Shown here: positions 1 through 64,000 of the stretch, one piece after another
Position numbering within the stretch: position 1 is the first letter of the stretch
Layout of the letters: each line of letters opens with the position of its first letter
Source: a virus
Length of the DNA: 64,000 nt
IMG/VR virus record: IMGVR_UViG_3300032323_003201
Location: 8,062 to 72,061 of that record
Direction: 5' to 3' (one strand)
Notes under the pieces: generated by a model
Seen by the model: the letters and a program-made list of their open reading frames with translations, nothing else
Told to the model about the DNA's origin: nothing
Databases searched by the model: none
Made by a program: the position numbers and the translations under genes

Positions 1-1
1 T

Positions 2-463
2 GTCATCTCTATTGAAAAGAACAACTTTGGTCAGCTACATACCTTCACACTACAAAAAAACACTGACCTACCTATTAAGGAACATGTCACAACAGCAGGC
101 AATAAGAATAGTGCATGGATAGGTGTGCCAAGCCTTACCACCCTCTTTGAGAATGGGAAAATGATCCTACCAACAAAGACACCAGAGGATGTAGATAAGT
201 CAGATTTATTATGTAGTGAGCTGTATGGTCTTGGGAAGGAAAAGCATGATGATACAGTCATGAGCCTTTGGATTGCAGTATCTGCCATGAGAGATAGTGA
301 TTTTCAATATTCTATTGCTGTGGGTGATACCATGCTTGATGCACATGGTGAAAAAATGACACAAGCGAATTTTTCTTCCTATAGTAAGATAGCTCAAAGC
401 GAAGCTGTCCAGTCTATTTGGGATAGCTTTCAAATAGACTATGATGTTGATGATGAAGGATAA
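2..463 (+). CDS. terL: Terminase large subunit, C-terminal nuclease domain (5' partial)
   Basis: Frame is open from base 2: VISIEKNNFGQ...KHDDTVMSLWIA, matching the RNase H-like TerL motifs (IExNxxG and HDDxxxS/A). Phage structural context. Confidence 0.8.
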   Translation, partial: VISIEKNNFGQLHTFTLQKNTDLPIKEHVTTAGNKNSAWIGVPSLTTLFENGKMILPTKTPEDVDKSDLLCSELYGLGKEKHDDTVMSLWIAVSAMRDSDFQYSIAVGDTMLDAHGEKMTQANFSSYSKIAQSEAVQSIWDSFQIDYDVDDEG

Positions 464-468
464 AAATC

Positions 469-792
469 ATGATTATGAGAACGATTGAGCTGGCATCACA
501 AGATAACCAGCCTGTAATTTTTGACAAAGCAAGCATGGGGTTTTCCCCTGCAGATATCTTGTCAGCCTGTCAAATCCATTGCACAGGTCTTGATGGTGGT
601 AAATACAAGGTTGAGCTACTTCCACCTGATGGTTTTGGCTATATTCTTTTCCAAGACAATGCCACACAGCTTGATGGTGTGCTTGTGACTGAACAAAGCT
701 TTGTATTTGAAGCTCTAAGAGTAACCTTTATCGATTTGGGTGTAGGTGCACAACCAAAGGTCAAAGCCAACTTCTTTAGAAGGAGAATGTAG
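469..792 (+). CDS. Hypothetical protein, possibly a small beta-sandwich virion protein
   Basis: 107-aa ORF tightly packed between terL and the fibre gene; no recognised motif. Confidence 0.6.
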   Translation: MIMRTIELASQDNQPVIFDKASMGFSPADILSACQIHCTGLDGGKYKVELLPPDGFGYILFQDNATQLDGVLVTEQSFVFEALRVTFIDLGVGAQPKVKANFFRRRM

Positions 793-794
793 TC

Positions 795-3700
795 ATGTCA
801 ATTCTACTTGGTAATCAAGCAGTCAGTGGTAAGCCTGCTAGTGAAACGCAACCAGGTGTTGTACAGCTAGCCACTGCTGAACAAACTGCTGAGGGTCAAT
901 CAAGCACACTAGCCACAACCCCTGCAGGTGTATCTCTAGCGATTGAAGGTGTTGTTGCCAATGCACCACAATCCCTTGACACACTTGGGGAGCTTGCACT
1001 TGCAATCAACAATGACCCAAGCTTTGGGATAACTGTCAATGCTAGACTTGATGCACTTGAAGCAGGTGGGGGACAAGCAGATGTTGGTGCAATTATCATT
1101 GAGCTAGATGCAACACAAGTGGGTGCAGGTCTCAATGCTAATGGATCATATTCACCAGATGGAAGCACTGACTTTATTGCTCAAGCAACCTCTCTAAAAC
1201 ATGCAGATACCTTACTTGATATGGGTCTCTCTAGTCTGTCGGATTTAGTACAAATCCAAGATGCAAGTATCCAAGCAAACACAAACAACCTCGCAACTTT
1301 GACACCTGCTGTGGCAAGCAATTCTCTCTCAATTGTAAGCCTACAATCAGATTTGACAACACTGTCTAATACTGTGTCTAATCAAGGCACAAGCATTGCC
1401 ACTTTGTCTACTGATTTGGCTAGTGTAGTCGTTGATGTTTCCACACACACAGGACAATTAAACAGCTTACAAGCTGATGTCATTACTCAAGGGAATACGA
1501 TCAACTCGCACTCACAAGCGATTTTAGATCTACAAGGTGGCCTTGCTCAATCTAATGCAAATATTAGTGCCAATACCAATGCAATTTCAATCGTAGATAC
1601 AGCTCTCACCACAGAGATTTTAACTAGAGAGCAAGCAGACACCACACTACAAAACAACATTAATACAGTGGGTGCAAATCTAGCCACAGAGATTTTAGAT
1701 AGACAGGCAGCGATTGTATCTGTGACTAATGCAATCACTGTCGTAGATGGTAAAGTATTGGATGAAAGCACAACAAGAGAGCAAGCAGACACCACATTAC
1801 AAGGCAATATTAATGCTGTGTCAGTAGCTCTCAACCAAGAGGTGGCAGATCGTCAAGGTGCAGATACCACAATCCAAAACAATATCAATGTAGTAAGCAA
1901 TGCACTTGCTCAAGAGGTGGCAGATCGTCAAGGTGCAGATACCACAATTCAAAACAATATCACTGGTGTATCTCTTAACCTAACCACAGAAATCACAAAT
2001 CGTGCAAATGCTGACCAAGTTTTGCAAGCAAGTATCACAACTGTTAGCAATGATTTAGTCACAGAGGTTAACAATCGCACCCAAGCAATCGCAAGCTTGA
2101 CACTATCACTTGATGGCACAAACACAAATCTTAGCAATGAAATTTTAGCTAGACAACAGGCTGACACTACACTTCAAAACAATATTAATGGTGTAGCAAA
2201 TGATTTACTAAGTGAAGCAAATACCAGAGCTGGTGCAGATGCTAGCCTCTTGCTTTCTATTCAAGGTGCAATCCAATCAATCAATGCTCTTGATATAGAT
2301 ATAGAGAATGAAGCTCTTGCTCGCTCGCAAGCAGATACATTACTTGATACTAGAATCACAACACTAGAGCAAAATGTGCCTAGCGATGCAAACTTTGAAG
2401 CTCTAAATAATAAGGTTAGTGCAATCGTAAGCTCTGTCTCTCTCAATGTAGATGGCACATATAACCAACCTGTTGGGACAAACTCACTAGATGCAAGCAC
2501 AAGTGTCATGGGTGCTTTGGTGATTATTGATAGTGAAATTCATGGTGTATCCACTGACTTGGCACAAGAAATCTCTGAGAGACAACAAGCAATTTCTAAC
2601 CTGTCTACAAGTGTCCAAAACCTAAGCATTGATTTGACAGCAGAGATTATCACTAGAGAGCAAGCAGATACTCTTCTTCAAAATAGAATTAATGGTGTAT
2701 CCAGTGATTTGACAGATGAGGTTGGGTTTAGATCAAGTGCAGATACCACTCTTCAAAACAATATCAATGGGGTGAGTGCAAATCTAGCAACAGAAATCAC
2801 AGATAGACAACAAGCTATCACAGCCTTAGACACTTTTCTTACAAATGCTATTGCTGTTGTAGGTGCTGATTTAGCCACAGAGATTTTGGATAGACAACAG
2901 GCTGATACATTTTTACAAAGTGATATTAATGCTCTGAATATTGGCTTTACTCAAGATCTACAAGATACACAAACAGCAATCACCAATTTAGACACAGAGC
3001 TAACAAGTGCGATTGGTGTAGTCAGTGCAAATCTTGCCACAGAGATTTTAGATAGACAAGGTGCAGATACAACCCTTCAAAATAATATCAATGGGGTGAG
3101 TGCAAATCTAGCCACAGAGATTTTAGATAGGCAGCAAGCTATCACAGCCTTAGATACTTCTCTATCTAGTGCAATTGACCAAGTGGCTGGCAACCTTACA
3201 ACAGAAATCACAAATAGACAACAAGCAGATACAACCCTTCAAAATAATATCAATGGGGTGAGTGCAAATCTAACCAATGAAACCAATGCTCGTGCAAGTG
3301 CAGATATCGTTCTTCAAGGACATATTGACACTGTGAGCGATGATTTAGCACAAGAAAGACTTGATCGTTTAAGTGCTGTGGCTCAAGAGGTGCTTGATCG
3401 TGCAAGTGAAGATAACTTGTTACAGGATCAAATTGATAGCTTGGTGGATGAAGTAAACTTAATTGAAGGCTCAATTGGCCTTGAGAATGATGGTAGCTAT
3501 GTAGCTCCAATCTCTAACTTTCTTTCAGGCACTGCCACAGTTAAGCAAGGCTTGCAAGTTTTAGATCAGCAAGTGAAACTAGCTTTTGATACCATCACAA
3601 GCACTGAAAACAATTTATCAAGTGAGCTTGCACCTCTCATTATTCGCAACAATGGGTTTTTAGATCAAGGTGTAGATGTTGTCATCTTTGATCCAGAAAA

Positions 3701-3842
3701 TCATGTTGTGCGTGGTGATTATGGTGCTTTAGGGTTTCAACCATCCACAGGGGACGCTGTTTTTTATGCTCCCCTTGGTGGCTCATCTGATAGACACTTT
3801 ACCTACGACTTAACAGGCAATATCATCTTTACAGGAGTATAG
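795..3842 (+). CDS. Long coiled-coil fibre protein (tail, collar or head fibre)
   Basis: N-terminal phage fibre repeat ASETQPGVVQLAT and NAPQSLDTLGELALAINNDPSF; many ~25-aa repeats EIxDRQQADTTLQNNINGVSANL; RBS AGGAG. Confidence 0.8.
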   Translation: MSILLGNQAVSGKPASETQPGVVQLATAEQTAEGQSSTLATTPAGVSLAIEGVVANAPQSLDTLGELALAINNDPSFGITVNARLDALEAGGGQADVGAIIIELDATQVGAGLNANGSYSPDGSTDFIAQATSLKHADTLLDMGLSSLSDLVQIQDASIQANTNNLATLTPAVASNSLSIVSLQSDLTTLSNTVSNQGTSIATLSTDLASVVVDVSTHTGQLNSLQADVITQGNTINSHSQAILDLQGGLAQSNANISANTNAISIVDTALTTEILTREQADTTLQNNINTVGANLATEILDRQAAIVSVTNAITVVDGKVLDESTTREQADTTLQGNINAVSVALNQEVADRQGADTTIQNNINVVSNALAQEVADRQGADTTIQNNITGVSLNLTTEITNRANADQVLQASITTVSNDLVTEVNNRTQAIASLTLSLDGTNTNLSNEILARQQADTTLQNNINGVANDLLSEANTRAGADASLLLSIQGAIQSINALDIDIENEALARSQADTLLDTRITTLEQNVPSDANFEALNNKVSAIVSSVSLNVDGTYNQPVGTNSLDASTSVMGALVIIDSEIHGVSTDLAQEISERQQAISNLSTSVQNLSIDLTAEIITREQADTLLQNRINGVSSDLTDEVGFRSSADTTLQNNINGVSANLATEITDRQQAITALDTFLTNAIAVVGADLATEILDRQQADTFLQSDINALNIGFTQDLQDTQTAITNLDTELTSAIGVVSANLATEILDRQGADTTLQNNINGVSANLATEILDRQQAITALDTSLSSAIDQVAGNLTTEITNRQQADTTLQNNINGVSANLTNETNARASADIVLQGHIDTVSDDLAQERLDRLSAVAQEVLDRASEDNLLQDQIDSLVDEVNLIEGSIGLENDGSYVAPISNFLSGTATVKQGLQVLDQQVKLAFDTITSTENNLSSELAPLIIRNNGFLDQGVDVVIFDPENHVVRGDYGALGFQPSTGDAVFYAPLGGSSDRHFTYDLTGNIIFTGV

Positions 3843-3847
3843 CAAGC

Positions 3848-6800
3848 ATGTCAGCTATTAGACCCAATGCAAATGGAAGCCACGATCTTGGAACAAGTAC
3901 ACATAAATGGGGTACTGTCCATGCTCAAAATGTAAATGCTCAAAATGCAAGTATCTCTCAAGACTTGACCATTGAAGGCAATCTTACAGTCAATGGCAAT
4001 CAAATTATTAACAATGTTGAAACTGTGGAAGCTGTTGACCCACTCATCAAGCTTGCCAAAGACAACAATGGTGATTTACTTGATATTGGTCTCTATGGTC
4101 AATACCAAGAAGGTGAAAGCACCAAGTATGCAGCTATCTATAGAGATGCAAGTGAAAACAAGTTTAAGCTCTCTACAGGTATTGTTGCACAGCCTACTAC
4201 CACTGTTTCAGGTGGTGTTGTTGGCACTCTTGTTGCAAATGTAGAAGGTAATGCTGACTCTGCATCTGCTCTTGAAACACCTCGTCAAATTGCTTTATCT
4301 GGTGCTGTGAGTGGATCAGTGAATTTTGATGGTAGTGCAAATGTTGAGCTAGTCACAAGCATTGCGAATGGTACAATTGCCAATGACAAGCTTGCTCATT
4401 CATCTATCCTTTTTGGTGAAGAACAAATTGCACTAGGTGGCACAATCAATTTTGAAGGCACTGCCAACCAAGTCTCTGTTGCTCAAGCTGGCAATACCTT
4501 TACCTTTAGTCTACCCAACCACCTTTTCCTTGGCACAATCACAGCAAGTCATATCAATGCTCAAATTGAAGGTGTGTCAGCAGAAGCCAATAAACTTGCT
4601 ACACCTCGTCAAATCTCTTTGGGTGGTGCAGTCAGTGGTGCAATCAATTTTGATGGGTCAAGCGATGTAGAAATTAACACAAGTATTGCCAATGGAAGCC
4701 TTGCGAATGCCAAGCTCACAAATTCATCCATTGCTGTCAATGGATCAAGTATTTCCCTTGGTGGCTCTTTGGATATTCAAGGTAGTGCAAGCCAAGTAGT
4801 AGTTAGCACAGATGGATCAACCTTGACCCTATCCTTGCCAGCTAGTATCAATGTTAATTCAGCATCTTCCACTATCCTTGAAACACCTCGTCAAATTGCT
4901 TTATCAGGTGCAGTCAATGGCTCAGTCAATTTTGATGGGTCAAGTAATGTTGAGCTAGTCACAAGCATTGCGAATGGAAGCCTTGCCAATGAGAAGCTCA
5001 CAAGCTCTTCTATTTCTGTCAATGGGTCAAGCATTTCTCTAGGTGGGTCTTTGGATATTCAAGGCACTGCAAGTCAAGTGGCTGTGTCCACAGATGGATC
5101 AACAGTGAGCTTGGCTTTACCTGCTAGTATCAATGTCAATGCACAAACTGCCACTGCTCTTGAAACTGCTCGTGAAATCTCTTTAAGTGGTGCAGTCAGT
5201 GGTGCAGTCAATTTTGATGGTAGTGCAAATGTAGGAATTATAACAAGCATTGCGAATGGGACAATTGCCAATGACAAGCTTGTAAATAGTGCAATCTCTT
5301 TTGATGGCACAAGCATTGCTCTTGGTGGCACTGTGTCAATTCAAGGTAGTGCAAATCAAGTTTCTGTTGGTCAAGTAGGTGGTGCATATACCATTAGCTT
5401 GCCAGCTAGTATCAATGTAAATTCAGAGTCTGCCACAGCTCTTGAAACAGCTAGACAAATCGCTCTATCTGGTGCAGTCAGTGGCTCTGTGAATTTTGAT
5501 GGGTCAAGCAATGTTGAAATTTCAACAAGCATTGCCAATGGGTCAATTGCCAATGATAAGCTTGCAAGCAATTCTATTTCTTTTGATGGTGCAAACATTG
5601 CTCTTGGTGGATCTGTATCTATCCAAGGCACAGCTGACCAAGTGTCTATTGCACAAGTAGGTGGAGCATATACGATTGGCTTGCCAGAAAGCATTCTTGT
5701 CAATGCACAAACTGCAAGCTCTCTTCTCTCACCTAGACAAATTGCTTTATCAGGTGCAGTCAGTGGCTCTGTAAATTTTGATGGTAGTGCAAATGTTGAA
5801 ATTAGCACAAGCATTGCCAATGGTAGTGTTGCGAATGCCAAGCTCACAAATTCATCCATTGCTGTGAATGGCACAAGTATTTCCCTTGGTGGGTCTTTGG
5901 ATATTCAAGGCACTGTTAGTGAGGTGTCTGTGTCCACTGATGGATCAACCTTGACCATTGGGTTACCAAATGAAATTAGTGCTGACTTGCTTGGGAATGC
6001 TGACACTGCCACACTTGCAACCCAAGCCTTGAGCCTATCTACTGCACGCACTATCTCTTTGAGTGGTGATGTTGTTGGTAGTGTGAATTTTGATGGTAGT
6101 GCAAATGTAGACATTGTAAGCACAATCCAAGTGGCAAGTGTAGAAAATAGCATGCTTGCTAACTCAAAGCTTGTTTTCAATGGTGGGGATGTAAACTTAG
6201 GTGATAGTTTCTCTATTAGTGCAGGGTCAAATCTTGCATCATCGCAAGTTGGTAATGCATTGACCCTATCTATTGCCACTGCCTTTAGTGATAGAGTAGG
6301 ACAATCAGAGCTTGATATTGCTGCTCTTGATACTCGTCTTGACACTGCTGAAATTGATATTGATACCTTACAAGGTGCAATGACAACAGCTCAAGGTGAT
6401 ATCACTACCTTACAAGGTGCAATGACAACAGCTCAAGGGAATATCACTACCTTACAAGGTGCAATGACAACAGCTCAAGGTGATATTGTTGCTCTTGATG
6501 GTCGTCTTGATACTGCTGAGATTGATATTGATACACTACAAGGTGAAATGACAACAGCTCAAGGGGATATCACAAGCTTAGAAACAAGCGTGGCAGGTAT
6601 TCTTAGCTCTAAGGCTCAAGCTGGTGGTATTGCAACCCTTGATTTGAATGGCACTATCCCACAATCCCAATTGCCTTCAATTGCTCTCAACTCAACCTAT
6701 GCTGTGGCAGATATTGCTGAAAGAGATGCTTTGGTTGTGCAGCAAGGTGACATGGCAATCGTTGCAAGTGAAACTAAAACCTATGTGTATACACAGGACA

Positions 6801-8497
6801 ATTCATGGCTTGAAATCCTATCACCAACCTTCTCTTCATCCTTCCAATCACTACAAGATGAGATTGATGCTGTAGAGCTTGGATCAGGCTTAAGCAATAG
6901 TGGTGCATACATTGCAGATAACACAACCAGCTACCTAACCCTTGCCACCTCTCTAAAGGATGCAGACAAGAAGCTAGATAGTGCTATCCTTGCTATCGAT
7001 GGTAGAGTAACAACAGCAGAAGGCAATATCACTACCTTACAGGGTGGATTAACAACAGCTGAAGGCAATATCACAAGCTTGCAAGGTGATTTAGGCACTG
7101 CTGAGGGTGATATTTTAGCTTTGGATACTCGCTTAACAACAGCTGAAGGCAATATCAGTGGCTTACAAGGGAACATGGTTGTTGCTCAAGGTGATATTAC
7201 TACATTACAAGGTGGGTTAACTACTGCTCAAGGTGATATTACTACATTACAAGCTAGTTTAGGCACAGTTCAAAGTGATATCTCTGGTCTTGATACTCGC
7301 TTAACAAGTGCAGAGGGTGTGAATACAACACAAGGCACAAGTATCACAACACTACAAAGCAATCAATCAACCATGAGAATTTCTTCTGGTCTTGAAAGCA
7401 ATTTAACCTATGTGCCAAACAATTGGTCTTCTCTCGGCTTTCCTTTACCTGGTGCTAATGAAGCTCATTATGTCACAAGTGCTAGTCGTTTAGCAGGTGC
7501 GATTGCTATCCTTGACCAAAAGGTATATGAAGCTAAGACAGCTTTAGGTAATGGTCAAATCTCTAATGCACAGCTCACAAATTCAACCATCTCTGTCAAT
7601 GGCACAAGTATTGCTCTTGGTGATAGCTTAACCCTTGAAGGCACAGCCAGTGAGGTGGATGTAAGCACAAGTGGATCTACTGTGTCCATTGGCTTGCCTC
7701 AAGATGTGACAATTGCACGAAACTTGACTGTTGTAAATAACATGACTTGCCAAGGTGGTAATCTTGTTGTTGAGGATGGTAGCTTGACTGTCTATGGTGG
7801 TATCACTGCTGTTGGTGGTAATCTCTCTGTCAATGGTGGTGTCATTACAAGCTCACAAGCTAACTTCTCATCACTCGTTGCCAAATTCGTTGACCCATTA
7901 CTCTCTATTGGCTATGACAATTCAAGTGCAACAGCTGACCTTGGTTTCTATGTAAAAGATAGTAGTGCAAAATATCAAGGCTTGGTAAGTGATACCTCTG
8001 ATAGTGGCAAGTGGAAGCTCTTAAAGAATTTAACCTCAGATCCAGGCACTAACAATGTTGTTGATCTTACAGGCTCATCCTTTGCAGATATCAAGGTTGG
8101 TGGATTAGAAGCAAGCACAATCACAGGCTCATCTCTTGCAACTGTTGCAAGCTTAAAGGTCAGTGGTGCAGTAAAAACAAGTGGGATTACAACCAACACA
8201 AATGCAAGCTATTCAATCTCTAGTTCAACTCATATCATGCTTGTCAATGACAGCTCTGTTGGGATATTACCAGCTATCACAGCTGACATGGCAGGTCTCA
8301 AATTGGTTGTCAAGTGCTTACAATTTAGTGCAGATGCATGGTTTATGGTGCAGGGTGCAGGCACAGATAAGATTGATACACAATCAGCTATCACAGTTAA
8401 TCTCACTGAAGGGTGTCCAAGTGTTGAATTATTGTGTGATGGTAGTGCTTGGTGGATTGTTAGTAAGCATGCCTCTTCTATTACTTATACCCCATAG
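3848..8497 (+). CDS. Very long repeat-rich fibre/adhesin protein
   Basis: About 7 copies of LETPRQIALSGAVSGSVNFDGSANV with ~95-aa period, heptad repeats TTAQGDITTLQG, and DPLIxL...DxGxY motifs near both ends; RBS GGAG. Confidence 0.8.
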   Translation: MSAIRPNANGSHDLGTSTHKWGTVHAQNVNAQNASISQDLTIEGNLTVNGNQIINNVETVEAVDPLIKLAKDNNGDLLDIGLYGQYQEGESTKYAAIYRDASENKFKLSTGIVAQPTTTVSGGVVGTLVANVEGNADSASALETPRQIALSGAVSGSVNFDGSANVELVTSIANGTIANDKLAHSSILFGEEQIALGGTINFEGTANQVSVAQAGNTFTFSLPNHLFLGTITASHINAQIEGVSAEANKLATPRQISLGGAVSGAINFDGSSDVEINTSIANGSLANAKLTNSSIAVNGSSISLGGSLDIQGSASQVVVSTDGSTLTLSLPASINVNSASSTILETPRQIALSGAVNGSVNFDGSSNVELVTSIANGSLANEKLTSSSISVNGSSISLGGSLDIQGTASQVAVSTDGSTVSLALPASINVNAQTATALETAREISLSGAVSGAVNFDGSANVGIITSIANGTIANDKLVNSAISFDGTSIALGGTVSIQGSANQVSVGQVGGAYTISLPASINVNSESATALETARQIALSGAVSGSVNFDGSSNVEISTSIANGSIANDKLASNSISFDGANIALGGSVSIQGTADQVSIAQVGGAYTIGLPESILVNAQTASSLLSPRQIALSGAVSGSVNFDGSANVEISTSIANGSVANAKLTNSSIAVNGTSISLGGSLDIQGTVSEVSVSTDGSTLTIGLPNEISADLLGNADTATLATQALSLSTARTISLSGDVVGSVNFDGSANVDIVSTIQVASVENSMLANSKLVFNGGDVNLGDSFSISAGSNLASSQVGNALTLSIATAFSDRVGQSELDIAALDTRLDTAEIDIDTLQGAMTTAQGDITTLQGAMTTAQGNITTLQGAMTTAQGDIVALDGRLDTAEIDIDTLQGEMTTAQGDITSLETSVAGILSSKAQAGGIATLDLNGTIPQSQLPSIALNSTYAVADIAERDALVVQQGDMAIVASETKTYVYTQDNSWLEILSPTFSSSFQSLQDEIDAVELGSGLSNSGAYIADNTTSYLTLATSLKDADKKLDSAILAIDGRVTTAEGNITTLQGGLTTAEGNITSLQGDLGTAEGDILALDTRLTTAEGNISGLQGNMVVAQGDITTLQGGLTTAQGDITTLQASLGTVQSDISGLDTRLTSAEGVNTTQGTSITTLQSNQSTMRISSGLESNLTYVPNNWSSLGFPLPGANEAHYVTSASRLAGAIAILDQKVYEAKTALGNGQISNAQLTNSTISVNGTSIALGDSLTLEGTASEVDVSTSGSTVSIGLPQDVTIARNLTVVNNMTCQGGNLVVEDGSLTVYGGITAVGGNLSVNGGVITSSQANFSSLVAKFVDPLLSIGYDNSSATADLGFYVKDSSAKYQGLVSDTSDSGKWKLLKNLTSDPGTNNVVDLTGSSFADIKVGGLEASTITGSSLATVASLKVSGAVKTSGITTNTNASYSISSSTHIMLVNDSSVGILPAITADMAGLKLVVKCLQFSADAWFMVQGAGTDKIDTQSAITVNLTEGCPSVELLCDGSAWWIVSKHASSITYTP
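6364..6487 (+). repeat. 42-bp near-perfect tandem repeat (x3) inside the fibre gene
   Basis: Unit TACCTTACAAGGTGCAATGACAACAGCTCAAGGTGATATCAC, encoding TLQGAMTTAQGDIT. Confidence 0.9.
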
Positions 8498-8649
8498 TTT
8501 TTGAAACAAATTTGATGATTTTTGACACGATTTAGTGCTTACCCCCTACCTATTTTATATAATTTACATACAAAAGCACTCAAAATTAAAGCCTGCACCT
8601 ATCAGAAATAGCATGTTCCATAGCTTTTTAAGCAAAATCCTATCAAAAA

Positions 8650-9000
8650 GCATGATCGAAAAGGGGGGGATAAGGTGAAAAAGGAGCAAAAAAGAGGCAG
8701 TTTTCTATCAAAAACCATGTGATTGAGCATGAAAACAGTCGTTTTTGGGTGCAAAAAAGGGGGGATAATTTGGCGTTTTTCATGTATTTGCCACCCCCCC
8801 TCCCCCCCCCACCCCCCATTTACATATCTTTCTATCATCTCTAAGTAGTTGAAAACACTACATATTTAATAATACTATATACATGGGGGGAGGGGGGGTA
8901 TTTTTATTTGAGATGAGAAATATTTTTTTATTTTTTTGTGCAGACAGATTTAGAAAAATATTTTTTTAGAAGAGGTATACACCCCCCACCCCCCCATCAT
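8650..9000. repeat. Left arm of a long imperfect inverted repeat (G/C-tract element)
   Basis: Reverse complement of 8802-9000 aligns closely with 49470-49671; patchy similarity extends to 8650 vs 49820. Non-coding, with C6-C9 and G6-G8 runs. Confidence 0.92.
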
Positions 9001-9121
9001 GTGAAACAAATAAATTAATGCTCTACATTCGATGAAATCAAGATATTGATAGCAATGGGGGGGGTATGCATATTTTAGAATGACTTTTTGCCTTGTGCTA
9101 CAATCCAAGCAAAGGAGACAC

Positions 9122-9431
9122 TATGCAAATGAAGATCAATACTGCCAGATACACAACCCTTATTCTTATTCTTTTAATCCTGTGCCTATACTTTCCCAAT
9201 GTGATGGCATGGGTTAGCACAGTAATCACAAGCATGATAGGTTGGCTGTTATTCACGACTAAGGAACAGACTAAAGCACAAGAAAAAGCAATAGAGGATC
9301 ATATCCATAGAGCGATTGAAATCCATGACAAGCTGGCAAGCATGGAAGCTCTCATGCAACATAAGATGGAAAAGGCACGACTTGACGCAAGGGATGAGGC
9401 AATCTCTAAGCTAGATGGTGAATGGAAATGA
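9122..9431 (+). CDS. Membrane protein with N-terminal TM and coiled coil (i-spanin-like)
   Basis: ATG after RBS AAGGAG; hydrophobic LILILLILCLYF...MIGWLLF followed by a charged helix; upstream of holin-like and SLT genes. Confidence 0.55.
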
Positions 9432-9787
9432 TCAGCCTCATCCTACAGCTTGGTCTTTGGGTGAATACGAATGGGGTAGAGCAGCATGTGCCTTGTCCCC
9501 TAATCTATGAGCAAGAGCAAAGGTTGCCTGTGGGGTGCATGGTGCTAAATCAAGGTGTATTATATTCACCCACACACTACATAGACACTAAAGTGAATGA
9601 GTCAGAGGATAAGGTTAAAATTAGTGCATTGGAGGAGCAAATTGCTTTCCTACAAGCAGAGTTAGTAAAGACTCAAAACCAATTAACAAAATGCCTTATT
9701 GAGCCAAAGCCAAGCACAACCCAGCCTTTTATCTATGGTGTGCTAGGTGGTGCGATTATTACAGGAGCGATATTATGGAACAAGTAA
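9422..9787 (+). CDS. Exported coiled-coil protein with C-terminal TM (spanin-like lysis accessory)
   Basis: Hydrophobic N-terminus, central coiled coil, C-terminal TM FIYGVLGGAIITGAILW. Confidence 0.5.
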   Translation: MEMISLILQLGLWVNTNGVEQHVPCPLIYEQEQRLPVGCMVLNQGVLYSPTHYIDTKVNESEDKVKISALEEQIAFLQAELVKTQNQLTKCLIEPKPSTTQPFIYGVLGGAIITGAILWNK

Positions 9788-10011
9788 CTTTAACCTATGC
9801 CACACTACTTGGCCTTGTAGGTCTTTTCTATACCTCTCTCAAAGAGAAGCAAGAGCAAGCCAAATCACTTGGGAAATTAGAAGAGAAGGTGGCTAGTTTA
9901 GAAGCCAAACAACAAACTTTACATGAATTAGTGGAAGCTCTACAAGAAACTAAAATAGCAGTGGCAAGACTTGAAACAAAGATTGACGCTTTACTAGGAC
10001 ATAGACAATAG
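9775..10011 (+). CDS. Holin-like small membrane protein
   Basis: One N-terminal TM plus a coiled coil ending VARLETKIDALL; lysis-cassette context. Confidence 0.5.
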   Translation: MEQVTLTYATLLGLVGLFYTSLKEKQEQAKSLGKLEEKVASLEAKQQTLHELVEALQETKIAVARLETKIDALLGHRQ

Positions 10012-10020
10012 GAAGGGAAG

Positions 10021-10623
10021 ATGATGGATCAGTACTCACTACTTGCATATAGTGCAAACGATGAAATTTTGGCAACAAAAATAACCTATGCACTTACTCG
10101 CTATTCTTCAATCTTAGAGCCAGATGACAAGAGCTTGATTTGGCGTTGGTCATCTATCATTAAAGAAATCTGTGAGCCTTTTCCCATCACTATTGCCTAC
10201 CACATGCCACTTCAACATTGCATTGACTTGTTTCAATTCGATTTAGGTATAAAGATAGTACATATCTCTGAAAATGAGTATTTTTATCCCCATCAAGTGA
10301 TAGCTCATAGAAAAATTACTAAGGGGAAGGGTGTTATAGATGATGAAGCAGAATTGATTTTGAGAGAGAGTATCCACAAGGCCAGAGTGACTTATTTGTC
10401 CCTTATAAATCGTGGTGTTGATCATCAAATTGCAAGCCTGTGCCTTCCTCAATCCATTTTTGTAGACTGCCACCTTCAAGGAGATATCCACACATGGTGT
10501 AGTTTCTTCCTTGCTCTCAAAGAAGATAAGCAAGAGTGGCAGTATATCAAAAAGCATGCAGAGGGAATACAAAAGCTCATCCAAGAGGTATTCCCCAAAA
10601 CAATGAAAGTGCTAAAGCTATGA
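10021..10623 (+). CDS. Degenerate ThyX-fold protein lacking catalytic motifs
   Basis: Aligns by eye with the ThyX at 62686-63450 (YLSLINRGVDHQIASLCLPQSIF vs YNWMLDQGICREQARVQLPVGMY; QEWQYIKKHAEGIQKLIQEVFP vs HAQAEIREFAQAILRLVTLAFP), but has no NExSxRY. Confidence 0.65.
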   Translation: MMDQYSLLAYSANDEILATKITYALTRYSSILEPDDKSLIWRWSSIIKEICEPFPITIAYHMPLQHCIDLFQFDLGIKIVHISENEYFYPHQVIAHRKITKGKGVIDDEAELILRESIHKARVTYLSLINRGVDHQIASLCLPQSIFVDCHLQGDIHTWCSFFLALKEDKQEWQYIKKHAEGIQKLIQEVFPKTMKVLKL

Positions 10624-11099
10624 CAGACAGTTTTATTTTATGTTGGTGGATCATGATGCAAGTTATTGCACCCACTCAAGATCCTGTATCACCAGCATAT
10701 AAAAAACAATTAGGTAAAACGATCATGGATAGGGTTGTTCAGTGCGAACAATTACATGACCATGCAATCAAGCATGATGTGAATAAATATCTTGTGCTTT
10801 CACTTGCCTACCATGAAAGTAAATTTGTTCGTAATGCAAAGAGTAGTAAGGGAGCTGTGGGAGCAATGCAAATCATGCCACAGTACAAGCCTTGTGCCAA
10901 ATGTAGTGATGCAGAGAATGGTGTGCTTATGCTTAGGAAAATGCTAGATAATCATGGTGGGGATGAGTGTAAGGCAATTGGCTTTTATGCCACTGGTAAG
11001 ACCTTGCCAAAGTGTGGGAGCTATGGGAAGAGTATCCAAGATTTTGCTACAGAGATATTTGATTATGCAGTACTCATGGGAATAGATGAGGGTTGCTAA
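10620..11099 (+). CDS. Lytic transglycosylase (SLT family), putative exported endolysin
   Basis: Catalytic YHES plus SSKGAVGAMQIMP motif; hydrophobic N-terminus; ATGA overlap with the upstream gene. Confidence 0.85.
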   Translation: MTDSFILCWWIMMQVIAPTQDPVSPAYKKQLGKTIMDRVVQCEQLHDHAIKHDVNKYLVLSLAYHESKFVRNAKSSKGAVGAMQIMPQYKPCAKCSDAENGVLMLRKMLDNHGGDECKAIGFYATGKTLPKCGSYGKSIQDFATEIFDYAVLMGIDEGC

Positions 11100-11565
11100 G
11101 ATGAAGGACAAGTTTTTAAAATTTAGAATTGCTCAGTGCCTACACCTTGCCACCATGTCCCCCTGTAGTAGGAGACAATTTGGTGCAGTGATTGTAAACC
11201 CCACCTCAAATTCGATTTTGGCAGAGGGGTACAATGGCACACCAAGAGGACACCAGCACACACTTTGTGGCACTAGCTCTTGCCTTCGTGATTGTGTGCA
11301 AAGTGGCACAAAGCTAGAAATTGGCTGTCACCATGCAGAGGCTAATGCTTTGATGAATGCACTAAGAAATCATGCTGACATTAGGGGTGCTGTCATAATC
11401 GTAAGTGGTGAGCCTTGCCTTATGTGTGCAAAATTGATCCATCATTCAGGTATAGAGAAGGTCTACACAATACAAGGCTCATACTCTGCCAAGGATGGTG
11501 TAGACTACTTAATAGAAAACAATGTGCCAGTGCTAAAGGTCAATGCACAAGGAGAATATTTATGA
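11086..11565 (+). CDS. dCMP deaminase (ComEB/deoxycytidylate deaminase family)
   Basis: SPCSRRQFGAVI, GYNGTP, HAEANA and PCLMC zinc motifs. Confidence 0.9.
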   Translation: MRVAKMKDKFLKFRIAQCLHLATMSPCSRRQFGAVIVNPTSNSILAEGYNGTPRGHQHTLCGTSSCLRDCVQSGTKLEIGCHHAEANALMNALRNHADIRGAVIIVSGEPCLMCAKLIHHSGIEKVYTIQGSYSAKDGVDYLIENNVPVLKVNAQGEYL

Positions 11566-13055
11566 GTGATGATTTACAAGTCTTTGCAAAGGCAGCACTT
11601 AACCTACTAAAGCAAGCCATGATAGAAAACCCAAGCGTTGACACAGAGGGGATTGCTAAGAGCTTGATTGAAAACTTGGGGGAAAAACCCACAGTCATGA
11701 GCAAGGAAATCAACCCTGCTGATATTGCAAATGTGGGGATGATACCACCTTTAGAGATGGGTCATCGTGGCACTTTTGGCTTAACCTTTGACACACTACA
11801 AGCCATGTCTCGTGTGCCTGTTATCTCTGCTGTGATTAACACAAGAATAAATCAAGTGTCAGAGTTTGCCAAGGCAGTCAATGAAGATGATGGTCTTGGC
11901 TTTCAAATTCGTCTCAAAGATCGTAAGGCACATGCAAGTGAAGATGATAAGCAAAATATCCTTGAGATTACAGAGTTTATAAAATCATGTGGGGATAATC
12001 GAATAACTTTTGAAACTGACTTTGAAGCCTTCCTTCGTATGCTCGTAAGAGACTCTCTCATTTATGACCAAGCCTGCTTTGAAATCGTTCGTAACCAAGA
12101 TGGCAAGGTCTGTGGCTTTCTCAATGTGGATAGTGCCACAATAAGAAGGTCAGCTCTCACAGAGCAAGAGCGATTAGATGGTAGAAGGTCTGCTGATGGT
12201 GTGCAATTTGTGCAGGTGATGAATAACCAAATTGTGGCTCAATACAAAGCACTAGATCTATGTTGGGGTATTCGTAGACCAAGATCAGATTTACGATTTA
12301 GAGGCTATGGCTTTCCAGAGCTTGAAGAGCTTGTTAAAGTCATCACTCATATTTGTAATGCAGAAATATTTAATGCCAACAATTTCACCAATGGCATTTC
12401 TGCAAGTGGGATTATCGCAGTTAAATCAAAGATGAATCCAACTCTATTCAAAGCTTTTAGGAAAGAGTTTTACTCAATGCTTACAGGTGCAAGCAATAGT
12501 AAAAGGACACCTCTTATTCAGCTTGATCCAAGTAATAACGAAGAGGTGCAAAGCATCAATCTAAGCAATACAAACAAGGAGATGGAATACCAAGAATGGT
12601 TGAATTATTTGCTCAAAATCACTTGTGCCATGTTCCAAATAGACCCTGCAGAAATTGGCTTTAATTTTGGTGTAGAGGGTCAATCAAGTGCCATCTTCTC
12701 TATGGGTGTCCAAGATCGTGCAATCCTATCTAAAGAAAAGGGATTGAGGCCACTACTTAGAGCAATAGAGAGCTGGATCAATAGATACATTATTGACCAA
12801 ATTGACCCTCGTTATGAGCTTACATTCATTGGTCTTGATAGTATCCCTAAAGATAAACAGCTTGAGATGGATCTAAAAAAGATGAGCTTTATGACTCTCA
12901 ATGAAATCAGAGCTAAGTATGATCTGCCACCACACCCAATGGGTGATAAAATTGGCAATCCACTTTTTAATCCAACAGAGCAAGCTCAAGTTGGGGAACA
13001 AGTAAATGCACCTGAACAGCCTATACAACCCTCTGAAGAAAATCCTACAGAATAA
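11562..13055 (+). CDS. Portal protein
   Basis: AVINTRINQV, LVRDSLIYDQACFEI, GYGFPELE, FQIDPAEIGF, KGLRPLL and TLNEIR motifs typical of phage portals; RBS AAGGAG before ATG at 11562. Confidence 0.9.
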   Translation: MSDDLQVFAKAALNLLKQAMIENPSVDTEGIAKSLIENLGEKPTVMSKEINPADIANVGMIPPLEMGHRGTFGLTFDTLQAMSRVPVISAVINTRINQVSEFAKAVNEDDGLGFQIRLKDRKAHASEDDKQNILEITEFIKSCGDNRITFETDFEAFLRMLVRDSLIYDQACFEIVRNQDGKVCGFLNVDSATIRRSALTEQERLDGRRSADGVQFVQVMNNQIVAQYKALDLCWGIRRPRSDLRFRGYGFPELEELVKVITHICNAEIFNANNFTNGISASGIIAVKSKMNPTLFKAFRKEFYSMLTGASNSKRTPLIQLDPSNNEEVQSINLSNTNKEMEYQEWLNYLLKITCAMFQIDPAEIGFNFGVEGQSSAIFSMGVQDRAILSKEKGLRPLLRAIESWINRYIIDQIDPRYELTFIGLDSIPKDKQLEMDLKKMSFMTLNEIRAKYDLPPHPMGDKIGNPLFNPTEQAQVGEQVNAPEQPIQPSEENPTE

Positions 13056-13060
13056 AAAAC

Positions 13061-13094
13061 TTGTACATATCCCTAGCTTATCGGACATGTACAA
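13061..13094 (+). promoter_or_regulatory. Intergenic inverted repeat/hairpin after portal
   Basis: TTGTACATATCC-N10-GGACATGTACAA (11/12 match); no U-tract follows. Confidence 0.45.
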
Positions 13095-13143
13095 TTCATC
13101 GTATCTAAAAAACTATTAACGAATAAACCAAAGGTTTTTTATT

Positions 13144-13533
13144 ATGGCTCAAAAGTTATCCTATACAGTGCCTGCAAAGGTTAGAGCAAATGCCAAGCGT
13201 GGATTAAAATTGCGTGCTGAGACAGGTGGCAAGGGTGGCCTCACAACACAACAAGCTGGCAAGCTAAAAATAGGAAGTGGGGTAGCTCGTGCCAACTCTC
13301 TTATTCATGGCAATGTTACCTATGACACCATCAAGAGAATGTATTCCTTTTTTTCTAGGCACAAGATTTACAAGGACAAAGGCTACCACAAGGATAGAAA
13401 AAGCAAGGCTTATATTAGCTGGCTGCTTTGGGGTGGTGATGCAGGTTTTTCTTGGTGCAAGCGAATAATTAGAGAGTATGAGTCATCTACTGAAAAAGGT
13501 GTCTTTTTAGATATCGTGCTACAATCACTATGA
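13144..13533 (+). CDS. Conserved basic phage head-associated protein
   Basis: AxxGLxLR...GVARA...TIKRMYSFFSRH...WLLWGGDAG pattern, which I recall from phage head modules; lies between portal and protease. Confidence 0.7.
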   Translation: MAQKLSYTVPAKVRANAKRGLKLRAETGGKGGLTTQQAGKLKIGSGVARANSLIHGNVTYDTIKRMYSFFSRHKIYKDKGYHKDRKSKAYISWLLWGGDAGFSWCKRIIREYESSTEKGVFLDIVLQSL

Positions 13534-14714
13534 AAAGAGGTGCTATGAATAAGAGTTATTTTTCAGCATGGACAAGCATTGATTTGTCAAAGGATGATAC
13601 AGCCAAGGCAGATGAAAAGCTTGGCTTTATCAAGGGTGTAGTATCATCTGAGCTTGAGGATCAAGCAGGGGATATCATCAAGCAAGATGGTCTTGATTGG
13701 ACATACTTCCTTGATAAAGGCTATTTCAATTGGGAGCATAAAGATGGGCCAGAAAACATACTTGGTTATCCTACCAAGATTTTAAAGGGTGAGTCAGATA
13801 CTTCGGTTGAAGGCTATCTTTTTCTTGATAGACCCAAAGCAAAAGATGCGTATGACATGGCTAAAATCCTCAAGGATGTGCAAGCTCCTCGCTCAATTGG
13901 TTTCTCTATTGAAGGCCAAGTTATTGAGCGTGATAAAGAAAATGAGAATATTATCACAAAAGCCAAAATCTTAAATGTAAGTGTAACAGCTCACCCATGC
14001 AACCCTGATGCCAAGATGATGGTTAAGGCTCTTGCAGATATGGAAGACTATATGAAAAAGAAAACGACTGTACAGCCAACACTTCTCAAAACAATTGAAG
14101 AAGACGAAGCAAAAAAGAAGGCAGAAGCAGAAGCAGCAATGGCACAAACTGAGGATGAAAAAAAGGCTTATTCATCAGACGATGATGCTACCAAATCCAC
14201 AACAGAGGATACTGCTAAAAATGACGACTCCAGCACAAAAGAAGATGATCAAGGATCTAAAGCAGACGATCAAGAAGCTCAAAAAGTAGCAGAAGACGAT
14301 GCTGAAAAAGGCATGGTATCAAAATCTGAAGATGATGATGATGATATTAACAAGGCTGAAGATGATGATGAAGATGATGAAGATGACTCACTAGATGATG
14401 ACTCTCTTGATGACTCTTCTCTAACAGATGATTTTTGGGATGATGCTGATCGTAAATATGTAGACGAAGCTTTTAGTGCATTGTGGACAATGTTAGGGTC
14501 ACTACAAGATCAACTCACTGCTCAGATCAAGACAAAGAGAGTAGCACAAAGACAAGCACTTGCTCAAAAGTCAATCAAGGATGCATCACCAGTATCTAGC
14601 AAAGATTTACTTGAGCGAATTGCCAAGCATTTTCCTACAATGACACTAGATCAACAAAAACAACTCACTCGCAAAAGTGCTGATATCATCAGAGAGTATT
14701 TTGTCAAGGATTAA
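13530..14714 (+). CDS. Prohead protease with acidic scaffold-like C-terminus
   Basis: DQAGDIIKQDGLDW, YFNWEH, GFSIEG and VTAHPCNPDA motifs; long D/E-rich tail. Confidence 0.85.
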   Translation: MKRGAMNKSYFSAWTSIDLSKDDTAKADEKLGFIKGVVSSELEDQAGDIIKQDGLDWTYFLDKGYFNWEHKDGPENILGYPTKILKGESDTSVEGYLFLDRPKAKDAYDMAKILKDVQAPRSIGFSIEGQVIERDKENENIITKAKILNVSVTAHPCNPDAKMMVKALADMEDYMKKKTTVQPTLLKTIEEDEAKKKAEAEAAMAQTEDEKKAYSSDDDATKSTTEDTAKNDDSSTKEDDQGSKADDQEAQKVAEDDAEKGMVSKSEDDDDDINKAEDDDEDDEDDSLDDDSLDDSSLTDDFWDDADRKYVDEAFSALWTMLGSLQDQLTAQIKTKRVAQRQALAQKSIKDASPVSSKDLLERIAKHFPTMTLDQQKQLTRKSADIIREYFVKD

Positions 14715-14717
14715 CAA

Positions 14718-15149
14718 ATGAAAAAACAGATGACCAAAGACGCAGTGGATCAATTTTTTACCACTCTCAAAAAGAGCATCCTTTCACAAGGAGATACTGT
14801 GAAGCAAGCCACCACTCTAGCCAAGTCTGCTGACAAGGCTCTAAATGACCAAAATGCAACCATCGCAGCATTGGCAAAGACCATTGAGATTTTGACCCAA
14901 AAGGTTGAAGCTCTTAGTCAACCTAAAGCACCAGCTATTCAAAAGTCTGTGACCCATGTTGCACCTGAAGCTCACCCATTAAATGGTACAGCGATTGCTC
15001 AAGAAGAAGATGCACCTACACTTATTCAAAAAGCATTTGATCTTTTGAAGGGTGCTGACAAGGCTAGACAATCTGAATTGACCAGAGCTATCTCTTTGCT
15101 CAATGTTGGTGGCAATCCCTCTGAAATCAAAAAGAATTACAAGTTGTAG
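14718..15149 (+). CDS. Scaffold-like/capsid-associated protein
   Basis: Helical coiled-coil ORF directly before the MCP; recurring KS/KA motifs. Confidence 0.55.
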   Translation: MKKQMTKDAVDQFFTTLKKSILSQGDTVKQATTLAKSADKALNDQNATIAALAKTIEILTQKVEALSQPKAPAIQKSVTHVAPEAHPLNGTAIAQEEDAPTLIQKAFDLLKGADKARQSELTRAISLLNVGGNPSEIKKNYKL

Positions 15150-15158
15150 GAGACACAC

Positions 15159-16655
15159 ATGTTCGGTTTACCAAATAACAATGAAATGGTTAGCATTAGC
15201 GATTTAACTCGTTTAAATGATGCAATTCGCAAGGCAACCCCTGGTTTTGCTGGTTATCAAACCCCAGCTCAAATGGGTGATGGCTCTTTATCTCCTCTTG
15301 CCACCCAAAGCATTGAGGCTAATCTTGCCACAGCTACCTTTACAAGCAAGCACCTTACCTTGTGGCAAAAACTCACCAAGACCAGTGCAAATAATTTTAT
15401 CCATGAATATACCTCTGTGCTTGAAAATGGTTTAGATACCAATCCATTCATTGCAGAAGGTGAAGGTGGCTCTGATTCACTTGGCACAAATCAATCTGTG
15501 TATGAAAGAAAGTTTGTAAAGATCAAATTCATGGCAGAAAGACGCCAAGTATCTGATATGGCCTCTATGTTGTCATTCAACATTGGTGCAAATGCAAATG
15601 CTTTGGCAGAAGAAACTGAAAGAGGCACTTTAACTCTTCTCAAAAAAATCGAAAAAGCCTTGTGGTTTGGTGATGAAGATGTAAATCCTGAAGGCTTTGA
15701 TGGGATTATCAAGCAAATTGAGCGTACAAGTGGTGCGATTGTTGATGGTCAAGGTCGTCCTTATCGTTCAAATACTTGGGATTTAGAAGGCAAAGCTCCA
15801 ACTGTTCTTCTTCTTCAAGAAATCCTTGGTGAAGTATATGGGTCTCCAAATTATGGTGAACCTGATACCATCTATGTAACACCAGCTATCTATGCCGAAT
15901 TACAAAAGCAATTTAACGAACAAGGCAGATATGATATTAGCATCAGTGGCAATTCAATTGTTGCAGGTGTCAAGTCTATTTCTGTGATGGCACCATATGG
16001 TTTAGTTGATATTGTTTCTGCACCATTCCTTGAAAGATCAGAAAAACCCAATGCGATTGAAGCTGTAGGTCATGGGATTGTTGCAAGTTTCTCTACACAA
16101 CCAACAGCAGCAGCTGATGCATCTAGCAAGAGCAAGTTTAAGGCAGCAGATGCAGGCTTTTATAAATATGCAGTTGTTGCAGTCAATAAACTTGGTATGA
16201 CCTTGCCAATTATCTCTAATGCTGTTCAAGTATCAGCTGGGGATAAAGTAAGCATGAAGATTGCTCGCAATGGTGGAAATCCTGCAATCTCTTATCGTAT
16301 CTATCGCACAGCTAAGGCAGTATCTGCTGAAGCTGTGAATTTAGATTCTCTCAAATTTATTATGGAAGTATCTGCAAGCCAACTCGAAGGCAATACCTTT
16401 GCTGATTACAATCATTTCATGTATGGCTGTTCTCACATTGTGTTTGCAAATCATGATCCAGGTCAAATGGCTTTTGCAAAACTCATGGATTTCATGAGAA
16501 AAGATTTGGCACAAGTGTCTACAACAAGACCATTCTTGCTCATGCTTTTTGGCTCACTCATGGTAAAGACACCTAACAAGTTTTGGGTTGTTCGTAATGC
16601 TGGTGTGAACAATGCAAGTGGTGTTGCTGCTAATTATTTAAACGCAAATTTCTAA
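15159..16655 (+). CDS. Major capsid protein
   Basis: LATQSIE, ERKFVKIKFM, KKIEKALWFGD...FDGIIK and WDLEG motifs; position after protease/scaffold; RBS AGGAG. Confidence 0.88.
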   Translation: MFGLPNNNEMVSISDLTRLNDAIRKATPGFAGYQTPAQMGDGSLSPLATQSIEANLATATFTSKHLTLWQKLTKTSANNFIHEYTSVLENGLDTNPFIAEGEGGSDSLGTNQSVYERKFVKIKFMAERRQVSDMASMLSFNIGANANALAEETERGTLTLLKKIEKALWFGDEDVNPEGFDGIIKQIERTSGAIVDGQGRPYRSNTWDLEGKAPTVLLLQEILGEVYGSPNYGEPDTIYVTPAIYAELQKQFNEQGRYDISISGNSIVAGVKSISVMAPYGLVDIVSAPFLERSEKPNAIEAVGHGIVASFSTQPTAAADASSKSKFKAADAGFYKYAVVAVNKLGMTLPIISNAVQVSAGDKVSMKIARNGGNPAISYRIYRTAKAVSAEAVNLDSLKFIMEVSASQLEGNTFADYNHFMYGCSHIVFANHDPGQMAFAKLMDFMRKDLAQVSTTRPFLLMLFGSLMVKTPNKFWVVRNAGVNNASGVAANYLNANF

Positions 16656-16682
16656 GATAGTAAATTAAAGAGGCATCTCATC

Positions 16683-16994
16683 ATGTGGATATACAATAGA
16701 AGTTATACTATGGGTAGTGGGATTTTTACTGCCAAGATAAAGAATATTAAGTTTGTGTTTGAGATGCCAAGTGGTAAGGTTTTAACTAAATTTACAGCCA
16801 ATGAAGAAGCCTACATTCGATTAAATCCATCTCTCTTTACATGGTGCGAAGATAAGAGAGAGGAAGGCAAGAGAGCTGACCAAGTAGAAATTCAAGATAA
16901 GCAAGCTAATTTAATTTTAAGTATAGTAGAAGAAGAATTGAAGGTGCAGACAACACCTAAAAAGACAAGTACCAAAAAGGGTGGGAAAGCATAG
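16683..16994 (+). CDS. Hypothetical protein
   Basis: 103-aa ORF with Lys-rich tail in the head operon. Confidence 0.6.
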   Translation: MWIYNRSYTMGSGIFTAKIKNIKFVFEMPSGKVLTKFTANEEAYIRLNPSLFTWCEDKREEGKRADQVEIQDKQANLILSIVEEELKVQTTPKKTSTKKGGKA

Positions 16995-17017
16995 ACCCAC
17001 CACTAAGTGGAGTATCT

Positions 17018-17983
17018 ATGAGCATATTTAATTTTGTAACCCCCCACAGACTAAGGCAGACATATTTAGGTGGGATTGATCTAACCACAGATCAAGGCTC
17101 ACCCTTTAGCGATATCCTACTCACAGATGCAATTCAACAGGCTGTCTCATCACTAGAGATGGAGCTTGGGATTATCATTGACCCTTTAAGGGTTGTGGGT
17201 GAGAGGCATGATGCAAATGCTAAGGATAGAGAAACCTTTTGGCCATTCCATTTAAATTATCGTCCTGTTGTGCAAATAGATGAGGTAAGACTACAGCTAG
17301 GCAATAACCCATTCATGAAGATGCCAACGAATTGGTTTAACATTATATCACCTGAAGCAGGTCAAGTGAATTTACTACCTACAAGCGATAGTATGGGGAG
17401 TTTCTTTTTTAGAAGTGGTATGCCTCTAGTGTTTGGGGATGTATTCAACCCCTATGTCAATGTACCTGGATATTGGGGTGTTGATTACCTAGCAGGCTTT
17501 AGATTTGAGGAAGGGATTGCCACGATTAAGGCAAACACCTCTAGTGTGGATGTGACAATACCAGGTGCTACACTCTCAACCAAGCCAATAGTAGAATGTG
17601 AATTTACAGGCTCAAGCAATGGTGCACTCTACCCCAAAATGAAAATAGCTGGCACAAAGGTATTTACTATAGGCGTTTCACAAGTGCCTACACAAGACAC
17701 ACAAATCACATGGAAGCTCACAACTGTTGAGCCTGCACTTATTAAGGCAATTTGCTTGATGGCTAGCATCTTGCCTCTTGGTGTCAGTGGTAATCTTGTT
17801 GCAGGTGCAGGGATTAGTAATTTTTCTTTGGGGGTTGATGGTTTATCACAATCTATTAGCACAACAAAATCAGCAGATGCAGGTGCTTATAATGCCTTGA
17901 TTAAGCAATACCAAGCAGAGCTTAAGGAAACAATCACACAGCTCAAAGCCAAGTATCGTGCTATGAATATTGCAATCATTTAG
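17018..17983 (+). CDS. Head-tail connector/adaptor (neck) protein
   Basis: AVSSLEMELGI, PGYWGVDYLAGF and GAGISNFSLGVDGLSQSISTT motifs; position after MCP. Confidence 0.75.
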   Translation: MSIFNFVTPHRLRQTYLGGIDLTTDQGSPFSDILLTDAIQQAVSSLEMELGIIIDPLRVVGERHDANAKDRETFWPFHLNYRPVVQIDEVRLQLGNNPFMKMPTNWFNIISPEAGQVNLLPTSDSMGSFFFRSGMPLVFGDVFNPYVNVPGYWGVDYLAGFRFEEGIATIKANTSSVDVTIPGATLSTKPIVECEFTGSSNGALYPKMKIAGTKVFTIGVSQVPTQDTQITWKLTTVEPALIKAICLMASILPLGVSGNLVAGAGISNFSLGVDGLSQSISTTKSADAGAYNALIKQYQAELKETITQLKAKYRAMNIAII

Positions 17984-17996
17984 AAAGAGATAGACC

Positions 17997-18803
17997 ATGC
18001 AACTACCACTAAATCAGATGGATCAACGCAAGAATAGAGTTGATTTCATGGACAAGCAATTTAAACAGCTTGTTGACCAAAAGGGTCAAGAGGTGCTTTG
18101 GTATCAAACTACTGAATGTCCATGTAGACAAGTTGGCAGTGAGCTAGGTTTAGATCTAGCTAGTATCTCTAGCACAGTATCATCTAGCACAGGCTTTAAT
18201 AATGGGTGTCCAGTGTGCAAGGGTCAAGGGATTATTCTGCATTCCCCCCAAATCATTATGGCGATTCTTACTAGCATGGGGGGTGTGTATTCGGTCAGTG
18301 AATATGGTGTATATCGTGATGAGAAAATCAATGTGACTACTCACCCAGAGCATTTACTAGGCTTTGGGGATAAGATTGTATTACAGCACTCTGTCATGAG
18401 ATACACTGAAAGTGTGGAAATGCCTAGTAGTGGCTTAATTGCTAGCACTCGTTATCCCATAGTCAAAAGAGCGATGACTTTATCATCGGGTGAGGTGGAA
18501 ATTGGTGTACTATACCTTCAAAAAGCAAATACAAATGCTCAAGCGATTGTGGGGGGTGTACTTGTGCAGGATGAACATTTCACAATTACCATTGATGGTA
18601 AGGTTGATTTTAGTTTATCTCCTAGCACTGCACCAACCCCTAGCACACTATTCTCTATCTCTTATTTTATGCACCCTACTTACAAGATTGGTAGTTATCC
18701 TCATTCTATTAGGGATACTAAGGTAGTGTATAAGCAACCAAGTGAATTGCATACACCACTACTGACCCAAGCGACTGCATCATTGGATTTCCTAAATGTT
18801 TGA
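17997..18803 (+). CDS. Head-closure/neck protein with zinc-finger-like Cys motif
   Basis: CPC...CPVCKGQG; position in the neck module. Confidence 0.65.
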   Translation: MQLPLNQMDQRKNRVDFMDKQFKQLVDQKGQEVLWYQTTECPCRQVGSELGLDLASISSTVSSSTGFNNGCPVCKGQGIILHSPQIIMAILTSMGGVYSVSEYGVYRDEKINVTTHPEHLLGFGDKIVLQHSVMRYTESVEMPSSGLIASTRYPIVKRAMTLSSGEVEIGVLYLQKANTNAQAIVGGVLVQDEHFTITIDGKVDFSLSPSTAPTPSTLFSISYFMHPTYKIGSYPHSIRDTKVVYKQPSELHTPLLTQATASLDFLNV

Positions 18804-19410
18804 TCTTCATTTCACTCACATACTTAGAAATGGTTTAGCTTTGTACTCTAATCAAGCAAGGTTTAACCAGCTCTTCCCCATGATTGCACCCACACTACAA
18901 GCTAAATTTTACCAGCTCTTTATGGATACTCAAGGGAAAAGGCCTATTGTGATAGACCTTGCCAATGAGGGGAAGGTGCAAGGCTTGCCAATTATTAGCG
19001 TATTACTTACAGAGCAAGCATTTGAGACACAAGGCTTAAGTGATATGAGCGATGATAGGCATCTTCACCTACTGACACTACAAACAGTGGATGTCAATAT
19101 CCATGCTCAAGACCAAGATTTAGTGCGTATTCTGCATGCTATCACCCATGCTAGTTTCCTACAGTATAAATCAGCACTTTTAAGGGTTGGATATGATAAT
19201 TTAAGGTTTGTGACAAGCTCAGATGTAGAGCAGGAAACAGCTTTAAAATCAGAGTCTAACTCACTTGTTAACTACAAGCGAAAGCTAAGATTTTCAGCTG
19301 TGCATCATCTTTATATACCAACAATCACCAGCCTAAATGACCTTGAGTTGCCTATCCTTGTGCAGCTTGATCTACATGGTGGTGACATAACAACCTACAA
19401 AAAAATTTAA
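18796..19410 (+). CDS. Putative tail terminator/neck protein
   Basis: Position immediately before the sheath; LPIISVLL pattern. Confidence 0.5.
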   Translation: MFDLHFTHILRNGLALYSNQARFNQLFPMIAPTLQAKFYQLFMDTQGKRPIVIDLANEGKVQGLPIISVLLTEQAFETQGLSDMSDDRHLHLLTLQTVDVNIHAQDQDLVRILHAITHASFLQYKSALLRVGYDNLRFVTSSDVEQETALKSESNSLVNYKRKLRFSAVHHLYIPTITSLNDLELPILVQLDLHGGDITTYKKI

Positions 19411-19424
19411 CACAGGAGAAACAC

Positions 19425-21356
19425 ATGCCTTCATCAGTGATTTTTCAAGGTGGCAGAAAATATAGACCAGGTGTCTATGGTGAAATCAAGACAGCTCCCA
19501 CAGCCAACCCTAGCATTGCAAGTGGTGCTGTGGCTCTCGTTGGTGATTTCCCTCTCTTCCAAAAAGATAGTGTCCACACCTTTGACAACCTAGAAGCCTT
19601 TTTAGAAGCAACTGGGGGGGAATATGGCCTTGATATACTTGGACAGATTGGTTTCTCACCTAGAGCAGATTTAGGTGGCAATCCCACAAGTATTACAATC
19701 GTAAATGCTCGCAATACAACCCAAGCAAGCCACACAGTGGGTGGGTTAAAGGTAAAGGCAAGACACTATGGCACTTGTGGCAATCGTGTTTTTGTGTCCT
19801 TGGTTGCGAATGTAGATAATGCAGATCTTTATGATTTATATATCTCTGAGGGTGGCTCTATTGTAGAGAAGAACAAGGGGATTGGTAAGGGGAAGATTGC
19901 AAGCCTACAATACACAGGCTCTTTACTCACAGATGTTAAGCTTGTATCAAATCAAGGCTTAGATAAGTTTGCTCTCACCTTTGTGAAAAGCATTAGCTCA
20001 TCAATCATCATACCAGGTACTGCAATTGCTTTGAATGACCTTGGTGTTGTGGGTGCACTTACCTTTACACAAAGACTACTTGCCACCCCATCCCCTGTAT
20101 CAATTACAATTCATGGTTTATCAGAGACAGGCTCATCAATCACTACCACAACCACCTTGCCTGCTGGTGCAGTGGGGACAAGTGTTACTACAAGTCAAGA
20201 GTATTCTCAAATCACAAGTATTGTGCTAGATGGTGCAAGTGATTATGCAGGGTCTATTGAAATCAGTGGCTCTTTATACTCTGTCAAGCTCTCAGAGATT
20301 TCAAGCCTTAGCTCAACTCTAGTCAGTATCAACCAAGTGCATGATGACATTGTTGTGGTTTTGCCTGAGTCTATTGTCAGTGGTGTACAGCTCGATGATG
20401 TTGCAAGTGTCAGCATTTTAGGCAGTGCCTTATCTCTTACATGTGATTGTGCCTTCCTCAAGGATTTCCTAGATGGTAGCCTTGTTTGTGAGGGTGAAAT
20501 TGTCAGTGGTGCAAGACCAACAGCACAAGATTTTAGATTAGTAGGTGGGTCTTTAGGCTCACTCACAGCAAGTGATTGGCAATCTGCTCTTGATGCACTT
20601 GTGTATAAGCAAGTCAATATCGTTGTTGCATACTCAGAGGATATTGCTATCCACCAGCTTGTAAAGGCACATTGTGAAAAGGCATCTATTGAAGCTGGCC
20701 TTGAGAGAAATGCTTGGTGTGGCACAAGTGCAGGCTTAACACTCAATCAAATCTATGCTCAATATGTGAAAGTTTTGAATGATAGAAATTGTGCAGTAGT
20801 GGGTCAATCCCCAATCGTGCTAATCAATGGGGAGAAAAAGACACTTGCACCCAAAGCACTTGCATTCTTCATGGCATGCTTTCAAGCCTCTCTTGGTGTT
20901 GCAACACCTCTTACAAGAAAGCAACCCAAGATATTTGCAACAACTCAAGTATTTAACCCTGAAGCAGATGCAAGCCTTGCAATTCAAAAAGGCATTGTAA
21001 TTCTCAATGGCCAAGATCGTGGGTTAAAAGTTGAACGATCTATCACTACTTGGCTCAAGGATTTAAACCCCTTCTATACTGAAGTATCTGCGAATGAGAG
21101 CATCAATCTTTCTATTAGAGATTTAAGATTATTCCTTGATACAGAGATTGGGAGCAAGTCAACAGTAGCTCAAAAGGATAATGTTCAAAGGCTTACAATC
21201 AATCGCTTGAGCTTTCAAAGAGACAGTGGCTTAATCCTAGATTTCAAGGATGTGTCAGTGCGTCAATCTGGGGATGTCATTAGCATTGTCTATGCAATGG
21301 CAGGAATTGAGCCACTCAATTTCATCACTATCACAGCTAATGTAGGGAGAATTTAG
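19425..21356 (+). CDS. Tail sheath protein
   Basis: N-terminal RPGVY; KARHYG; C-terminal VERSITTW...EVSANE...EPLNFITIT; 643 aa. Confidence 0.88.
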   Translation: MPSSVIFQGGRKYRPGVYGEIKTAPTANPSIASGAVALVGDFPLFQKDSVHTFDNLEAFLEATGGEYGLDILGQIGFSPRADLGGNPTSITIVNARNTTQASHTVGGLKVKARHYGTCGNRVFVSLVANVDNADLYDLYISEGGSIVEKNKGIGKGKIASLQYTGSLLTDVKLVSNQGLDKFALTFVKSISSSIIIPGTAIALNDLGVVGALTFTQRLLATPSPVSITIHGLSETGSSITTTTTLPAGAVGTSVTTSQEYSQITSIVLDGASDYAGSIEISGSLYSVKLSEISSLSSTLVSINQVHDDIVVVLPESIVSGVQLDDVASVSILGSALSLTCDCAFLKDFLDGSLVCEGEIVSGARPTAQDFRLVGGSLGSLTASDWQSALDALVYKQVNIVVAYSEDIAIHQLVKAHCEKASIEAGLERNAWCGTSAGLTLNQIYAQYVKVLNDRNCAVVGQSPIVLINGEKKTLAPKALAFFMACFQASLGVATPLTRKQPKIFATTQVFNPEADASLAIQKGIVILNGQDRGLKVERSITTWLKDLNPFYTEVSANESINLSIRDLRLFLDTEIGSKSTVAQKDNVQRLTINRLSFQRDSGLILDFKDVSVRQSGDVISIVYAMAGIEPLNFITITANVGRI

Positions 21357-21358
21357 TC

Positions 21359-21841
21359 ATGGTACAACCAAGAGTAATCAGTGGTGCATCTGCTATCGTC
21401 AAGCAAAATGGCAAAGCGATTGGATACTGCACCAATATCACAGTAACAGAGAATTACACCCTTCAAAGAGTGGATGTTTTAGGCTCTATTGATAGCTATG
21501 ACATTGAGCCTGTAGGTAGAACAGTGAGCTGTCAAGTGGGTTTCATGAGAGTAGTGCCAAATGGTGGGTCTGCTGCACAAGGTCTTGTTCCTAGCCACCT
21601 TGCCACAGCTACCAATCAACAAAGAACAGTCGATGTGGTTAATTTCTTTTCTCAAGGTGTGGATTTAGAATTAGCTGACTCTGCTGATTTTGGTGCAGGT
21701 CAAAAGACACGATATTTAATTAAGGGTTGCAAGCCAGAGAGCCAAAGCTTTACTGTAAATCGTCAAACTTTGATGGCAACAAATGTAAATTTCCAAGCCT
21801 TAAAGCTCATTGAAATCAAGGATGAAGAGCAATTAGGCTAA
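21359..21841 (+). CDS. Tail tube protein
   Basis: 160 aa directly after the sheath; ISGA...IGY...ENY...VLGS pattern. Confidence 0.8.
   Translation: MVQPRVISGASAIVKQNGKAIGYCTNITVTENYTLQRVDVLGSIDSYDIEPVGRTVSCQVGFMRVVPNGGSAAQGLVPSHLATATNQQRTVDVVNFFSQGVDLELADSADFGAGQKTRYLIKGCKPESQSFTVNRQTLMATNVNFQALKLIEIKDEEQLG
21810..21841 (+). repeat. 32-bp direct repeat, copy 1 (3' end of tail tube gene)
   Basis: TTGAAATCAAGGATGAAGAGCAATTAGGCTAA; 30/32 identical to 22291-22322. Confidence 0.9.
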
Positions 21842-22278
21842 TTTCTTCGTGAGATATCAACCTCAAAATACTCATGTAACTCTTTAATGTATTCATCAAA
21901 TGGTAAAAAATCAAAATCACAGAAAATCTCTTCTATCAAATCCTCACGACTGAAACAAGGCTCATGCTTGTAGGTTGTGATTTTTTCAGCAAGCTCATAT
22001 TGTCGATCATCATTGATTGTGCCAATGACATATGGGATGGGGTAGAAGTATTTGGTGAGTGTGTAAAACTCTAGCTTGGTACTCTTATCCTTATCACCAG
22101 AGATGAAGATATCAAGCTTTTGGTAACCAATAAGAATATGAAGCACAATCAAATCTTTCTCATACTCAATCAAAGAGTGACAAATAGATTTTGGATACCC
22201 CAATTCTTTCACCTTATCGCCTAATGTAGTGGATAGTGTTTGCAATTCTTCTTCAGAGAAAGAGAAAGTTAGGCTCAT
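21838..22278 (-). CDS. Hypothetical protein, array paralogue B'
   Basis: Start MSLTFSF after RBS AAGGAG; similar to 22660-23061. Confidence 0.75.
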   Translation of the reverse strand: MSLTFSFSEEELQTLSTTLGDKVKELGYPKSICHSLIEYEKDLIVLHILIGYQKLDIFISGDKDKSTKLEFYTLTKYFYPIPYVIGTINDDRQYELAEKITTYKHEPCFSREDLIEEIFCDFDFLPFDEYIKELHEYFEVDISRRN

Positions 22279-22290
22279 GGATAGACTCCT

Positions 22291-22322
22291 TTGAAATCTA
22301 GGATGAAGAACAATTAGGCTAA
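22291..22322 (+). repeat. 32-bp direct repeat, copy 2
   Basis: TTGAAATCTAGGATGAAGAACAATTAGGCTAA. Confidence 0.9.
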
Positions 22323-22666
22323 ATGAGTTTCTTATCACCAACAGGACAAGTATCAGTAAATAAAGCAAGGATTTGATCTAGTTTTAAACGATTGCTTACT
22401 TCGTTAGTGTAGTAATCATTATCAATCCATCCAGATGGTAAATACAACAGAGAGATGGAGTATGTGCCATCATTGTAATCAAACAAATACATGATCATCA
22501 TGCCTTTGCTTTCACATTTGTAGCTAATCATAGCAACCTGTTCTTCTTCAACAAGCATGCTATCAAATTTTATACAGGTCTCATCAAGATCATATTTCTT
22601 TTTTGATGCATATAAGAAGAAATTGGATTTGATCGTTTCTTTTTGTTTTTGTGTGAGTTTTAGCAT
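22319..22666 (-). CDS. Hypothetical protein, array paralogue A'
   Basis: MLKLTQKQKETIKSN is similar to MLTLNASQKEQLKQN of 23094-23579. Confidence 0.75.
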   Translation of the reverse strand: MLKLTQKQKETIKSNFFLYASKKKYDLDETCIKFDSMLVEEEQVAMISYKCESKGMMIMYLFDYNDGTYSISLLYLPSGWIDNDYYTNEVSNRLKLDQILALFTDTCPVGDKKLI

Positions 22667-23061
22667 TTGTTTTTAAGGTATTCCTTCAAGCGTGTTGTTC
22701 GGTCAGTCAACCATTCATCTTGTAGACGCTGAGACTCTTTTGGATCAGGCCAAAAAGAATAAGCACATGTAATCAATCTCTCAACTAAAGCAGATCTAGT
22801 ATCATTTGGGTATACAAGAGTTTCTTGAAAGCCAGAGTCTCCTATCTTAAATAGAATATCCTCTGTTGTTGATCCATCATCATTGAAGTGGTACATACAG
22901 CTATATGTACAAAAATCATAGAAAATGCTAATAGCATACATGGGATTACCCTCGATATCTATAGTATGCCTAAGTGGTTTTGTGTGTCCCATAGCTTGTA
23001 ACTGCATGCACATATTACCAAGTATGAGAGCATGCTCTGCGTCTGTAAGTGTGATATCCAT
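22660..23061 (-). CDS. Hypothetical protein, array paralogue B
   Basis: RBS GGAG; similar to 21838-22278. Confidence 0.75.
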   Translation of the reverse strand: MDITLTDAEHALILGNMCMQLQAMGHTKPLRHTIDIEGNPMYAISIFYDFCTYSCMYHFNDDGSTTEDILFKIGDSGFQETLVYPNDTRSALVERLITCAYSFWPDPKESQRLQDEWLTDRTTRLKEYLKNKC

Positions 23062-23093
23062 AAAGGAAGCTCCAGTGGTTTGCTTGTGTATTG

Positions 23094-23579
23094 TTAAGAT
23101 TTTGATGGTGAATTAAAAGAGCCAATATATTGGTCCCCCAAAGAACGAATAGCATTTTTGAGTGCACCATTCATATGGTCAGCATATAAAAGATTACCAA
23201 ACAAGATACCAATATCAAGAACATGGTCATTTAGAATACTATTACTGCCAAAAAGAGTAAGAGCATCCTTGATATCCACAGATTTGTCTTGGTAGTCATG
23301 GGGGATAAGTAGAGACCCAGAGTCAAAACCCATTGGATAGAAAAAGACATGTATCTTGCATTTTTGTTCTTCGTTAACCATCTTTTCTTCTAAAACTACT
23401 CTCAAAGCAAGATGATTGTGCTTGTATTCAATCGTGGGACAAATTGATTTTGGGTGATTGACTTCTTGAAATTCACAAGTTGCAATAGCATATTGTGTGT
23501 TGTCGAATTTCAGTCTTTTAAGAAAAGAAATTAGGTTTTGTTTGAGTTGCTCTTTTTGAGAAGCATTTAGTGTAAGCAT
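23094..23579 (-). CDS. Hypothetical protein, array paralogue A
   Basis: Same 16-bp leader (TGGAGCTTCCTTTATG) as the next gene; first gene after a promoter. Confidence 0.75.
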   Translation of the reverse strand: MLTLNASQKEQLKQNLISFLKRLKFDNTQYAIATCEFQEVNHPKSICPTIEYKHNHLALRVVLEEKMVNEEQKCKIHVFFYPMGFDSGSLLIPHDYQDKSVDIKDALTLFGSNSILNDHVLDIGILFGNLLYADHMNGALKNAIRSLGDQYIGSFNSPSKS

Positions 23580-23609
23580 AAAGGAAGCTCCAATAGGTTA
23601 TTGCATGGT

Positions 23610-23680
23610 TGATTTGCATATGTATATATATATGAATATGTGATTTAGATCAAATAAAAAGTTAAATTTTTAAACTTTTC
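23610..23680 (-). promoter_or_regulatory. Conserved sigma70-like (probably early) promoter
   Basis: Minus strand TTAACTTTTT-AT-TTGATC-N17-TATATA...GCAAATC; same architecture at 36.6, 38.1, 39.7, 58.1 and 63.6 kb. Confidence 0.65.
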
Positions 23681-23770
23681 TTAGATCATAGAAAATAACT
23701 AATTTTTATTCTGTTGCATGAATATTAACTATGCTATATATCAAAGCACTTATCTTTTGATGGAGTAAAA

Positions 23771-24238
23771 ATGAGTAAGAAAGAAACAATTGATTTGAGA
23801 AAGATCAAGGCAGATGCTGAGTCTTTAGTAGAGAAAAAAGAAGATGATTTAGTCAGTAGGGAAGAGAGCTTTTCTATTGAATATGTTGCACCAACAGGCA
23901 AACAATTCAGAGCTGATCTTCTCTCTTGTGTCATGGATACAGAGAGTAGGCTAGCAATGAATAGGGTTTTACAAAGTCTGTGCATGGGGGTTGTTTTTGA
24001 TAACCTACCAACAGAAGAAAAATACAGATTACAAGGTCTTGCTCGTTGTCTAGTACAGCTCAAAGACCCACCAGAGTGGTTAACAGAATGGATTGGTCAA
24101 GACAATCAACTGCTTATACAAATTTTGAATACCTTGATTGAGCATGAAGCTCTTTTTTTTGGAGCAAGCTCCAAAGAGGGTGAAGAGGCTAAGGGACAAA
24201 AGCGAATTTCAATTACTGCAAAGTTTACTACCAGATAG
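23771..24238 (+). CDS. Tail assembly chaperone (G-like)
   Basis: Between tube and tape measure; C(T)8 slippery run at 24152-24160 overlaps a second ORF. Confidence 0.7.
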   Translation: MSKKETIDLRKIKADAESLVEKKEDDLVSREESFSIEYVAPTGKQFRADLLSCVMDTESRLAMNRVLQSLCMGVVFDNLPTEEKYRLQGLARCLVQLKDPPEWLTEWIGQDNQLLIQILNTLIEHEALFFGASSKEGEEAKGQKRISITAKFTTR

Positions 24239-24464
24239 AATTAAATACCACCTCTCAATTGAAAATTATTATTCGTGGGAAAATCTTGAGCTTGCCATGC
24301 TCCACTGCACACAAGAAACATTTGAGCAAGCCTTCCCCCATCTTTATGCTAAAATCGAATTTACAGATGGGATTGCTCTCACAGGTATAGGTGAGATAGA
24401 CAAGATGGAACAGGCTCTAGCAAGAGGAGAAGATCTAAATGAGTACCTCGCAACCTACAAATAA
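24138..24464 (+). CDS. Frameshift extension of tail assembly chaperone (GT-like)
   Basis: Overlapping ORF in the +1 frame with no clear RBS, opening at the T8 run; TGxxEIDxME pattern. Confidence 0.6.
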   Translation: MSMKLFFLEQAPKRVKRLRDKSEFQLLQSLLPDRIKYHLSIENYYSWENLELAMLHCTQETFEQAFPHLYAKIEFTDGIALTGIGEIDKMEQALARGEDLNEYLATYK

Positions 24465-25989
24465 CCAAATACCACCACCTATGGGAGTAGCTCAACCACA
24501 AATCACAGAGCCACCCCAAGCACAGCCTACAATTGCACCACCCACAAGCACACCACAAGCAACAGGCTCAGGTGGTATCATCACTGCGATGAATGGGTTG
24601 TCAGCAGTACTCAAGCAACTCATTGAGATTAATCAAAAGCTGATTGCAAGCAATAACCTAACTGCACAAGCAACACAGCAAGCAACACAGCAAGCAACAG
24701 CACAAGCTAAGGCAGAAAAGGCAGAGAAAGAGAAAGAGGTAACCTTTCAACAGCTTGAACAAAAGATAGCTCAAATTGTTGGCAAGGTGGGTCAAGTGGG
24801 TGGTGCAACCAATGGGTTTGCAGGCCAACTCTCTGCTATCCCTTTTGGTCTTGGTGGCTTGCTTGCATCTCAATTCTCTACCTTGATGGGTGCAGCAGAC
24901 CAAGCCTCTAGCTATGGGTCAAGCCTTGCAGATTTAAAGGGTCTTGGTGGTAGTGGGATAGGTGGATTTGCTGGCAAGGGATATAAATCAGGTGAAGCCT
25001 TCTCTATTCAAAAAGCGATTGCCATGAGTGGTGGGTCTCTAAGTGTTGATCAAGCGATTGCAAGTGAGCAAAGAGGCTTGGGAGCTGGTCTAGTCGCTAG
25101 TGTGCAAAAGCTTGGTGATGTAGTAGGCAAGCAAGCAAATTTAGGTGTATCACTCGCAAGCTCACTAATGGGACAAGATTTATCACCTGAGCAAAGACGA
25201 TCAGGTCTGTCATCCATTCAAGGCATGCTCTCTCAAAGAATGGGGGGTGATTTATCTCTTGCAAGCACCAATAGCACTGAGCTACTTCGTAAAATCAGTG
25301 ATTCAAGTAGTAAAGGCACAAGTTTTCTCCAAACAATAAGCGATATTCAAAAAGAGGATGCATTAAAGAAAGGTATCATTGCATCTGATCCAATAGAAAC
25401 TTTTAATCGTAAGCTATCCACACAGCAAGCAGGTCTATTACTCGCACAACAACAGGCTGATGTAATCAAAGCAAGACCTGATCTTAGCTTGTCCCAACAA
25501 TTACAGCTCTCAAGATACAATTTCATGGGTCAATCCTTGCCACCAGAGATAGCAGATGCATTCAAGGAATTGCCTCTCATACTTGGTAAAGGGAAGGGTG
25601 ATTTTAGTGCGATTGGTAGGGGTGGGATTGCCTCTGCTCAAGCAAGTGCAGAGATGCAAATTATCAATTCAGCTTTAGGCAATTCAAGCTCAATTATTTC
25701 AGCAATCCAAGCAGACACAAGAGTGAGAAGAACGAATATTTCCACCCAACAAGATTATGAAGAGCTAGGTAAGACAGGGGAAACTGCTGCACAAGCTTTA
25801 AGTGTTGGTCTCACAGTGCTTTCTAAGGGTGTAAATACGCTTGCTGGTGCTATGAATAAGACGATTGAAGCAGTGGAAAAACTCACTGAGAAATTTAGTT
25901 TTAGTGGTTTTGGTAATCCATTTAAGAGCGAACCACCAAAAGTAAAGCAAGAAAATCGTAAGGCAGGGGAGGCTAGCAAGCTACCATGA
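24439..25989 (+). CDS. Tape measure protein (short)
   Basis: A/G/S/Q-rich helical protein, 516 aa, after the chaperone; Pro-rich N-terminus. Confidence 0.7.
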   Translation: MSTSQPTNNQIPPPMGVAQPQITEPPQAQPTIAPPTSTPQATGSGGIITAMNGLSAVLKQLIEINQKLIASNNLTAQATQQATQQATAQAKAEKAEKEKEVTFQQLEQKIAQIVGKVGQVGGATNGFAGQLSAIPFGLGGLLASQFSTLMGAADQASSYGSSLADLKGLGGSGIGGFAGKGYKSGEAFSIQKAIAMSGGSLSVDQAIASEQRGLGAGLVASVQKLGDVVGKQANLGVSLASSLMGQDLSPEQRRSGLSSIQGMLSQRMGGDLSLASTNSTELLRKISDSSSKGTSFLQTISDIQKEDALKKGIIASDPIETFNRKLSTQQAGLLLAQQQADVIKARPDLSLSQQLQLSRYNFMGQSLPPEIADAFKELPLILGKGKGDFSAIGRGGIASAQASAEMQIINSALGNSSSIISAIQADTRVRRTNISTQQDYEELGKTGETAAQALSVGLTVLSKGVNTLAGAMNKTIEAVEKLTEKFSFSGFGNPFKSEPPKVKQENRKAGEASKLP

Positions 25990-27488
25990 TTAGAGTTTAT
26001 ATTTTAGGATTAGAAAGCCTTGATATTACAAAGTTTGTGACAAGCTTTTCCTTTTCCAAAGCAATTGATTTAACAAGTAATAAGGCAAGTATGAGCCTTG
26101 ACATGTTTAGCACAAGCATAGATAACTTGTTTAAGAATGGGGATAACTTCGCACTCAAAGGCAAGCAAATCACAATCAAATATGCAGACCAGCTTATCTA
26201 TTGGGGTTTTATTGATAGCATTTCAATAGATACAATTTATGATGATATGGGTCTTGAAATCACAACATGCTCACTCTCTTGCGATAGTATCTTTACTAGG
26301 CTCTTAAACTCTGAGATTGTCCATTCAAATACAACAAAATTGTTTGGCTCTGTGACAAGTCAGACACTGGCTGATTATGGTGCATATCTTAGCCAAGAGA
26401 ATGACTTTGGTAAAATCCTACAATACACCCTTGACCAATTTGCCTTTGCCAAAGCACCACTTGCACTATTTGAGCAGAGCCTTAAAATCGCAGAGCTAAT
26501 CAATGTTTGCGATGGTGTGTCAAATTACCACCTGCCTATTCTCGCTCAATATTCAAATCCAAGCAATAAGGTTTTCTCTATCCTAAAGCAAGGCTTAGTC
26601 AACCCCAATGATAAGTTGCTTACACTACAAAAATTCATGACCATATTTCAGCAGACACCTGAGCTTGTAGAGTTTTTCTTCGTACTCTTACCTTACCAAG
26701 AGAGCTATAAAATTGAGCAATCAAAGAAGGTGCTTTATAAAGCTTTGGGAGCTGTGCCTACAATCATCTTTAGGTACAAGCCACTGCCACCCAAATTCAA
26801 TATCAACCAAAAGACACTTGAGAAGGTGCGTGATACTAGACTCATCTCTAAGGCCACACTTGGTAAAACATACACAGAGGATACAAGCGATAGATCTAAA
26901 ATAGAATACCTAAAGATACCATCACACCAAATACTTTCCATTGCATACGATATTGATGATGAGATGGTCAATACTGTGTCTGTTTACAATGGTGTGAGCG
27001 ATAACAATTCAAGTGTTGCATTCAACCTTGCATCAAGTTTAAACCACCTAATCATGAATAAGGTTGACGCAGAAGAATTTGGCATATCCCACAAGGTCAT
27101 TACTAACTTTTATGTAGAAGATCGTAATCCTCTCATATCTGCCAAGCTGACAGAGCTGGGGTTTTGCTTACATGGTGATGGTGCATATTATAGTAAAGGC
27201 ATTGTGAAGCTCGCTTTATCATTTACCCAATCCCTTGTTGTTGGGATATGGTGTGATATGTCAATCAATGGGTCAAGCTTTACATGCTATATCACCAAGC
27301 TTGATTATAAGATGAGCTTGTCTGCATCTGGTGTACAAGAGGGATACATTGAAATGCACTTTGAGAGAGGTAGTAAAAATAGGTTGCCTCTATTCTATCC
27401 CAAGCAAGTCACACAAGACTATCAAGATAATGGTGCAAGCAAGCCTATCAACCCAATCCCCAAAGCTGACACTGAAAAGAGAGGTTAG
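25986..27488 (+). CDS. Putative baseplate hub protein
   Basis: Position after TMP; LDITKFVTSFSFSK...YWGFIDSI and PTIIFRYKP patterns. Confidence 0.55.
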   Translation: MIRVYILGLESLDITKFVTSFSFSKAIDLTSNKASMSLDMFSTSIDNLFKNGDNFALKGKQITIKYADQLIYWGFIDSISIDTIYDDMGLEITTCSLSCDSIFTRLLNSEIVHSNTTKLFGSVTSQTLADYGAYLSQENDFGKILQYTLDQFAFAKAPLALFEQSLKIAELINVCDGVSNYHLPILAQYSNPSNKVFSILKQGLVNPNDKLLTLQKFMTIFQQTPELVEFFFVLLPYQESYKIEQSKKVLYKALGAVPTIIFRYKPLPPKFNINQKTLEKVRDTRLISKATLGKTYTEDTSDRSKIEYLKIPSHQILSIAYDIDDEMVNTVSVYNGVSDNNSSVAFNLASSLNHLIMNKVDAEEFGISHKVITNFYVEDRNPLISAKLTELGFCLHGDGAYYSKGIVKLALSFTQSLVVGIWCDMSINGSSFTCYITKLDYKMSLSASGVQEGYIEMHFERGSKNRLPLFYPKQVTQDYQDNGASKPINPIPKADTEKRG

Positions 27489-27492
27489 TATT

Positions 27493-28185
27493 ATGCAAAT
27501 TTGTAAGGGAAAAGTACAAGCAATCTCTAAGAATGATAGTGGTGAGCTATTGTATACGATACAGCTAGAAGATGGTTGTATTGTGAGCAATGCTAGGCAA
27601 CTGAGCTGGGGTGGTAGTGATACTAGATTTAGTGTGCAACCCATTGCAGAAGGTGCAATTGTGGTGCTTTTATTTGAGCCTAAATTCCTGCCTATCATAC
27701 TTGGTTGCATTGCAGATATACAAGATAGGCAGTCAATCGGTTTAGGTATATCAACCAAGCCTATCACAAGCGATTTGAATGCAATTAGCCACTTAGACAC
27801 ACACCTATCAAATGCTAGAGGAAGCATAAACTTGGGTGTCAATGGGATTACTCTTGATAGTGATATCATTCGTATGCAACTCAATAAGCTCAGAATTTCG
27901 CACGATGGAAGCACAAGTGATTTGGCTATCAATGGACAAGCTTTTATTGATGCTCTCACCTCGCAACTGTCCTTCTATGTAAGCCACATGATTATCCAAA
28001 ATTCAATCATGCTTAGTATTATCACAAGCCTTGCAAGTAAAGGTATTTTAACACCACAGGAAGCAGCAACACTAACAACTACTTTGACCAATAGCACAGC
28101 TCTCAATTTAAGTGAGCATGTGCCAACAAGTCAGGTTAGAGACGCTTTACTTGCTACACTAAACACACGAATAGAGCTACCATAG
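27493..28185 (+). CDS. Putative baseplate spike (gpV-like, OB-fold N-terminus)
   Basis: Start MQICKGKV after GAGG; PxxGxxVVLLF...PIILG motif. Confidence 0.6.
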   Translation: MQICKGKVQAISKNDSGELLYTIQLEDGCIVSNARQLSWGGSDTRFSVQPIAEGAIVVLLFEPKFLPIILGCIADIQDRQSIGLGISTKPITSDLNAISHLDTHLSNARGSINLGVNGITLDSDIIRMQLNKLRISHDGSTSDLAINGQAFIDALTSQLSFYVSHMIIQNSIMLSIITSLASKGILTPQEAATLTTTLTNSTALNLSEHVPTSQVRDALLATLNTRIELP

Positions 28186-28195
28186 GAGCATAAGC

Positions 28196-29956
28196 ATGAA
28201 GTTAGGTATCAAAGGCAAGGTTGAGAAAAAAGGGATTTTTGACAAGGTGAGTGGTGTCATGGATCAGGTCATGGATGTGGTTGATAGTGTGGTTAGATTA
28301 CCTATTGACTATTATTTAGAGCTGTATCAAGGTGGGAAGAGGGTCAAGGTTGTTGTCCTACCTTCCCAACCACAAGGGTTTAGCATAGAGAGAGAAACAC
28401 CTAGCAAGCTAGAATACACCTTTGATGATCAATCTGTGTTTAGACAGGTTGGCACACCTCGTAAGGCAAGCATAGCAATCAAGGGAAAGGTAGGTCTTGG
28501 AGCTAGGCTAGGGAGCAAGGCAAGTGGTATCATAGGCTTTCTCACACCTGATCAATTGGTGCAAGAGTTTGGTGATTTCTTACATGAGTATGGTGAGCAA
28601 GCAAGGTCAGAGAAGAACAAGATTTTTCTTGATTTTACAGAGCTAGACACCTTCCTAAAGGATAAGAGAACCACCCTCGTTTTTAGAGCAGTGCAAGAGC
28701 AAGTCAATGCCAAGGTAGAGGTTAAGCGTTGGCGTGCTGATAGAACAAGGTTGTCATATGATTGGACACTTGATTTAGAAGCCTATGATCAAGCTGTGCC
28801 ACCAGAGAAATCATGGTATGACCAAGTGATGGATGTGGTTAAGGATGTAGAGAAGCTCACAAATTCAATTCGTGCATTTGGTGCAGTGGCAAATAATGTG
28901 GCAACCAATGCAAGTAATGTGGTTTCTAGTGTCAGTAGTGCGATTAAGAATGTTGCTCTCTTACCTATCACTATTGCAAGTGATTTCAAAAATTCATGGA
29001 AAACCTTGGGTGGTATAATTGACACGATCAAGGACGCAATCAAGCAAATCAAATCTGCATATGGTGATGATGAGGCAACAGGTGTAAGCACAACAGCACA
29101 AGCAAGCTGGGAAATAAGGGGGTTATCCTTTGGTGATGCAATTCGTGTACAATGGAAAAATAGCAATATCCCTAATTTATCTCAAGGCACACCCATTGAT
29201 TTAAATCTTCTTATCTTAACCCAAAGCTTAGAAGATCTTGCATACACCCTTGAGCTATTACAAGGCTATATTACACCCAGTCTAAAGAGTGATGATTTGG
29301 CCAAAGGCTTTCTTAGGACAGAGAGAGGCTTTAAACAACTCTCTGCATTCAATCAAGGTTTTGATACCACCCCAAGTGTTGAGCAAGATCCTTATCCCAC
29401 CTTTGAATATACTCTTAGAGTAGGTGAGAATTTACTTACCATTGCCACAGATTTACTGAATGCACCATCTGATTGGCACAAGCTTGCCAAGCTCAATTCA
29501 TGCCTTGATGCTCACACTAAAAGAGATGGGTCAATCCTACAAGCAGGGGACATTATCCTTGTGCCAACAGATGAGGCAATCCCAAGCTTTGCACCCAACC
29601 AATACACTAGCGATTTAAAGCTAATAGATGGTGACCTTGTACTTGGTAGTGATGATCTTGCTCTTGTCTCTGGCATGGTTGCAATTAAACAATCACTTGT
29701 TTATAGGCTCACAACAGAGAAGGGACAGCTCACACTATTCCCCAACTTTGGTATACAAAAAATCATTGGCTCAAAGAATGTGAACAAGGTTAATTCTTAC
29801 CTTGCTGTGGATATTAAAGAACAAATTTTAAGTGATACTAGAATTATTGATGTGCCAAGCATTTCAATCGTGGCAGATGGTGATGGGGTTGCCATAGATT
29901 TATCATGTCGCACTACACTAAATGATGATAGTATCTCTCTCATTGCACCAATATAG
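28196..29956 (+). CDS. Baseplate protein with LysM-like domain fused to gp25/W-like wedge domain
   Basis: YTLRVGENLLTIA...WHKLAKLN...LQAGDIILVP (LysM-like); DLALVSG...QSLVYRLTTEKGQL...PNFG...SDTRI (gp25-like). Confidence 0.75.
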   Translation: MKLGIKGKVEKKGIFDKVSGVMDQVMDVVDSVVRLPIDYYLELYQGGKRVKVVVLPSQPQGFSIERETPSKLEYTFDDQSVFRQVGTPRKASIAIKGKVGLGARLGSKASGIIGFLTPDQLVQEFGDFLHEYGEQARSEKNKIFLDFTELDTFLKDKRTTLVFRAVQEQVNAKVEVKRWRADRTRLSYDWTLDLEAYDQAVPPEKSWYDQVMDVVKDVEKLTNSIRAFGAVANNVATNASNVVSSVSSAIKNVALLPITIASDFKNSWKTLGGIIDTIKDAIKQIKSAYGDDEATGVSTTAQASWEIRGLSFGDAIRVQWKNSNIPNLSQGTPIDLNLLILTQSLEDLAYTLELLQGYITPSLKSDDLAKGFLRTERGFKQLSAFNQGFDTTPSVEQDPYPTFEYTLRVGENLLTIATDLLNAPSDWHKLAKLNSCLDAHTKRDGSILQAGDIILVPTDEAIPSFAPNQYTSDLKLIDGDLVLGSDDLALVSGMVAIKQSLVYRLTTEKGQLTLFPNFGIQKIIGSKNVNKVNSYLAVDIKEQILSDTRIIDVPSISIVADGDGVAIDLSCRTTLNDDSISLIAPI

Positions 29957-29966
29957 GATTTGAATT

Positions 29967-31355
29967 ATGCCATATACACCTAAACCAGCTCTTGAAATAT
30001 TAAGAGATTTGACAGCCATGACAATTGGTAGGACAGGTCTAAATGATATCTCTAATGGGTCTATTTTAACCACCCTCTTCTCTGCGATTGCACAGGAATT
30101 AGCTAGTGTAGAGAGAAAGCTCGTGTCTATTCGTGAGAGCTATTTCTTTGATACTGTTTCAGGGGTTGAGCTAGATGAGAGAGTGAGAGAGCTACCTCTT
30201 GGCACTGTGAGAAGATTACAAGCAAGCCATGCAAGTGGTGCAATCATTGAAGTGACTAGAGATGATACAAGTGAGAGCCTTACAATCCCTGCAGGTAGTG
30301 AGGTTGTATGCTCTCGCACTAGCATGACATATAGAACGATTGAGGATTACACCATGGTTGTTGGTGCGTCTACTCGCTCAGGTATTTTTGTTGTTGCAAG
30401 TCAACCAGGTAGTCTTGGGAATTGTGCTATTGGGGAAATTGACAAGATTAAATCCATGCCTGATACCATTCTATCATGCACCAATACCATTGCTCTAAAT
30501 AATGGATTCGATGAAGAGGATGACAGTAGTCTTAGAGCAAGAGCTAAAACATATCTCAATTCACTTTCTCGTTCACAAAAGGCAGCACTTGAATTTCTAG
30601 CTGTGTCCTTCGTTGGTAGCACAGGGGAAAGGCTAAGATATGCCAAGCTTGTTGAGCCAGAGAATAGGCCTGCCTATAGTGAATTGTATGTGGATGATGG
30701 CACAGCTGAGATGAGTGTGAATACTCGCTCAAGAGTAGGCAAGGCAATTGGGGGGATTGTGCCTGTTGGTGGCCAAAGGGTCTTATACCATGAAGCACCT
30801 GCAACAGCACCTATCACAGCTAATCAAATTCGTATCAATGGGTTAGCGATTGCATCAAGTCGTATCATCTCTTTACCAGAGAGAGGCCTAGTTTATGTGC
30901 AAGGGTTGCAAGCTGGGGATGAATGGAGCATTGGGGAAAGCTCACCATATAGGGTCTATACAGGTATTATCGCTGAAATACAAAGAGAGATTGAGGGTGA
31001 TTTAGATGAGCCTACAAGGATGACAGGCTTTAGAGCAGCAGGCACAAGGGTTGTTGTAAAAGCAATCACACCCACAGTTATATCCCTACTTGTCAATCTT
31101 AAGGTAAAGCCAACTTATTCAGCAAGTGTTGTGCAATCAGCTGTTGTCCAAGCCTTGGTTGCCTATATCAATTCACTTGCACCCACAGATACATTATATG
31201 TCTCACAGCTTGTCAATATTTGCATGGATATTGATGGTGTGCTTGACATTGCCTTTATCAATGCAGATGAGACACCACTACAAAATATTGAGCCACAAAC
31301 CTCTTCACCCACACGAATAAAAACAGAAAATATTACAGTTAGAGTAGGAGCTTAA
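29967..31355 (+). CDS. Baseplate J-like wedge protein
   Basis: GVELD, TIPAGS, PGSLGN, NGFDEEDDSSLRARA, RAAG, YINSL and IDGVLD motifs. Confidence 0.9.
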   Translation: MPYTPKPALEILRDLTAMTIGRTGLNDISNGSILTTLFSAIAQELASVERKLVSIRESYFFDTVSGVELDERVRELPLGTVRRLQASHASGAIIEVTRDDTSESLTIPAGSEVVCSRTSMTYRTIEDYTMVVGASTRSGIFVVASQPGSLGNCAIGEIDKIKSMPDTILSCTNTIALNNGFDEEDDSSLRARAKTYLNSLSRSQKAALEFLAVSFVGSTGERLRYAKLVEPENRPAYSELYVDDGTAEMSVNTRSRVGKAIGGIVPVGGQRVLYHEAPATAPITANQIRINGLAIASSRIISLPERGLVYVQGLQAGDEWSIGESSPYRVYTGIIAEIQREIEGDLDEPTRMTGFRAAGTRVVVKAITPTVISLLVNLKVKPTYSASVVQSAVVQALVAYINSLAPTDTLYVSQLVNICMDIDGVLDIAFINADETPLQNIEPQTSSPTRIKTENITVRVGA

Positions 31356-31356
31356 C

Positions 31357-32733
31357 ATGACTATCAAGAAAAAAGTTTTATTACAGCCACTTGAAAGACT
31401 TGACCTTGAGGATGTTCAAGGCTTGCAGGATATTGTACATGAGCAAATGAGTAGATTACTTGGGGGTTTAGTGACAAATGGGGGTGGCTTACTAAAGAAA
31501 TGGAGTAGTGCAACCACTGTAAATAATACAAACCACCTAATCAATTTCAGTAATTTTAGTTTTTTCTCTCGTTCTATCATAGGAACAGATGCTAGTCAAG
31601 GCTCTGTCTGTATCTTTGATAGTAGTTTATCAACAAATAGCACCTGTGATTTTACAACAGCTCGCTCACTAACCCAAGCTTACTATACTGCTAATTCTAG
31701 CCTTCCACCAAATCCCACAAGTGAAAGCTATGTTTCTGCAACCCATGCTCAATATTACCCACCTATCTTTGTAAAGCGTGTGCTTGCTAATGCAGAGACA
31801 CAAAACAGACGATTTTGGTCAGTGGTGGATGGTGCAGAGACTACACAAGCAATTGCAACTAGACAGATTGAAAGCACTCAATTTTATGTAGGTGTGCCAA
31901 GTGATTTGGGGGATGAGGGAGAAGCATGGTCTCTTATTGGTAGAATTACCTCTTGGTCTCTCTCTGGTAGTACAGTACAGCTCGCACTTGCAGGTATCAC
32001 ACCCTTCTATTTATCTGACCAGCTTGTAGGCAATTCGTTGTATGTGGATAAAACAAGTGAATGGATTGCACTTACAAATCCAAGTGGTATTGGTGGATTA
32101 CAAGAAGGCATGGGTTATTTAAGATCAAGGCTTGATGATTTGGCAGATACCTTTAGCACACTCTCAACCACTCTCACAACCTTCATGAGTAAGAAAAAGA
32201 GAGGCTCAATCACTGCCAAGCATATTCTTAATCTCACTAACCCCTACACCAATACACTAACAATCAATCAAAACTCACTTGATGATTTCAACCTCGATAT
32301 AAGACAAGATTTTGATCCTGTAGACAATGTTGGCACAATCACCACACCCTACACAGCACAAAAGGTCAATGCAAGCAGTGATGGTGTAAAGGCAATGCTC
32401 GCAAGTTATGTTGTTCTTGTGCCACAAGCCTATGAGAACATGCTTTTCAATTGTACGATAAACACCATTGTGCCTATGATCGATACTGTGTCAGCTGGTG
32501 TGCTAATCGATTTTAGGGGACAAGACACTAAAGGCTTTGATATTTTACTAGATGGTAATGAAACGAATATCACCAATGCAAACAAGGTTAGATTGATATA
32601 CTATAAGGATGCAAGTGGCACAGCTCTCACAGGCTATGGCTTTAAAATTAGACGAAGAGATTACCTAAATACTGCCTACACACAAGATACCTACAATATC
32701 TCTCTATTCTCACTAGATGTCACAATAGGATAA
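31357..32733 (+). CDS. Baseplate or fibre-associated structural protein
   Basis: After baseplate J; N-terminal ERLDLED. Confidence 0.55.
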   Translation: MTIKKKVLLQPLERLDLEDVQGLQDIVHEQMSRLLGGLVTNGGGLLKKWSSATTVNNTNHLINFSNFSFFSRSIIGTDASQGSVCIFDSSLSTNSTCDFTTARSLTQAYYTANSSLPPNPTSESYVSATHAQYYPPIFVKRVLANAETQNRRFWSVVDGAETTQAIATRQIESTQFYVGVPSDLGDEGEAWSLIGRITSWSLSGSTVQLALAGITPFYLSDQLVGNSLYVDKTSEWIALTNPSGIGGLQEGMGYLRSRLDDLADTFSTLSTTLTTFMSKKKRGSITAKHILNLTNPYTNTLTINQNSLDDFNLDIRQDFDPVDNVGTITTPYTAQKVNASSDGVKAMLASYVVLVPQAYENMLFNCTINTIVPMIDTVSAGVLIDFRGQDTKGFDILLDGNETNITNANKVRLIYYKDASGTALTGYGFKIRRRDYLNTAYTQDTYNISLFSLDVTIG

Positions 32734-32736
32734 AAC

Positions 32737-34350
32737 ATGATTACTACATACACAAGCAGTCAAACTAACCCTCTAGCAAGTCAACATGATAAGATTATTG
32801 ATCTAGGTAGTGTGAGTTTACCACAAACAGGCATCCAATTGTATGGACAAGCTCAAGATAGCAATCACCCATCAGCCAGCTTTCTTTATTCATGGACACT
32901 GTCAAAGCCAAGTGGTAGTAATGCATCCTTGAGTAGTAGCACCATCCAAAACCCCATCCTTAACAATGTTGATATTTGGGGGAATTACAGAGTCTTTTTG
33001 ATTGCTACCAACACAAGCACAGGTGAGCGAAGTCAGAGCGATGCTATTATTGCACCATCCACTTCTTTTGTTCATGTTCGTGTCCTATCAGAGAGTAAGG
33101 GTCTTCAGAAGCCTGCTGTTGGTGAAAGAAATTGGCAATCAAGCTTTAATGACCTAGTGGATAGTGTAGAGAATGATATTGGTGGAGCATCTAGCATGGC
33201 ACAGCTCACAGATGTAGACACCACTGGCAAGGCTCAAGGTAAATATGTGAGATATGATGAAGCTAGTCAAAAATTTACCATGCAAGACGCAGATCAAATC
33301 ATATCTATCCCCCCTGCACTAAATGACCTTTCAGATGTGAGTGTGTCTAGTGCAACACAGGGTCAAGTGTTGGTGCGTGGTGCAAGTGAATGGGTGGCAC
33401 AGGATTTAAATGTAAGTGGTGGTGCAACCAAATTGAATGATCTTACAGATTGTGCGAATGTCAGTAGTTATCCTTTGAGTGGGGAAATCCTTATGTATGA
33501 CTCTGCACAAGGGTGGAAAAACCAAAGCATACCATCTGCACCAAGTCAAAATTTAAATGTGGGTGCAAACGATGTTATTCTGCCTATCACAGTGGTTGAC
33601 CTTGCAAATGATAAGCTTTCTTTTCATGGCACAAGTGGTGAGATTGATGTAGTAAAGACTAAAAGTGGCAATGACCTTAGAATCACCATGAGCCTACCTT
33701 CGTCCATTAGTGCAAATGCAAGCACAGCCACAAAGCTTGCCACAACTCGCTTGATTTCTATTACTGGTGCAGTCAGTGGATCTGCCAGCTTTGATGGAAG
33801 TGCACCTATCACAATTGATACAACTTCAAATATCAGCATACCTGCACAGTGGATTACATATAGCCAACAATCAACAGCCACGATTGCTGTGGCTACTAAG
33901 GACATATCTAATCCAAATCTAACAGGTGCATTTAGTGAAGGCACTTTATCAAAGGATTTTAGTAGTGAAATTGCTTTACACCCCCACCTAGTATGGAGAA
34001 ACAACACAGGCACAACCATTAAGATTACATACATTGACCTTGTTGTCTTTAGTGGTGGGTCTCAAGATGGTGATGCAGCACCTGCAGATGAGTATACCTT
34101 CTCACTTGTGAAATGTGTGACACCTGAAGCACTCGCTTTAAATACATGGGTTGACCAAAATGTATTAATAGAAGCGATAAGATCCTCCAATGTTAACTAT
34201 AAAAATCATCGACCCTTACCAGCTTATTTGGATTTGAATACAAACCCTGTGTCTATTCCTAATGGTCAATGGTTTGGGATTAAAGTTTTATCTCACCCTT
34301 ACCATCATGGCTATGGTCTAGCAGGCACAATCACTGCCTATTTAGCATAG
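32737..34350 (+). CDS. Tail fibre/receptor-binding protein
   Basis: PKD-like YSWTLSKPSGSNA; LxDLxDV repeats; one copy of the TRLISITGAVSGSASFDGS module shared with the 3848 fibre. Confidence 0.7.
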   Translation: MITTYTSSQTNPLASQHDKIIDLGSVSLPQTGIQLYGQAQDSNHPSASFLYSWTLSKPSGSNASLSSSTIQNPILNNVDIWGNYRVFLIATNTSTGERSQSDAIIAPSTSFVHVRVLSESKGLQKPAVGERNWQSSFNDLVDSVENDIGGASSMAQLTDVDTTGKAQGKYVRYDEASQKFTMQDADQIISIPPALNDLSDVSVSSATQGQVLVRGASEWVAQDLNVSGGATKLNDLTDCANVSSYPLSGEILMYDSAQGWKNQSIPSAPSQNLNVGANDVILPITVVDLANDKLSFHGTSGEIDVVKTKSGNDLRITMSLPSSISANASTATKLATTRLISITGAVSGSASFDGSAPITIDTTSNISIPAQWITYSQQSTATIAVATKDISNPNLTGAFSEGTLSKDFSSEIALHPHLVWRNNTGTTIKITYIDLVVFSGGSQDGDAAPADEYTFSLVKCVTPEALALNTWVDQNVLIEAIRSSNVNYKNHRPLPAYLDLNTNPVSIPNGQWFGIKVLSHPYHHGYGLAGTITAYLA

Positions 34351-34363
34351 AAAGGATTAGATC

Positions 34364-35200
34364 ATGGAAACTGGCTTTGGCTCACCTACCTATCCCAAGG
34401 TTTTTGATAATGGCTTTGGCTCACCATATAGCACCATACAAAGAGACACTGGCTTTGGCTCACCCTATGATCTATCTGTATCTAGTAGCTCACTTAGTCA
34501 AGTGCTTGTCCCCAACCATGGTGGCACTAGACTTCATATCTATGCAGATTGGAAAACCCTAGCAAGCACTACTCGCTATCCCTTTGTTGTGGGTGGCTTT
34601 AGGGTGTCTTTCCTAGATAGCATGGGTCTAGTGAAGGCTGTATCTCATGGGGGTTTTCCCAAGTCTATGGGTGTGTGCTATACAGATGTTTGGCAAACAA
34701 TGCTTGTGTGCTATGTGCCACCTCTTATCAAAGGCACATATTCAATTTTAGTAGAGTGGGGAAATAACAAAAGCTTGAAGCTTGATGACTCGCTTGTAGT
34801 GGTGGATAAATTTAGAGCATCATCTGTTTATTCTATGAGAAAGCAACTACCACCTTCTTTGGCAACAGGTGCTAGAGATAGTAGACTTGACCCAATCGCA
34901 CAGGATGAATTTGATTTTGGTGTGCTAGAAAGTCTATTGCTCACAGTGGGTGAACAAATCCACAACCTCGTAGGCCAACCCACCACAATTCTTTCTATGG
35001 ATTTTGATGATATTCATGATTTGGTCTTACATGTAGAGAGTACACTTGGCTTTCCAGAGCAAGGCTCTCTCTTTGTAGAGAATAGAAGATTTACATATAC
35101 AAGCAAGACAAATACCAGCTTTATTGGTCTTGCTTTTACCAAGCTGGCATTGCCAATTTTAAGAGGGGGGGTTGTATCCTATGCTGTCTCCAATAGCTAA
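34364..35200 (+). CDS. Putative baseplate/structural protein
   Basis: Three N-terminal GFGSP repeats; VESTLGFPEQG...YTSKT..F motif. Confidence 0.55.
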   Translation: METGFGSPTYPKVFDNGFGSPYSTIQRDTGFGSPYDLSVSSSSLSQVLVPNHGGTRLHIYADWKTLASTTRYPFVVGGFRVSFLDSMGLVKAVSHGGFPKSMGVCYTDVWQTMLVCYVPPLIKGTYSILVEWGNNKSLKLDDSLVVVDKFRASSVYSMRKQLPPSLATGARDSRLDPIAQDEFDFGVLESLLLTVGEQIHNLVGQPTTILSMDFDDIHDLVLHVESTLGFPEQGSLFVENRRFTYTSKTNTSFIGLAFTKLALPILRGGVVSYAVSNS

Positions 35201-35987
35201 AGCAGACCAAATCAAGAATGAAACTCTTTTACATAGAGCAAGTGGGATTGATTTCCAACGAATGCTTTCTCTCTATGGCTTTCATCGCTTGCCTTTTATC
35301 CCTGAGCAATATGTCAGAGAAGCTCTACGATCAGTGGCTTTTGGTGCAAGAGGCACAATAGGCACTGCCTTTGCCTTCTTTAAAAATTTACTACAAGGTT
35401 GGATTGATAGCACAGAAATACAAGTGCTTTCAATTGGTAGTCGCACACTACAAGGCACAGGCTTTCATACTAGATATGAGGGTAGGTGGTGTGAGATAGA
35501 TGGTGTCATCCACTACATAGAAAGGGTCAGTGGATCTACCAATCTTATTTTTAGTGATATATCCACAAGCTTGTGGAAAAAGGCTAGCTTTAAGGCTGGT
35601 GATACATACACAATCAAAATTCTACCTTTTTGGGTTGCACAAGACGATTTAGGCTTGCTTGGGATTTACATTGATGGGTCTATATTCAGTGCACCTACCA
35701 CATACATGAGAGTAGATGGAGAGCCAAGAGAGAATGACCCACTTGGTGGCATACTTGTACCACAAGCACAAACAAGTGATGACGCACCAGCTCTCTATTT
35801 TGCATCAACAGATATATCATCTGTGATTGAATATGCATGGGAACAGATTTTAGCTGCAGGGATAAGAGGCAAGCTTTTGTCTAGGGAATGGACACCAGAG
35901 GGTGAGCCACAAATTTTCTCATCAATTTACAATTCAAATTTAGGTTTCTTTGGGGATATCGTGAGTGTAGAGCCTTCCAATTTTTAA
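35181..35987 (+). CDS. Putative baseplate wedge (I-like) protein
   Basis: ASG..F..YG..R...RE....GARGT...ILAAGI pattern; last gene of the tail operon. Confidence 0.5.
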   Translation: MLSPIAKADQIKNETLLHRASGIDFQRMLSLYGFHRLPFIPEQYVREALRSVAFGARGTIGTAFAFFKNLLQGWIDSTEIQVLSIGSRTLQGTGFHTRYEGRWCEIDGVIHYIERVSGSTNLIFSDISTSLWKKASFKAGDTYTIKILPFWVAQDDLGLLGIYIDGSIFSAPTTYMRVDGEPRENDPLGGILVPQAQTSDDAPALYFASTDISSVIEYAWEQILAAGIRGKLLSREWTPEGEPQIFSSIYNSNLGFFGDIVSVEPSNF

Positions 35988-36553
35988 GCTCTTGATAACT
36001 GCCTAATAATTCTCGCTCTTTCTTCCCTTGCCTCTCGAATTGCATCATCAAGGCTCATGAGCTGATCTTGTCGTACACCATTACCTAAATCAGTGCCATC
36101 TTGAAGCACGATTTTTTGACCAAAAGCCTTGTGGAAGGGAATAGCACCTAGAAAGCGATTTCCCCATTTTTCATCTTCATGCACAAGTACATAGATATCA
36201 ATGACAGTATTTTTTTTAGATTGGGGAACAAGTAAATTTGAATGTGAATATCTTACACCTTTGATATCCAAGAGGACACCATCATAATTTAAATCGCCTA
36301 AATCTGTGCCTTTGATTGCAGAGCGATTACCTGATTTAAACACCTGCTCAATATCCAACCCAAGAGTGATGGCCATGCTTGCCTCACATACAATTCCACG
36401 AAGCTCAATAGTCTCTTGTGACTCAGTGGATTTCTTTGCATCCTTCCACCAAGGCTTGGCTAGGTTTTCTTGGGTGCGTCTCTTGGCTGCTCTTTTGCAT
36501 CTGTCCATCAAGTCATCTGGGATGGGTGCAAGTGTGTCTTTTTTTCTAAGCAT
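35984..36553 (-). CDS. Hypothetical protein, possible PD-(D/E)xK fold
   Basis: Start MLRKKDT after GGAG; GIVCE...DLGD...LDIK pattern. Confidence 0.55.
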   Translation of the reverse strand: MLRKKDTLAPIPDDLMDRCKRAAKRRTQENLAKPWWKDAKKSTESQETIELRGIVCEASMAITLGLDIEQVFKSGNRSAIKGTDLGDLNYDGVLLDIKGVRYSHSNLLVPQSKKNTVIDIYVLVHEDEKWGNRFLGAIPFHKAFGQKIVLQDGTDLGNGVRQDQLMSLDDAIREAREERARIIRQLSRA

Positions 36554-36584
36554 TGTATTTCTCCAAAGTTGAAAAAGTTTTTTA

Positions 36585-36655
36585 GATTTGCTTTGTGAGT
36601 ATAGCATATAATAAAAAATGCATGTGTACAATGAAAAAGTTAAAAAATTTAAATT
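36585..36655 (-). promoter_or_regulatory. Conserved promoter
   Basis: TTAACTTTTT-CA-TTGTAC-N17-TATGCT...CAAAGCAAAT. Confidence 0.6.
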
Positions 36656-36728
36656 TAAGTGGGTGAGGCGTTGCACCTACACCCACAAAAACAAGGCTCG
36701 ATTGCCACCAACAGAATAAAGGAAAATC

Positions 36729-37169
36729 ATGAGTGTGTCAAAAGTTGTAATGAAGCCTGCTCTGCTTAGTAGAGAGCAAAAGCATGATATGCAGATAACC
36801 CCCAATTTCAATTTGCATGAGCTTGAGTTTAGATCAGTGATACCTGATGAATATCTAAGCAATGCAAAGAGCTTATTAATTGAGCTACAAAAGGTCAGAG
36901 ACGCACTAGGCAAGCCTATCATCATCACAAGTGGCTATAGGTCATCTGAATATAATAGTGAGATTGGGGGAGCTACGAAGAGCCAACATATCACAGCCAG
37001 TGCAGTTGATTGCTATGCTAGCGATATGGATATTAAAGCATTTCACAAATTTGTGAGAGATGGTATCAAGGCAAAAAAATGGCAATTTGGGGGATTAGGC
37101 TTTTATGATCGTGGGTGGATACATGCAGATATTAGGAAATCCCCCCACCTTGTAGAGTGGATTGGCTAG
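36729..37169 (+). CDS. Peptidase M15-family (zinc) peptidoglycan hydrolase/endolysin
   Basis: ITPNFNLHEL, ITSGYRS..YN..IGGA.KSQH....AVD and GLGFY...WIHADIR motifs. Confidence 0.88.
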   Translation: MSVSKVVMKPALLSREQKHDMQITPNFNLHELEFRSVIPDEYLSNAKSLLIELQKVRDALGKPIIITSGYRSSEYNSEIGGATKSQHITASAVDCYASDMDIKAFHKFVRDGIKAKKWQFGGLGFYDRGWIHADIRKSPHLVEWIG

Positions 37170-37171
37170 GC

Positions 37172-38062
37172 TTATTCCCAAATTCGCCAAGCGTCTTTCT
37201 CATCAAAAGGCTCACCTTCGTCAACAAGCTCAGTGCAGCCACAATCAAGAGCGATTTGCATCAAGTCTAGTGCATCACCCTTGTCCCCACTCTCAAGAAA
37301 TGACTCCCAAGCACAGAGCATGTTCTCTTGCACCCACTCTCGTGCTTGGGTCAAGGTTTTCAATTTCCCCTCTGGCAAATCATATTGATAGCCATGATTG
37401 AAACCATCACCATACACACCACAGGAATACACAGACATTTTGAAGGTGTCAGTGCTTAGGGACACAAACCAAAGCTTGTCTGCATTGGGTTGGATTGCCT
37501 TCATGCTGTCAACCAAGTCTTGGATATCAGTTGCATTTCTGATGATACGAACCATGTCCAAATACTTGGTCTTCTCTGAGATTGCATTCAAGAAGATTTG
37601 CACACCTTGACAGCTACCACGCACACCAAATGACTTGGTAATGTCAACAATGGTCACACCATTATTTGATACAGTGGTGTCCACAGTGTAGCCATTGATA
37701 TCCATGGTGCTTGTCTTGATTTCTACTGCATCAATGGTTGCTTGCTTTTCTGCCTTGAGGGTTGCAAGCTTTTCTTCCAACACTTTGATTTCATCATCAA
37801 TGGTAGCAACAGTTTCAGCTTGTGCAACAACAACAGGCTTGTCTTCTACCATGCCTTGTGACTCACAGAGTAAGAAGCACATTTGGACAGAGTAAGCAAC
37901 TGGCACATACATGAAACCATCATCTTGACGAACAACAGAGTAGACACCTTCTAGGTGCAATTCAACATTGTACTTGCGACCAGCCTTGTCAACATAGGTG
38001 CGTACTAAGGTGGTTGGGTGGGTTTCTTTGGCTTGTGCGATGAGTGCATTGAAGTCGATCAT
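37172..38062 (-). CDS. Hypothetical acidic protein (probable early gene)
   Basis: 296-aa ORF with RBS AAGGA and its own promoter. Confidence 0.75.
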   Translation of the reverse strand: MIDFNALIAQAKETHPTTLVRTYVDKAGRKYNVELHLEGVYSVVRQDDGFMYVPVAYSVQMCFLLCESQGMVEDKPVVVAQAETVATIDDEIKVLEEKLATLKAEKQATIDAVEIKTSTMDINGYTVDTTVSNNGVTIVDITKSFGVRGSCQGVQIFLNAISEKTKYLDMVRIIRNATDIQDLVDSMKAIQPNADKLWFVSLSTDTFKMSVYSCGVYGDGFNHGYQYDLPEGKLKTLTQAREWVQENMLCAWESFLESGDKGDALDLMQIALDCGCTELVDEGEPFDEKDAWRIWE

Positions 38063-38091
38063 TTTTGTTTTCCTTTAGGATAAAGTTGTTT

Positions 38092-38168
38092 AGTTTGCTT
38101 TGTATATATATGTATATAGTATGTATAAAAATAAGTCAAGTAAAAAGTTAAAAAAATTAACTTTTTTT
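38092..38168 (-). promoter_or_regulatory. Conserved promoter with palindromic upstream element
   Basis: AAAAAGTTAA-N5-TTAACTTTTT palindrome, then AC-TTGACT-N17-TATACA...CAAAGCAAAC. Confidence 0.7.
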
Positions 38169-38181
38169 AAAGAGGTGTTTT

Positions 38182-38727
38182 ATGACAGAAAAAAATGTGA
38201 CCAGGTTGGGACAACATATTTATTTTTATGATGAGGTTGACCCTGAGTCAATTCATGCTCTCTGTATGCTGCTAAAAGAGGTTGAGAGAGAAAGCAAGTG
38301 CAAGCAGGTCAATGATGGCCTTGACAATCCCCCAATCATCCACCTTCATGTTCATAGCTATGGGGGTGATGCCTACTCTGGTCTAGCAGGTGCAAGTGCT
38401 GTGCTTGGGTGTAGTGTGCCTATTCATACATATGTAGAGGGGGGTGTGGCTAGTGCTGCTACACTGCTCACTATGGCAGGCAAGAAAAGATTTATTCACT
38501 CACTTAGCTTTATGCTGATCCACCAAATCAGCACTTGGACACAAGGCACATATGAAAACCTACTAGACAGCAAGGACAATTCAACACAGCTCATGCAGAC
38601 CTTCTACGATTTCTATGAGAGCAAATCAAAGCTCAAGGCTAAACAAATCAAAAAAATTCTAAAGCGTGATTTGTGGTTTAGTGCATCTGACTGTAAGGCT
38701 TTTGGATTGGTGGATGAAATCCTATAA
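38182..38727 (+). CDS. clpP: ClpP-like serine protease
   Basis: IHLHVHSYGG; GGVASAAT (Ser); FMLIHQ (His); RDLWFSA (Asp); FGLVDEI. Confidence 0.85.
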   Translation: MTEKNVTRLGQHIYFYDEVDPESIHALCMLLKEVERESKCKQVNDGLDNPPIIHLHVHSYGGDAYSGLAGASAVLGCSVPIHTYVEGGVASAATLLTMAGKKRFIHSLSFMLIHQISTWTQGTYENLLDSKDNSTQLMQTFYDFYESKSKLKAKQIKKILKRDLWFSASDCKAFGLVDEIL

Positions 38728-38730
38728 AAA

Positions 38731-38762
38731 GCAAAAAGCCACCTTTTACAGTGGCCTTTTAA
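38731..38762. terminator. Probable bidirectional intrinsic terminator
   Basis: AAAAAGCCAC-CTTTTACA-GTGGCCTTTT between convergent genes. Confidence 0.5.
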
Positions 38763-38813
38763 CTTGTTCAACTCAACCCAATCAACACACAAACTGTCTT
38801 CCTATCCAAGACT

Positions 38814-39680
38814 TTAAAACTGTGCCTCTTCCCATGTCTCACAATCTTCATCAAACTTTACCATGTCATCATGAATTGTGTCAAGGAAGTCAATCAAATT
38901 TGTTTGGGTGGTAGTGTAGGCACTCTTGCCACTTGCTCTATCATACCACTGGCACAAGGTGAAATCTTCATCATCACTTGCAATTAGTAGATATTCTGTC
39001 TTGCCATAGGTGACCAAGAGTCTGTCTTTGATACCAGGTGCACGATTGCGATTATAGGCCATGAGAAAGGTATCATCCTTGATTTCACAAGAGAGACCAA
39101 GGATCTGTGCCTTTTGGTAAGCCTCTGCAATGGTTTCTTCCTTGATACGAATTTCAGCTTGCTCTGAAGTCTCGAACAGCTCTGCCACTTGCACCTCACC
39201 ATAAGCCTCATCTAGCTTGCTCATACATGAGTCAAGGTTGTGTGTCAAAAACTTGAGACTGCTCTGCAATTGGTCAACCATTTTAAAGCTGTCCTTAACC
39301 ATGTTCTTGAGAGACATGACTTGATCAACACATGGACAATCATCATCTTGCATAGCTTGGATTTCAATAGCAGCAGTTTCAATGACCTGAGCAACTTGAT
39401 TGACAGTTTCAACAACAGCATCTACCAAGGTGTGTACTTGGTTTGTTGTTTCTTCTGCCACTTGTTCAAACACGATTTCAAATTGAGCGATGCCAGTCAT
39501 TTTGTAGCCAAGTCTTTTAGCGATAACAACAAGGATGGGTGTAAAGGGTGAGCTGGTGATTTCATCTTGTGACAATGCATTGCCTTGTGCGTCTACTAGA
39601 GAGAAGATACAGCCTTCAGAAACGATATGAGCTTGTGCTTTGGTGCTGGTGTGTGTAAATTGAAAAATTGACTTCATCAT
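38814..39680 (-). CDS. Hypothetical acidic coiled-coil protein (probable early gene)
   Basis: 288-aa ORF with RBS GGAG and its own promoter. Confidence 0.75.
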   Translation of the reverse strand: MMKSIFQFTHTSTKAQAHIVSEGCIFSLVDAQGNALSQDEITSSPFTPILVVIAKRLGYKMTGIAQFEIVFEQVAEETTNQVHTLVDAVVETVNQVAQVIETAAIEIQAMQDDDCPCVDQVMSLKNMVKDSFKMVDQLQSSLKFLTHNLDSCMSKLDEAYGEVQVAELFETSEQAEIRIKEETIAEAYQKAQILGLSCEIKDDTFLMAYNRNRAPGIKDRLLVTYGKTEYLLIASDDEDFTLCQWYDRASGKSAYTTTQTNLIDFLDTIHDDMVKFDEDCETWEEAQF

Positions 39681-39711
39681 TTTTTTTCTCCAAGGGAAAA
39701 AGTTTTGTTTT

Positions 39712-39785
39712 GGTTTGCTTGTGTCTTATATTTATCACTATGCAAAAAAGAAGTCAAGTAAAAAGTAAAATTTTTTAACTTTTTT
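39712..39785 (-). promoter_or_regulatory. Conserved promoter
   Basis: TTTACTTTTT-AC-TTGACT-N17-TAAATA...CAAGCAAAC. Confidence 0.65.
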
Positions 39786-40794
39786 TAATCTCATCATCCC
39801 ATAGCCAAAAGTTTTGATCGTTTTTTCTTCGTGTCTTGCGTGGTGGCAGACCTAGTTTTTTCACAATTGCACAGATATATGAGATAGAAACCTCAAGGGA
39901 TTCAGCTATTATTTTGTTGGGGTATCCCTTTTGCCTCATGTTTTTTATCTTCTCCAGTAGTAAGTGTGTCTTATATTTATTTATGAGAAAGTGATTTAAT
40001 TTATAAGTGTAAATATATGATTTAATAGTGCTTGGAGCTTTGCATAGGATATCTGCAATCTCCTCTACACTAAGATTTTGCTCAAGCAAGCCTCTTATCT
40101 TAGAAGCAGGCACAGCCTTGTATGCAGGTGCATCCATGACTTTGATTTGGTAGCTGCATAGGTAGGTTTGGATTGTGCGATGGGATAGACCAAGCTCACT
40201 GGCTATCTCTTTGGCACATAAACCCTCTGCCAGCTTTGCAAAGAAATATTCAGCAGGTGGCTTTTTGGTCTTCATGGTAAAGCCAGTGGTGTGCCTAATC
40301 TTAGCCACATAGCATGCTCTTGTCCCTACGAATTTAGCAATCTGCTCATTCGTAAGACTCGTGTCATTTCCCAAATATTCAACAATCCTTGTGGCCTTGC
40401 TCTTTTTACGATTTTTATCATATAGCTCAACATAGCCATATTTGACAATAGCTCTTCGCACAGAGTCACGATGGACACCTAGCTTTTTAGCCATGTATGC
40501 TGTGGATTTACCAGCTAGGATCATCTTATATAGATCCTTGGGTGAGATTGCTTTAGGCTGTGGCTTGGTCTTGATATGTCCCAAATATACATAAATGAGA
40601 CGCAAGATTGTGCCTTCCATTTTATGTATCTCCCCCCAAGCATCAAGACCTATCTTTTTGACAATTTTTGATTCAACCTTTTCATCCAATCCCATGCTTT
40701 CAAGCACAGGCTTGCACCTTTCAGTGAGCTGTTTCTTTACAAGTGGGTCATCTTGCATCTCAATACAGAGAGCAAGTAATTGTAGATCATCCAT
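39775..40794 (-). CDS. Multi-HTH DNA-binding protein
   Basis: About five tandem HTH-like units (MAKKLGVHRDSV, IAKFVGTRACYV, IASELGLSHRTI, IADILCKAPSTI, IAESLEVSISYI). Confidence 0.75.
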   Translation of the reverse strand: MDDLQLLALCIEMQDDPLVKKQLTERCKPVLESMGLDEKVESKIVKKIGLDAWGEIHKMEGTILRLIYVYLGHIKTKPQPKAISPKDLYKMILAGKSTAYMAKKLGVHRDSVRRAIVKYGYVELYDKNRKKSKATRIVEYLGNDTSLTNEQIAKFVGTRACYVAKIRHTTGFTMKTKKPPAEYFFAKLAEGLCAKEIASELGLSHRTIQTYLCSYQIKVMDAPAYKAVPASKIRGLLEQNLSVEEIADILCKAPSTIKSYIYTYKLNHFLINKYKTHLLLEKIKNMRQKGYPNKIIAESLEVSISYICAIVKKLGLPPRKTRRKNDQNFWLWDDEIKKS

Positions 40795-40894
40795 GTTCTT
40801 GTTTATCCTTTATGTGAGTTGGATTGACTCATGATAAACAATTTTTTTTACTTGATTGTATCAATGAAATTGAAAAAGTTTTTTTAACTTGAAT

Positions 40895-41425
40895 TTAAAT
40901 ATTTTTGTACAGATTAACTGAGTTATTTAGATCTAAAATCGTTTGCATGAATTGCTCTGGTGTGCCAACCAGTGCCTTCAATTGCTCTACGATATCAATA
41001 ATTTTTATACCATTCTCATTCTCTAGTGTTACAAAATCATGCTTGCTTAACTTTGTTACAATCGCAGGGATTTTATCTGTGCCTATGGAATAGGACATTT
41101 TAAGCCTCTTTGGTGTGATGATAAGCCTTTTCACTCGTGTGCGATACTCTTCTATATCAATATCATCCACATGAAACCAAGCATTGAAAATAAAGAATTG
41201 ATCCTTATCAATCTCTAGGCTTGTTTCGAATTTGATATAGGTATTCTTACAGGACATGCCAACAGTGGTGCAAACATAACAATAAGTTTTAAAATCAAAC
41301 ATGCTCTTAATCATTTTAGAGAATTGCCAATGGTAGTCAGAAGCATAGGCATGGTCATCATTTGTATCTTCTGGTGTGCTAGATACGAATGTAAAGACCC
41401 TCTCATTATCAAATAGATCAAGCAT
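40895..41425 (-). CDS. Hypothetical protein
   Basis: Start MLDLFDNE overlaps the upstream stop. Confidence 0.6.
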   Translation of the reverse strand: MLDLFDNERVFTFVSSTPEDTNDDHAYASDYHWQFSKMIKSMFDFKTYCYVCTTVGMSCKNTYIKFETSLEIDKDQFFIFNAWFHVDDIDIEEYRTRVKRLIITPKRLKMSYSIGTDKIPAIVTKLSKHDFVTLENENGIKIIDIVEQLKALVGTPEQFMQTILDLNNSVNLYKNI

Positions 41426-41711
41426 TGCTCTTACTCTTCTTATCTCTAGCACAAGCAAGTATACCATAGCCAGCCAAATCTTGATAAGGTGACTCACCCA
41501 TTGGGTCATTGTCCCTAGCAATCCTAGATATTTTGTCTAGCATTCGCACAATTACATGAATATCTTTATACTGAGCGATTGAGATACCATCAGGATAAAG
41601 AAGCTCCAAAATCTTTGTTGTCTTTGCAAAGGCATCACCATAGGCACTGTTCTTTTGCTCCAATAGCTGACCCAATTGGGTTGCGATTTGTACGAAGTCA
41701 GACTCAGCCAT
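41418..41711 (-). CDS. Nucleotide-modification-associated domain 1 (Nmad1/DUF1599-like) protein
   Basis: KNSAYGDAF...RMLDKISRI...ESPYQDLAGYGIL signature. Confidence 0.75.
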   Translation of the reverse strand: MAESDFVQIATQLGQLLEQKNSAYGDAFAKTTKILELLYPDGISIAQYKDIHVIVRMLDKISRIARDNDPMGESPYQDLAGYGILACARDKKSKSNA

Positions 41712-41880
41712 TTTCATTTTCCTTAAATACCTTACCACGAATTGTGACGAATTTTGAGCCATGCTCAATAAATACCTCGTCTGTGGATACATTGAATTTG
41801 GGTGGCACTTTCTTATGAGATACACCCTTGTCATCAATAAATGTGAGCTTGCCACTTTTTGTAATCAGTAGTTTCATGTT

Positions 41881-42357
41881 TTATCCTATGAAATGAAAAA
41901 TCGCTATGTTTGTCCAAAGCAGAAGGTAGAAAGGAATGCTCTCAAAGTCAAGTAGATCTACATAATCAAAACCATAGCTTGAGAAACGATTGCTGTCTAG
42001 GTTGTATCTTAGAGAGTTGTCCCCAGTGAGCCTTTGGACACAAATCCAATCATAGAGCCACTTGTATTCACAAATCTTTGCTTTGATGGAGCATTCAAGG
42101 CCAAGTAGTGAAACAAATAAAAAGGTAAAAATTAGAAAGTGCTGCTTATCACTTGGTAAGAATAGGCTTAGGATAACCAAGGTTGTGGCAATCATCTTCA
42201 TATACAATCTTTTACTTTGCTCTCGTTCGATTAGATTGAAGGCAAAATCTAGCTCTTTGTGGAATGCCTCTTGATCCATATATGCATCAGAGAGCTGATC
42301 ATCTTGCTCTAAAATTTCTTGAAGCTCATCAATTGTGCTTTTTTCTTCACTCATCAT
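41881..42357 (-). CDS. Hypothetical membrane protein
   Basis: Two adjacent TM segments plus a C-terminal hydrophobic segment. Confidence 0.6.
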   Translation of the reverse strand: MMSEEKSTIDELQEILEQDDQLSDAYMDQEAFHKELDFAFNLIEREQSKRLYMKMIATTLVILSLFLPSDKQHFLIFTFLFVSLLGLECSIKAKICEYKWLYDWICVQRLTGDNSLRYNLDSNRFSSYGFDYVDLLDFESIPFYLLLWTNIAIFHFIG

Positions 42358-42415
42358 AAATCCTTTGTGTGTGGGTGGCACATATAAACACACACTCACA
42401 AGCAATTTTTAAAAA

Positions 42416-43006
42416 TTATTTTTTATGCGTAATACAGCCTTGTTCATCTGGCTGTGCAGAGTAATCTCTTTTTTTTACCTGTTCAAGCTTGGTGGCCACT
42501 GCTGTTCTTACATCAATATCGCAAAGTGCTGCAAGGTGCATAAGCAAAATGTATAGGTCAGCAAATTCTTTTTCTTGTGCCTCTGTCCCCACATCTGTTT
42601 CTTCAAATTCCTTGATTTCATTTTTGAGATGGTTGATAACACCAGAGATGGAAGCTCTACCATCAAATTGAGTTTGCCACTGCCACACTTCCTTGGTGAT
42701 TGAGTCAAGGCTTGGGATAAGAGGCAAGTAAAACCCTACATTTTCACTATCAAGAGCTTTGAGCATAGGTAAATCCTCATCTGTTGCACCCATCTGTTCC
42801 CAATTGTACATGGGGGTGATTGTGCCACTTGGATTTAACTTGATACCTTCCAAAGCATTGTCATATTTTGCCTTGAGAAGAAGAGGCTCTTGATTGCATG
42901 CAGTGAAATGCTCAACAATTTGCAATTTCCTAGCCAAGTTATTTGCGACTAGGTAGTCAATTAAATATTTTTTTACAGTATGGGGTACAGCCACTTCAAT
43001 TTTCAT
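42416..43006 (-). CDS. MazG-fold NTP pyrophosphohydrolase (DUF550-like C-terminal domain)
   Basis: W...F......G.I.HLKNEIKE...EFADLYIL...K....KKRDY..PD motif. Confidence 0.7.
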   Translation of the reverse strand: MKIEVAVPHTVKKYLIDYLVANNLARKLQIVEHFTACNQEPLLLKAKYDNALEGIKLNPSGTITPMYNWEQMGATDEDLPMLKALDSENVGFYLPLIPSLDSITKEVWQWQTQFDGRASISGVINHLKNEIKEFEETDVGTEAQEKEFADLYILLMHLAALCDIDVRTAVATKLEQVKKRDYSAQPDEQGCITHKK

Positions 43007-43110
43007 TTTTTTGATCCTTCTTGGATATGTATATGTCTATATAGGTATGACATAACAATAAGCATAAGCATAAGGATATATATATAAAAATAGTAAAAAT
43101 TTCAGCTTAT

Positions 43111-43698
43111 TTATTTATGTGTGATAAAACCTTTAGCACCTATTGTATGACCCAATTCATTTCTTACAGGGTCAACTTGGAGCAAATCACCACGCTCAGG
43201 GATTGCCATAAAAACCATTGCAGACACAATGTAATACACACCTTCTTCATATGGTGGAAGGTCAACAACCACATCAAAAGGCTCTTTATAGGTCACTTTG
43301 GTTTTAATGATTGGTAAATAAAGGCCACTGACATCCACAGGAGCTACAACGAAGCAATGAGTTTTTACATCATCTTGCACTGCCTTACCACCCTTGTTTG
43401 TCATTCTTGCCACAAGACCAGATGGCTTGATTGTGCATAGAATTTCTTGTGTAATTTCATCCATCATATCGATAGGGTGGGGGGTTGCATTGTAGATACA
43501 TCTTGTATCCTGCTGTACTTCAAGAAGCTTTAATTGGTCTGCTGTGGCAAGCTTTCTAACTTCAATCCCATCTTCAACCTCTCTATGATTTTCAGAGAAG
43601 GTTAAAAAGGTCATGCGATTAATCAAGTCTTGATTTTCTTTGATTTTGGTATCAATCAAGGCTCTGATGGTTTTTAAATAAGATCTAAAATCACTCAT
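43111..43698 (-). CDS. Conserved phage hypothetical protein
   Basis: NATPHPI...PSG.VAR...LPPYEEGVYYIVS...RGDLL motif; start could also be 43710. Confidence 0.65.
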   Translation of the reverse strand: MSDFRSYLKTIRALIDTKIKENQDLINRMTFLTFSENHREVEDGIEVRKLATADQLKLLEVQQDTRCIYNATPHPIDMMDEITQEILCTIKPSGLVARMTNKGGKAVQDDVKTHCFVVAPVDVSGLYLPIIKTKVTYKEPFDVVVDLPPYEEGVYYIVSAMVFMAIPERGDLLQVDPVRNELGHTIGAKGFITHK

Positions 43699-43816
43699 TT
43701 GTGTATCCATGTGGGTGGGGGTTTGCTTTGAAACCAAAGATAACAAAAATATTTTAGATTGTATAGATAATTGTTTATATTTTATTTTTTATGAAAGATT
43801 TACTTATTCCGATTTA

Positions 43817-44764
43817 CTACCAACCCCACTCACCTGTCATACCACTTGCACTATAATCTGTGACTACACCCTCAAAAAAGTTTTTGAAAGACACCCCATT
43901 GACAATCCAATCAAGCCAAGGTAGTGGGTTTTTTTCAATATGATAAATAGGTGTGCAATTTAATTGGTGCAATCGTCTATCTGCTAGATACCTAATAAAT
44001 GTTTTAACAGCGACCTTGGTTAAGCTCTCCATCACTTGGATATCCCCAAAGATTAAATCAATGACTTGATCTTCTAGCTGCACTGCTGACTCAAACAGTC
44101 TCTTGATATCACTCTCACTTACCTTGACTTGGGTTTCTTCTACATAGGTATGGTAAAGCTTAGTCATTGCCTCAACATGTAAGCTCTCGTCTTTAATTGA
44201 CCATTCCACAACCTCACACATACCTTTCATTTTCCCATGCTGTTGGAAGTGTAAGAGCATGACAAATGCACTGAACAAGCTCATCCCTTCATTGCACACT
44301 GCTTGTGCCAGTGCATAGGCTGTTTGTGTGCTATCACTTGGGTTGATTGCTTGCATGTTGTGAATTTTATCTAGCATTGGCTTGTGACTAAGAAAATAAG
44401 CATACTCACTTTCATCAAGGCCAAGTGTGTCATTGAGTAGTGCATAAGCTCTCTGGTGTGTGCCTTCACGATTAGCAAAGGATAACAACATGTTGCGAAT
44501 TTCATTGTTCCTAAAAATAGGCAAGAATTGGTCAACATAGTTATCTGCTACAGCCACATCTGACTGAGTAAAAATTCTTAGGATTTGTGTGATAAAAAGC
44601 TTTTCAGTATCACTAAGACCCTTGCTTTTCCACTGCTTTACATCCTCCTGCAATTTTGCCTCCCATGTCCCCCAATGTGCCTTTTCATGACTCTCTGCAT
44701 ATTGCATTGCCCAAGGATAGTGGAAGGGTTTATATGTTTTGCTCTCTTTTAATAAATTACTCAT
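43817..44764 (-). CDS. nrdB: Ribonucleotide reductase class Ia, beta subunit
   Basis: DVAV, REGTHQRAY (radical Tyr), EGMSLFSAF, DESLH and NFFE motifs. Confidence 0.95.
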   Translation of the reverse strand: MSNLLKESKTYKPFHYPWAMQYAESHEKAHWGTWEAKLQEDVKQWKSKGLSDTEKLFITQILRIFTQSDVAVADNYVDQFLPIFRNNEIRNMLLSFANREGTHQRAYALLNDTLGLDESEYAYFLSHKPMLDKIHNMQAINPSDSTQTAYALAQAVCNEGMSLFSAFVMLLHFQQHGKMKGMCEVVEWSIKDESLHVEAMTKLYHTYVEETQVKVSESDIKRLFESAVQLEDQVIDLIFGDIQVMESLTKVAVKTFIRYLADRRLHQLNCTPIYHIEKNPLPWLDWIVNGVSFKNFFEGVVTDYSASGMTGEWGW

Positions 44765-44768
44765 TTTA

Positions 44769-46487
44769 TTATCCTTGACATGCGATACATTCATCAAGCT
44801 TTACGACTTGCTTGATAACTGGCTTACTGATTTTTTCTGCTTGTGTGCCTGCTGTTGTGCGAAGGTAGTACACAGATTTTAAGCCTTCCTTCCATGCTTG
44901 AAGGTGGCAGGCATTAACATACGATTTATCACTGCCTGAAGGGAAGAATAAATTAACAGATTGACCTTGGCAAATGTGTGCTTGTCTATCCCCAGCATGA
45001 GAAATCACCCACCTTTGATCAATTTCATATGCAGTCTTAAACACTTGCTTTTGTTGGTAGTTGAGCATTGGAAGGTGTTGTACTGACCCTTCATGAATTA
45101 TGATTGATTGCCACACATCTTCATACTCTGACTCAGTCAATCCTTTGAGCCTTAAAATCTCATCAAGATATTTATTCTTAGTTAGGAATGTGCCAGCTCG
45201 TGTGCGATGGGTGAAAGCATTGGCAACCCAAGGCTCAATGGATGGTGAGGTATCCAAAATGATGGATGAATTTGAGTTGGGAGCTACTGCTAACAAGTGT
45301 GCATTGCGTCTACATGTGCCAACACCATCAGGATACTCACCACGCTCAATCGCTAGGATTTCACTTTGAGCAATTGCCTTCTCTTGGATCAGCTTAAATA
45401 TTTTTTTATTGAGACCTTTGGCAACCACTGACTCAAAAGCCACATTCTTTCTTTGTAGGTATGAATGAAATCCCATCGTGCCAAGACCCAAGGATCTTTC
45501 TTGCCTTGCACCATGTATGGCATTGGCAAGTTGGGGGGGTGCATGGTCAATGAAATATTGAAGCACATTGTCCAAAAATGTTATGCAATCCTCAACAATG
45601 CTTGTATCTTTCCAATCATCAAAATATTCTAGGTTTAGGCTAGATAGACAACATACAGCTGACCTATCTTTGGCAGTTGGCAAAAAAATCTCGGAACAAA
45701 GATTTGAGCTATGTATTTGTAAGCCTTTATCCTTTAAAGCCTGTGGTAAAGCTCGATTAGCTGTGTCCTTGAACATAAGATATGGCTCACCTGTTCTAAA
45801 TCTCACCTCTAAAATTCGTTGCCACAATTCTCGTGCTTGGATTGTTTCCCTTGTTTCCTTTGTGTGTGGGTCAATCAAATCCCAACTCGTATTATCTATG
45901 ACAGCTGTCATGAAAGCATCACTTATGCAGATTGCATTGTGCAAATTGAAAGCCTTCCTATTGGTATCACCACCTGTAGGTAATCGTAAATTGAGAAATT
46001 CAATGATATCAGGATGGTCAACATCTAAGTATGCTGCATAGCTCGCTCTTCTAGTCTTGCCTTGTCTATATGCCTCAACATCACTATCAACAGTTTTGAT
46101 AAAAGGAATTGGCCCAGGTGCTTTTTGGGATACAGCTCTCACATGTCCCCAATAGCCACCTACACCACCACCTAGCACACCAAGCCACCTATTTTCAGTA
46201 GTGTGAGAGATGAGACCATCAAGGTCATCACTTACATAGGTGAGGTAGCAAGAGATTGGCAAGCCAGCTTTAACCTTCTCTTCTTCTTTCAATCTTGCAT
46301 TGGATAAAATAGGGGATGAGAACATAAACCACCCCTTTTTTACATAGCTATGGATACGACCAGCTAAATCCAAATCACCTGCACAATAAGCTAGGCTTGC
46401 TCGCTCAAAAGCCTCATCAATATTTTTTTCATATGGTAGTAAATAGTAGCTCGTCAATAGTGACAAAGCATGATCAGAAAATTGCAT
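44769..46487 (-). CDS. nrdA: Ribonucleotide reductase class I, alpha subunit (no ATP cone)
   Basis: LPISCY, SNLCSEI, VCCLSSLNL, APNSNSS, YYLRT and C-terminal CIACQG. Confidence 0.95.
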   Translation of the reverse strand: MQFSDHALSLLTSYYLLPYEKNIDEAFERASLAYCAGDLDLAGRIHSYVKKGWFMFSSPILSNARLKEEEKVKAGLPISCYLTYVSDDLDGLISHTTENRWLGVLGGGVGGYWGHVRAVSQKAPGPIPFIKTVDSDVEAYRQGKTRRASYAAYLDVDHPDIIEFLNLRLPTGGDTNRKAFNLHNAICISDAFMTAVIDNTSWDLIDPHTKETRETIQARELWQRILEVRFRTGEPYLMFKDTANRALPQALKDKGLQIHSSNLCSEIFLPTAKDRSAVCCLSSLNLEYFDDWKDTSIVEDCITFLDNVLQYFIDHAPPQLANAIHGARQERSLGLGTMGFHSYLQRKNVAFESVVAKGLNKKIFKLIQEKAIAQSEILAIERGEYPDGVGTCRRNAHLLAVAPNSNSSIILDTSPSIEPWVANAFTHRTRAGTFLTKNKYLDEILRLKGLTESEYEDVWQSIIIHEGSVQHLPMLNYQQKQVFKTAYEIDQRWVISHAGDRQAHICQGQSVNLFFPSGSDKSYVNACHLQAWKEGLKSVYYLRTTAGTQAEKISKPVIKQVVKLDECIACQG

Positions 46488-46572
46488 TTCATGTCTCCTT
46501 TGAATGGTTTTTCACTATATCCAAAACACAAGAAGCATGATGAAATTTTGAAACTCGTATCTCAGTCGTATT

Positions 46573-47421
46573 TCATTTATGACAAGCTAGACACACCTTA
46601 ACAGATCCATAAACATCATCTGTATCAAGGGAGCATGATCCACCCTGTAGTAAATTTGTGCGTCTTTTCTTTGCTTGCTTGTCTTGATATTGTTGCTTTC
46701 TCTTCTCATAGTCAGCTTTGATTTGAGCTACCCTCTCTGGTTGTGCTAGTTGCTCAAGGCTTTCATTCTCTGACCAAGTGAAAAAATAGCCATCCTTGAT
46801 ACTACTCTTTTCATAATCGATAGCCTCTTGAAAGGCTTGGGGGTGTCTCTCAAGTAACCCAACCCATTCAATCTTTCTTTGGAAAAAGCAAAAGGTGCAT
46901 CCACTTCTACTTCTCCATTCATAGTATTGTGGTAAACCAAGACCAGCATCACTAAGTAGGCTCATGACTCTTGGCTTATCAATGCCATTTTCCCTAAGAG
47001 GGAGCTTAATGATTAGGTTTGAGTCTTTTGATTGGTATCCCTCTCTAAACTCTTCATCTGCACGAATAGCCACATAAGAATAAACTGTATAGCCTTCTTC
47101 TAAGAATGCCTGCACCCAATCTTCAAAGGGTTTCAATTTCATCTTTATGGTGCACCATCGATCAGTGGCACTTGGTAAATAATTACCATGTTGTCTAAGC
47201 CAAAAGTCAAAATCTCTCTTAGAGTCAAGTCTATTGATCTTCTTTCTAAGATAACCCTCTAGCCTATTTAGAAAATCATAGGTTTCAGGCAATTCTTTAC
47301 CTGTATCTGTGAAGAAATACTCAATATCAATATCAGGGTGATATGTTCTCATGTAGACTGCAAGGCCTGCACTATCCTTACCACCAGATATACCAAGCAC
47401 ATGTTTTTCTTTTTTAAGCAT
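46573..47421 (-). CDS. PAPS-reductase-family PP-loop protein, SspD-like
   Basis: GISGGKDS PP-loop; FTDTGKELPE, RWCT, SRSGCTFCFFQRKIEW and terminal CLACHK. From memory this resembles the SspD/BREX-4 subfamily rather than CysH. Confidence 0.8.
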   Translation of the reverse strand: MLKKEKHVLGISGGKDSAGLAVYMRTYHPDIDIEYFFTDTGKELPETYDFLNRLEGYLRKKINRLDSKRDFDFWLRQHGNYLPSATDRWCTIKMKLKPFEDWVQAFLEEGYTVYSYVAIRADEEFREGYQSKDSNLIIKLPLRENGIDKPRVMSLLSDAGLGLPQYYEWRSRSGCTFCFFQRKIEWVGLLERHPQAFQEAIDYEKSSIKDGYFFTWSENESLEQLAQPERVAQIKADYEKRKQQYQDKQAKKRRTNLLQGGSCSLDTDDVYGSVKVCLACHK

Positions 47422-47423
47422 GA

Positions 47424-48506
47424 CTAAGCTCTTCTTGCCATCACGATCATTTGTGTTTTCTCATCACTGGATTTAAGAAGCAATGGTGTCATCTCGCTTA
47501 GTGAGTGATAGGCTAGGTCAGTATTTGTAAAGCCATGAAACAGGTAGTCTAGTTGAAATCTCATGGTATAAATTGGGTCAGATGCTAGGGTGTCATATTG
47601 GTACACCTCTTGAGCCTTGACAGTACAGCTCATTCTAAAGTTATTAAACTCATCTAGGGAAATGAGAATGGTTGAGTCACCCCCACCCACCTTTCTACAT
47701 TGACCAAGTGCCTTCTTCATGTCCTCTGTCACCTTATATTCAAAGCTATGCTTTTTAGGTAGCACAGCATGAATATCAGGATAATCCTCCACAAGCAAAC
47801 GAATAGACAAGCTCCGATGCACATCAGAGAAAACAAGACTTGTGCCTTGCTTAAAGATAGCAGGGTAAGAGGTGGATGATAGGAAGCTCAAGATATGAGA
47901 TACAGCAGAGCTAGGGATAAGAGCATTGAAATGAAGATCCTTATTCAATTTCTTATTTAGATTTAGGAAGGTAGCAGCATGGCCATTGGTTGAGTACATG
48001 CTTAATTTACCATCATCACAAACAAGATACACACTACATAAGCGAATGCGACTCTCGTCCTTACTGACAAATGGAATAGCTAGAGATAGGCAATGAGATA
48101 GCTCCTTAACCTCTTCATCTGTCCAAACAACCATGCCTTCAGGTGCTAAGGGTGTCTCAATGGTTGGGTAATCTTGAGCTGGCAAGGCTTGCACGAAGAT
48201 TGTGACTTTACCACATAGAGCCACATTCTTTTCTAAATCAAAATCCACAGTGCCAGAGCATACAGAAATAATTTGTTGGATTGACTCATGGTGAATAAGA
48301 ATTGTGCCATCCTTATGATCAGTTGATGCAAGTGTAAGTGTTGAGCAAATTGTCATTTGTAGGTCAGTGGCAGACACCAAAAGATCATCCCCCACGATTT
48401 GGAATTTGATCATGGCAAGGTATTCAGGTTGTTTAACAAGCTTGGCAAGTGAAACAACAGCCTTGAGCTGTGTTAAGTGCTTAGTAATATCAAGTGAGAA
48501 TTTCAA
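47424..48506 (-). CDS. dnaN: DNA polymerase III beta sliding clamp
   Basis: SATDL, LPAQDYP, SKDESR, STNGH, RLL..DYPD..AVLP, F...YL and C-terminal IVM motifs; 360 aa; TTG start. Confidence 0.8.
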   Translation of the reverse strand: MKFSLDITKHLTQLKAVVSLAKLVKQPEYLAMIKFQIVGDDLLVSATDLQMTICSTLTLASTDHKDGTILIHHESIQQIISVCSGTVDFDLEKNVALCGKVTIFVQALPAQDYPTIETPLAPEGMVVWTDEEVKELSHCLSLAIPFVSKDESRIRLCSVYLVCDDGKLSMYSTNGHAATFLNLNKKLNKDLHFNALIPSSAVSHILSFLSSTSYPAIFKQGTSLVFSDVHRSLSIRLLVEDYPDIHAVLPKKHSFEYKVTEDMKKALGQCRKVGGGDSTILISLDEFNNFRMSCTVKAQEVYQYDTLASDPIYTMRFQLDYLFHGFTNTDLAYHSLSEMTPLLLKSSDEKTQMIVMARRA

Positions 48507-48566
48507 GTGTTTTGTCCTTTCATAAAAAGTGAGACACTATATAACAAAAAAATTCAAGCTTGTTGT

Positions 48567-49100
48567 TCAAATTTGATCTAGCACCTTAATGAAATCAGGC
48601 AAGAGGTTAGCAAGCATGGGGATTGGTTTACCTACTGCAAGCAAGTCAGCCTCTGTGAAGCTCTTCTTTTCATAATCCCTAAATTTGATCCATGGACAAA
48701 TAAACCACTTATTATCTAGTCTCACAAGCACAACTGCAATTTGTCCCCAAGATACTCGTCTATCAAGTTGTTCCCACTGGTAAGGGTCAATCGCACTCTT
48801 TTGGATTCGTAAGCCTTCTCTTGATTTGCATTCTAAATAGCCAGCTTTCCCACTAGGTAGCCAAATCTCAAAATCACAGCCAGCTTTTTCACTATATACT
48901 GCATGAAAGCAATTTTTGCCACTACCTACTCTTTTATAAGGCTCATGTCTCTTACACAGCTCTGCAATCCCATGCTGTAGGTAGAATGCACCAATCTCTA
49001 AGATTTGTTCCTCTGCTGTCTTACCTTGTCTTTGTGCACGCAAGCCTGCTGCACTTTTCTCTGTCAATTGCCTTGGCATAAACCCTCTTCTCTTATTCAT
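48567..49100 (-). CDS. RecU-like Holliday junction resolvase (PD-(D/E)xK)
   Basis: GKTAEEQI...Y...GIA...K...P; CDF; GYLECKS; Q...L motifs. Confidence 0.75.
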   Translation of the reverse strand: MNKRRGFMPRQLTEKSAAGLRAQRQGKTAEEQILEIGAFYLQHGIAELCKRHEPYKRVGSGKNCFHAVYSEKAGCDFEIWLPSGKAGYLECKSREGLRIQKSAIDPYQWEQLDRRVSWGQIAVVLVRLDNKWFICPWIKFRDYEKKSFTEADLLAVGKPIPMLANLLPDFIKVLDQI

Positions 49101-49469
49101 AGCTTGTCCTTTCAAATCGTTGAACATGATCTAAGGATACAATAAATTGACTATATACAGGCTGGCTATTTGAGCAGAGATTAAAAATAATGCCTTTAAT
49201 CTTTTAGGGGGGGATAGGTATCTTTGGGGGGGTGCTTTTGACTAAAAAGGCAGTGAATTTGACTAAAAAAGGCATGGAAAGCTTAAAATTTAGGGTCAAA
49301 AAGAGGGGGGTAAATTGACCATTTTGGCAAAAATCAGAGCCTTGCTCAAAAACAGACACCCCCCCCATGCAAAAATCATGTGTGATTGAGCGAATAGCAC
49401 AGTATAGATAAACCCTTGAATTACAATATATTTTACCATGTGATGGACATTAACTTTATCATGGGGGGT

Positions 49470-49820
49470 ATGATGGGGGGGGTGGGGGTGTGTATACCTC
49501 TTCTAAAAAAATATTTTTCTAAATATGACTACACAAAAAAATAAAAAAATATTTCTCATCATCAAATAAAAATACCCCCCCCTCCCCCCATGTATACAGT
49601 GTTATTAAATAATCAATGTTTTCAACTACTTAGAGATGATAGAAAGATATGTAAATGGGGGGTGGGGGGGGTACTCCCTCATGAAAAGTGGTAAAAGTGC
49701 CAAATTATCCCCCCTTTTTTGACCCTAAAAATGACAGTTTTTTGATGAAATTTGATACTTTTTGATAGATTTCCATCACTTTTTGAGCCTTTTTTAGCCT
49801 TATCCCCCCCTTTTTTGACT
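49470..49820. repeat. Right arm of the long imperfect inverted repeat (G/C-tract element; candidate origin region)
   Basis: Reverse complement of 8650-9000, inside an ~830-bp divergent intergenic gap that has further G/C tracts at 49207-49366 and 49851-49860. Confidence 0.92.
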
Positions 49821-49973
49821 ACATGGTGGCACAGGTAGGAAGGCAACAGCCACCCCCCCATGCAAGTCAAGTAAGAGAAAATTTTGTTAAAAAAACAGTG
49901 AAATTATATATAGATTATTATATACTATTGATTGAGCATTCTATAATTAGAGTATAACAAACAGGAGCTTACT

Positions 49974-50177
49974 ATGAGAGCAGAAAAACATTCAATGATT
50001 GTTCTACTGGATTTTGCTAGAGCAGAGGTTTATAAGTCATGTGCTAAGGAGCAAAAGAAAAACCTAAGCAATTGGGTTAGACTTGTGCTTGATAAGGCAT
50101 GTAGACAAGCTGGTAAAGAGCCAGAGCAATGGCTAGAAGAAGAAACTGAGCATGCTCTTACTACCACAGAGGAATGA
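49974..50177 (+). CDS. Small DNA-binding protein, ribbon-helix-helix-like
   Basis: Beta strand MIVLL, then helix...AKEQKKNLSNWVRLVLD; RBS AGGAG. Confidence 0.5.
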   Translation: MRAEKHSMIVLLDFARAEVYKSCAKEQKKNLSNWVRLVLDKACRQAGKEPEQWLEEETEHALTTTEE

Positions 50178-50751
50178 TATCCCCAAGTGGGTTAGGGAGC
50201 ATAAGGCTATAAAAGAAATCCCTGCTGATGATCGTGAGGTGCTTTCACTACATGAGCAGATATGTGAGAAAGAAGCAGAAGCACTACTTAAATATCATAA
50301 AATGCTTGCAGAAAATCCATTTAGGGAAGAGGTAAGAATAAGCCAGCACTACATGATAAACAAGCTCAAGAAAATGCAAGCAATGGTTAAGGATAGGTTA
50401 GTGATTGAGCTGACTAAATATAGAATGGTGGAGCATGATAGCCTAGTTTTGTGTCATAGTGTGGATGAGAGCTTGGTGGATGAGCATATTAAGAGGTGCA
50501 TAGCCTATCGTGTATCAGCACCAGTAGTGCATTTCATCTTGATATCCCATAAATTTGCTAAGAAAATTGCATTATTGGAAGAAGAATTAGTCAAGTACAA
50601 GCATAAATCCCTTGATGAAGAGGTAAAAGAAGTGTATGGACAGGTGAGCATGTACAAGGATGTGCGTGAGGCACTAGAAAAATACATGGGTGGACACACA
50701 AATAAAGACATGAAATTGCTTGCAGATCGTCTGTTTCCACAGCATACATAG
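50152..50751 (+). CDS. Hypothetical protein
   Basis: 199-aa helical ORF. Confidence 0.65.
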   Translation: MLLLPQRNDIPKWVREHKAIKEIPADDREVLSLHEQICEKEAEALLKYHKMLAENPFREEVRISQHYMINKLKKMQAMVKDRLVIELTKYRMVEHDSLVLCHSVDESLVDEHIKRCIAYRVSAPVVHFILISHKFAKKIALLEEELVKYKHKSLDEEVKEVYGQVSMYKDVREALEKYMGGHTNKDMKLLADRLFPQHT

Positions 50752-50767
50752 AGCAAAGAACATGTTA

Positions 50768-50893
50768 TTTATGCGAAATGTCCCTTTCGTATAAAATACC
50801 CTCTTGTATAAAAGCTAATTTAAAGCATTTAAATGCACTTTCAGAGCTACCTACCTTTCATATAAAAAAGATATGCCACTATATACGAAAGGC
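50768..50893. promoter_or_regulatory. Candidate serine-resolvase res site (array of half-sites)
   Basis: TTTATGCGAAA-N6-TTTCGTATAAA (50768-50795), plus CCTTTCATATA (~50854) and TATATACGAAAGG (~50880). Confidence 0.55.
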
Positions 50894-50948
50894 CTGAAAT
50901 ATTGACTCACTCATGTGTTACATAAGTGTATTTCACAAGGATTTTACT

Positions 50949-52355
50949 ATGGATGAAAACACACTCTATAAGATAGCAGAGCTACTTCGTGGGAAGCTCA
51001 AGTCAAGCGACTATGCAGATTACATTTTGGCACTTGTTTGCTACCAAAGCCTTTGCTTGCTAGATGACATGCACAGGGACACACCAGATCAAATGTTTTT
51101 CAATATCCCAATCATCTTGAATGTGAGAAGCATAATTGATGCCTTCAAAAGAGACCCTGACTATGACACCATTGATGCATTACAACAAGCCTTTGCCTAT
51201 ATCCAAGACAAGCTAAGACAGTATGATGATGACTATGCCTCTATCTTTGATAGCTGTGTCATGGATCATGCAAGCTTGGGTGCAACTAGAATGCAAAGGA
51301 ATAGAACAATTGAGCCTATTCTTATTCATTTGAATAGTGCAGTGCACTCACAATCAATGAGTAACTTGGGGGATATCTATGAATTTTTTATCAATCATTT
51401 TGCTCAAATCAATCGTGGCTTTGGTGAATTTTACACCCCCAAGGAGATTGCAGAATTACAGGTTGAGCTATTACTAGATGATAGTGTGCAATCTGTGTAT
51501 GATCCAACCTGTGGATCAGGTGGCTTGCTCCTCCAAGCGATTAAGAAAAATGACAAGCTCAAGGTTTATGGACAAGAGCTTAACAAGTCAACATTCAATC
51601 TATCAATCATGAATTTGATGATGCATGGCCTACACCCATCCCAAATGAGTATAAAGCATGGTGATGTTTTGGATAACCCCATGCACATAGGCACTTCCTT
51701 TGATTTGATTGTGGCAAATCCCCCATTCTCTGTCTCTTGGAATGCAGACAAGCACAAGGATGAATTGAGATTTCCTATACTTGCACCCAAAGGCAAGGCT
51801 GACTTTGCATTTGTGCAGCATATCAGCTGGTACTTGAATGATTATGGTAAAGCGTCAATCATCTTGCCTCATGGTGTCCTCTTTAGGGGTGGGAATGAAG
51901 GGAAAATTAGGCAATGGTTTATTGACAACAATTTGATTGATTGCTTAATTAGCTTGCCACCCAACACCTTCTATAGCACAAGTATACCAACCTGCATGAT
52001 GATCCTACGAAGAGGAAGGGAAATAGACGCACCTATTCTATTCGTTGAGGCTAAGACTGAATGTGTCAAGGATGGTAAATTCAATCGTATTATCAAGGAT
52101 AGGATTTTAGATGTGTATGCTCATAAAAAAGAGATACCTGGATTTTCTAAGCTTGTAGAAAAGTCTGAAATCGTGCAGAATGAATATAACCTAAACTTTC
52201 CTAGATTTATCAGCACCTTTGAAGAAGAAGAGCAGATAGACTTAGAGAAGGTCATCCTAGAAACCAATGCTACAACTCAATCGATTAAGCACCTTACAAG
52301 CAAGATCAATGAGCATTTCAAGGCAATGGGTCTTAAAGTATTTTTGGAGATTTAA
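50949..52355 (+). CDS. hsdM: Type I RM-like N6 methyltransferase subunit (NPPF), orphan
   Basis: GEFYTP, YDPTCGSGGLL, YGQE, VANPPF, PHGVLFRGG, YNLN..R and a C-terminal coiled coil. Confidence 0.92.
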   Translation: MDENTLYKIAELLRGKLKSSDYADYILALVCYQSLCLLDDMHRDTPDQMFFNIPIILNVRSIIDAFKRDPDYDTIDALQQAFAYIQDKLRQYDDDYASIFDSCVMDHASLGATRMQRNRTIEPILIHLNSAVHSQSMSNLGDIYEFFINHFAQINRGFGEFYTPKEIAELQVELLLDDSVQSVYDPTCGSGGLLLQAIKKNDKLKVYGQELNKSTFNLSIMNLMMHGLHPSQMSIKHGDVLDNPMHIGTSFDLIVANPPFSVSWNADKHKDELRFPILAPKGKADFAFVQHISWYLNDYGKASIILPHGVLFRGGNEGKIRQWFIDNNLIDCLISLPPNTFYSTSIPTCMMILRRGREIDAPILFVEAKTECVKDGKFNRIIKDRILDVYAHKKEIPGFSKLVEKSEIVQNEYNLNFPRFISTFEEEEQIDLEKVILETNATTQSIKHLTSKINEHFKAMGLKVFLEI

Positions 52356-52358
52356 AGA

Positions 52359-52601
52359 ATGATGATGTTGTCTTATCTAGCCTTATCAGTTTTGAATGCA
52401 CTACTTGTGCTTATCACAGTATCACCCTTCATCAAGATGACTTGGGAGCTATCCTATGCTTATGATGACAAGTGGCTCATCACCTGCATGATCCTTTGTA
52501 TTGGTGGGTTACTTAGCCTATGCTTTCTTGCACCACTGGCAGTGTTTGGCACACTTGCTTGTCTCTACCTTGTGAATTTTATTGTTCAAAAAATCCACTA
52601 A
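52359..52601 (+). CDS. Small hydrophobic membrane protein
   Basis: 80 aa with 2-3 TM segments. Confidence 0.55.
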   Translation: MMMLSYLALSVLNALLVLITVSPFIKMTWELSYAYDDKWLITCMILCIGGLLSLCFLAPLAVFGTLACLYLVNFIVQKIH

Positions 52602-52651
52602 TTGAACAATAAACAAGCAAACTGTTCAAAAATCAACAGAATTGAACAATA
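52581..52651. repeat. Tandem pair of palindromic operator-like sites (40-bp period)
   Basis: ATTGTTCAA-N12-TTGAACAAT and ACTGTTCAA-N12-TTGAACAAT. Confidence 0.8.
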
Positions 52652-52703
52652 TGATATTAAGCCTTGTGTTATGTATTGCATTTTTTAAACACAAGGAGAC
52701 AAA

Positions 52704-53300
52704 ATGCCTATTCAAATTATTAAGCCAGATAGCGAAGACCAAAAGGCTATCTATGATAAGAAGATTTTCCTAGCAGGTAGTATTGAAATGGGTGCTGCTG
52801 TTGATTGGCAAAAGGAAGTAGAAGCTGTTTTTGCAAATCACTTTTACAAAGAAAGAAATAATAGTGCCACAGTCTACAACCCAAGACGAATTAATTGGGA
52901 CAGCTCATGGAAGCAATCTATTGACAATGAACAATTTAGAAATCAAGTTGAGTGGGAACTAAACAGGCTGTTCCAAAGCAATCTCATTTTCATGTACTTG
53001 GATGAAAACACTAAATCACCAATCAGCTTACTTGAATTAGGCTTGTATGCTCAAGATACCAAGCTGGTTGTTGTTTGTGGTGAGAATTTTTGGAGAAGAG
53101 GCAATGTAGAGGTAACTTGCAATTATTTTGATGTGCCTCTGATTATCCACAACCCAAGAGAAGAGAGCCTTACAGATCTTCTGATTGCGAATGAAATGAC
53201 CTTTTTGAAGATCTTGTACAAGCTTAACCAAACCCTTGAATACTTTAGCACAGTAGACCCAAACTTTTCTCTTCAAGCTTTGAAAAAAAAGATGCAATGA
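52704..53300 (+). CDS. Nucleoside 2-deoxyribosyltransferase-like protein
   Basis: IFLAGSIEMG..DWQ, YNPRR..WD, QVEWEL, SPISLLELG and FWRRGNV motifs. Confidence 0.85.
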   Translation: MPIQIIKPDSEDQKAIYDKKIFLAGSIEMGAAVDWQKEVEAVFANHFYKERNNSATVYNPRRINWDSSWKQSIDNEQFRNQVEWELNRLFQSNLIFMYLDENTKSPISLLELGLYAQDTKLVVVCGENFWRRGNVEVTCNYFDVPLIIHNPREESLTDLLIANEMTFLKILYKLNQTLEYFSTVDPNFSLQALKKKMQ

Positions 53301-53372
53301 AATAAGAATTTATGTGTTAATAAGATTGTCAGCTCGTCCTTTGTAGATGGGGAATAGAAAAAGAGAATCGTA

Positions 53373-54221
53373 ATGCGTAGCACCTTTGAGCTGACACTAA
53401 TTGATGACCAAGCAAAACCCTTTATTAAGTGGGTTGGTGGGAAAAGGCAGTTATTGCCAGAGATAAAACATTATTTACCTAAGCAATTTAATCAATATTT
53501 TGAGCCTTTCATAGGTGGTGGTGCATTGTTCTTTGAGCTAAACACGAAGCATGCAGTAATCAATGACTACAATATTGAATTAGTCAATGTATACAAAACA
53601 ATAAAGCATGACCATATTGCACTTATTGAAGATTTAAAGAAGCATAGAAACACAGAGGATTACTACTATGCTATTCGTGGGTTAGATAGGGATGAGCAAG
53701 CATTTGCCAGCTTGACAGGTATTGAAAGAGCAAGTCGATTTATCTATTTGAATAAGACAGGCTACAATGGTCTATATCGTGTGAATAATAAAAATCAAAT
53801 CAATGTGGCCTTTGGTGGATATGAAGCACCATGCATTTTAGATGAGAATAATATCAAAGCCTGTCATCATGCTTTACAAACCACAACCATTTTGCAAGGT
53901 GACTTTGAGAATATTAAAGGCTTAATTCAAAAGGGGGATTTTGTCTACCTAGATCCACCCTATGCACCTTTGACACCAACTGCAAACTTTGTGTCATATA
54001 CAGCTCAAGGCTTTGATCAAGCTATGCAAGAGAGAGTAAAGAATTTGTGTGATGAGATAGATAAAATAGGTGCTTATTTCATGCTATCCAATTCAAGTGC
54101 AGACATGATTTTAAATTTGTATAGGCACTATGATATTAAAATGGTTTTGGCAAATCGCAAGATTAATTGTGCAAGTGATAAAAGGGGAGCTGTCAAAGAA
54201 GTACTTGTGACAAATTATTAA
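53373..54221 (+). CDS. dam: Dam-family DNA adenine methyltransferase
   Basis: KWVGGK, EPFIGGG, NGLYRVN, FVYLDPPY and FMLSNS motifs. Confidence 0.92.
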   Translation: MRSTFELTLIDDQAKPFIKWVGGKRQLLPEIKHYLPKQFNQYFEPFIGGGALFFELNTKHAVINDYNIELVNVYKTIKHDHIALIEDLKKHRNTEDYYYAIRGLDRDEQAFASLTGIERASRFIYLNKTGYNGLYRVNNKNQINVAFGGYEAPCILDENNIKACHHALQTTTILQGDFENIKGLIQKGDFVYLDPPYAPLTPTANFVSYTAQGFDQAMQERVKNLCDEIDKIGAYFMLSNSSADMILNLYRHYDIKMVLANRKINCASDKRGAVKEVLVTNY

Positions 54222-54273
54222 AAAAACCCCTTGTGTGCAGTGTTAAATATGTGACTCACACACAAGGAAAAAA

Positions 54274-54873
54274 ATGTTAATTGGATATGCAAGAGTAAGT
54301 ACAGATGAGCAATCACTAAACCTTCAGATTGATTATTTAAAGCAAGTAGGCTGTGATAAAATATATGAAGAGAAAATGACAGGCAAGACAAAGGATAGAC
54401 CAGAGCTGAAGAAGGCACTCGCTAAACTAAAGAAGGGTGATACCTTAGTATGTCTCAAGCTTGATCGTCTAGGTAGATCCATGAAGCACCTAATTGATAT
54501 TGTTGATCAAATCAAAGAAAAGGGTTGTCATTTTAAGACAAGTGATGGCATAGACACAAGCACGCACATGGGTGTTTTTATTTTCCATATCTTTGGTGCA
54601 CTCGCTGAGATGGAATTAGGCATGATCAAAGAGAGAACAAGATTAGGCTTGAATGCAGCCAAAGCAAGAGGAAGGATTGGTGGCAGACCCAAAGGTCTAT
54701 CAAAAAGATTGCAAGGCAAGGCTGACACAATTATACACCTATACAAGCAAGGGATGAAAGCTTGTGATATTGCCACCACAGTTGAGATTGCTCATGCAAG
54801 TGTTTACAATTGCTTAAAGGCTCAAGGCATTACCTTAAAAACTAAAACTAAGAATGAGAACAATCATGAGTAA
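54274..54873 (+). CDS. Serine recombinase (resolvase/invertase family)
   Basis: IGYARVST..Q...Q, RPEL, GDTLV..KLDRLGRS, ERT..GL.AA.ARGR.GGRP and a C-terminal HTH. Confidence 0.95.
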   Translation: MLIGYARVSTDEQSLNLQIDYLKQVGCDKIYEEKMTGKTKDRPELKKALAKLKKGDTLVCLKLDRLGRSMKHLIDIVDQIKEKGCHFKTSDGIDTSTHMGVFIFHIFGALAEMELGMIKERTRLGLNAAKARGRIGGRPKGLSKRLQGKADTIIHLYKQGMKACDIATTVEIAHASVYNCLKAQGITLKTKTKNENNHE

Positions 54874-56191
54874 AAAAATATCTGAGAAGGTGGATGCACT
54901 TTACCATTCATATGCACAGCATTTTACACAAGAGCAAGTGGCTCAAATTATCCTACAATCACTTTTATTACAAATGACAAGTGGCAAGATTTATGACTCA
55001 CTAGATGCAATTAAAGAGAGCATAGGGAATGCACCAGAAGAATATAAAATGCTATTGAATACAGCTCTCTTTGATAAGTGGCAAGCTCTAGCAATTTATG
55101 AAGAAGCAAGCAAGTTTGATTTGAGTCGTGAGAGAGATGATTTGGGGGAAGTATTTGAGTATTTGATTAGTCGTGCAGATGCACAAAGACTAGGACAATT
55201 CTACACACCCCCAACACTTGCTAATTTACTCATCAAAATTTGTATGCTTGGAAGAGGTGATGAGCCTTTATCTATCTATGATCCAGCTATGGGAACAGCA
55301 GGCTTACTTGTGCTTGCTCAAAAATACCTAAAGAGAGATGATAAATTCTATGGTCAAGAGTTTAATTCAACAAGCTGGAAGATAGCACTAATCAATGCTT
55401 TACTTAATGGTATGAAATATGATTTTGGCTCAAATCCATGTAGTACATTCATTTGTGATATCCATGCAAATCAAAAAATGGATATTATCCTTGCAAATCC
55501 ACCATACAATCAAAAGTCATGGAATGATGGGATTGATATCCTAAAGGATGATAGATTTAAAGATATGCCACACCCACCATCAAGCAATGGTAATTTTGCA
55601 TGGATCTTACATTGCCTGCACCACCTAAAGGATGATGGGATAGCAAGCATAGTAATTGCGAATGGGTCACTAACAACCATGCAAAAGGATGAGCTTGTAG
55701 TAAGAAAATATTTAGTAGAGCATGACCTAGTGGAAGCTGTCATATCACTACCACCAAAGCTATTTACAACAACAAGCATATCTGCATGTGTATGGGTGAT
55801 AAATAAAGCCAAGAAAAAGAAGGGACATATTCTTTTTGTGGATATCGCAAGTGAAGGCAAGAAGATTAGTAGAAATCAAAATGAGCTTGATATACTGACA
55901 ATTGACCAAGTGGTTGATACAATAGGTAGGTGGAGAAATGGGGAAGAGATAGGCACAAGCTCAAAGTATGTGGATAAAAGCATAGAGGACACAAAAGAGA
56001 GAAGCTACAATCTAGCACCTGGTCAATACCAAGAGGTAGTAGTAGATAAGTGTGAGATGACAGAGGAAAGCTTTGTGGAAAAGATGACAAGGCTTATATA
56101 TGAATTTGACACACTATCTGATGAGAGTGAGAAGCTCACAAAGAGAGTAAGAGAAAATCTAAGTAGGTTAAGGTGGGAAAATGAAAAATAG
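54866..56191 (+). CDS. hsdM: Second type I RM-like methyltransferase subunit (NPPY), orphan
   Basis: GQFYTP, IYDPAMGTAG, YGQE, LANPPYN, PP.SNGNFAW, YNLAPG.Y and a C-terminal coiled coil; shortened N-terminus. Confidence 0.9.
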   Translation: MSKKISEKVDALYHSYAQHFTQEQVAQIILQSLLLQMTSGKIYDSLDAIKESIGNAPEEYKMLLNTALFDKWQALAIYEEASKFDLSRERDDLGEVFEYLISRADAQRLGQFYTPPTLANLLIKICMLGRGDEPLSIYDPAMGTAGLLVLAQKYLKRDDKFYGQEFNSTSWKIALINALLNGMKYDFGSNPCSTFICDIHANQKMDIILANPPYNQKSWNDGIDILKDDRFKDMPHPPSSNGNFAWILHCLHHLKDDGIASIVIANGSLTTMQKDELVVRKYLVEHDLVEAVISLPPKLFTTTSISACVWVINKAKKKKGHILFVDIASEGKKISRNQNELDILTIDQVVDTIGRWRNGEEIGTSSKYVDKSIEDTKERSYNLAPGQYQEVVVDKCEMTEESFVEKMTRLIYEFDTLSDESEKLTKRVRENLSRLRWENEK

Positions 56192-56250
56192 AAAGTGCTT
56201 GAATAGTTTTTAGATCTAATTGGTGTTTATCCTCATGAAGGAGGATAGCG

Positions 56251-56565
56251 ATGTTTACCCTATCAGATATCAAAGACAATTTGCTATTCACAAAGACAGC
56301 TCAGGCACTAACCCCAAGTGAAGAAGAACATGACTTTATTGGGTCAGTGTGCGTTGTGTATGATGAATTAATGAAGCTTGCCAAGGTGCAAGTCAATATG
56401 CTCAATTTCACAGGTTATCCACCCTGCATTCACCCCATGATAGAGGATTGTTTAGAGCTGGTGCTAAATACAATCTTACTTCTATCTGCTCATAATTCAC
56501 CCCATGTCATTTGTAGGCCTGCACTTAGAACGATTGCAGAGCAAAGACTAAGGAGAAGAAAATGA
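56251..56565 (+). CDS. Hypothetical protein
   Basis: Strong RBS AAGGAGG; 104 aa. Confidence 0.65.
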   Translation: MFTLSDIKDNLLFTKTAQALTPSEEEHDFIGSVCVVYDELMKLAKVQVNMLNFTGYPPCIHPMIEDCLELVLNTILLLSAHNSPHVICRPALRTIAEQRLRRRK

Positions 56566-57548
56566 TCCTTGATAGTAGTTATGACCAGAGAGCATTGGCA
56601 CTTGAGGACAAGCTCAAGGCTATTTTAAAAACAGAGGAAGTGCAACATATTGCAAAGCTCGTTGCACAATTAAACCAAGGCAAGCTCAAAAACCTAGATA
56701 CAGCGATTAATCGATTTAATAGGGTTTTAGAGAAAGAAGTGATTACTTGTGTGTTTATAGAGCATGCACCCATAGAGATAAAGGAGAAGCTCATGCTAAA
56801 GGAGCAAAACGATCTTGAATGCTTAAACCTACCACTTGAATTTAAAGCATTCCTACACCAACCTGTTGCAAGCTACCCAAGCAAGACAGCCTTAATTAGA
56901 GATGCCTTAAAAAATGATGTACTTGAGACATACACACAGGCTCAAATCTCAAGGCTTATGCAAGTGTCAGAGAGAGCTGTAAGATATGCACTTGAAACAC
57001 AATCAAACACAGCCAAGCAACCCCATGCCACAAAGATAAGTGATTTAGGTCAACAGCTTATTAAAGACCATGAATTTAAGGTGGGTCTTTTCCCATCCAA
57101 GCAAGCATGGATTAGAGCTGTACTTCAACATGATGAGTATAAGACTCTTAGGACAAGTGAGCTTGCTCATATTGGTGGTGTGGCTGATTGTAATGTTGCT
57201 GCTCAAAGAACAATCATTGAGAAGGGTCTACCACTTCCAAAGGATAAGATGAGAAAGGTTGAGCCAAAGGTAGAAACAAAGATTGAAACAATGATTGTTG
57301 AGCCAAAGCTTGAGCCAATTGAAGAAAAAATCATGGCACAGATTGAAGCACCACCAACAATTATGCAAGTGGATAATAAGGTGCTGGTTGAAGTGGTGGA
57401 TGTCGTACAAGTAAAAAAGATCGTATCAAAAACAACTGTGGAAAGTCTACTTGAATCCATGTATCCTGAAGGCATTCAAGTAAGTGATTTCCACAAGCTC
57501 TTAAAGGTAGTGAAGCACCTAAAAAGAGCGATAAAATCGAAGGGATAA
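56562..57548 (+). CDS. Hypothetical protein with duplicated HTH-like unit
   Basis: YPSKTALIRDAL...TQAQISRLMQVSERAV and FPSKQAWIRAVL...TSELAHIGGV. Confidence 0.65.
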   Translation: MILDSSYDQRALALEDKLKAILKTEEVQHIAKLVAQLNQGKLKNLDTAINRFNRVLEKEVITCVFIEHAPIEIKEKLMLKEQNDLECLNLPLEFKAFLHQPVASYPSKTALIRDALKNDVLETYTQAQISRLMQVSERAVRYALETQSNTAKQPHATKISDLGQQLIKDHEFKVGLFPSKQAWIRAVLQHDEYKTLRTSELAHIGGVADCNVAAQRTIIEKGLPLPKDKMRKVEPKVETKIETMIVEPKLEPIEEKIMAQIEAPPTIMQVDNKVLVEVVDVVQVKKIVSKTTVESLLESMYPEGIQVSDFHKLLKVVKHLKRAIKSKG

Positions 57549-57555
57549 AAGAGTT

Positions 57556-57756
57556 ATGGCAATTTATACACTGCACTGCAAAAAATGCCAAGCAGAAAGC
57601 ACTAAGAGAATGAACATGGATGATACTATTCCCCAAAAGTGCGATAGTATCAATCACAATGGGTGTGATGGTGAGCTGGTGAAGATTATCACAGGCTCAC
57701 AATTTGCTCTCAAAGGTGCAGGGTGGTTTAGGGATGGATATTTTAAACAGAAGTAG
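57556..57756 (+). CDS. FmdB-family zinc-ribbon protein
   Basis: MAIY..HCKKC...C...C...FALKGAGWF.DGY. Confidence 0.8.
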   Translation: MAIYTLHCKKCQAESTKRMNMDDTIPQKCDSINHNGCDGELVKIITGSQFALKGAGWFRDGYFKQK

Positions 57757-57810
57757 ATACAAAAAAATCTATATATACTAAGTCACTTTATCCAACCTTG
57801 AAGGTGACAC

Positions 57811-58083
57811 ATGATTGACCTAGATCAACAAATTAAAAATGCAATTACAAAGCTCTTTGACAGAGTAAATGAAATAGACAAAGACACTACCTACGAATTA
57901 CTACTTGAGCTAAATGACATTGGCAATGACTTGCTTACACTTGCCAAGCAGGGTGATAACTATAAGGCTCTTATTTTGGGGAAGATCAAGGATGAATGGC
58001 TAGAAAAGTTTGCTGTTATGCGTGTGCTTAAAAATATGCTCTCACCCACCATGATCGATATTGCACCCACAGACAAGAAATAA
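57811..58083 (+). CDS. Hypothetical protein
   Basis: 90-aa ORF with RBS AGGTG. Confidence 0.55.
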   Translation: MIDLDQQIKNAITKLFDRVNEIDKDTTYELLLELNDIGNDLLTLAKQGDNYKALILGKIKDEWLEKFAVMRVLKNMLSPTMIDIAPTDKK

Positions 58084-58089
58084 ATTTAA

Positions 58090-58140
58090 CTTTTTTAACT
58101 TTTTATCTTGTAAAAATATAAACAATAATTTATATCAAAG
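58090..58140 (+). promoter_or_regulatory. Conserved promoter upstream of primase-helicase
   Basis: TTAACTTTTT-ATC-TTGTAA-N17-TATATC. Confidence 0.5.
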
Positions 58141-58175
58141 ATGTTGTTATTTTTTATCGATCAAACTGGAGAGCC

Positions 58176-61100
58176 ATGATGAGCAACAGAACCACACCTA
58201 TCAGATTTGTACCACCCACAGAGTGCAATGCTATTTATACTAATTTTCTAACTAAGGCAATGGGGACAAAAGGAAACATTAAGCTACAAGAAGCCTATGA
58301 TTACAACACTTGCGATTACAAGATTGGTCAAGAGTCTATCTATGATTTAAATCAAATTGCTATTCTAAGCAAGATTGGTATTTCCCCTGCTAGACAAACA
58401 ATCACAGATAAATCAAAGCCTAATCGTAAGCCTTTGGCAGATCAAGTTTTAGTGTCAACAGGTGCATTTGCCACCAAGCTCATTGATACAAAGGTAGCAA
58501 GAAAAGTAGGCAACGCAGAGGCATATTCACTAAGTGCTGGTAATGTGCTTAAAGCCTTAAACATTTTCTTAGATGTTGATTTTAAGGGTGAAGCTCTTGA
58601 TATGTATCATGCAGATATGAGAACAATCCATGCAACAAATATCGTGTCTAATTGGCTTACAACAAAGATCAAGGAAGAGGTAGAGTTTTTAAAGTCAAAG
58701 AAGGGATTAGGACAAGCTCCCAATGTTATCTCTCTCTCAAAAAATGGTCTGCATTTCCATTGGCACATTGATTTAAAGTGTGGTTGGTCTGAAGAAGGTA
58801 TACAGTATCTTTCACAGCTTGATCAAAAGACACTTCAAGTTTTTAAGGATGGTGCAGGTATCAATGATTTGAGTGAATTACAACCTCAATTTTTCACAGA
58901 TGAGAGAAAAGAGAGAGGTATTCAGACAGTACTAGATAATTTCTTTAAGGGTGATGGTGTAAAGAGAGGCTATGATGATAGAGCAAAAGATATAGGCTCA
59001 AGAAAAACTAGAGAAATTGGGATGTGGCACACTAAGAAGGAAGATGATCATTGGCTTATGAGACCATATGAAGCCAAAGATTTACTCTCAACTGCACCCC
59101 TTGTTATCACCTTGCCAGAGCTGACTAAAAAGGAAGCAAAGGCTATGAAGGAAGAGTTTGAAACCAAGATAGCAGAAGGCAAGATTTTATATAAGTACTT
59201 GAAGGGTGATGAGCTGATTACAGTTGGCAAGACAGGCTTAAAAGTAGAAATGCCACATGATACAATTACAGTGGCAGAGTTGAAGGAAAGATTTAGTGAG
59301 CTGGTGGATATGTATGGGAAGGATGGCAAGATGAATGCCATGCTCGATTTTGCAAGTCCCTTTGTAAAAAAACCATACTCATCTATTGGTGGTGCTTTTG
59401 TAAGTTTAAGTGATGATGATGCCTTGATGATCAACTTAGTGCATTCCAATAAGCCACTTGATGAAAAGGGACAGCCTATTAAGCTTTTTATCTTGCCTTC
59501 AGAGGATTTGAAAAAGAAGGTTACAAGAAAGGCTGCAATCAAGGCAATGAATTTGAGCTACAATGAGAAGGGGAAGATTGAGAAAACAACCCTTAATTTG
59601 CTCAATATCCTTCAAAATGATCCTGTCATCACCAGTGCTTACAAGCTAGACATTTTGAGAGGTGTAATGTGTGTGCATCACTTACTACATACAGATGACA
59701 CTAGACCAAATAACTGCCTTCGTTTCAATGAGTCTCTAGGTGAACAGATTATGGCATTTGTGAGAAAAGAGCCTTTTTCTTTTCTACATTGTGAAATGAT
59801 GTCAGCTCAAGATTTAACAGTACTCCAAGCATATATCCAACAAGTCTATGAAATTGGCTTTGAGGATATGCAAATGTGGGTTGCCTTGAATGCAGCCTTT
59901 TCAACCTCTGACAAGCTAGATGTTAAATTCAATCTATTGCATCAAAGCTTTTCTAAGCACTATCAAGATTGGGTCAAAGATGGTAAGAAGCCTGTGCTTG
60001 ATACTTGGCTACCAGATAGCTTGCATGTAGACAAATTCATCAATCCTGAATACTATGCTCATCTTAGTCTTGTAGGTCGTAAGCTACTTATTGGTATTTG
60101 CCAAAGAGCTTATGGCTTTGATAATCCTATCAAGCTTGAGCTTATGCTTGCGATTTTAGGTAAGGCACAAAACACAGGTAAATCAACCATGGCAGAAACT
60201 CTTGTTAGATCCTTGCTTGGTGTTTGGGGGACAGAGAGTAGTGTTGTGGGTGCTTTAGACTCTCGCTTTATCCTACAGACTAGACAAGATGATCAAAAGA
60301 CAGGTGACCAAATTTTATCCTATGCTGGCAAGCTCATCTATCTACTTGAAGAATTTGGTATGGATCAAGTTGGTAAGAAATCTGCAAATCTTCTAAAGAC
60401 CATGATTAGCGAAAAGAGTATCACAGGACGCACACCCTATTCAAAGGACGCAACCACTCTTAACTTTACTCACTTTATCCTATCCACAACAAATGATGAA
60501 AAGGTGTTGCACCAAGGGGATGGTGACCAAAGACGATTTTTGATTATTGACTTGGACAAAAAAGGCAATGATGGTAATTTTGCAATTCAGCTAGATGGTA
60601 AGGTGCAAGGCTACAATACAAATGAAGGAAATCGTGGCTTTATTGATAACAAGCTTATGAGCCAATTATTAAAGCAAGCTTGGGGTGAAGCATATGCCAG
60701 AGCGATACATGGGGATATTGACTTTGGCACAAGTAGAGAGCTACTAGAACAAAGATCTGCAAGACATACTTACACAGGCCAAGTCATTAGTAATGTAAAT
60801 ATCGTTTGTGAAATGCCTCGCTTGTCATCTGCTGAAAGAAAGCATATCGCAGCCTTCAACAAAGAATACGAAATGCGAAATGATCGTATTGATGACTTGC
60901 TCATTAAATTCTTCAAGGATAAGTCAGATATTTATAGCTTTAGCTTTGATGATATTGTATCTGGTATTGAAGAAAAGACACAGGTTAAAAACCCTGCTGT
61001 TGTGTCCAATGCTCTCAAGGGATTGAAATACCCACTACACAAATTCACAACCAAGAACAGAAGTGTTTGGTGCTTTGTAGATGCACAAGGTAAGGCACTT

Positions 61101-61676
61101 GATGAAAACCCTTACAAGAATTTTGATAGAGAAGCAGAGGAAGATGATCCAGTGAAGCTAGAAAAGAGCCAAAAGGCACAAGAGAAGGCACTCATGGAAG
61201 CTCAAATAGAAGAGCTAAAGCGATTAGTAGAACAAAAGCAAGCTGAAATTTCCACATGGCAAGAAAAGGCAACCCAAGCAGAGATGAAGAGCAGAGAGGT
61301 TGAAACTAAGACAGAGCTTGTTATCCTACAATCTAAACCTATTGATTATGGATTTACACCTGAGCTAGAAGAAGACGATGATGATGATGATACAGTCTTT
61401 GAAATTGTGGCCAAGCAAAGCTCTGGTGTGGTTAATGTGAATATTGACCATTTAACTGACAACCAAGTGCATAAGGTAAATGCTATGACCCAAGCCATTG
61501 TAGAGAAGCAAATTATTGAACAAATAGCAAATGCACCCAAGCCTATTGTGATTGAGACACCACAGGTCTTTGATGTACACTCACCCTTTAAATCCCCCTT
61601 GGACACGCTTGATTTGAATAATCTTGACCCTCGAATTATGGAGCGATTTAAGAAAAAAGTTAAAAAAAGAAGTTGA
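58176..61676 (+). CDS. Primase-helicase (AEP-like N-terminus plus VirE/SF3-like P-loop helicase)
   Basis: FLDVDF and SKNGLHFHW (AEP motifs); Walker A GKAQNTGKST, Walker B YLLEE, motif C STTN, RTPY and DQRRF. Confidence 0.8.
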   Translation: MMSNRTTPIRFVPPTECNAIYTNFLTKAMGTKGNIKLQEAYDYNTCDYKIGQESIYDLNQIAILSKIGISPARQTITDKSKPNRKPLADQVLVSTGAFATKLIDTKVARKVGNAEAYSLSAGNVLKALNIFLDVDFKGEALDMYHADMRTIHATNIVSNWLTTKIKEEVEFLKSKKGLGQAPNVISLSKNGLHFHWHIDLKCGWSEEGIQYLSQLDQKTLQVFKDGAGINDLSELQPQFFTDERKERGIQTVLDNFFKGDGVKRGYDDRAKDIGSRKTREIGMWHTKKEDDHWLMRPYEAKDLLSTAPLVITLPELTKKEAKAMKEEFETKIAEGKILYKYLKGDELITVGKTGLKVEMPHDTITVAELKERFSELVDMYGKDGKMNAMLDFASPFVKKPYSSIGGAFVSLSDDDALMINLVHSNKPLDEKGQPIKLFILPSEDLKKKVTRKAAIKAMNLSYNEKGKIEKTTLNLLNILQNDPVITSAYKLDILRGVMCVHHLLHTDDTRPNNCLRFNESLGEQIMAFVRKEPFSFLHCEMMSAQDLTVLQAYIQQVYEIGFEDMQMWVALNAAFSTSDKLDVKFNLLHQSFSKHYQDWVKDGKKPVLDTWLPDSLHVDKFINPEYYAHLSLVGRKLLIGICQRAYGFDNPIKLELMLAILGKAQNTGKSTMAETLVRSLLGVWGTESSVVGALDSRFILQTRQDDQKTGDQILSYAGKLIYLLEEFGMDQVGKKSANLLKTMISEKSITGRTPYSKDATTLNFTHFILSTTNDEKVLHQGDGDQRRFLIIDLDKKGNDGNFAIQLDGKVQGYNTNEGNRGFIDNKLMSQLLKQAWGEAYARAIHGDIDFGTSRELLEQRSARHTYTGQVISNVNIVCEMPRLSSAERKHIAAFNKEYEMRNDRIDDLLIKFFKDKSDIYSFSFDDIVSGIEEKTQVKNPAVVSNALKGLKYPLHKFTTKNRSVWCFVDAQGKALDENPYKNFDREAEEDDPVKLEKSQKAQEKALMEAQIEELKRLVEQKQAEISTWQEKATQAEMKSREVETKTELVILQSKPIDYGFTPELEEDDDDDDTVFEIVAKQSSGVVNVNIDHLTDNQVHKVNAMTQAIVEKQIIEQIANAPKPIVIETPQVFDVHSPFKSPLDTLDLNNLDPRIMERFKKKVKKRS

Positions 61677-61701
61677 TCATATATAAAGATTTTGCTATAC
61701 T
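61673..61701 (+). promoter_or_regulatory. Sigma70-like promoter
   Basis: TTGATC-N17-TATACT with an extended TG. Confidence 0.6.
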
Positions 61702-61732
61702 CACCATATAACCCCCAACACAAAGAGGTTTT

Positions 61733-62242
61733 ATGGCAAAGCAAAACCAAAACGATTTACCATGGGAAAATGATCCATTTGTGGATGAAATCCTATCTGC
61801 TCAAGCAACAAGACAATCTGCTTACTTTGTACCTGGTCATTACCTTGTGCGAATTTTGAATTTCAAGAGAGCTGAAACTCGTAAAAAGAGACCCTTCATC
61901 GTGCTTGAAACAGTGGTGCTTGATAGTGATGTAAGTGACTTCCCACAAGGAAGTGAAGCTACTTGGATGCAAATGCTTGATATGGACACAGCTGCTGGCA
62001 ATATCAAAAATTTTATTACAAGAGCCTTGAATGTAGAAGCAAATTCTGTTACAAAGGATGTGTTGATTAGAGCATTGGCTCAAAATCCTCAAACTGGTCG
62101 ATCCAATCTAGCAGGTCTCAAGCTTGAAATCACAGCCAAAGAGATTATAACCAAATCAGGTAATCCCTTCACTGTGCTATCATTCATCCCTGTGCCTGCT
62201 GGAAAGCAAGACACTGCTACTAAATTGGGTGACCTACTCTAA
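61733..62242 (+). CDS. Putative single-stranded DNA-binding (OB-fold) protein
   Basis: YFVPGHYLVRI...TKSGNPFT pattern; follows the primase-helicase. Confidence 0.5.
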   Translation: MAKQNQNDLPWENDPFVDEILSAQATRQSAYFVPGHYLVRILNFKRAETRKKRPFIVLETVVLDSDVSDFPQGSEATWMQMLDMDTAAGNIKNFITRALNVEANSVTKDVLIRALAQNPQTGRSNLAGLKLEITAKEIITKSGNPFTVLSFIPVPAGKQDTATKLGDLL

Positions 62243-62351
62243 ATCCAAGGCTAAAAAGCTTGGTTTGCTTTGTATACAGTGGTAGGGGTTAAACTTTACC
62301 ACTGTTTAAATTAAAATCTTGGCTCTTGCCTCGATGGAATAGACAACATAG

Positions 62352-62386
62352 AAATCCCCTGTCGCAAGATGGGGGATTTTTATTTA
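62352..62386 (+). terminator. Intrinsic terminator
   Basis: AAATCCCCTGTC-GCAA-GATGGGGGATTT followed by a T-rich tract. Confidence 0.75.
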
Positions 62387-62435
62387 TGGCCTTTATCCTT
62401 TTCATGTATCATGCTAAAAAAAGGAGATAAGACAA

Positions 62436-62723
62436 ATGCCAGCACCTATGAAAGCAAGAAAGATTGAAGGCACACCAATTACAAGCCTTAATTTTTTCAC
62501 ACCCCAACAATACAGCTTTGATAATTTTGACTCATCCAATATCTTAAGATACTTCTATGTGCCTATGACAAACATGCTCACTGTGCTTTTTGTATCTGGT
62601 CATGTGTATGAATATTTTGGTGTCCCTATGTATGTAGTAGACGCTTGGAATAAAGCAGGCTCAAAGGGTCAATACCATTACTATTTTATTCGCTTAAAAT
62701 ACTATTATAGGAAAGTTGTTTAG
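62436..62723 (+). CDS. KTSC-domain protein
   Basis: SSNI...Y......L.V.F.SG.VYEY.GVP.......A.SKGQY...IR signature. Confidence 0.85.
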   Translation: MPAPMKARKIEGTPITSLNFFTPQQYSFDNFDSSNILRYFYVPMTNMLTVLFVSGHVYEYFGVPMYVVDAWNKAGSKGQYHYYFIRLKYYYRKVV

Positions 62724-63450
62724 CAATCTCATCCCATGCCTTGAGCTTTTCATTTGCCACCCTTTGGTCTACCTCTTGGGATATCAGAAAGAGCTGTGTA
62801 GAAATAGGAAAGGCTAGTGTTACAAGTCTTAGGATTGCCTGAGCAAACTCACGAATTTCAGCTTGTGCATGCTCATCAAGTCTTAGAGCAAGGAAGTGAA
62901 GCACAGCCTGTAAATCTGCCTTCCAAATGCATTCACTATACATGCCAACAGGGAGCTGTACTCGTGCTTGCTCTCTACAAATCCCTTGGTCAAGCATCCA
63001 ATTGTAATTTTTGAAGGCAATCTCATAGCTTTCCATGAGCTTGGCATGTGCTTGCTCTGCAATGTCATCTTTTACCTCACCATAGCTAGATTGCTTACTT
63101 GTCTTATGCTGTAATCGCCAAGTGTGTGGCACAAATGCTTGTTCTTCTACCTCAACATATCTAGCACTTACTTCATTCCATGTACAGCCAATGGTGTGTT
63201 TCATCCACTGCCTAAGTACAAAGATGGGAGCTTTCACCCTAAATTTACAAGTGACCATTCTAAAGGGTGATGTGTGCTGGTGCATCCAAAGGTATTTCAT
63301 GAGCTTAATATCCTTATCCCCCATGCTTGGGGAAAAGCCTTTAAAGCTAACCCTTGCAGCATTCGCAATATCAAGGTCTGTTCCAAGTGTATCAATCAGC
63401 TCTACAAAGCCTTCAAATACTTCAATCGATGTTGTCTTTTGATTAAGCAT
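62686..63450 (-). CDS. thyX: FAD-dependent thymidylate synthase
   Basis: NAARVS, HTSPF, PIFVLRQWMKH, WNEVSARY, REQAR..LP and LRLDEHAQAEIR; start MLNQK after RBS AAGGAG. Confidence 0.93.
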   Translation of the reverse strand: MLNQKTTSIEVFEGFVELIDTLGTDLDIANAARVSFKGFSPSMGDKDIKLMKYLWMHQHTSPFRMVTCKFRVKAPIFVLRQWMKHTIGCTWNEVSARYVEVEEQAFVPHTWRLQHKTSKQSSYGEVKDDIAEQAHAKLMESYEIAFKNYNWMLDQGICREQARVQLPVGMYSECIWKADLQAVLHFLALRLDEHAQAEIREFAQAILRLVTLAFPISTQLFLISQEVDQRVANEKLKAWDEIAKQLSYNSILSE

Positions 63451-63624
63451 AGATTTTGCTCCTTTCATGTGTGAATATCGATATACCATAAACAGATCAG
63501 AAGGATGATTTTTTGACTTGCCTAAAAATAGCAATATAAAAGATTAAAAATTTAACTTTTTTGATTGATCAAATATAGAATTTTGTTTATATATAAACTT
63601 GCTGTTTATTCTTAAGGAGGATTT

Positions 63625-64000
63625 ATGCAGATTCAAGACATTGCCAAAAGATTACCTATTGGTATAGAAGTGCCTATCATAGGCTTTGATACAGAAACAT
63701 TTTTGATTGGTGCAACAGGAGAAACCCCACGCCTTGTATGTGGCACTTTCTCTATGCCAGATGTAGAGCCTAGCTCTCTCTTTGCACAAAAGATGATTGT
63801 GCTAAGTAGCACCCATTTAGATAAGACCTTGCTTTTAGATCCTATGGACACTGTCAAGCTCTTTAGAAAAATTTTGTTAGAGAGTAATGCAATCATAGCT
63901 ATTCACAATGCAAAATTTGATTTGCTTGTATTGATTGAGCAAGACCCATCACTGACACCAATCATTATTAGTGCCTTAAAGCAAGGCAGATTGATTTGCA
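63625..64000 (+). CDS. Family A DNA polymerase, N-terminal 3'-5' exonuclease domain (3' partial)
   Basis: Not in the ORF track because it runs off the window end. RBS AAGGAGG; MQIQDIAK...IIGFDTET (ExoI)...HNAKFDL (ExoII); upstream TTAACTTTTT-TGA-TTGATC-N17-TATATA promoter. Confidence 0.8.
   Translation, partial: MQIQDIAKRLPIGIEVPIIGFDTETFLIGATGETPRLVCGTFSMPDVEPSSLFAQKMIVLSSTHLDKTLLLDPMDTVKLFRKILLESNAIIAIHNAKFDLLVLIEQDPSLTPIIISALKQGRLIC

What the first reader, a model, noticed from the sequence alone, without database searches (positions are those of the whole stretch)
1..64000. Strong, specific avoidance of CG-core tetramers across the window
Seen by reading, not counted exhaustively: CG appears almost only as TCGN, NCGA or ACGC/GCGT. 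The few CCG I found are all CCGA (about 15894, 43808, 47814) and the CGG are all TCGG (e.g. 1239, 13081, 45691). I found no ACGT, GCGC, CCGG, CCGC/GCGG or CCGT/ACGG, although dozens to hundreds of each are expected in 64 kb. GATC, AGCT, GGCC, GTAC and TGCA are all present. Inference: long-term selection by several host type II restriction enzymes, a CpG-directed modification or mutagenesis process, or an unknown defence reading VCGB-like sites. It also works as a host fingerprint.
Basis: seen in the sequence. Interest (0 to 1): 0.7.

Follow-up and report, generated by a model that had tools for sequence, protein, structure and literature searches.

The report
Phage genome scrubbed of restriction sites
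This freshwater phage has removed about twenty short DNA words from its genome, and keeps two others on one strand only, which is the mark left by many host restriction enzymes and records the defences of a host nobody has identified.

Summary
The window is 64 kb of a 72,061-bp myovirus. ACGT, GCGC, CGCG, CCGG, CCGC/GCGG and ACGG/CCGT occur 0 times. CCG/CGG occurs 13 times, always as CCGA/TCGG. Shuffling synonymous codons within genes predicts 25-447 copies of each, so codon usage and overall CpG poverty do not explain it.

- GGGC/GCCC occurs 3 times (189 expected) and GGCG/CGCC 13 times (172 expected).
- GAWTC, GGNCC and six 6-bp palindromes are near zero.
- Two words sit on one DNA strand only: GAAGC 119:0 and CTCG 101:0, whatever the gene direction.

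Relatives with 85-92% identical proteins all lack ACGT, GCGC and CGCG, but otherwise carry different sets. Some purge only CCGG and CCGC. Others purge ACAG/GCAG, or lock CCAAG, CCTGA, AGTGC or GCAG to one strand.

Best reading (0.8): selection by many strain-specific host restriction-modification systems. Palindromes point to Type II. Words lost in both orientations suggest IIS/IIG-like enzymes. One-strand words match Type III evasion, as in T7 with EcoP15I. Replacements are mostly synonymous and about 40% are transversions, which argues against deamination alone. The VCGB idea fails because ACGC/GCGT are present. The host is unknown; three methyltransferase genes point weakly to Campylobacterota. 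This is a known kind of phenomenon in an unusually extreme and modular form.

The parts
1..64000 (.). Genome-wide exclusion of short words. Absent or nearly absent in both orientations: ACGT, GCGC, CGCG, CCGG, CCGC, ACGG, GGGC, GGCG, GAWTC, GGNCC and several 6-bp palindromes. Absent in one orientation only: GCTTC and CGAG, while GAAGC and CTCG are frequent on the + strand.
   Evidence: Residual partly avoided words (GATC, GTAC, TCGA, GGCC) are spread evenly along the genome (chi-square p 0.55-0.89).
15895..15898 (+). One of the 13 surviving CCG/CGG, all in the context CCGA/TCGG. The other CCGA start at 43809 and 47814. TCGG start at 1239, 7434, 13081, 13803, 15163, 18291, 18486, 22699, 27737 and 45691.
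   Evidence: One search lists every occurrence with its codon context. The synonymous shuffle expects 148 CCGA/TCGG in coding sequence; 10 are observed there.
44709..44712 (-). GCCC on the + strand, which is TGG GCA (Trp-Ala) on the coding strand. It is the only one of the 3 surviving GGGC/GCCC that cannot be removed without changing the protein. The other two are at 13746-13749 and 46112-46115, both GGG CCA.
   Evidence: The shuffle expects 187-189 GGGC/GCCC.
50913..52355 (+). N6-adenine DNA methyltransferase of the Type I M-subunit kind (HsdM_N plus N6_Mtase). No specificity domain was found.
   Evidence: Pfam PF02384, E 3.7e-91. Nearest named cellular homologues are 35-38% identical: 10 of 13 organism-named rows are Arcobacter/Aliarcobacter.
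52704..53300 (+). Nucleoside 2-deoxyribosyltransferase-like protein inside the methyltransferase island.
   Evidence: Pfam PF15891, E 3.2e-32. Function here is unknown.
53373..54221 (+). Dam-like D12-class N6-adenine methyltransferase. It is present in this phage and absent from G001-G004.
   Evidence: Pfam PF02086, E 6.9e-62. Found in 1 of 5 records. All 4 organism-named homologues, about 59-61% identical, are Campylobacterota.
54274..54873 (+). Serine recombinase (resolvase) lying between the methyltransferase genes.
   Evidence: Pfam PF00239, E 3.1e-44.
54854..56191 (+). Second N6-adenine methyltransferase (N6_Mtase). It is conserved in G001 and G002.
   Evidence: Pfam PF02384, E 1.4e-75. 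Matches in G001 and G002. Best organism-named cellular hit is an 'Epsilonproteobacteria bacterium' MAG at 39%.
11415..13055 (+). Portal protein. Together with the protease (13530-14714), the SU10-like major capsid protein (15159-16655) and the tail sheath (19425-21356), it shows that the window is a contractile-tailed phage.
   Evidence: Pfam hits. G000 is a virus record with direct terminal repeats.

Best explanation
The window is most of the genome of a virulent freshwater myovirus. Its sequence has been edited, mostly at synonymous codon positions and codon junctions, by selection against cleavage by a large and fast-changing set of host restriction-modification systems with short recognition sites.

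There are three layers:
1. Palindromes are removed in full: ACGT, GCGC, CGCG, CCGG, GAWTC, GGNCC and several 6-mers. This is what Type IIP enzymes would select.
2. Asymmetric words are removed in both orientations: CCGC, ACGG, GGGC, GGCG, GRACT, with CCGA leaky. Type IIS/IIG-like enzymes would select this.
3. Asymmetric words are kept at normal frequency on one DNA strand and removed from the other: GAAGC and CTCG. This disarms enzymes that cut only between inversely oriented sites, namely Type III, or Type ISP or MANTIS-like systems.

The 3-letter CCG gap is most likely the sum of several 4-letter purges.

Shown here: the counts, the null models, that the strand lock follows the DNA strand rather than the coding strand, the modular turnover among relatives, and the synonymous nature of the replacements.

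Inferred: that nucleases are the selective agent, which enzyme classes act, and that the host is a member of Campylobacterota.
For: (a) The depletion goes beyond composition, Markov and synonymous-shuffle nulls. The six 6-bp palindromes GAGCTC, TCTAGA, ACTAGT, CCTAGG, GGATCC and GAATTC total 1 copy, against about 8-32 expected for each.

(b) Palindromes as a class are depleted. For 6-mers the median observed/expected is 0.52 against 0.93, Mann-Whitney p=1.3e-6; for CG-free words p=5e-6.

(c) Strand lock in G000: GAAGC 119:0 and CTCG 101:0.
- In + genes the sense strand has GAAGC 97 (71 expected) and GCTTC 0 (42 expected).
- In - genes the sense strand has GAAGC 0 (13 expected) and GCTTC 16 (12 expected).
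- CTCG/CGAG behave the same way.
- One-mismatch neighbours of both words are roughly balanced.

(d) Relatives show other locks that also follow the DNA strand in records with genes on both strands: CCAAG 4:104 in G002; CCAAG 0:60, CCTGA 31:0, AGTGC 0:29 and GCAG 1:26 in G004; GCAG 46:1 and ACAG 25:0 in G003.

(e) The sets are modular. All 20 related sequences examined lack ACGT, GCGC and CGCG or nearly so. Only G000 and its nearest relative L040 (84-86% nucleotide identity) lack all CCGN. L001, L011, L044 and L047 lack CCGG, CCGC and ACGC but keep ACGG, CCGA and GGGC. G001 lacks GGGC. G002-4 lack ACAG and GCAG.

(f) The CGAG lock is absent in L040 (27:16). At L040's 16 CGAG sites G000 has AGAG 8 times, and 12 of 16 changes are synonymous.

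(g) At 130 sites where the outgroups keep CCG/CGG, G000 has CAG 37, CTG 31 and CCA 26. Of 122 coding cases, 90 are synonymous.

Random placement of the same substitution types gives a mean of 4.2 and P(0)=0.016.

(i) Literature, read as passages:
- T7 carries 36 EcoP15 sites in one orientation and is resistant (PMC3874151).
- CGAG, CCTGA and ACAGC are Type III ModA motifs of H. influenzae (PMC10073500).
- GCAG is a Type III motif, and GCGC, ACGT, CCGG, TCGA, GTAC and GANTC are Type II motifs, in H. pylori (PMC3936762).
Against: - No host and no cognate enzyme is known, so no avoided word has been matched to a real nuclease.
- I know of no restriction enzyme for GGGC, ACGG/CCGT, GGCG or GAAGC. 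This is recall; REBASE was not available.
- The full CCGN purge needs three or four separate specificities that happen to cover one trinucleotide. That is less parsimonious than one 3-bp reader.
- G000 and L040 also have about 2-3-fold fewer of the tolerated CG words than relatives (AACG, CGTA, AGCG, CGAC). This general CpG thinning has no assigned word.
- A survey of cultured phages found Type III site avoidance rare and no systematic strand-asymmetric avoidance (PMC6286503, passages). This family would be an outlier.
- Gene calls are a crude longest-ORF set. The lineage groups were defined after seeing the data, and several loci are near-duplicates.
- One apparent lock in relatives (ACCAT, G004 52:7) has all 7 of its exceptions in the + genes, so it tracks the sense strand there rather than the DNA strand.
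Confidence: 0.8

Rival explanations
1. One unknown host defence, in the hosts of the G000/L040 lineage, reads a 3-bp or CpG-context signal (CCG, weak on CCGA). This would cause the CCG/CGG gap and the general CpG thinning, on top of ordinary restriction avoidance.
For: - All four CCGN are depleted together in G000 and L040: 0 of about 640 CCGB and 17 of about 242 CCGA, scaled from relatives.
- Tolerated CG words are also about 2-3-fold rarer than in relatives.
- Total CG is 0.38 of the shuffle expectation in G000 against 0.84-0.85 in G001 and G002.
- I recall no bacterial enzyme for ACGG/CCGT or CCGA.
Against: - CCGG and CCGC are purged without ACGG or CCGA in L001, L011, L044 and L047.
- CCGG alone is partly depleted in G002-4. 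So at least two CCG-containing modules exist on their own.
- G000 carries many unrelated purges, so several more specificities are not surprising.
- The survival of CCGA needs a special assumption.
Confidence: 0.1
2. Context-specific cytosine methylation followed by deamination, or another CpG-directed mutator, eroded the CG words. No selection by nucleases is involved.
For: - TG and CA are in excess (observed/expected 1.36 and 1.42) while CG is at 0.21.
- GCAC/GTGC, the deamination product of GCGC, is the second most enriched tetramer against the shuffle (1.59x, z 16.8, after CAAG/CTTG).
- Loss of m5C-ACGT by deamination is described for H. pylori (PMC10423294, passages).
Against: - At conserved CCG sites the transversion product CAG (37) is as common as the transition products CTG (31) and CCA (26).
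- ACAT/ATGT and CCAG/CTGG are under-represented, not enriched.
- Depletion is absolute, and it persists through about 15% nucleotide divergence between G000 and L040.
- Non-CpG words and CG-free palindromes are purged as well.
- Deamination cannot produce one-strand locks that ignore gene direction.
- No C5 methyltransferase was found in G000-G004, 0 of 5 records.
Confidence: 0.06
3. The bias arises at the RNA or translation level: codon-pair preference, or avoidance of a ribonuclease or toxin cleavage motif in mRNA.
For: - Most changes sit at codon junctions.
- GGAG/CTCC, the Shine-Dalgarno core, is at 0.37 of expectation inside genes, and 45 of 72 genes have a Shine-Dalgarno-like motif upstream.
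- In some relatives ACCAT seems avoided on the sense strand.
Against: - The absent words are absent from both strands and from the 6 kb of intergenic DNA.
- The strand-locked words follow the physical strand and flip relative to the mRNA in minus-strand genes.
- Close relatives with nearly the same proteins have different sets.
Confidence: 0.03
4. The pattern is an artefact of assembly, sequencing or base-calling of modified DNA.
For: Nothing positive. It was considered because modified motifs can be miscalled.
Against: - The same profile appears in an independent metagenome contig, L040.
- The stretch is held by runs of 14 studies.
- Contigs of other runs lie on it with 0 differences over pieces of 0.4-1.3 kb (table 8).
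- The changes are synonymous and reading frames are intact.
Confidence: 0.01

Closest known systems
Phage T7 and EcoP15I: the strand-bias model of Type III restriction
   Same: An asymmetric site occurs many times, always in one orientation, so an enzyme that needs inversely oriented sites cannot cut. T7 has 36 sites in one orientation (PMC3874151, passages).
   Different: - Here the words are shorter (4-5 bp) and far more numerous (119 and 101 copies against 0).
- Two are locked at once in this phage. In relatives, at least four are locked in G004, and up to six in short loci whose genes all face one way, so a coding-strand bias is not excluded there.
- The locked set differs between close relatives.
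- Neither the enzyme nor the host is known.
Restriction-site avoidance in phage genomes (Sharp 1986, recalled from the reference list seen; Rusinov et al. 2018, PMC6286503)
   Same: Short palindromic Type II sites are eliminated from virulent dsDNA phages. That survey reports complete or near-complete elimination of sites in about a tenth of viral genomes (abstract and passages).
   Different: - The number of words removed at once (about 20) is large.
- They include 4-mers and in effect a 3-mer.
- Asymmetric words are purged.
- Strand-asymmetric avoidance is clear, whereas that survey did not find it systematically.
Helicobacter pylori restriction-modification repertoire and methylome (PMC3936762; PMC10423294)
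   Same: Strain-variable sets of many 4-5-bp specificities: GCGC, ACGT, CCGG, TCGA, GTAC, GANTC and the Type III motif GCAG. Several are exactly the words purged here or in relatives.
   Different: Those data concern a bacterial host's methylation, not a phage's sequence. CATG and TGCA, typical H. pylori targets, are enriched in this phage. No link to Helicobacter itself is claimed.
Haemophilus influenzae Type III ModA specificities
   Same: CGAG, CCTGA and ACAGC are ModA target motifs (PMC10073500, table passage). CGAG is strand-locked in G000, CCTGA in G004, and ACAG is purged or locked in G002-4.
   Different: The organism is unrelated. The match shows only that such short words are within the range of Type III enzymes.
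MANTIS and BREX-like hemimethylating defences (bioRxiv 10.64898/2026.09.23.753747)
   Same: The preprint reports strand-biased depletion of asymmetric sites in virulent Pseudomonas phages, for MANTIS and for Type III sites (passages).
   Different: MANTIS sites are 6 bp and its orientation preference is graded. Here the words are 4-5 bp and the exclusion is absolute.
Pandoravirus 4-mer anomaly (bioRxiv 10.1101/712018)
   Same: A spectacular anomaly in the 4-mer composition of giant virus genomes, attributed to a stringent selection process (title and start of abstract only).
   Different: It concerns a eukaryotic giant virus. The details were not read.

Membership tests
Type II restriction-site (palindrome) avoidance | Short palindromes are under-represented beyond what composition and codon usage predict. 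| tested here: met
   ACGT, GCGC, CGCG and CCGG are 0 against 92, 82, 25 and 29 expected by synonymous shuffle. GAWTC is 14 against 107, and GGWCC 1 against 23. As a class, 6-bp palindromes have a median observed/expected of 0.52 against 0.93, p=1e-6.
Type II restriction-site (palindrome) avoidance | The host encodes enzymes with these specificities. | not testable with these tools
   The host is not identified. REBASE is not available.
Type II restriction-site (palindrome) avoidance | Sites are removed without damaging proteins, that is by synonymous change. | tested here: met
   90 of 122 coding replacements at conserved CCG/CGG sites are synonymous. 12 of 16 are synonymous at CGAG sites. 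Of the 3 surviving GGGC/GCCC, one is an unavoidable Trp-Ala.
Type III strand-bias evasion (T7/EcoP15I kind) | An asymmetric word is frequent in one orientation and absent in the other. | tested here: met
   GAAGC 119:0 and CTCG 101:0 over 72 kb. One-mismatch neighbours are roughly balanced.
Type III strand-bias evasion (T7/EcoP15I kind) | The polarity follows the DNA strand across the genome, independent of transcription direction. | tested here: met
   The polarity flips relative to the sense strand in the 21 minus-strand genes. The same holds for CCAAG, CCTGA, AGTGC, GCAG and ACAG in G002-G004. ACCAT in G004 does not pass this test.
Type III strand-bias evasion (T7/EcoP15I kind) | The word lies within the known specificity range of Type III Mod proteins. 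| tested here: inconclusive
   CGAG, CCTGA, ACAGC and GCAG are published Type III motifs. No published enzyme for GAAGC, CCAAG or AGTGC was looked up or is recalled.
Type III strand-bias evasion (T7/EcoP15I kind) | The host has res/mod genes and hemimethylates the word. | not testable with these tools
   The host is unknown and no methylation data are available.
CpG suppression by 5-methylcytosine deamination | Losses are dominated by C-to-T or G-to-A transitions, with a matching TG/CA excess. | tested here: not met
   TG and CA are in excess. But at conserved CCG sites CAG (37) is about as common as CTG (31) and CCA (26), and the expected products ACAT and CCAG are under-represented.
CpG suppression by 5-methylcytosine deamination | A cytosine-5 methyltransferase acts on the genome. 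| tested here: inconclusive
   PF00145 was found in 0 of 5 phage records. Host enzymes are unknown.
Self-protection by phage-encoded methyltransferases | The phage carries DNA methyltransferases whose targets need not be avoided. | tested here: inconclusive
   Three N6-adenine methyltransferases are present. Their specificities are unknown. GATC is still at 0.63 of expectation despite the Dam-like gene.

The most novel reading that the evidence does not exclude
These phage genomes are negative imprints of an uncharted set of defences. The hosts of the G000/L040 lineage would carry a system that reads as little as CCG, a CpG in an S-rich context. The hosts of related lineages would carry four or more orientation-dependent systems at once, with 4-5-bp sites: CCAAG, CCTGA, AGTGC, GCAG and perhaps CAACT and GGTCAA. 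That is shorter and more numerous than any set of Type III enzymes described for one strain, so at least some of the imprints may come from a defence class not yet characterised.
Probability: 0.15. Interest if true: 0.85.

Novelty: new member of a known kind. Interest (0 to 1): 0.62.

Why it matters
- **A readable record of host defences.** The genome lists roughly twenty recognition words, sorted by mode: palindrome, both orientations, or one orientation. They belong to the defence systems of a host that has not been cultured or even identified.
- **A route to the host.** The words can be matched against methylation motifs from long-read metagenomes, which could link phage to host strain.
- **A natural time series.** Relatives with about 88% identical proteins carry different sets. 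The CGAG lock arose after the split from a relative that is 84-86% identical in nucleotides. So the family shows how fast restriction repertoires turn over and how fast a phage can recode. My sum of the shuffle deficits is of the order of 1,400 word occurrences avoided in 66 kb of coding sequence; overlapping words are counted twice.
- **A counter-example to a survey.** A survey of cultured phages found strand-asymmetric avoidance not to be systematic (PMC6286503). This family shows that it can be extreme.

Tried and rejected
**Host identification, unsuccessful**
- Megablast of 25 kb against cultured phages found nothing.
- tblastn of the capsid and sheath proteins found only hits below 30% identity, to phages of many phyla.
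- tblastn with DNA polymerase A found only hits of about 24-25% identity, to phages of Thermus, Clostridium, Pseudomonas and Enterococcus.
- A capsid scan of genome contigs found no relative.
- A scan with the ribonucleotide reductase large subunit returned 80 loci. The best is Sutterella at 47-49%, and none is Campylobacterota. The nearest cultured-phage reductases are phage C48C1 (62%) and Methylophilales phage Melnitz (59%). This points to Betaproteobacteria and their phages, so it disagrees with the methyltransferase-based lead.
- The Protein Atlas gave only viral clusters for ThyX and the sliding clamp.
- A plasmid search with the Dam-like protein gave Firmicutes at 47%.
- No tRNA genes were found.

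**Composition comparator**
- A Sulfuricurvum kujiense plasmid (GC 39.9%) has a CpG observed/expected ratio of 1.13, with CCGC and ACCG enriched. It shows only that one Campylobacterota replicon of like GC content does not share the phage's profile. The host genus is not established.

**Other ideas tested**
- Trp-Ala scarcity as a protein-level trace of GGGC avoidance is not clean. Observed against expected: G000 1 against 17, G001 5 against 18. But G004, which does not avoid GGGC, has 1 against 7.8.
- Cyanobacterial host: HIP1 (GCGATCGC) occurs 0 times and ATGCAT 18 times. Shine-Dalgarno usage is strong. The idea was dropped.
- PAM avoidance, the phage avoiding targets of its own nuclease, and replication-linked polar motifs were considered. 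They were not pursued, because palindromes dominate and the locks are absolute.
- Parts of the stretch without cover in the laid runs are not interpreted.
- Habitat labels from runs holding a share below 0.2 are not used.

**Not available or not used**
- Supplementary files of papers were closed. The motif tables of PMC10423294 and PMC6286503 that I could not see may list further matching specificities.
- Structure prediction, fold search, complex prediction, the RNA tools and the search of protein representatives were not used, because no claim needed them.

**Rows left out**
- In some searches the near-duplicate loci G004, L010 and L045 were left out of the comparison groups to limit redundancy. 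L008 is part of G001.

Full report
**What the window is.** The window is bases 8062-72061 of a single 72,061-bp virus record with direct terminal repeats. It encodes:
- a portal, an S78 prohead protease, an SU10-like major capsid protein and a contractile tail sheath;
- baseplate proteins and an endolysin;
- in the first 8 kb of the record, outside the window: a terminase, a family A DNA polymerase, a PD-(D/E)XK nuclease and an SNF2-like helicase;
- a VapE-type primase-helicase, a sliding clamp, class I ribonucleotide reductase and ThyX;
- an island of three N6-adenine methyltransferase genes, with a resolvase and a nucleoside deoxyribosyltransferase-like gene.

No tRNA genes were found. It is therefore a myovirus. 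No cultured phage is close: nothing by megablast, and the capsid is at most about 27% identical to any. Runs of 14 studies hold the stretch or part of it. Those holding half its words or more are labelled freshwater, wetland, wastewater and crustacean metagenomes.

**The observation.**
- CG occurs 527 times in 64 kb, an observed/expected ratio of 0.21.
- ACGT, GCGC, CCGG, CCGC/GCGG and ACGG/CCGT occur 0 times.
- CCG occurs 3 times and CGG 10 times, all as CCGA/TCGG, at the places quoted or one base from them.
- GATC, AGCT, GGCC, GTAC and TGCA are present.

A shuffle of synonymous codons within each of 72 crude gene calls keeps the proteins and each gene's codon usage. It expects 447+-18 CCG|CGG (10 observed), 91 ACGT, 82 GCGC, 25 CGCG (0 each) and 1475 CG in all (562 observed). 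A second-order Markov model still expects 41 ACGT and 26 GCGC in the window. CCGG, CCGC and CCGT are not independent of the near absence of the trinucleotide CCG/CGG. The label VCGB is wrong, because ACGC/GCGT occur 67 times in the window, at 0.44 of the shuffle expectation, like the other tolerated CG words.

These counts are for the whole genome.
- CGCG occurs 0 times.
- GGGC/GCCC, which has no CpG, occurs 3 times against 187-189 expected. One survivor is an unavoidable Trp-Ala codon pair.
- GGCG/CGCC occurs 13 times against 172 expected.
- GAWTC occurs 16 times, GGNCC 3 times and CCWGG 17 times.
- GAGCTC, TCTAGA, ACTAGT, CCTAGG and GGATCC occur 0 times and GAATTC once, against about 8-32 expected for each.
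- AGTYC/GRACT occurs 4 times.
- TCGA, GTAC and GAAC are at 0.2-0.5 of expectation.
- Palindromic 6-mers as a class have a median observed/expected of 0.52, against 0.93 for non-palindromes (p=1.3e-6). For CG-free words the test gives p=5e-6.

This is the classical trace of Type II restriction.

**Strand-locked words.** GAAGC occurs 119 times on the + strand and its complement GCTTC never. CTCG occurs 101 times and CGAG never. The total number of GAAGC is close to expectation; only one orientation is missing.

The lock follows the physical strand, not the mRNA:
- In the 51 plus-strand genes the sense strand has 97 GAAGC (shuffle expects 71) and 0 GCTTC (42 expected).
- In the 21 minus-strand genes the sense strand has 0 GAAGC (13 expected) and 16 GCTTC (12 expected).
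- CTCG/CGAG behave alike.

Words one letter away from either locked word are roughly balanced. Enzymes that cut only between inversely oriented sites would select exactly this. The textbook case is T7, whose 36 EcoP15 sites all point one way (PMC3874151, passages). CGAG is itself a published Type III motif, of ModA in H. influenzae (PMC10073500, table passage).

**Relatives.** I obtained 11 viral-contig loci and 8 metagenome loci. Four related records were fetched whole or as far as held: G001 72.7 kb, G002 63 kb, G003 and G004 35 kb each. Capsid and portal proteins are 80-92% identical to those of G000. DNA is about 75-80% identical, and 84-86% for the nearest relative, L040.

All of them lack ACGT, GCGC and CGCG or nearly so, and most are poor in GAWTC. 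Beyond that they fall into sets, which I defined after seeing the data:
- **G000 and L040:** lack all CCGN, GGGC and GGCG.
- **L001, L011, L044, L047:** lack CCGG, CCGC, ACGC/GCGT and GGWCC, and are poor in GGCC. They keep ACGG, CCGA, GGGC and GAATC.
- **G001:** lacks GGGC (12 against 182 expected) and is poor in ACAG.
- **G002-4 and several loci:** poor in ACAG (29 against 281 expected in G002) and GCAG (41 against 228 expected).

The locks differ too:

| Word | Where it is locked |
|---|---|
| GAAGC | G000, L040 (40:0), G001 (107:5) and six loci; not in G002 (44:51) |
| CTCG | G000 only (L040 27:16) |
| CCAAG | G002 (104:4), G004 (60:0) and others |
| CCTGA, AGTGC | G004 (31 and 29 copies against 0 in the other orientation) |
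| GCAG, ACAG | G003 (46:1 and 25:0) |

Where a record has genes on both strands, these locks again follow the DNA strand. ACCAT in G004 is the exception. GCAG is a Type III motif of H. pylori, and CCTGA and ACAGC are ModA motifs. So the CCG gap of this phage splits into modules that occur separately elsewhere, and the sets turn over faster than the proteins diverge.

**How the words were removed.** At 130 places where at least 60% of the outgroup rows keep CCG or CGG, G000 has CAG (37), CTG (31), CCA (26) or other words. Of the 122 coding cases, 90 are synonymous, mostly NCS|G changed to NCW|G. At the 16 CGAG sites of L040, G000 has AGAG 8 times, which is Arg CGA changed to AGA. Twelve of the 16 changes are synonymous.

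The purge has been held through about 15% nucleotide divergence between G000 and L040, and neither has a single CCGB. A strain about 97% identical is seen in two other runs. Random placement of the same substitution types would create 4.2 on average, with P(0)=0.016. This is weak, but it points the same way.

**Rival explanations.**
- **Deamination of methylated CpG.** It would give transitions, graded depletion and enriched products. Instead transversions make up about 40% of replacements, depletion is absolute, ACAT and CCAG are under-represented, CG-free words are purged too, and no C5 methyltransferase is encoded. It may contribute to the TG/CA excess.
- **RNA- or translation-level selection.** It fails the gene-orientation test. 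GGAG, the Shine-Dalgarno core, may be an exception.
- **Artefact.** It is excluded by independent contigs and runs.
- **A single short-reading defence for CCG.** It remains possible for the G000/L040 lineage. All four CCGN fall together, tolerated CG words are also 2-3-fold rarer than in relatives, and total CG is 0.38 of the shuffle expectation against 0.84-0.85. I put it at about 0.1, because CCGG and CCGC are demonstrably separate modules elsewhere.

**Host.** The host is not established.
- For Campylobacterota:
  - All 4 organism-named homologues of the Dam-like gene, about 59-61% identical, are Hydrogenimonas, Sulfurimonas (twice) and a Campylobacterales bacterium.
  - Of the 13 organism-named homologues of the first HsdM-like gene, 10 are Arcobacter/Aliarcobacter, at 35-38%.
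  - The best organism-named cellular hit of the second HsdM-like gene is an Epsilonproteobacteria MAG, at 39%.
  - 45 of the 72 called genes have a Shine-Dalgarno-like motif upstream, and this phylum is known for many short-site restriction systems.
- Against, or neutral: the ribonucleotide reductase is nearest to Sutterella (47-49%) and to a Methylophilales phage (59%).
- I could not reach any Campylobacterota chromosome. One Sulfuricurvum plasmid of the same GC content has a CpG ratio of 1.13 and none of the gaps. If the host is of that kind, the phage's profile is not mimicry of host composition.

**Comparison with what is known.** Restriction-site avoidance and the T7 strand bias are established. 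A survey of cultured phages found that avoidance mainly concerns orthodox Type II sites, is very rare for Type III sites, and found no systematic strand-asymmetric avoidance (PMC6286503, passages). A 2026 preprint reports strand-biased depletion for MANTIS and Type III sites in Pseudomonas phages.

This phage family belongs to the same kind of phenomenon. It stands out in four ways: about twenty words are purged at once, the words are short, the strand locks are absolute (119:0 and 101:0), and the sets differ between near relatives. I searched the held library seven times and saw no description of this family, or of a comparable multi-word, multi-lock case. That is no proof that none exists.

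**Verdict.** The restriction reading is supported, and broadened to orientation-dependent systems. The mutagenesis and VCGB readings are not supported. It is a new and extreme member of a known kind. Interest 0.62. Confidence in the main explanation 0.8.

Noticed in passing
window 50152-57548: A variable methyltransferase island: an HsdM-like gene, a nucleoside 2-deoxyribosyltransferase-like gene, a Dam-like gene, a resolvase and a second HsdM-like gene. Neither HsdM-like protein has a recognisable specificity domain or a neighbouring HsdS, so they might borrow host specificity subunits (speculation). The repertoire differs between relatives: G002 has two N6_N4 methyltransferases instead, and only G000 has the Dam-like gene.
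   Followed up: partly
window 21916-23684: A 1,769-bp segment carrying four small minus-strand ORFs inside the tail module is cleanly absent from a strain about 97% identical seen in runs X7 and X9. One contig joins across it (table 5). It looks like an accessory, moron-like insertion.
   Followed up: no
G001:C1:42516-45332 (L015, L016): The large subunit of ribonucleotide reductase in relative G001 matches in two pieces within one 949-aa open frame; G000 has 572 aa. This suggests an intein or other in-frame insertion.
   Followed up: no
window 10021-10623: A second, weak and partial Thy1 (ThyX-like) match, E 7e-7, lies in a 200-aa ORF just upstream of the portal gene. It is in addition to the full ThyX at 62686-63534. 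A PAPS-reductase-like gene lies at 46573-47421. A DNA-modification pathway is possible but was not examined.
   Followed up: no
whole window: CAAG/CTTG is about 3 times over-represented against base composition and 1.46 times against the codon shuffle (z=24). It is the most enriched tetramer, and relatives show it too. It may be a by-product of the forced codon choices, or a signal in its own right.
   Followed up: partly
whole window, coding regions: Trp-Ala dipeptides are scarce: 1 against 17 expected in G000. They are also scarce in relatives that do not avoid GGGC, for example 1 against 7.8 in G004. The cause is unclear.
   Followed up: partly
G001:C1:34375-35692 (L032, L038): One N6_Mtase gene of G001 has an in-frame TGA, and a second fragment follows it. 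It may be a broken or programmed-readthrough methyltransferase.
   Followed up: no
G004, L010, L041, L045: ACCAT is almost absent from the sense strand, while ATGGT is common: 0:36 in L010 and 52:7 on the record strand of G004. In G004 all 7 exceptions lie in the + genes, so there it tracks the coding strand rather than the DNA strand, unlike the other locks. An RNA-level cause is possible.
   Followed up: partly

What the first reader, a model, noticed from the sequence alone, without database searches (positions are those of the whole stretch)
8650..49820. ~350-bp G/C-tract inverted repeat with arms about 40.5 kb apart, bracketing the lysis, virion and metabolism block
Seen: the two largest non-coding gaps (about 8500-9120 and 49130-49970) share an inverted core. 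CCCCCCATTTACATATCTTTCTATCATCTCTAAGTAGTTGAAAACA...TTTAGAAAAATATTTTTTTAGAAGAGGTATAC (8812-8980) is the reverse complement of 49492-49662. Spacers have drifted while the G/C tracts and A/T blocks are kept, which points to selection on a cis element rather than a recent duplication. Inference, three options: (i) twin oppositely oriented replication origins; (ii) recombination sites that flip a ~40-kb segment and give two genome isomers; (iii) if the full genome is near 80 kb, diametrically placed arms resembling the yeast 2-micron inversion-amplification layout. A serine recombinase (54274), an RHH-like protein (49974) and a RecU-like resolvase (48567) all lie near the right arm. I do not know of this architecture in a myovirus.
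Basis: partly seen in the sequence, partly recalled or inferred. Interest (0 to 1): 0.85.

Follow-up and report, generated by a model that had tools for sequence, protein, structure and literature searches.

The report
Phage half-genome flanked by inverted repeats
Two inverted copies of a ~350-base non-coding element split this 72-kb uncultured freshwater phage genome into two parts, and close relatives carry those parts joined in either orientation, a layout recently described in unrelated phages of cyanobacteria.

Summary
The inverted repeat is real: 350 nt, 84% identical, E 6e-87. Its arms lie in the two largest gaps of a 72,061-bp phage record whose ends repeat. The arms hold 23 of the genome's 38 G/C runs of 6 or more.

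- **Conserved in place, not in sequence.** Relative G001 has its own pair at the same two sites.
- **Kept alike within a genome.** The 194-nt core is 94% identical between G000's arms but 69-70% to the same arm in relative L035.
- **Both orientations seen.** In one clade 97-99.9% identical, contigs join the enclosed ~35-40-kb block both ways: G002 and L018 one way, L022 and L037 the other.

Reader option (ii), a flippable segment, is the best reading at about 0.65. The rest of the doubt is assembler error, because no raw reads were available. Twin origins and 2-micron-style amplification gain no support.

The layout is already published for Anabaena myophages A-1(L), N-1 and Elbi, with which this phage shares no detectable homology. 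This lineage does carry a conserved Gin-type invertase that Nostoc phage A1 lacks.

Earlier notes of this scan report similar layouts on other DNA.

The parts
8659..9085 (+). Left arm of the inverted repeat. It lies between the last tail-fibre gene and the first gene of the enclosed block.
   Evidence: Pairs I1-I4 and I23; one BLAST hit of 350 nt at 83.7%.
49338..49814 (-). Right arm, in the divergent gap between the resolvase-like gene and the 67-aa gene. It has the same outer-to-inner order as the left arm.
8752..8774 (+). Innermost iteron-like element, 23 nt, identical in both arms. The only other copy in the window is at 49699-49721 on the minus strand. It is a candidate protein-binding or crossover site.
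   Evidence: 23/23 identical while the next 27 nt are 8/27. 2 matches at up to 3 mismatches in the window, 0 in 100 shuffles. G001 has a 33-nt exact counterpart at the same place. In the G002 clade the two junction types converge at the matching element.
8803..8996 (+). Core cassette, left copy. Its order is a C block, 67 nt of A/T-rich DNA, a G block (G6AG7), 83 nt of A/T-rich DNA with an internal palindrome, then a C block.
   Evidence: 183/194 identical to the right copy, against 134/194 and 135/192 to the orthologous arm of L035. 55-nt exact run at 8803-8857. Predicted C-block:G-block pairing, z -3.6.
49477..49671 (-). Core cassette, right copy.
   Evidence: Pairs I1 and I2; fold z -4.0.
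49289..49325 (+). Extra inverted copy of the iteron on the inner side of the right core. With 49693-49729 it brackets that core, 367 nt apart.
   Evidence: Pair I5, 37 nt, 81%. G001 has the same feature at 38525-38556 / 38982-39013, 96.9%.
9086..49337 (.). Enclosed block of 40,252 nt, 56% of the genome. Virion genes are on the + strand up to about 36 kb. An accessory replication and nucleotide block is on the - strand from 49127 down to about 36 kb.
   Evidence: Virion genes: portal; head protease, major head protein, tail sheath and baseplate. Minus-strand block: resolvase-like gene, clamp-like gene, PAPS-reductase-like gene and both ribonucleotide reductase subunits. In the G002 clade two contigs of 35.2 and 35.6 kb are exactly this block.
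54274..54873 (+). Gin/Hin-family serine DNA invertase, 199 aa, 4.5 kb outside the right arm. It is the candidate flipping enzyme.
   Evidence: Resolvase and HTH_7 domains. Gin structures 4m6f/3uj3 at E 3.5e-50, against 1.6e-28 for gamma-delta resolvase. phrog_125 'DNA invertase' at E 2.7e-70. Conserved in G001 (67.7% over 186 aa) and G002 (68.7% over 195 aa); no hit in Nostoc phage A1.
48567..49127 (-). First gene inside the block at the right arm: a RecU-like Holliday-junction-resolvase relative.
   Evidence: phrog_843 at E 4.6e-18. Pfam RecU at 20.9 bits, below the cut-off of 25. A profile against solved RecU structures reaches only E 0.14.
49974..50177 (+). First gene outside the right arm: a conserved 67-aa protein, possibly DNA-binding. 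Its fold is unconfirmed.
   Evidence: Homologues at the same place in L035 (92%), G001 (55%) and the G002 clade (56%). No family hit. The model is all-helical with pLDDT 87. 0 fold matches at E <= 0.001.
9123..9431 (+). First gene inside the block at the left arm, function unknown. An AAGGAG motif sits a few bases before its ATG.
   Evidence: Four relatives' contigs start 56-67 nt before its homologue.
3848..8497 (+). Last gene outside the left arm: a repeat-rich tail-fibre protein. It ends 161 nt before the arm, so a flip does not change its reading frame.
   Evidence: Tail-fibre PHROG families; ORF list.

Best explanation
The two arms are inverted copies of a non-coding control cassette. They bound a ~40-kb block holding the virion genes plus an accessory replication and nucleotide module.

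Recombination between the arms flips that block relative to the ~31-kb remainder. The remainder holds early genes, DNA methylases, the invertase, primase-helicase, DNA polymerase and tail fibres. The lineage therefore exists as two genome isomers.

**Shown**
- The repeat itself.
- Its conservation at the same two sites in three clades, with sequence that is not conserved between clades.
- Core identity that is much higher within a genome than between genomes, which means the arms exchange sequence.
- Both junction types in contigs 97-99.9% identical.

**Inferred**
- That the flip happens within populations.
- The enzyme. I split this about evenly between two options. One is homologous recombination or gene conversion in the 194-nt core. 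The other is the conserved Gin-type invertase acting at the 23-33-nt element shared exactly by both arms.
- That the cassette, through its C-block:G-block pairing followed by a T run and its A/T-rich DNA, insulates each enclosed operon. That would leave either orientation viable.
For: 1. **The repeat is real.** 350 nt, 83.7%, E 5.8e-87.
2. **G001 has its own pair.** G001 is a 72,735-bp relative about 76% identical in DNA. It has its own 381-nt pair (87.4%) at the same two junctions. BLAST with G000's arm finds no arm in G001, and only 39-nt G-tract hits in 2 of the 5 relatives' records searched.
3. **Concerted evolution.** The core is 183/194 between G000's arms, against 134/194 and 135/192 to the orthologous arm of L035. 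G001 shows the same mosaic of an exact iteron plus a 97-100% core.
4. **Opposite orientations.**
   - G002: 8 of 15 HSPs of at least 300 nt run + against G000's outer part. The other 7 run - against the enclosed block. Tail fibre, arm and resolvase gene are adjacent.
   - Against G001 the split is the mirror image, 10 and 9 of 19.
   - G000 against G001 is collinear in 21 of 21 HSPs.
   - L018 has the same junction as G002 (98.1% over 5.8 kb).
   - L022 (99.94% and 97.9% to G002) and L037 (97.3% and 98.3%) have the G000-type junction.
5. **The junction types converge at the innermost iteron.** The two junction types differ outward of it and agree inward of it.
6. **Assemblies break at the arms.**
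   - 7 of 14 related contigs that reach the resolvase-side arm end in it.
   - All 4 fragment contigs that reach the other arm start at its last C block.
   - Two contigs are exactly the enclosed block.
7. **A candidate enzyme.** A Gin-type invertase is conserved in all three long genomes. One search shows no other long inverted pair that brackets a gene segment.
8. **One suggestive contig.** In run X1, a possible source sample, a 5,409-nt contig joins 30 letters of the right arm's outer flank and a right-type outer arm to the left core and genes up to 10093.
9. **Precedent.** The same behaviour was verified by PCR, Sanger sequencing and read mapping in Anabaena myophages (bioRxiv 10.64898/2026.02.14.705889, section 9 read).
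Against: - **No raw reads.** All runs were Logan contigs built at k=31. That is shorter than the 55-nt exact run shared by the arms, so the X1 contig can be a chimeric path. Its switch point lies inside that very run.
- **Few flipped contigs.** The flipped junction is seen in only 2 contigs, both in one clade. In that clade the second arm is never assembled, so I cannot show the arms differ enough to exclude an arbitrary assembler path. Among pass-through contigs of that clade the split is 2:2, which a random-path artefact would also give.
- **Both terminally repeated genomes have the same orientation** (G000 and G001).
- **The arms are only 84-87% identical,** which is poor substrate for homologous recombination.
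- **The iteron is an odd invertase site.** It has weak dyad symmetry and occurs in several copies per arm, which suits a regulator or initiator site better than a 26-bp invertase site.
- **A recalled hix half-site is not enriched:** 18 matches against 10.6 +/- 3.3 expected.
- **The phrase 'no other long inverted pair' rests on partial output.** displays 25 of its 52 inverted pairs, so it covers only the 25 longest.
Confidence: 0.65

Rival explanations
1. The arms are a duplicated, fixed control region, for example terminator plus promoter or operator sites for one phage regulator. It heads both enclosed, converging operons. The block never flips, and the 'flipped' contigs are arbitrary assembler paths through the repeat.
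For: - Both arms face the enclosed genes the same way.
- Several iteron copies per arm suggest a binding protein.
- Both terminally repeated genomes share one orientation.
- Assemblies break at the arms whether or not a flip occurs.
- In run X8 the k=31 contig graph is the plain two-in, two-out pattern of a repeat (records 25-28).
Against: - Two contigs from different records show the same flipped junction.
- Fixed copies would not explain 94% core identity within a genome against 69-70% between orthologous arms, unless gene conversion is added, and that is itself recombination between the arms.
- Promoter-like sites are no more frequent than in shuffles (3 against 3.0, and 4 against 3.9). No terminator-like site is found by the simple scan.
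Confidence: 0.2
2. The arms are twin, oppositely oriented replication origins made of iterons plus A/T-rich unwinding DNA clamped by G/C blocks.
For: Iteron-like repeats, two A/T-rich blocks and strong local structure potential (z -3.6 and -4.0) in each arm. The right arm lies at the cumulative GC-skew minimum.
Against: - Skew stays positive across the left arm (0.035, 0.049, 0.083), so only one arm has an inflection.
- That inflection coincides with the switch of coding strand. The maximum at about 36 kb is simply the point where genes converge.
- No initiator gene is identified next to the arms.
- This rival is not exclusive of the flip.
Confidence: 0.08
3. A 2-micron-like amplification device: the invertase flips one replication fork relative to the other during theta replication, giving double rolling-circle copying.
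For: Inverted repeats splitting a circular map into two arcs, with a recombinase gene nearby.
Against: - No origin has been mapped.
- The enzyme is a serine invertase, not a FLP-type tyrosine recombinase.
- Nothing in the data bears on fork direction.
- The arcs are 40.3 and 30.8 kb.
Confidence: 0.03

Closest known systems
Invertible ~30-kb region of Anabaena/Nostoc myophages A-1(L), N-1, Elbi, A-Lf14, A-Alj1 and A-Hlh1 (PMC8297451, passage read; bioRxiv 10.64898/2026.02.14.705889, abstract, sections 7-9 and passages read)
   Same: - Genomes of about 65-72 kb.
- Two non-coding inverted repeats of a few hundred nt at conserved places.
- Repeat sequences that are not conserved between related phages.
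- An enclosed block of tens of kb found in either orientation regardless of relatedness.
   Different: - No detectable homology: 0 tblastx hits of at least 50 aa at E <= 1e-8 between G000 and Nostoc phage A1. The capsid and portal here are distantly SPO1-like.
- A1's arms are 717 nt and 98.5% identical, with one run of 6 or more G/C letters in each. The arms here are about 350-380 nt, 84-87% identical, mosaic, and packed with G/C blocks.
- This lineage has a Gin-type invertase and A1 has none. The preprint's text has 0 occurrences of 'invertase'.
- Co-existence of isomers in one population is proven there and not here.
Gin/Hin/Cin/Pin DNA-invertase switches (Mu G segment, P1 C segment, Salmonella H segment)
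   Same: The enzyme here is a close relative of Gin in sequence (E 3.5e-50 over residues 1-180). The arms are in inverted orientation.
   Different: - Known segments are about 1-5 kb (about 1 kb for Hin, PMC3798978 passage; the other sizes are recalled). They switch a promoter or tail-fibre tips.
- Here the block is 35-40 kb and the tail-fibre frame ends before the arm.
- No 26-bp dyad site, enhancer or Fis dependence has been shown.
Burkholderia jumbo phage Matilda 'flip-flop' terminal segments (bioRxiv 10.64898/2026.10.21.760668, abstract and passages read)
   Same: Segments bounded by inverted repeats and present in both orientations. Homologous recombination is proposed as the cause.
   Different: Matilda has a linear 267-kb genome with terminal segments of 1.3 and 25 kb and repeats of 1.5 and 18 kb. 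Here two internal arms of about 0.4 kb sit in a 72-kb genome.
Plastid inverted-repeat flip-flop, herpesvirus L/S isomers and the yeast 2-micron plasmid (recalled; plastid papers seen in the search listing only)
   Same: Two unique regions separated by inverted repeats, giving equimolar or mixed isomers.
   Different: Those repeats are kilobases long, nearly identical and mostly coding. 2-micron uses FLP. None has G/C-block cassettes.
Campylobacter group II phage CP21 modules separated by long repeat regions (PMC4546147, search listing only)
   Same: Repeat regions at module borders, linked to rearranged module order.
   Different: Not examined beyond the title and the start of the abstract. 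Genome size and lineage differ.

Membership tests
Inverted-repeat-bounded phage genome isomerism (A-1(L)/Elbi type) | A pair of non-coding inverted repeats of several hundred nt enclosing tens of kb | tested here: met
   350 nt at 83.7%, enclosing 40,252 nt.
Inverted-repeat-bounded phage genome isomerism (A-1(L)/Elbi type) | Repeats at the same places in relatives, with little sequence conservation between relatives | tested here: met
   G001 has its own 381-nt pair at the same junctions. G000's arm finds only 39-nt G-tract hits in 2 of 5 relatives' records.
Inverted-repeat-bounded phage genome isomerism (A-1(L)/Elbi type) | Enclosed block in opposite orientations among close relatives | tested here: met
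   G002 and L018 against L022 and L037, at 97-99.9% identity. Caveat: these are metagenome assemblies.
Inverted-repeat-bounded phage genome isomerism (A-1(L)/Elbi type) | Both isomers present in one population, shown at read or PCR level | tested here: inconclusive
   One k=31 contig in run X1 has the alternative junction, but it can be chimeric. No raw reads were on offer.
Inverted-repeat-bounded phage genome isomerism (A-1(L)/Elbi type) | Common descent with the A-1(L)/N-1/Elbi cluster | tested here: not met
   0 tblastx hits of at least 50 aa at E <= 1e-8 against Nostoc phage A1. The layout is therefore analogous, not homologous.
Gin/Hin DNA-invertase system | Small serine recombinase of the invertase subfamily (catalytic domain plus C-terminal HTH) | tested here: met
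   The N terminus reads YARVSTDEQ, aligned with Gin's catalytic-serine region.
Gin/Hin DNA-invertase system | Two short (~26-bp) dyad-symmetric crossover sites in inverted orientation | tested here: inconclusive
   A 23-nt exact element occurs once in each arm, inverted, and nowhere else in the window. Its dyad symmetry is weak by eye. A recalled hix half-site is not enriched.
Gin/Hin DNA-invertase system | Recombinational enhancer and host Fis dependence | not testable with these tools
   The host is unknown and there is no assay.
Iteron-type replication origin | Iterons and an A/T-rich unwinding element beside an initiator gene, with a skew inflection | tested here: inconclusive
   Iterons and A/T blocks are present. 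No initiator is identified. Skew inflects at the right arm only, where gene strand also changes.
2-micron-type inversion amplification | FLP-type tyrosine recombinase acting on inverted repeats, with an origin near one of them | tested here: not met
   The recombinase is a serine invertase. No origin is mapped.

The most novel reading that the evidence does not exclude
A virulent-type myovirus uses a Gin-family invertase, so far known only for flipping segments of a few kb, to invert 56% of its genome. Crossover would occur at the 23-33-nt element that each genome keeps identical in both arms. The G/C-block cassettes would insulate the enclosed operons so that both isomers are viable. On this reading it is a programmed, genome-scale switch and not passive recombination between repeats.
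Probability: 0.25. Interest if true: 0.75.

Novelty: new member of a known kind. Interest (0 to 1): 0.5.

Why it matters
If the flip is real, half-genome isomerism bounded by short inverted repeats is not peculiar to one cyanophage cluster. It would be a layout reached independently by unrelated tailed phages.

That matters for viromics. Contigs break at or mis-join across such arms, and completeness tools can be misled: G000 scores 49 and G001 scores 100, although both records have 123-bp end repeats.

This lineage also offers what the cyanophage work lacked, a conserved candidate enzyme and a short exact site. The question of a dedicated recombinase versus general recombination therefore becomes testable with a two-plasmid assay.

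The G/C-block cassette that is kept alike between the arms is unexplained in its own right.

Tried and rejected
**Searches that found nothing**
- The arm against 50,697 phage records with blastn: no match.
- Exact-word scans of viral contigs. A G000 core word gave 0 hits. A G002-clade core word hit only the 5 resolvase-side contigs already in hand. A word from the other arm's inner flank hit only the 3 contigs that start there. So no fragment contig spans the lysis-side arm.
- The search for related loci with single proteins next to the arms: nothing.
- Genome contigs with the resolvase and capsid alignments: nothing. The host stays unknown.
- tblastn of the resolvase-like protein against phages: no match.

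**Tests of what the arms might encode or contain**
- Rfam on the left arm: only microRNA-model hits far below their cut-offs, best 27 bits against 139.7. I rejected a known RNA gene.
- Sigma-70 promoter and terminator scans: not above shuffles.
- A hix-like half-site, typed from recall: 18 matches against 10.6 expected, 3 of them in the arms. Not convincing.
- A conserved ORF in the arms: rejected. The ORFs at 8602-8838 (78 aa) and 49679-49870 (63 aa) are both on the minus strand of an inverted repeat, so they are not homologous.

**Other checks**
- More distant relatives, with resolvase 45-48% identical (8 contigs, L039-L046): 0 of 8 have G/C-block arms upstream. At most two runs of 6-7 C occur per contig. 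The cassette is specific to the G000/G001/G002 group.
- The 67-aa protein: no family hit, an all-helical model, and 0 Foldseek matches at E <= 0.001. Several weak rows (E 3-9) are ribbon-helix-helix proteins. RHH is neither confirmed nor excluded.
- Read laying: parts of the stretch without cover in X5 and X7, and the small-share runs X12-X20, carry no weight.
- Ends of a transposon, or terminal repeats of a linear genome: rejected. G000 and G001 read through both arms into unique DNA on both sides.
- Supplementary Table 6 of the cyanophage preprint lists five further phages with repeat-flanked regions. It could name a relative of this lineage.

Full report
**1.
The repeat finder on the window returns five collinear inverted pairs between 8659-9085 and 49338-49814, at 71-91%. 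Self-BLAST of the whole genome merges them into one 350-nt hit at 83.7%, E 5.8e-87.

The window is bases 8062-72061 of a 72,061-bp virus record that IMG/VR classes as having direct terminal repeats. The two ends share 123 bp exactly. I read that as the overlap of a circular assembly path, which is an inference.

The arms sit in the two largest gaps of the window. They hold 23 of the 38 runs of 6 or more G or C in the genome. They enclose 40,252 nt and leave about 30.8 kb outside.

**2. Anatomy of an arm.**
Read from outside to inside, each arm has these parts:
- G-tract iterons.
- A 23-nt element that is identical in both arms and occurs nowhere else in the window.
- About 27 nt that do not align (8/27).
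- A 194-nt core made of a C block, 67 nt of A/T-rich DNA, G6AG7, 83 nt of A/T-rich DNA with an inner palindrome, and a second C block. It is 183/194 identical between arms.
- A diverged leader to the first enclosed gene.

The longest exact run shared by the arms is 55 nt. Both arms face their enclosed gene the same way. As single strands the C and G blocks pair, with z -3.6 and -4.0 against shuffles.

No Rfam family, no excess of promoter-like sites and no conserved ORF was found. In the right gap a further inverted iteron copy lies inside the core, so that core is itself bracketed by a 37-nt inverted pair (I5). G001 shows the same feature.

**3. Gene content.**
- **Enclosed block, + strand:** small unknown genes, a ThyX-like protein, portal, head protease, major head protein, sheath and baseplate.
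- **Enclosed block, - strand, starting at the right arm:** a RecU-like resolvase relative, a clamp-like protein, a PAPS-reductase-like protein and both ribonucleotide reductase subunits.
- **Outside, almost all on the + strand:**
  - a conserved 67-aa protein
  - two HsdM-type methylases
  - a 2-deoxyribosyltransferase-like protein
  - Dam
  - the invertase
  - a 1,166-aa primase-helicase
  - ThyX (on the - strand)
  - DNA polymerase A
  - a PD-(D/E)XK nuclease
  - an SNF2-like helicase
  - the tail fibres

**4. Relatives.**
Capsid and resolvase queries brought in 21 viral-contig loci, and the resolvase alignment brought in 12 metagenome loci.

G001 (72,735 bp, ends also repeat by 123 bp) is collinear with G000 in 21 of 21 HSPs of at least 300 nt. 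It has its own inverted pair, 381 nt at 87.4%, at the same two junctions. G000's arm does not find G001's by BLAST.

The core of G000's right arm is 94% identical to G000's left arm but 69% to the orthologous arm of the nearer relative L035. G001 shows the same mosaic of an exact iteron and a 97-100% core. The arms of one genome therefore exchange sequence, or are re-copied, faster than lineages split.

**5. Both orientations.**
G002 is a 63,017-bp linear contig. It matches G000's outer part in the same sense in 8 HSPs and the enclosed block in the opposite sense in 7 HSPs. Its order is tail fibre, arm, resolvase gene. Against G001 the pattern is the mirror image.
- L018 has the same junction as G002.
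- L022 and L037 are 97-99.9% identical to G002 on both sides. They instead join the 67-aa-gene side to the resolvase gene, as in G000.
- In the alignment the two junction types differ outward of the innermost iteron and agree inward of it.

So within one clade at about 98% identity, 2 contigs show one isomer and 2 the other. G000, G001 and L035 show the G000 type.

**6. Why I stop short of certainty.**
- Assemblies break at the arms. 7 of 14 contigs that reach the resolvase-side arm end in it. All 4 fragments that reach the other arm begin at its last C block. Two contigs of 35.2 and 35.6 kb are exactly the enclosed block. A repeat alone explains this.
- In the G002 clade no contig covers the second arm. 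I cannot show that its arms differ enough to force a unique path.
- The only read-level tool gave Logan contigs built at k=31.
  - In X8 the graph is the plain two-in, two-out pattern of a repeat.
  - In X1, a possible source sample, a 5,409-nt contig carries the right arm's outer flank. Its 30 displayed letters equal the reverse complement of window 49815-49844.
  - That contig also carries right-type differences up to 8802, and then runs into the left core and genes up to 10093.
  - This is the alternative junction, but its switch lies in the 55-nt exact run, where a k=31 chimera would also switch.
- Earlier notes of this scan on other genomes warn of the same artefact.

**7. Mechanism.**
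The invertase is far closer to Gin (E 3.5e-50) than to gamma-delta resolvase (1.6e-28). It matches the phage 'DNA invertase' family at E 2.7e-70. It is conserved in G001 and G002 at 68-69%.

Among the 25 longest of the 52 inverted pairs that one search reports, none other than the arms brackets a gene segment.
- **For a site-specific crossover:** the exact 23-33-nt element at the same place in each genome, and the convergence point in the G002 clade.
- **For homologous exchange:** the concerted evolution of the core, which a reciprocal site-specific crossover cannot produce, together with the resolvase-like and PD-(D/E)XK nuclease genes.

I cannot separate the two. GC skew follows gene direction and does not mark the left arm, so twin origins are unsupported.

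**8. What is known.**
- **Elbi.** The announcement (PMC8297451, passage read) reports a 29,932-bp inversion flanked by 504-bp inverted repeats. Repeats lie at the same places in A-1 and N-1 with no substantial similarity between them.
- **The 2026 preprint** (10.64898/2026.02.14.705889; abstract, sections 7-9 and passages read) shows both isomers co-existing by PCR, Sanger sequencing and read mapping. It leaves the mechanism open.
- **Matilda.** A second 2026 preprint on the jumbo phage Matilda describes flip-flop terminal segments (abstract and passages read).

I fetched Nostoc phage A1. Its arms are 717 nt at 98.5%. It shares no tblastx hit of at least 50 aa at E <= 1e-8 with G000 and has no invertase.

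The present case is therefore another, unrelated lineage with a known layout. It is distinguished by short mosaic G/C-block arms and a Gin-type invertase. The supplements of the preprint were not seen.

**9. Verdict.**
- Observation: confirmed.
- Reader option (ii): best supported, confidence 0.65.
- Options (i) and (iii): unsupported.
- Novelty: new member of a known kind.
- Interest: 0.5.

Noticed in passing
L036:1-1850: One G002-clade contig has a ~1.4-kb stretch with open reading frames between the arm core and the resolvase gene. A duplicated 113-nt copy of the resolvase leader (99%) sits in front of it.
   Followed up: partly
window 8891; L022 and G002-clade arms: Homopolymer lengths in the arms differ between strains and samples. 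Run X8 has +G and +GG at 8891, and L022 has G8 where five other contigs have G7. This could be hypermutable tracts or sequencing error.
   Followed up: no
window 23641-23684, 36629-36656, 38127-38170, 39745-39788, 58078-58105, 63522-63565: A ~28-44-nt A/T palindrome-like word (families D14 and D20; pairs I10 and I18) recurs in intergenic places on both strands. It also recurs at genome 1990-2077. It is probably a promoter or terminator word.
   Followed up: no
window 795-8497: The two large tail-fibre genes are built of many diverged internal repeats with periods of 75, 162, 282 and 42 nt. One repeat unit recurs in the baseplate-side fibre gene at 33742-33820.
   Followed up: no
window 50913-56191: Two HsdM-type N6 methylases, a Dam methylase and a nucleoside 2-deoxyribosyltransferase-like gene surround the invertase. 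No specificity or restriction subunit was seen among the ORFs scanned. A PAPS-reductase-like gene sits in the replication block at 46573-47421.
   Followed up: partly
window 10021-10623: A 200-aa ORF matches only the C-terminal half of the ThyX family (E 7e-7). A full ThyX is at 62686-63534.
   Followed up: no
G000 and G001 whole records: Both records have 123-bp end repeats and similar length and gene order, yet the listed completeness is 49 for G000 and 100 for G001.
   Followed up: no
window 49289-49729; G001 38525-39013: The right-arm core alone is bracketed by a short inverted iteron pair, 37 nt at 81% here and 32 nt at 96.9% in G001. In principle this could allow a local ~400-bp flip of the core. 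No evidence either way.
   Followed up: no

Follow-up and report, generated by a model that had tools for sequence, protein, structure and literature searches.

Several kinds of accessory gene units described in phages resemble the locus analysed here. Morons, reportedly described in lambdoid and other tailed phages by Juhala et al. in 2000 and by Hendrix et al., are extra transcription units with their own promoter and a deviant base composition, placed between two genes that lie side by side in related phages, and the textbook examples occur in temperate phages and are expressed from the prophage. Anti-CRISPR operons of Mu-like Pseudomonas phages lie inside the structural gene block, and hotspots of small early ORFans that differ among close phage relatives have repeatedly been found to hold counter-defence or host-takeover genes. 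PeSLs (promoter-early stem-loops) of T4-type phages combine a sigma-70-like promoter with an upstream AT-rich stretch and a stem-loop, all ahead of ORFans, and are present in about 50 copies per genome (Arbiol et al. 2010, PMC2839356). Close relatives show insertions, deletions or replacements at the sites of PeSLs, and the few PeSLs within virion modules are almost always found beside genes of unknown function (PMC2839356).

The locus presented here belongs to an uncultured freshwater myovirus represented by a DTR record of ~72 kb, of which a stretch of 64,000 nt, the window, was analysed. The gap between its tail tube and tail assembly chaperone genes is 1,929 nt long (21842-23770) and is occupied by four minus-strand ORFs, named A, B, A2 and B2 in the order of their reading, which confirms the gene content originally predicted for this position. 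The genes of the region are as follows:

19425-21356, upstream of the tube gene: sheath gene (PHROG 279, E 1e-39)
21359-21841, plus strand: tail tube gene, left flank (PHROG 3776/365 (tail), weak Pfam Phage_tube_2 match)
21838-22278, minus strand: B2, ORF of 146 aa, pI 4.6, with AAAGGAG 7 nt ahead of the ATG at 22278
22319-22666, minus strand: A2, ORF of 115 aa, pI 4.9, its start overlapping the B stop (ATGCTAA)
22660-23061, minus strand: B, ORF of 133 aa, pI 4.8
23094-23579, minus strand: A, ORF of 161 aa, pI 6.4, the gene nearest to the promoter
23771-24238, plus strand: tail assembly chaperone gene, right flank, named from position and synteny because it has no family match of its own in Pfam or PHROGs
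24138-24464: overlapping ORF directly after the chaperone gene
24439-25989: tape measure gene, following that ORF

The GC content of the four island genes is 32-38%, compared with 41-42% in the sheath and tube genes, and no bin of the window has a lower value than 22001-24000 (34.5%). The island sequence, read directly, shows strong SDs and coupling of starts to stops. No terminator-like site was found behind B2, whose stop overlaps that of the tube gene. A homing endonuclease or transposase in the island was rejected, as none of the four proteins matched a nuclease or transposase domain in Pfam or PHROGs.

In order to follow the site among related phages, 15 related loci were compared, both flanks being readable in 12 of them (the loci taken from IMG/VR and those from the metagenome collection may overlap, in part deriving from identical assemblies). 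The first IMG/VR scan with the tube gave 11 contigs; a scan with the tube alignment returned the same 11, and a scan with the chaperone returned nine of these and none new. The tube gene is 89-98% identical across the 15 loci and the chaperone gene 92-95% identical in relatives, while against the complete relative G001 the tail module is collinear at 72-78%, with homology breaking exactly at 21823-23751. The spacer between the two genes has at least four states among relatives. It measures 136 nt in seven of the 12, so that the island is inserted where their tube and chaperone genes adjoin; four carry 274 nt with an 8-codon gene stub, and in one a spacer of 980 nt holds an unrelated 241-aa gene in antisense orientation. 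An intact gene is absent from the spacer of 11 of the 12 relatives, and none of the 12 holds A, B, A2 or B2 (tblastn, E<=1e-3). The locus is variable among relatives, and since these hold another gene, a stub or nothing at the same spot, the island genes look like swappable accessory genes of a familiar kind. The site offers a natural series at a single position, comprising empty, stub, one-gene, three- or four-gene and deleted forms.

The features found upstream of A are the following:

23625-23653, minus strand: sigma-70-like promoter (TTGATC, 17 nt, TATATA), its -35 lying 74 nt from the A ATG, from a regex scan
23656-23679, no strand assigned: AT-rich palindrome immediately upstream of the promoter's -35, forming a weak hairpin (-5.7 to -8 kcal/mol)

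The promoter agrees with the sigma-70 consensus at 8 of 12 positions, sigma-70 rules being assumed for the host. A stricter scan by a sigma-70 tool gave four sites in the region against 11 expected, none of them upstream of A. The looser regex, which was written after the sequences had been viewed, gave 12 promoters in total, a number not above that in shuffles (6.0 +/- 2.3, max 13). Five of these 12 carry the AT motif directly upstream, all five being intergenic and facing a gene 60-77 nt away, and the island promoter aligns with the four sister modules. The motif itself, AAAAAGTTAAA, occurs in 13 copies at <=1 mismatch against 4.14 +/- 2.0 in shuffles, none of 100 shuffles reaching 13. Twelve of the copies lie at 36.6-63.6 kb, in the non-structural half, and the one at 23656 is the sole copy in the structural half. 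Genes behind the copies, at 37172-38062, 38814-39680 and 61733-62242, gave no family match. The conserved promoter that the original prediction assigned to the island thus exists as a module which, by sequence, is common to other promoters of the genome. The island would be read from this predicted promoter of host type, one copy of a regulatory module of ~75 nt, and because the module is found elsewhere only in the non-structural half, the island genes are most likely made early, together with the replication and nucleotide-metabolism genes.

As in the PeSLs, a repeated, predicted sigma-70-like module with an AT-rich palindrome precedes ORFans at a variable site, the palindrome being directly upstream of the -35 in five modules and the motif copies being numerous (13 against 4.1 in shuffles), some of them in front of genes that have no family match. 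Several differences can be named. There are about 5-7 module copies here, far fewer than the ~50 per genome in T4-type phages. In place of a G/C-rich terminator, the stem-loop is a palindrome of A and T only, and a weak one (-2.7 to -8 kcal/mol; -8, -7 and -2.7 kcal/mol for module hairpins on the transcribed strand). Neither of the additional repeats is a whole PeSL, one being a translation leader and the other the 3' end of a gene. Moreover, the phage is unrelated to T4, having 72 kb and a sheath only ~26% identical to its best GenBank phage match. The locus therefore adds a case outside the T4 group in which a repeated promoter module marks accessory genes.

Three pairs of repeats were found within the island and at its edges:

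21810-21841: 32-nt direct repeat, copy 1, at the tube gene 3' end, containing the B2 stop on the opposite strand
22291-22322: 32-nt direct repeat, copy 2, in the A2-B2 spacer, containing the A2 stop and matching copy 1 at 30 of 32 positions
23059-23081, minus strand: leader repeat before B (SD GGAG, 8 nt, ATG)
23577-23599, minus strand: leader repeat before A (SD GGAG and ATG)
21916-21927: 12-nt repeat (11/12), left copy, at the left edge of the deletion in run X8
23685-23696: 12-nt repeat (11/12), right copy, at the right edge of the same deletion

The first copy of the 32-nt repeat is the final 10 codons and stop of the tube gene, and B2 and A2 both terminate at an identical TAG inside the repeat; both features had been predicted and were read directly. 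The repeat has two matches in the window at <=3 mismatches, where 0.00 are expected from 100 shuffles. The leader predicted to be shared by the first two genes is likewise exact over 16 nt (23059-23074 and 23577-23592), with an extended match of 20/23, and is unique to its two sites in the window (0.12 matches expected; two reached in 0 of 100 shuffles). Action of the phage serine recombinase at the 32-nt repeat was rejected, the repeat being non-palindromic and present nowhere else in the window. In-situ tandem duplication of the tube end together with a gene was also rejected, because B2 and A2 are unrelated (494 of 500 shuffles align as well) while the repeats are 94% identical.

One public sequencing run, X8, presented loss of the island and possible exchange within it. 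One of its contigs, 9,014 nt long and at depth 15 with ~97% identical flanks, has 21915 fused to 23685, which removes 1,769 nt of the island and leaves a 74-nt 3' stub of B2. Four letters at the joint fit both sides, a 4-nt microhomology inside the 12-nt repeat. In another X8 contig, of 426 nt, the A leader and promoter (23577-23632) are preceded by unlike sequence, whose translation starts M-Y-I-K-L-T-D-A-E-Q-K, which we read as a B-type N-terminus. The low-depth X8 contigs are consistent with an array that lacks A and has a B-like gene right behind the A leader, the outcome expected from exchange at the leader repeat; such an array would be pieced together from low-depth contig fragments (2.5-5x) and from a loose-end consensus 30 nt long. 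Low-depth cover over A2 and B2 in X8, which comes from a second study, is ~97% identical. Runs X5, X7 and X12 gave partial cover of low depth, 100% identical where covered, their gaps having no evidential weight; for X12 the identity holds for six 151-nt pieces, and two short, deep pieces of the tube gene differ. Gain and loss of cassettes, as originally predicted, are borne out by the spacer states and by the X8 deletion. The predicted route, recombination at the short repeats, is not matched by the one deletion seen, which used the 4-nt microhomology and neither the 32-nt nor the 16-nt repeat; the low-depth contigs are compatible with exchange at the leader.

Taken with the predicted promoter, these structures make it probable, in our opinion, that 21842-23770 is a dispensable accessory island at a hotspot, with an early promoter of its own and with units that turn over by short-homology recombination. 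According to this model, the tube-chaperone junction of an integrase-free myovirus would be a hotspot of recombination, occupied by the island, which would encode, on the antisense strand, four small, soluble, mostly acidic proteins. Early transcription from the host-type promoter would, at a later stage, meet late transcription running against it, with a presumed shut-off as the result. Recombination at short regulatory and gene-end sequences that units have in common, together with microhomology deletion, would account for the gain, exchange and loss of units. We regard the island as an accessory-gene hotspot of an ordinary kind, though well documented, that carries a new family of small proteins, and it leaves the current view of how such regions evolve unchanged.

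The relationships among the four proteins were inspected by pairwise tests with 500 shuffles per pair. The strongest pair is A-B2 (z 6.2, 0/500 shuffles; BLAST E 9e-5 over 72 residues), alignable end to end, while A2 and B2 show no likeness. The original prediction described an A-B-A'-B' array in which A is paralogous to A2 and B to B2. Related members are indeed present, but the best pair, A-B2, is absent from that scheme. For A and A2 the test is positive (z 4.9, 3/500 shuffles), but the likeness is limited to the first 26 residues (BLAST 38% identity), and it is the N-terminal 15-26 residues of A2, a helix motif, that match A and the family profile. For B and B2 the pairwise comparison is not significant (z 0.9, 108/500 shuffles), but profiles with homologues added are suggestive (hhalign P 0.0017 over 111 columns). 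In leave-one-out HMMs the member that had been left out was not retrieved (E 0.7-3.1). The data fit a single very divergent, nearly orphan family comprising A, B2 and probably B, with A2 sharing only the N-terminal helix motif. The unity of the family is weak for B and A2.

Outside the window, B2 has a homologue with 56% identity (P0003, encoded on a 72,627-nt contig) and a distant one (P0008, E 1.8e-4), and B has three, 60-76% identical, with an invariant C-terminal block. No homologue besides A itself was found for A among 5.8e9 clusters. IMG/VR scans with B2 and with the B-family and B2-family alignments located no locus, and the family profile A6 gave no match in five related records including G001, an empty result of little weight. 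GenBank phages contain no DNA match to 19400-26000, and none of their proteins matched B2, B or the tube protein. The phage lineage of the locus has no cultured relative.

It could be argued that the island genes are selfish or neutral passenger ORFans, spread together with the repeated promoter/leader module and of little benefit to the phage, as was proposed for PeSL mini-circles in T4-type phages (PMC2839356). The repeated regulatory module documented in this genome, the lack of an intact gene at the site in almost all readable relatives, and the near absence of the family from the 1.84e9 representatives searched all agree with such a scenario. The X8 deletion variant is also the deeper contig, at 15x against 2.5-5x for the cassette-bearing pieces, but contig depth is a poor measure of frequency. 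On the other hand, the homologues of B and B2 retain long conserved blocks, invariant at 56-76% overall identity, which suggests purifying selection, and the conservation of A2 and B2 in the second study points in the same direction. We hold the passenger origin to be rather unlikely.

As for the function of these genes, none of the four proteins gave a match at or below curated cut-offs in Pfam, PHROGs, PADLOC (which covers defence, not counter-defence, families) or NCBIfam, and neither the family profile nor A2 had a PDB sequence match below E 0.28. The structure prediction and Foldseek search advised for all four proteins in the original prediction were performed for B2. With a 7-row family alignment, AF2 produced a confident model (pLDDT 88.8, pTM 0.81), while the single sequence gave an unusable one (pLDDT 36.9). 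The search with this model revealed no clear known fold (Foldseek best E 0.33 in PDB, and 0.012 at TM 0.29 in BFVD). VIA gave a best Z of 7.4-8.4 at rmsd 5.5-5.6 A, inside the tool's stated background, in which models without a true match typically reach a best Z of 7-8. ESM Atlas searches with A and B scored 0.82-0.84, below the lead threshold of 0.9, with no family nameable. A helix, a four-strand meander sheet and further helices are proposed as the architecture of the family. For functional screens, this near-orphan family, whose confident model resembles no known fold clearly, is a concrete target.

Because neither a family nor a clear fold was matched, the function can only be inferred. 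A tentative suggestion is that the island proteins bind and inhibit a host protein, in counter-defence or host takeover. The island shares with anti-CRISPR operons a variable set of small ORFans, unrelated or remotely related to one another, a fixed position in the late region of otherwise similar phages and a promoter of its own, here a predicted one, but differs in its antisense orientation, in the lack of an aca-type HTH (no HTH match in the four proteins) and in having proteins without similarity to any known family. A more specific scenario, which we consider speculative and rather improbable, is that of an unknown small helix-sheet inhibitor family diversified in integrase-free cassettes, with the antisense placement acting as an expression timer. 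Each cassette unit would be bounded by the leader/promoter module on one side and by a copied gene end on the other, and so could be stacked, swapped or dropped. Early transcription by the host polymerase would make the inhibitors, and late convergent transcription would silence the island.

Alternatively, the island proteins could be of the immunity or antitoxin type, like the orphan immunity arrays of polymorphic toxin systems, and neutralise a toxin or abortive-infection effector. The tandem array of very divergent small paralogues is reminiscent of such systems, and the B2 model aligns to 7zhm_D (Z 6.5, rmsd 2.8 A, 82/87 residues, 6% identity), which is TriTu, a protein conferring immunity to the Salmonella Rhs toxin TreTu. 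The two are small proteins that combine helices with a sheet, but B2 is longer by ~60 residues, a long C-terminal helix among them, and the Z lies within the tool's background. In the Atlas structure search, B hit one cluster with Pfam TriTu in 13% of its members (TM 0.51/0.57), but the Atlas models of A and B have a pLDDT of only 0.47-0.54. Furthermore, neither the TriTu profile (Pfam PF24689) nor any other immunity family in Pfam matched the four proteins at E<=1, and no toxin gene lies next to the four genes, whose neighbours are the tail tube gene, the chaperone gene and one another. An immunity role thus appears doubtful, and inhibition of a host protein remains our preferred, if tentative, reading.

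Morons are comparable with the island in its insertion between adjoining late structural genes, its low GC and its predicted own promoter, features which would also suit superinfection-exclusion or lysogenic-conversion genes expressed from a prophage. However, the island differs from morons in having four genes, antisense to the operon and with no terminator behind them, in a phage in which no tyrosine integrase was found: Phage_integrase gave no match (positive controls worked), the only recombinase being a 199-aa protein of the resolvase/invertase type, which does not support prophage expression. The direct terminal repeats and the nucleotide-metabolism genes (RNR and a ThyX-type synthase, alongside a clamp and a primase-helicase) are typical of virulent phages. 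Exclusion proteins are often membrane proteins, but no hydrophobic segment is present in the four proteins (maximum 19-residue Kyte-Doolittle mean 0.8-1.5). Such an origin seems very unlikely.

Finally, it is scarcely credible that the ORFs are untranslated and the stretch a regulatory spacer or antisense RNA tuning tube against chaperone expression, since, although the spacer of relatives folds into a hairpin of -10.2 kcal/mol equalled by 0/200 shuffles and A lacks homologues elsewhere, Rfam gave nothing above noise (best a sub-threshold snoRNA-like match, E 0.28), and the island holds four ORFs of 115-161 codons in low-GC DNA, with SD and coupling, protein-level homologues for B and B2 and a confident B2 fold.

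The island formed by four small antisense genes, A, B, A2 and B2, is dispensable and compositionally foreign, and the site it occupies is empty in some related phages and differently filled in others. The window covers bases 8062-72061 of a 72,061-nt record with direct terminal repeats, and from ~0.8 to 36 kb of the window nearly all long ORFs lie on the plus strand, in a block that includes the portal, protease and major head genes. The sole break in this run is made by the four minus-strand ORFs, whose coordinates confirm the predicted placement between the tail tube and chaperone genes:

19425-21356, plus strand, sheath
21359-21841, plus strand, tail tube
21838-22278, minus strand, B2 (146 aa, from the ATG at 22278)
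22319-22666, minus strand, A2 (115 aa)
22660-23061, minus strand, B (133 aa)
23094-23579, minus strand, A (161 aa)
23771-24238 and 24138-24464, plus strand, chaperone-position pair, named by position
24439-25989, plus strand, tape measure

Both A and B have GGAG 8 nt ahead of the ATG, the A2 start sits within the B stop, and AAAGGAG lies 7 nt ahead of the B2 ATG. The GC content of the island genes is 32-38%, compared with 41-42% in sheath and tube, and the lowest value of any bin in the window, 34.5%, is that at 22-24 kb. All four proteins are soluble and mostly acidic (pI 6.4 for A, 4.8 for B, 4.9 for A2 and 4.6 for B2), and no hydrophobic segment is present in any of them.

In regard to related phages, a search with the tube protein returned 11 IMG/VR loci and four metagenome loci at 89-98% identity, among which the same assembly is possibly filed twice in some cases. 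The locus proved variable, as had been anticipated: where both flanks could be read (12 loci), the spacer between tube and chaperone is 136 nt with no gene (n=7; L008-L012, L026, L027), 274 nt with the beginning of the L006 gene (its leader and initial codons) followed by a stop (n=4; L003, L004, L005, L007), or 980 nt with a single unrelated 241-aa antisense gene (L006). Matches to A, B, A2 or B2 were found by tblastn (E<=1e-3) in none of the 15 loci. The remaining three are truncated: in L013 a homologue of the antisense gene found in L006 (z 15) and a further antisense ORF precede the contig break, L028 breaks off within the tube gene, and L025, whose tube is the closest relative (98%), ends 16 nt beyond the tube TAG stop, where its sequence no longer resembles the window (L025:4481-4499), which hints at a further allele or at an assembly break caused by heterogeneity at the site. 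The tail module aligns collinearly with that of the complete relative G001 (72-78% nucleotide identity), except that homology is lost at 21823 and returns at 23751.

The cassette of these relatives occurs in three nested states, namely the full 241-aa gene (L006:6464-7446), an 8-codon stub with leader (L003 type, L003:5806-6082) and nothing (L008 type), with the chaperone-proximal ~60 nt kept in all three. In L013 the homologue seems to be broken up over two overlapping ORFs (70 and 69 aa; L013:6004-6353), which may reflect frameshift or decay, and the further antisense ORF there encodes 97 aa (L013:6447-6740). Cassette-less relatives have a perfect 12-bp AT-rich hairpin just past the tube stop (L008:5777-5804; also L009-L012, L026 and L027) of -10.2 kcal/mol, a value reached by 0/200 shuffles, and extra TGTTCAAA half-sites; the hairpin may serve to terminate or attenuate transcription from tube into chaperone, and the window lacks it.

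Short repeats coincide with the unit boundaries of the island. The predicted repeats are real, each confined to two places in the window: a 32-nt repeat (21810-21841 and 22291-22322, 30/32 identical; 0.00 matches expected in shuffles) and an identical 16-nt leader (23059-23074 and 23577-23592, extending to 20/23; 0.12 expected). The first copy of the 32-mer is the tube gene end and the second lies within the A2-B2 spacer, each containing the TAG of the neighbouring antisense gene. B2 is thus bracketed by the 32-nt pair (a 481-nt unit) and A by the leader pair (a 518-nt unit). Upstream of B on the minus strand, all 10 nt at 23077-23086 agree with the transcribed box of the promoter at 39757 (13 nt counting flanks); this stretch may be a relic of a former promoter module of B, predating the placement of A ahead of it.

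One deletion allele is documented in public sequencing runs. The window stretch was found in runs of several studies, four of which were examined. Three labelled freshwater, from three studies (X5, X7, X12), gave low-depth fragments 100% identical to the window, without joints; X12 also gave two short pieces of high depth, both in the tube gene, that differ from the window. In X8, labelled wastewater, a 9,014-nt contig of depth 15 with flanks ~97% identical joins 21915 directly to 23685, losing 1,769 nt; of B2, 74 nt at the 3′ end remain as a stub. The breakpoint falls inside a 12-nt direct repeat (21916-21927 and 23685-23696, 11/12) and four letters fit both sides, which indicates microhomology deletion. 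Other X8 contigs (depth 2.5-5) cover 21914-22668, that is B2 and A2, at ~97% identity, with sequence unlike the window past the A2 start. The final 56 nt of a 426-nt contig are the A leader and promoter (23577-23632), ahead of which the sequence is unlike the window; its 30-nt loose end, by our own reading, encodes M-Y-I-K-L-T-D-A-E-Q-K, a B-type N-terminus (B itself begins M-D-I-T-L-T-D-A-E). These fragmentary contigs fit, but do not prove, a three-gene array without A, in which the promoter is followed by a diverged B, then A2 and B2; exchange at the leader repeat would give such an array. The proposed cassette gain and loss at the short repeats therefore holds as regards turnover, given the hotspot variability and the X8 allele, but the clear deletion used microhomology in the 12-nt repeat.

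The four genes had been read as an A-B-A′-B′ paralogue array; the data do not show an alternating duplication of this kind. In pairwise tests with 500 shuffles per pair, the best pair is instead A-B2 (z 6.2, 0/500 shuffles scoring as well; BLAST E 9e-5 over 72 residues). The expected A-A2 similarity exists (z 4.9, 3/500) but is limited in BLAST to the first 26 residues (E 2e-4), and B-B2 reaches z 0.9, with 108/500 shuffles scoring as well; A2-B2 shows no similarity (494/500). Leave-one-out HMMs never recovered the omitted island protein. With homologues added, hhalign matched the B family to the B2 family (P 0.0017, 111 columns) and to an A/B2 profile (P 3.8e-4, N-terminal 46 columns), and the match of A2 to the joint profile was confined to residues 2-16 (P 0.0078). 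In our reading of these alignments, A, B2 and probably B would form one very divergent family, with which A2 would have at least an N-terminal helix motif in common.

This family appears nearly orphan. No family match for the four proteins was found in Pfam, PHROG, PADLOC or NCBIfam, and among 5.8e9 clusters A had no homologue but itself, B2 had one (56% identity) and B three (60-76%). A profile of B2, its homologue P0003 and A added one protein, P0008 (E 1.8e-4), from 1.84e9 representatives. With a seven-row alignment (B2, P0003, P0008, A, B and the B homologues P0005 and P0006) whose construction assumed homology, AF2 modelled B2 at pLDDT 88.8 and pTM 0.81, compared with a pLDDT of only 36.9 from the single sequence; this gain is consistent with the assumed homology and no proof of it. 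The confident model has a helix at 9-26, four meander strands at 33-79, short helices and a long C-terminal helix at 127-145, and fold searches gave it no clear relative. The best Foldseek hits had E 0.33 in the PDB and E 0.012 at TM 0.29 in BFVD. With VIA-align, where models without a true match typically give a best Z of 7-8, representatives included capping protein (Z 7.4, rmsd 5.5 A), TriTu immunity protein (Z 6.5, 2.8 A, 82/87 residues) and T7 Gp1.2 (Z 4.7, 3.3 A, 80/83 residues), and the Foldseek top 1000 gave CapZ beta (Z 8.4, 5.6 A).

The putative island promoter belongs to a repeated module family. A sigma-70 tool scan found no promoter upstream of A, but the predicted own promoter finds support in an AT palindrome at 23656-23679, in the intergenic region upstream of A, directly followed on the minus strand by TTGATC-N17-TATATA, 74 nt ahead of the A ATG. 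The half-site AAAAAGTTAAA has 13 copies in the window at <=1 mismatch (4.1 +/- 2.0 in shuffles, 0/100 of which reach 13), and the remaining 12 all lie within 36.6-63.6 kb, the non-structural half. The ~75-nt module runs from palindrome through TTGAYY, 17 nt and TAWAYA to a CAAAGCAAAYC-like box. The same arrangement precedes genes starting at 38062 (-), 39680 (-), 61733 (+) and 63625 (+), with looser copies near 36650 (-) and 58100 (+); the modules themselves are at 23656, 36634, 38142, 39774, 58085/58094, 61654 and 63551. The promoter regex was composed after the sequences were seen, and its 12 hits are not above shuffles (6.0 +/- 2.3). What speaks for the promoter is the enrichment of the upstream motif, together with its presence at five of the 12 hits, all five intergenic and correctly oriented. 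Module hairpins are weak (-2.7 to -8 kcal/mol). The palindrome core decamer TTTAACTTTT has nine copies in G000 and none in the relative G001, which makes the module lineage-specific. The palindrome could be an operator for a phage regulator, and we infer from the module that the island would be transcribed by host polymerase along with the non-structural genes. Directly upstream of one module, 39775-40794 (-) encodes a 339-aa protein of several HTH units (HTH_38, HTH_23, GerE-like) with faint HNH and invertase PHROG matches, a candidate regulator or degenerate homing gene.

Island genes would be early ones, their units stacked and swapped by short-homology recombination, and their products may be host-directed inhibitors. 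Because the stops of B2 and the tube gene overlap, there is no terminator between these two converging genes. Late transcription must hence run antisense through the island to reach the chaperone and tape-measure genes, which could plausibly shut off or silence the island. As to known systems, anti-CRISPR operons of Mu-like phages sit in the structural region, and the island has a similar layout without an aca-type regulator; it also shows three of the four traits of a moron if its putative own promoter is counted. Of described systems, the PeSL cassettes of T4-type phages and their ORFans come closest: early promoters of sigma-70-like type, with stem-loops and AT-rich upstream regions, stand before ORFans at places where near-identical phages differ, and a few copies lie within virion modules (PMC2839356). 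In the window, module copies are few, the stem-loops are weak, and the additional repeats are a translation leader and a gene end. The site is of a known kind: a hotspot for accessory genes, combined here with an early-type promoter module that is repeated. The original prediction was largely correct in what it observed and partly supported in its interpretation, since turnover is real, whereas the timing we infer.

Elsewhere, the phage carries RNR, thymidylate synthase, clamp, primase-helicase and several methyltransferases, and no integrase was found in it. A 199-aa serine recombinase (54274-54873, plus strand; Resolvase and HTH_7, E 3e-44) lies between DNA methyltransferase genes (50913-52355, 53373-54221 and 54854-56191), two of which encode N6_Mtase paralogues resembling HsdM (480 and 445 aa); the cluster could be a methylase module subject to inversion or shuffling. 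At 1069-9123, genes of 1,015 and 1,549 aa have no nucleotide homology to G001 and both flanks are homologous; the larger shows repeated tail-fibre and decoration-like PHROG matches, and the region probably represents a host-range module swap.
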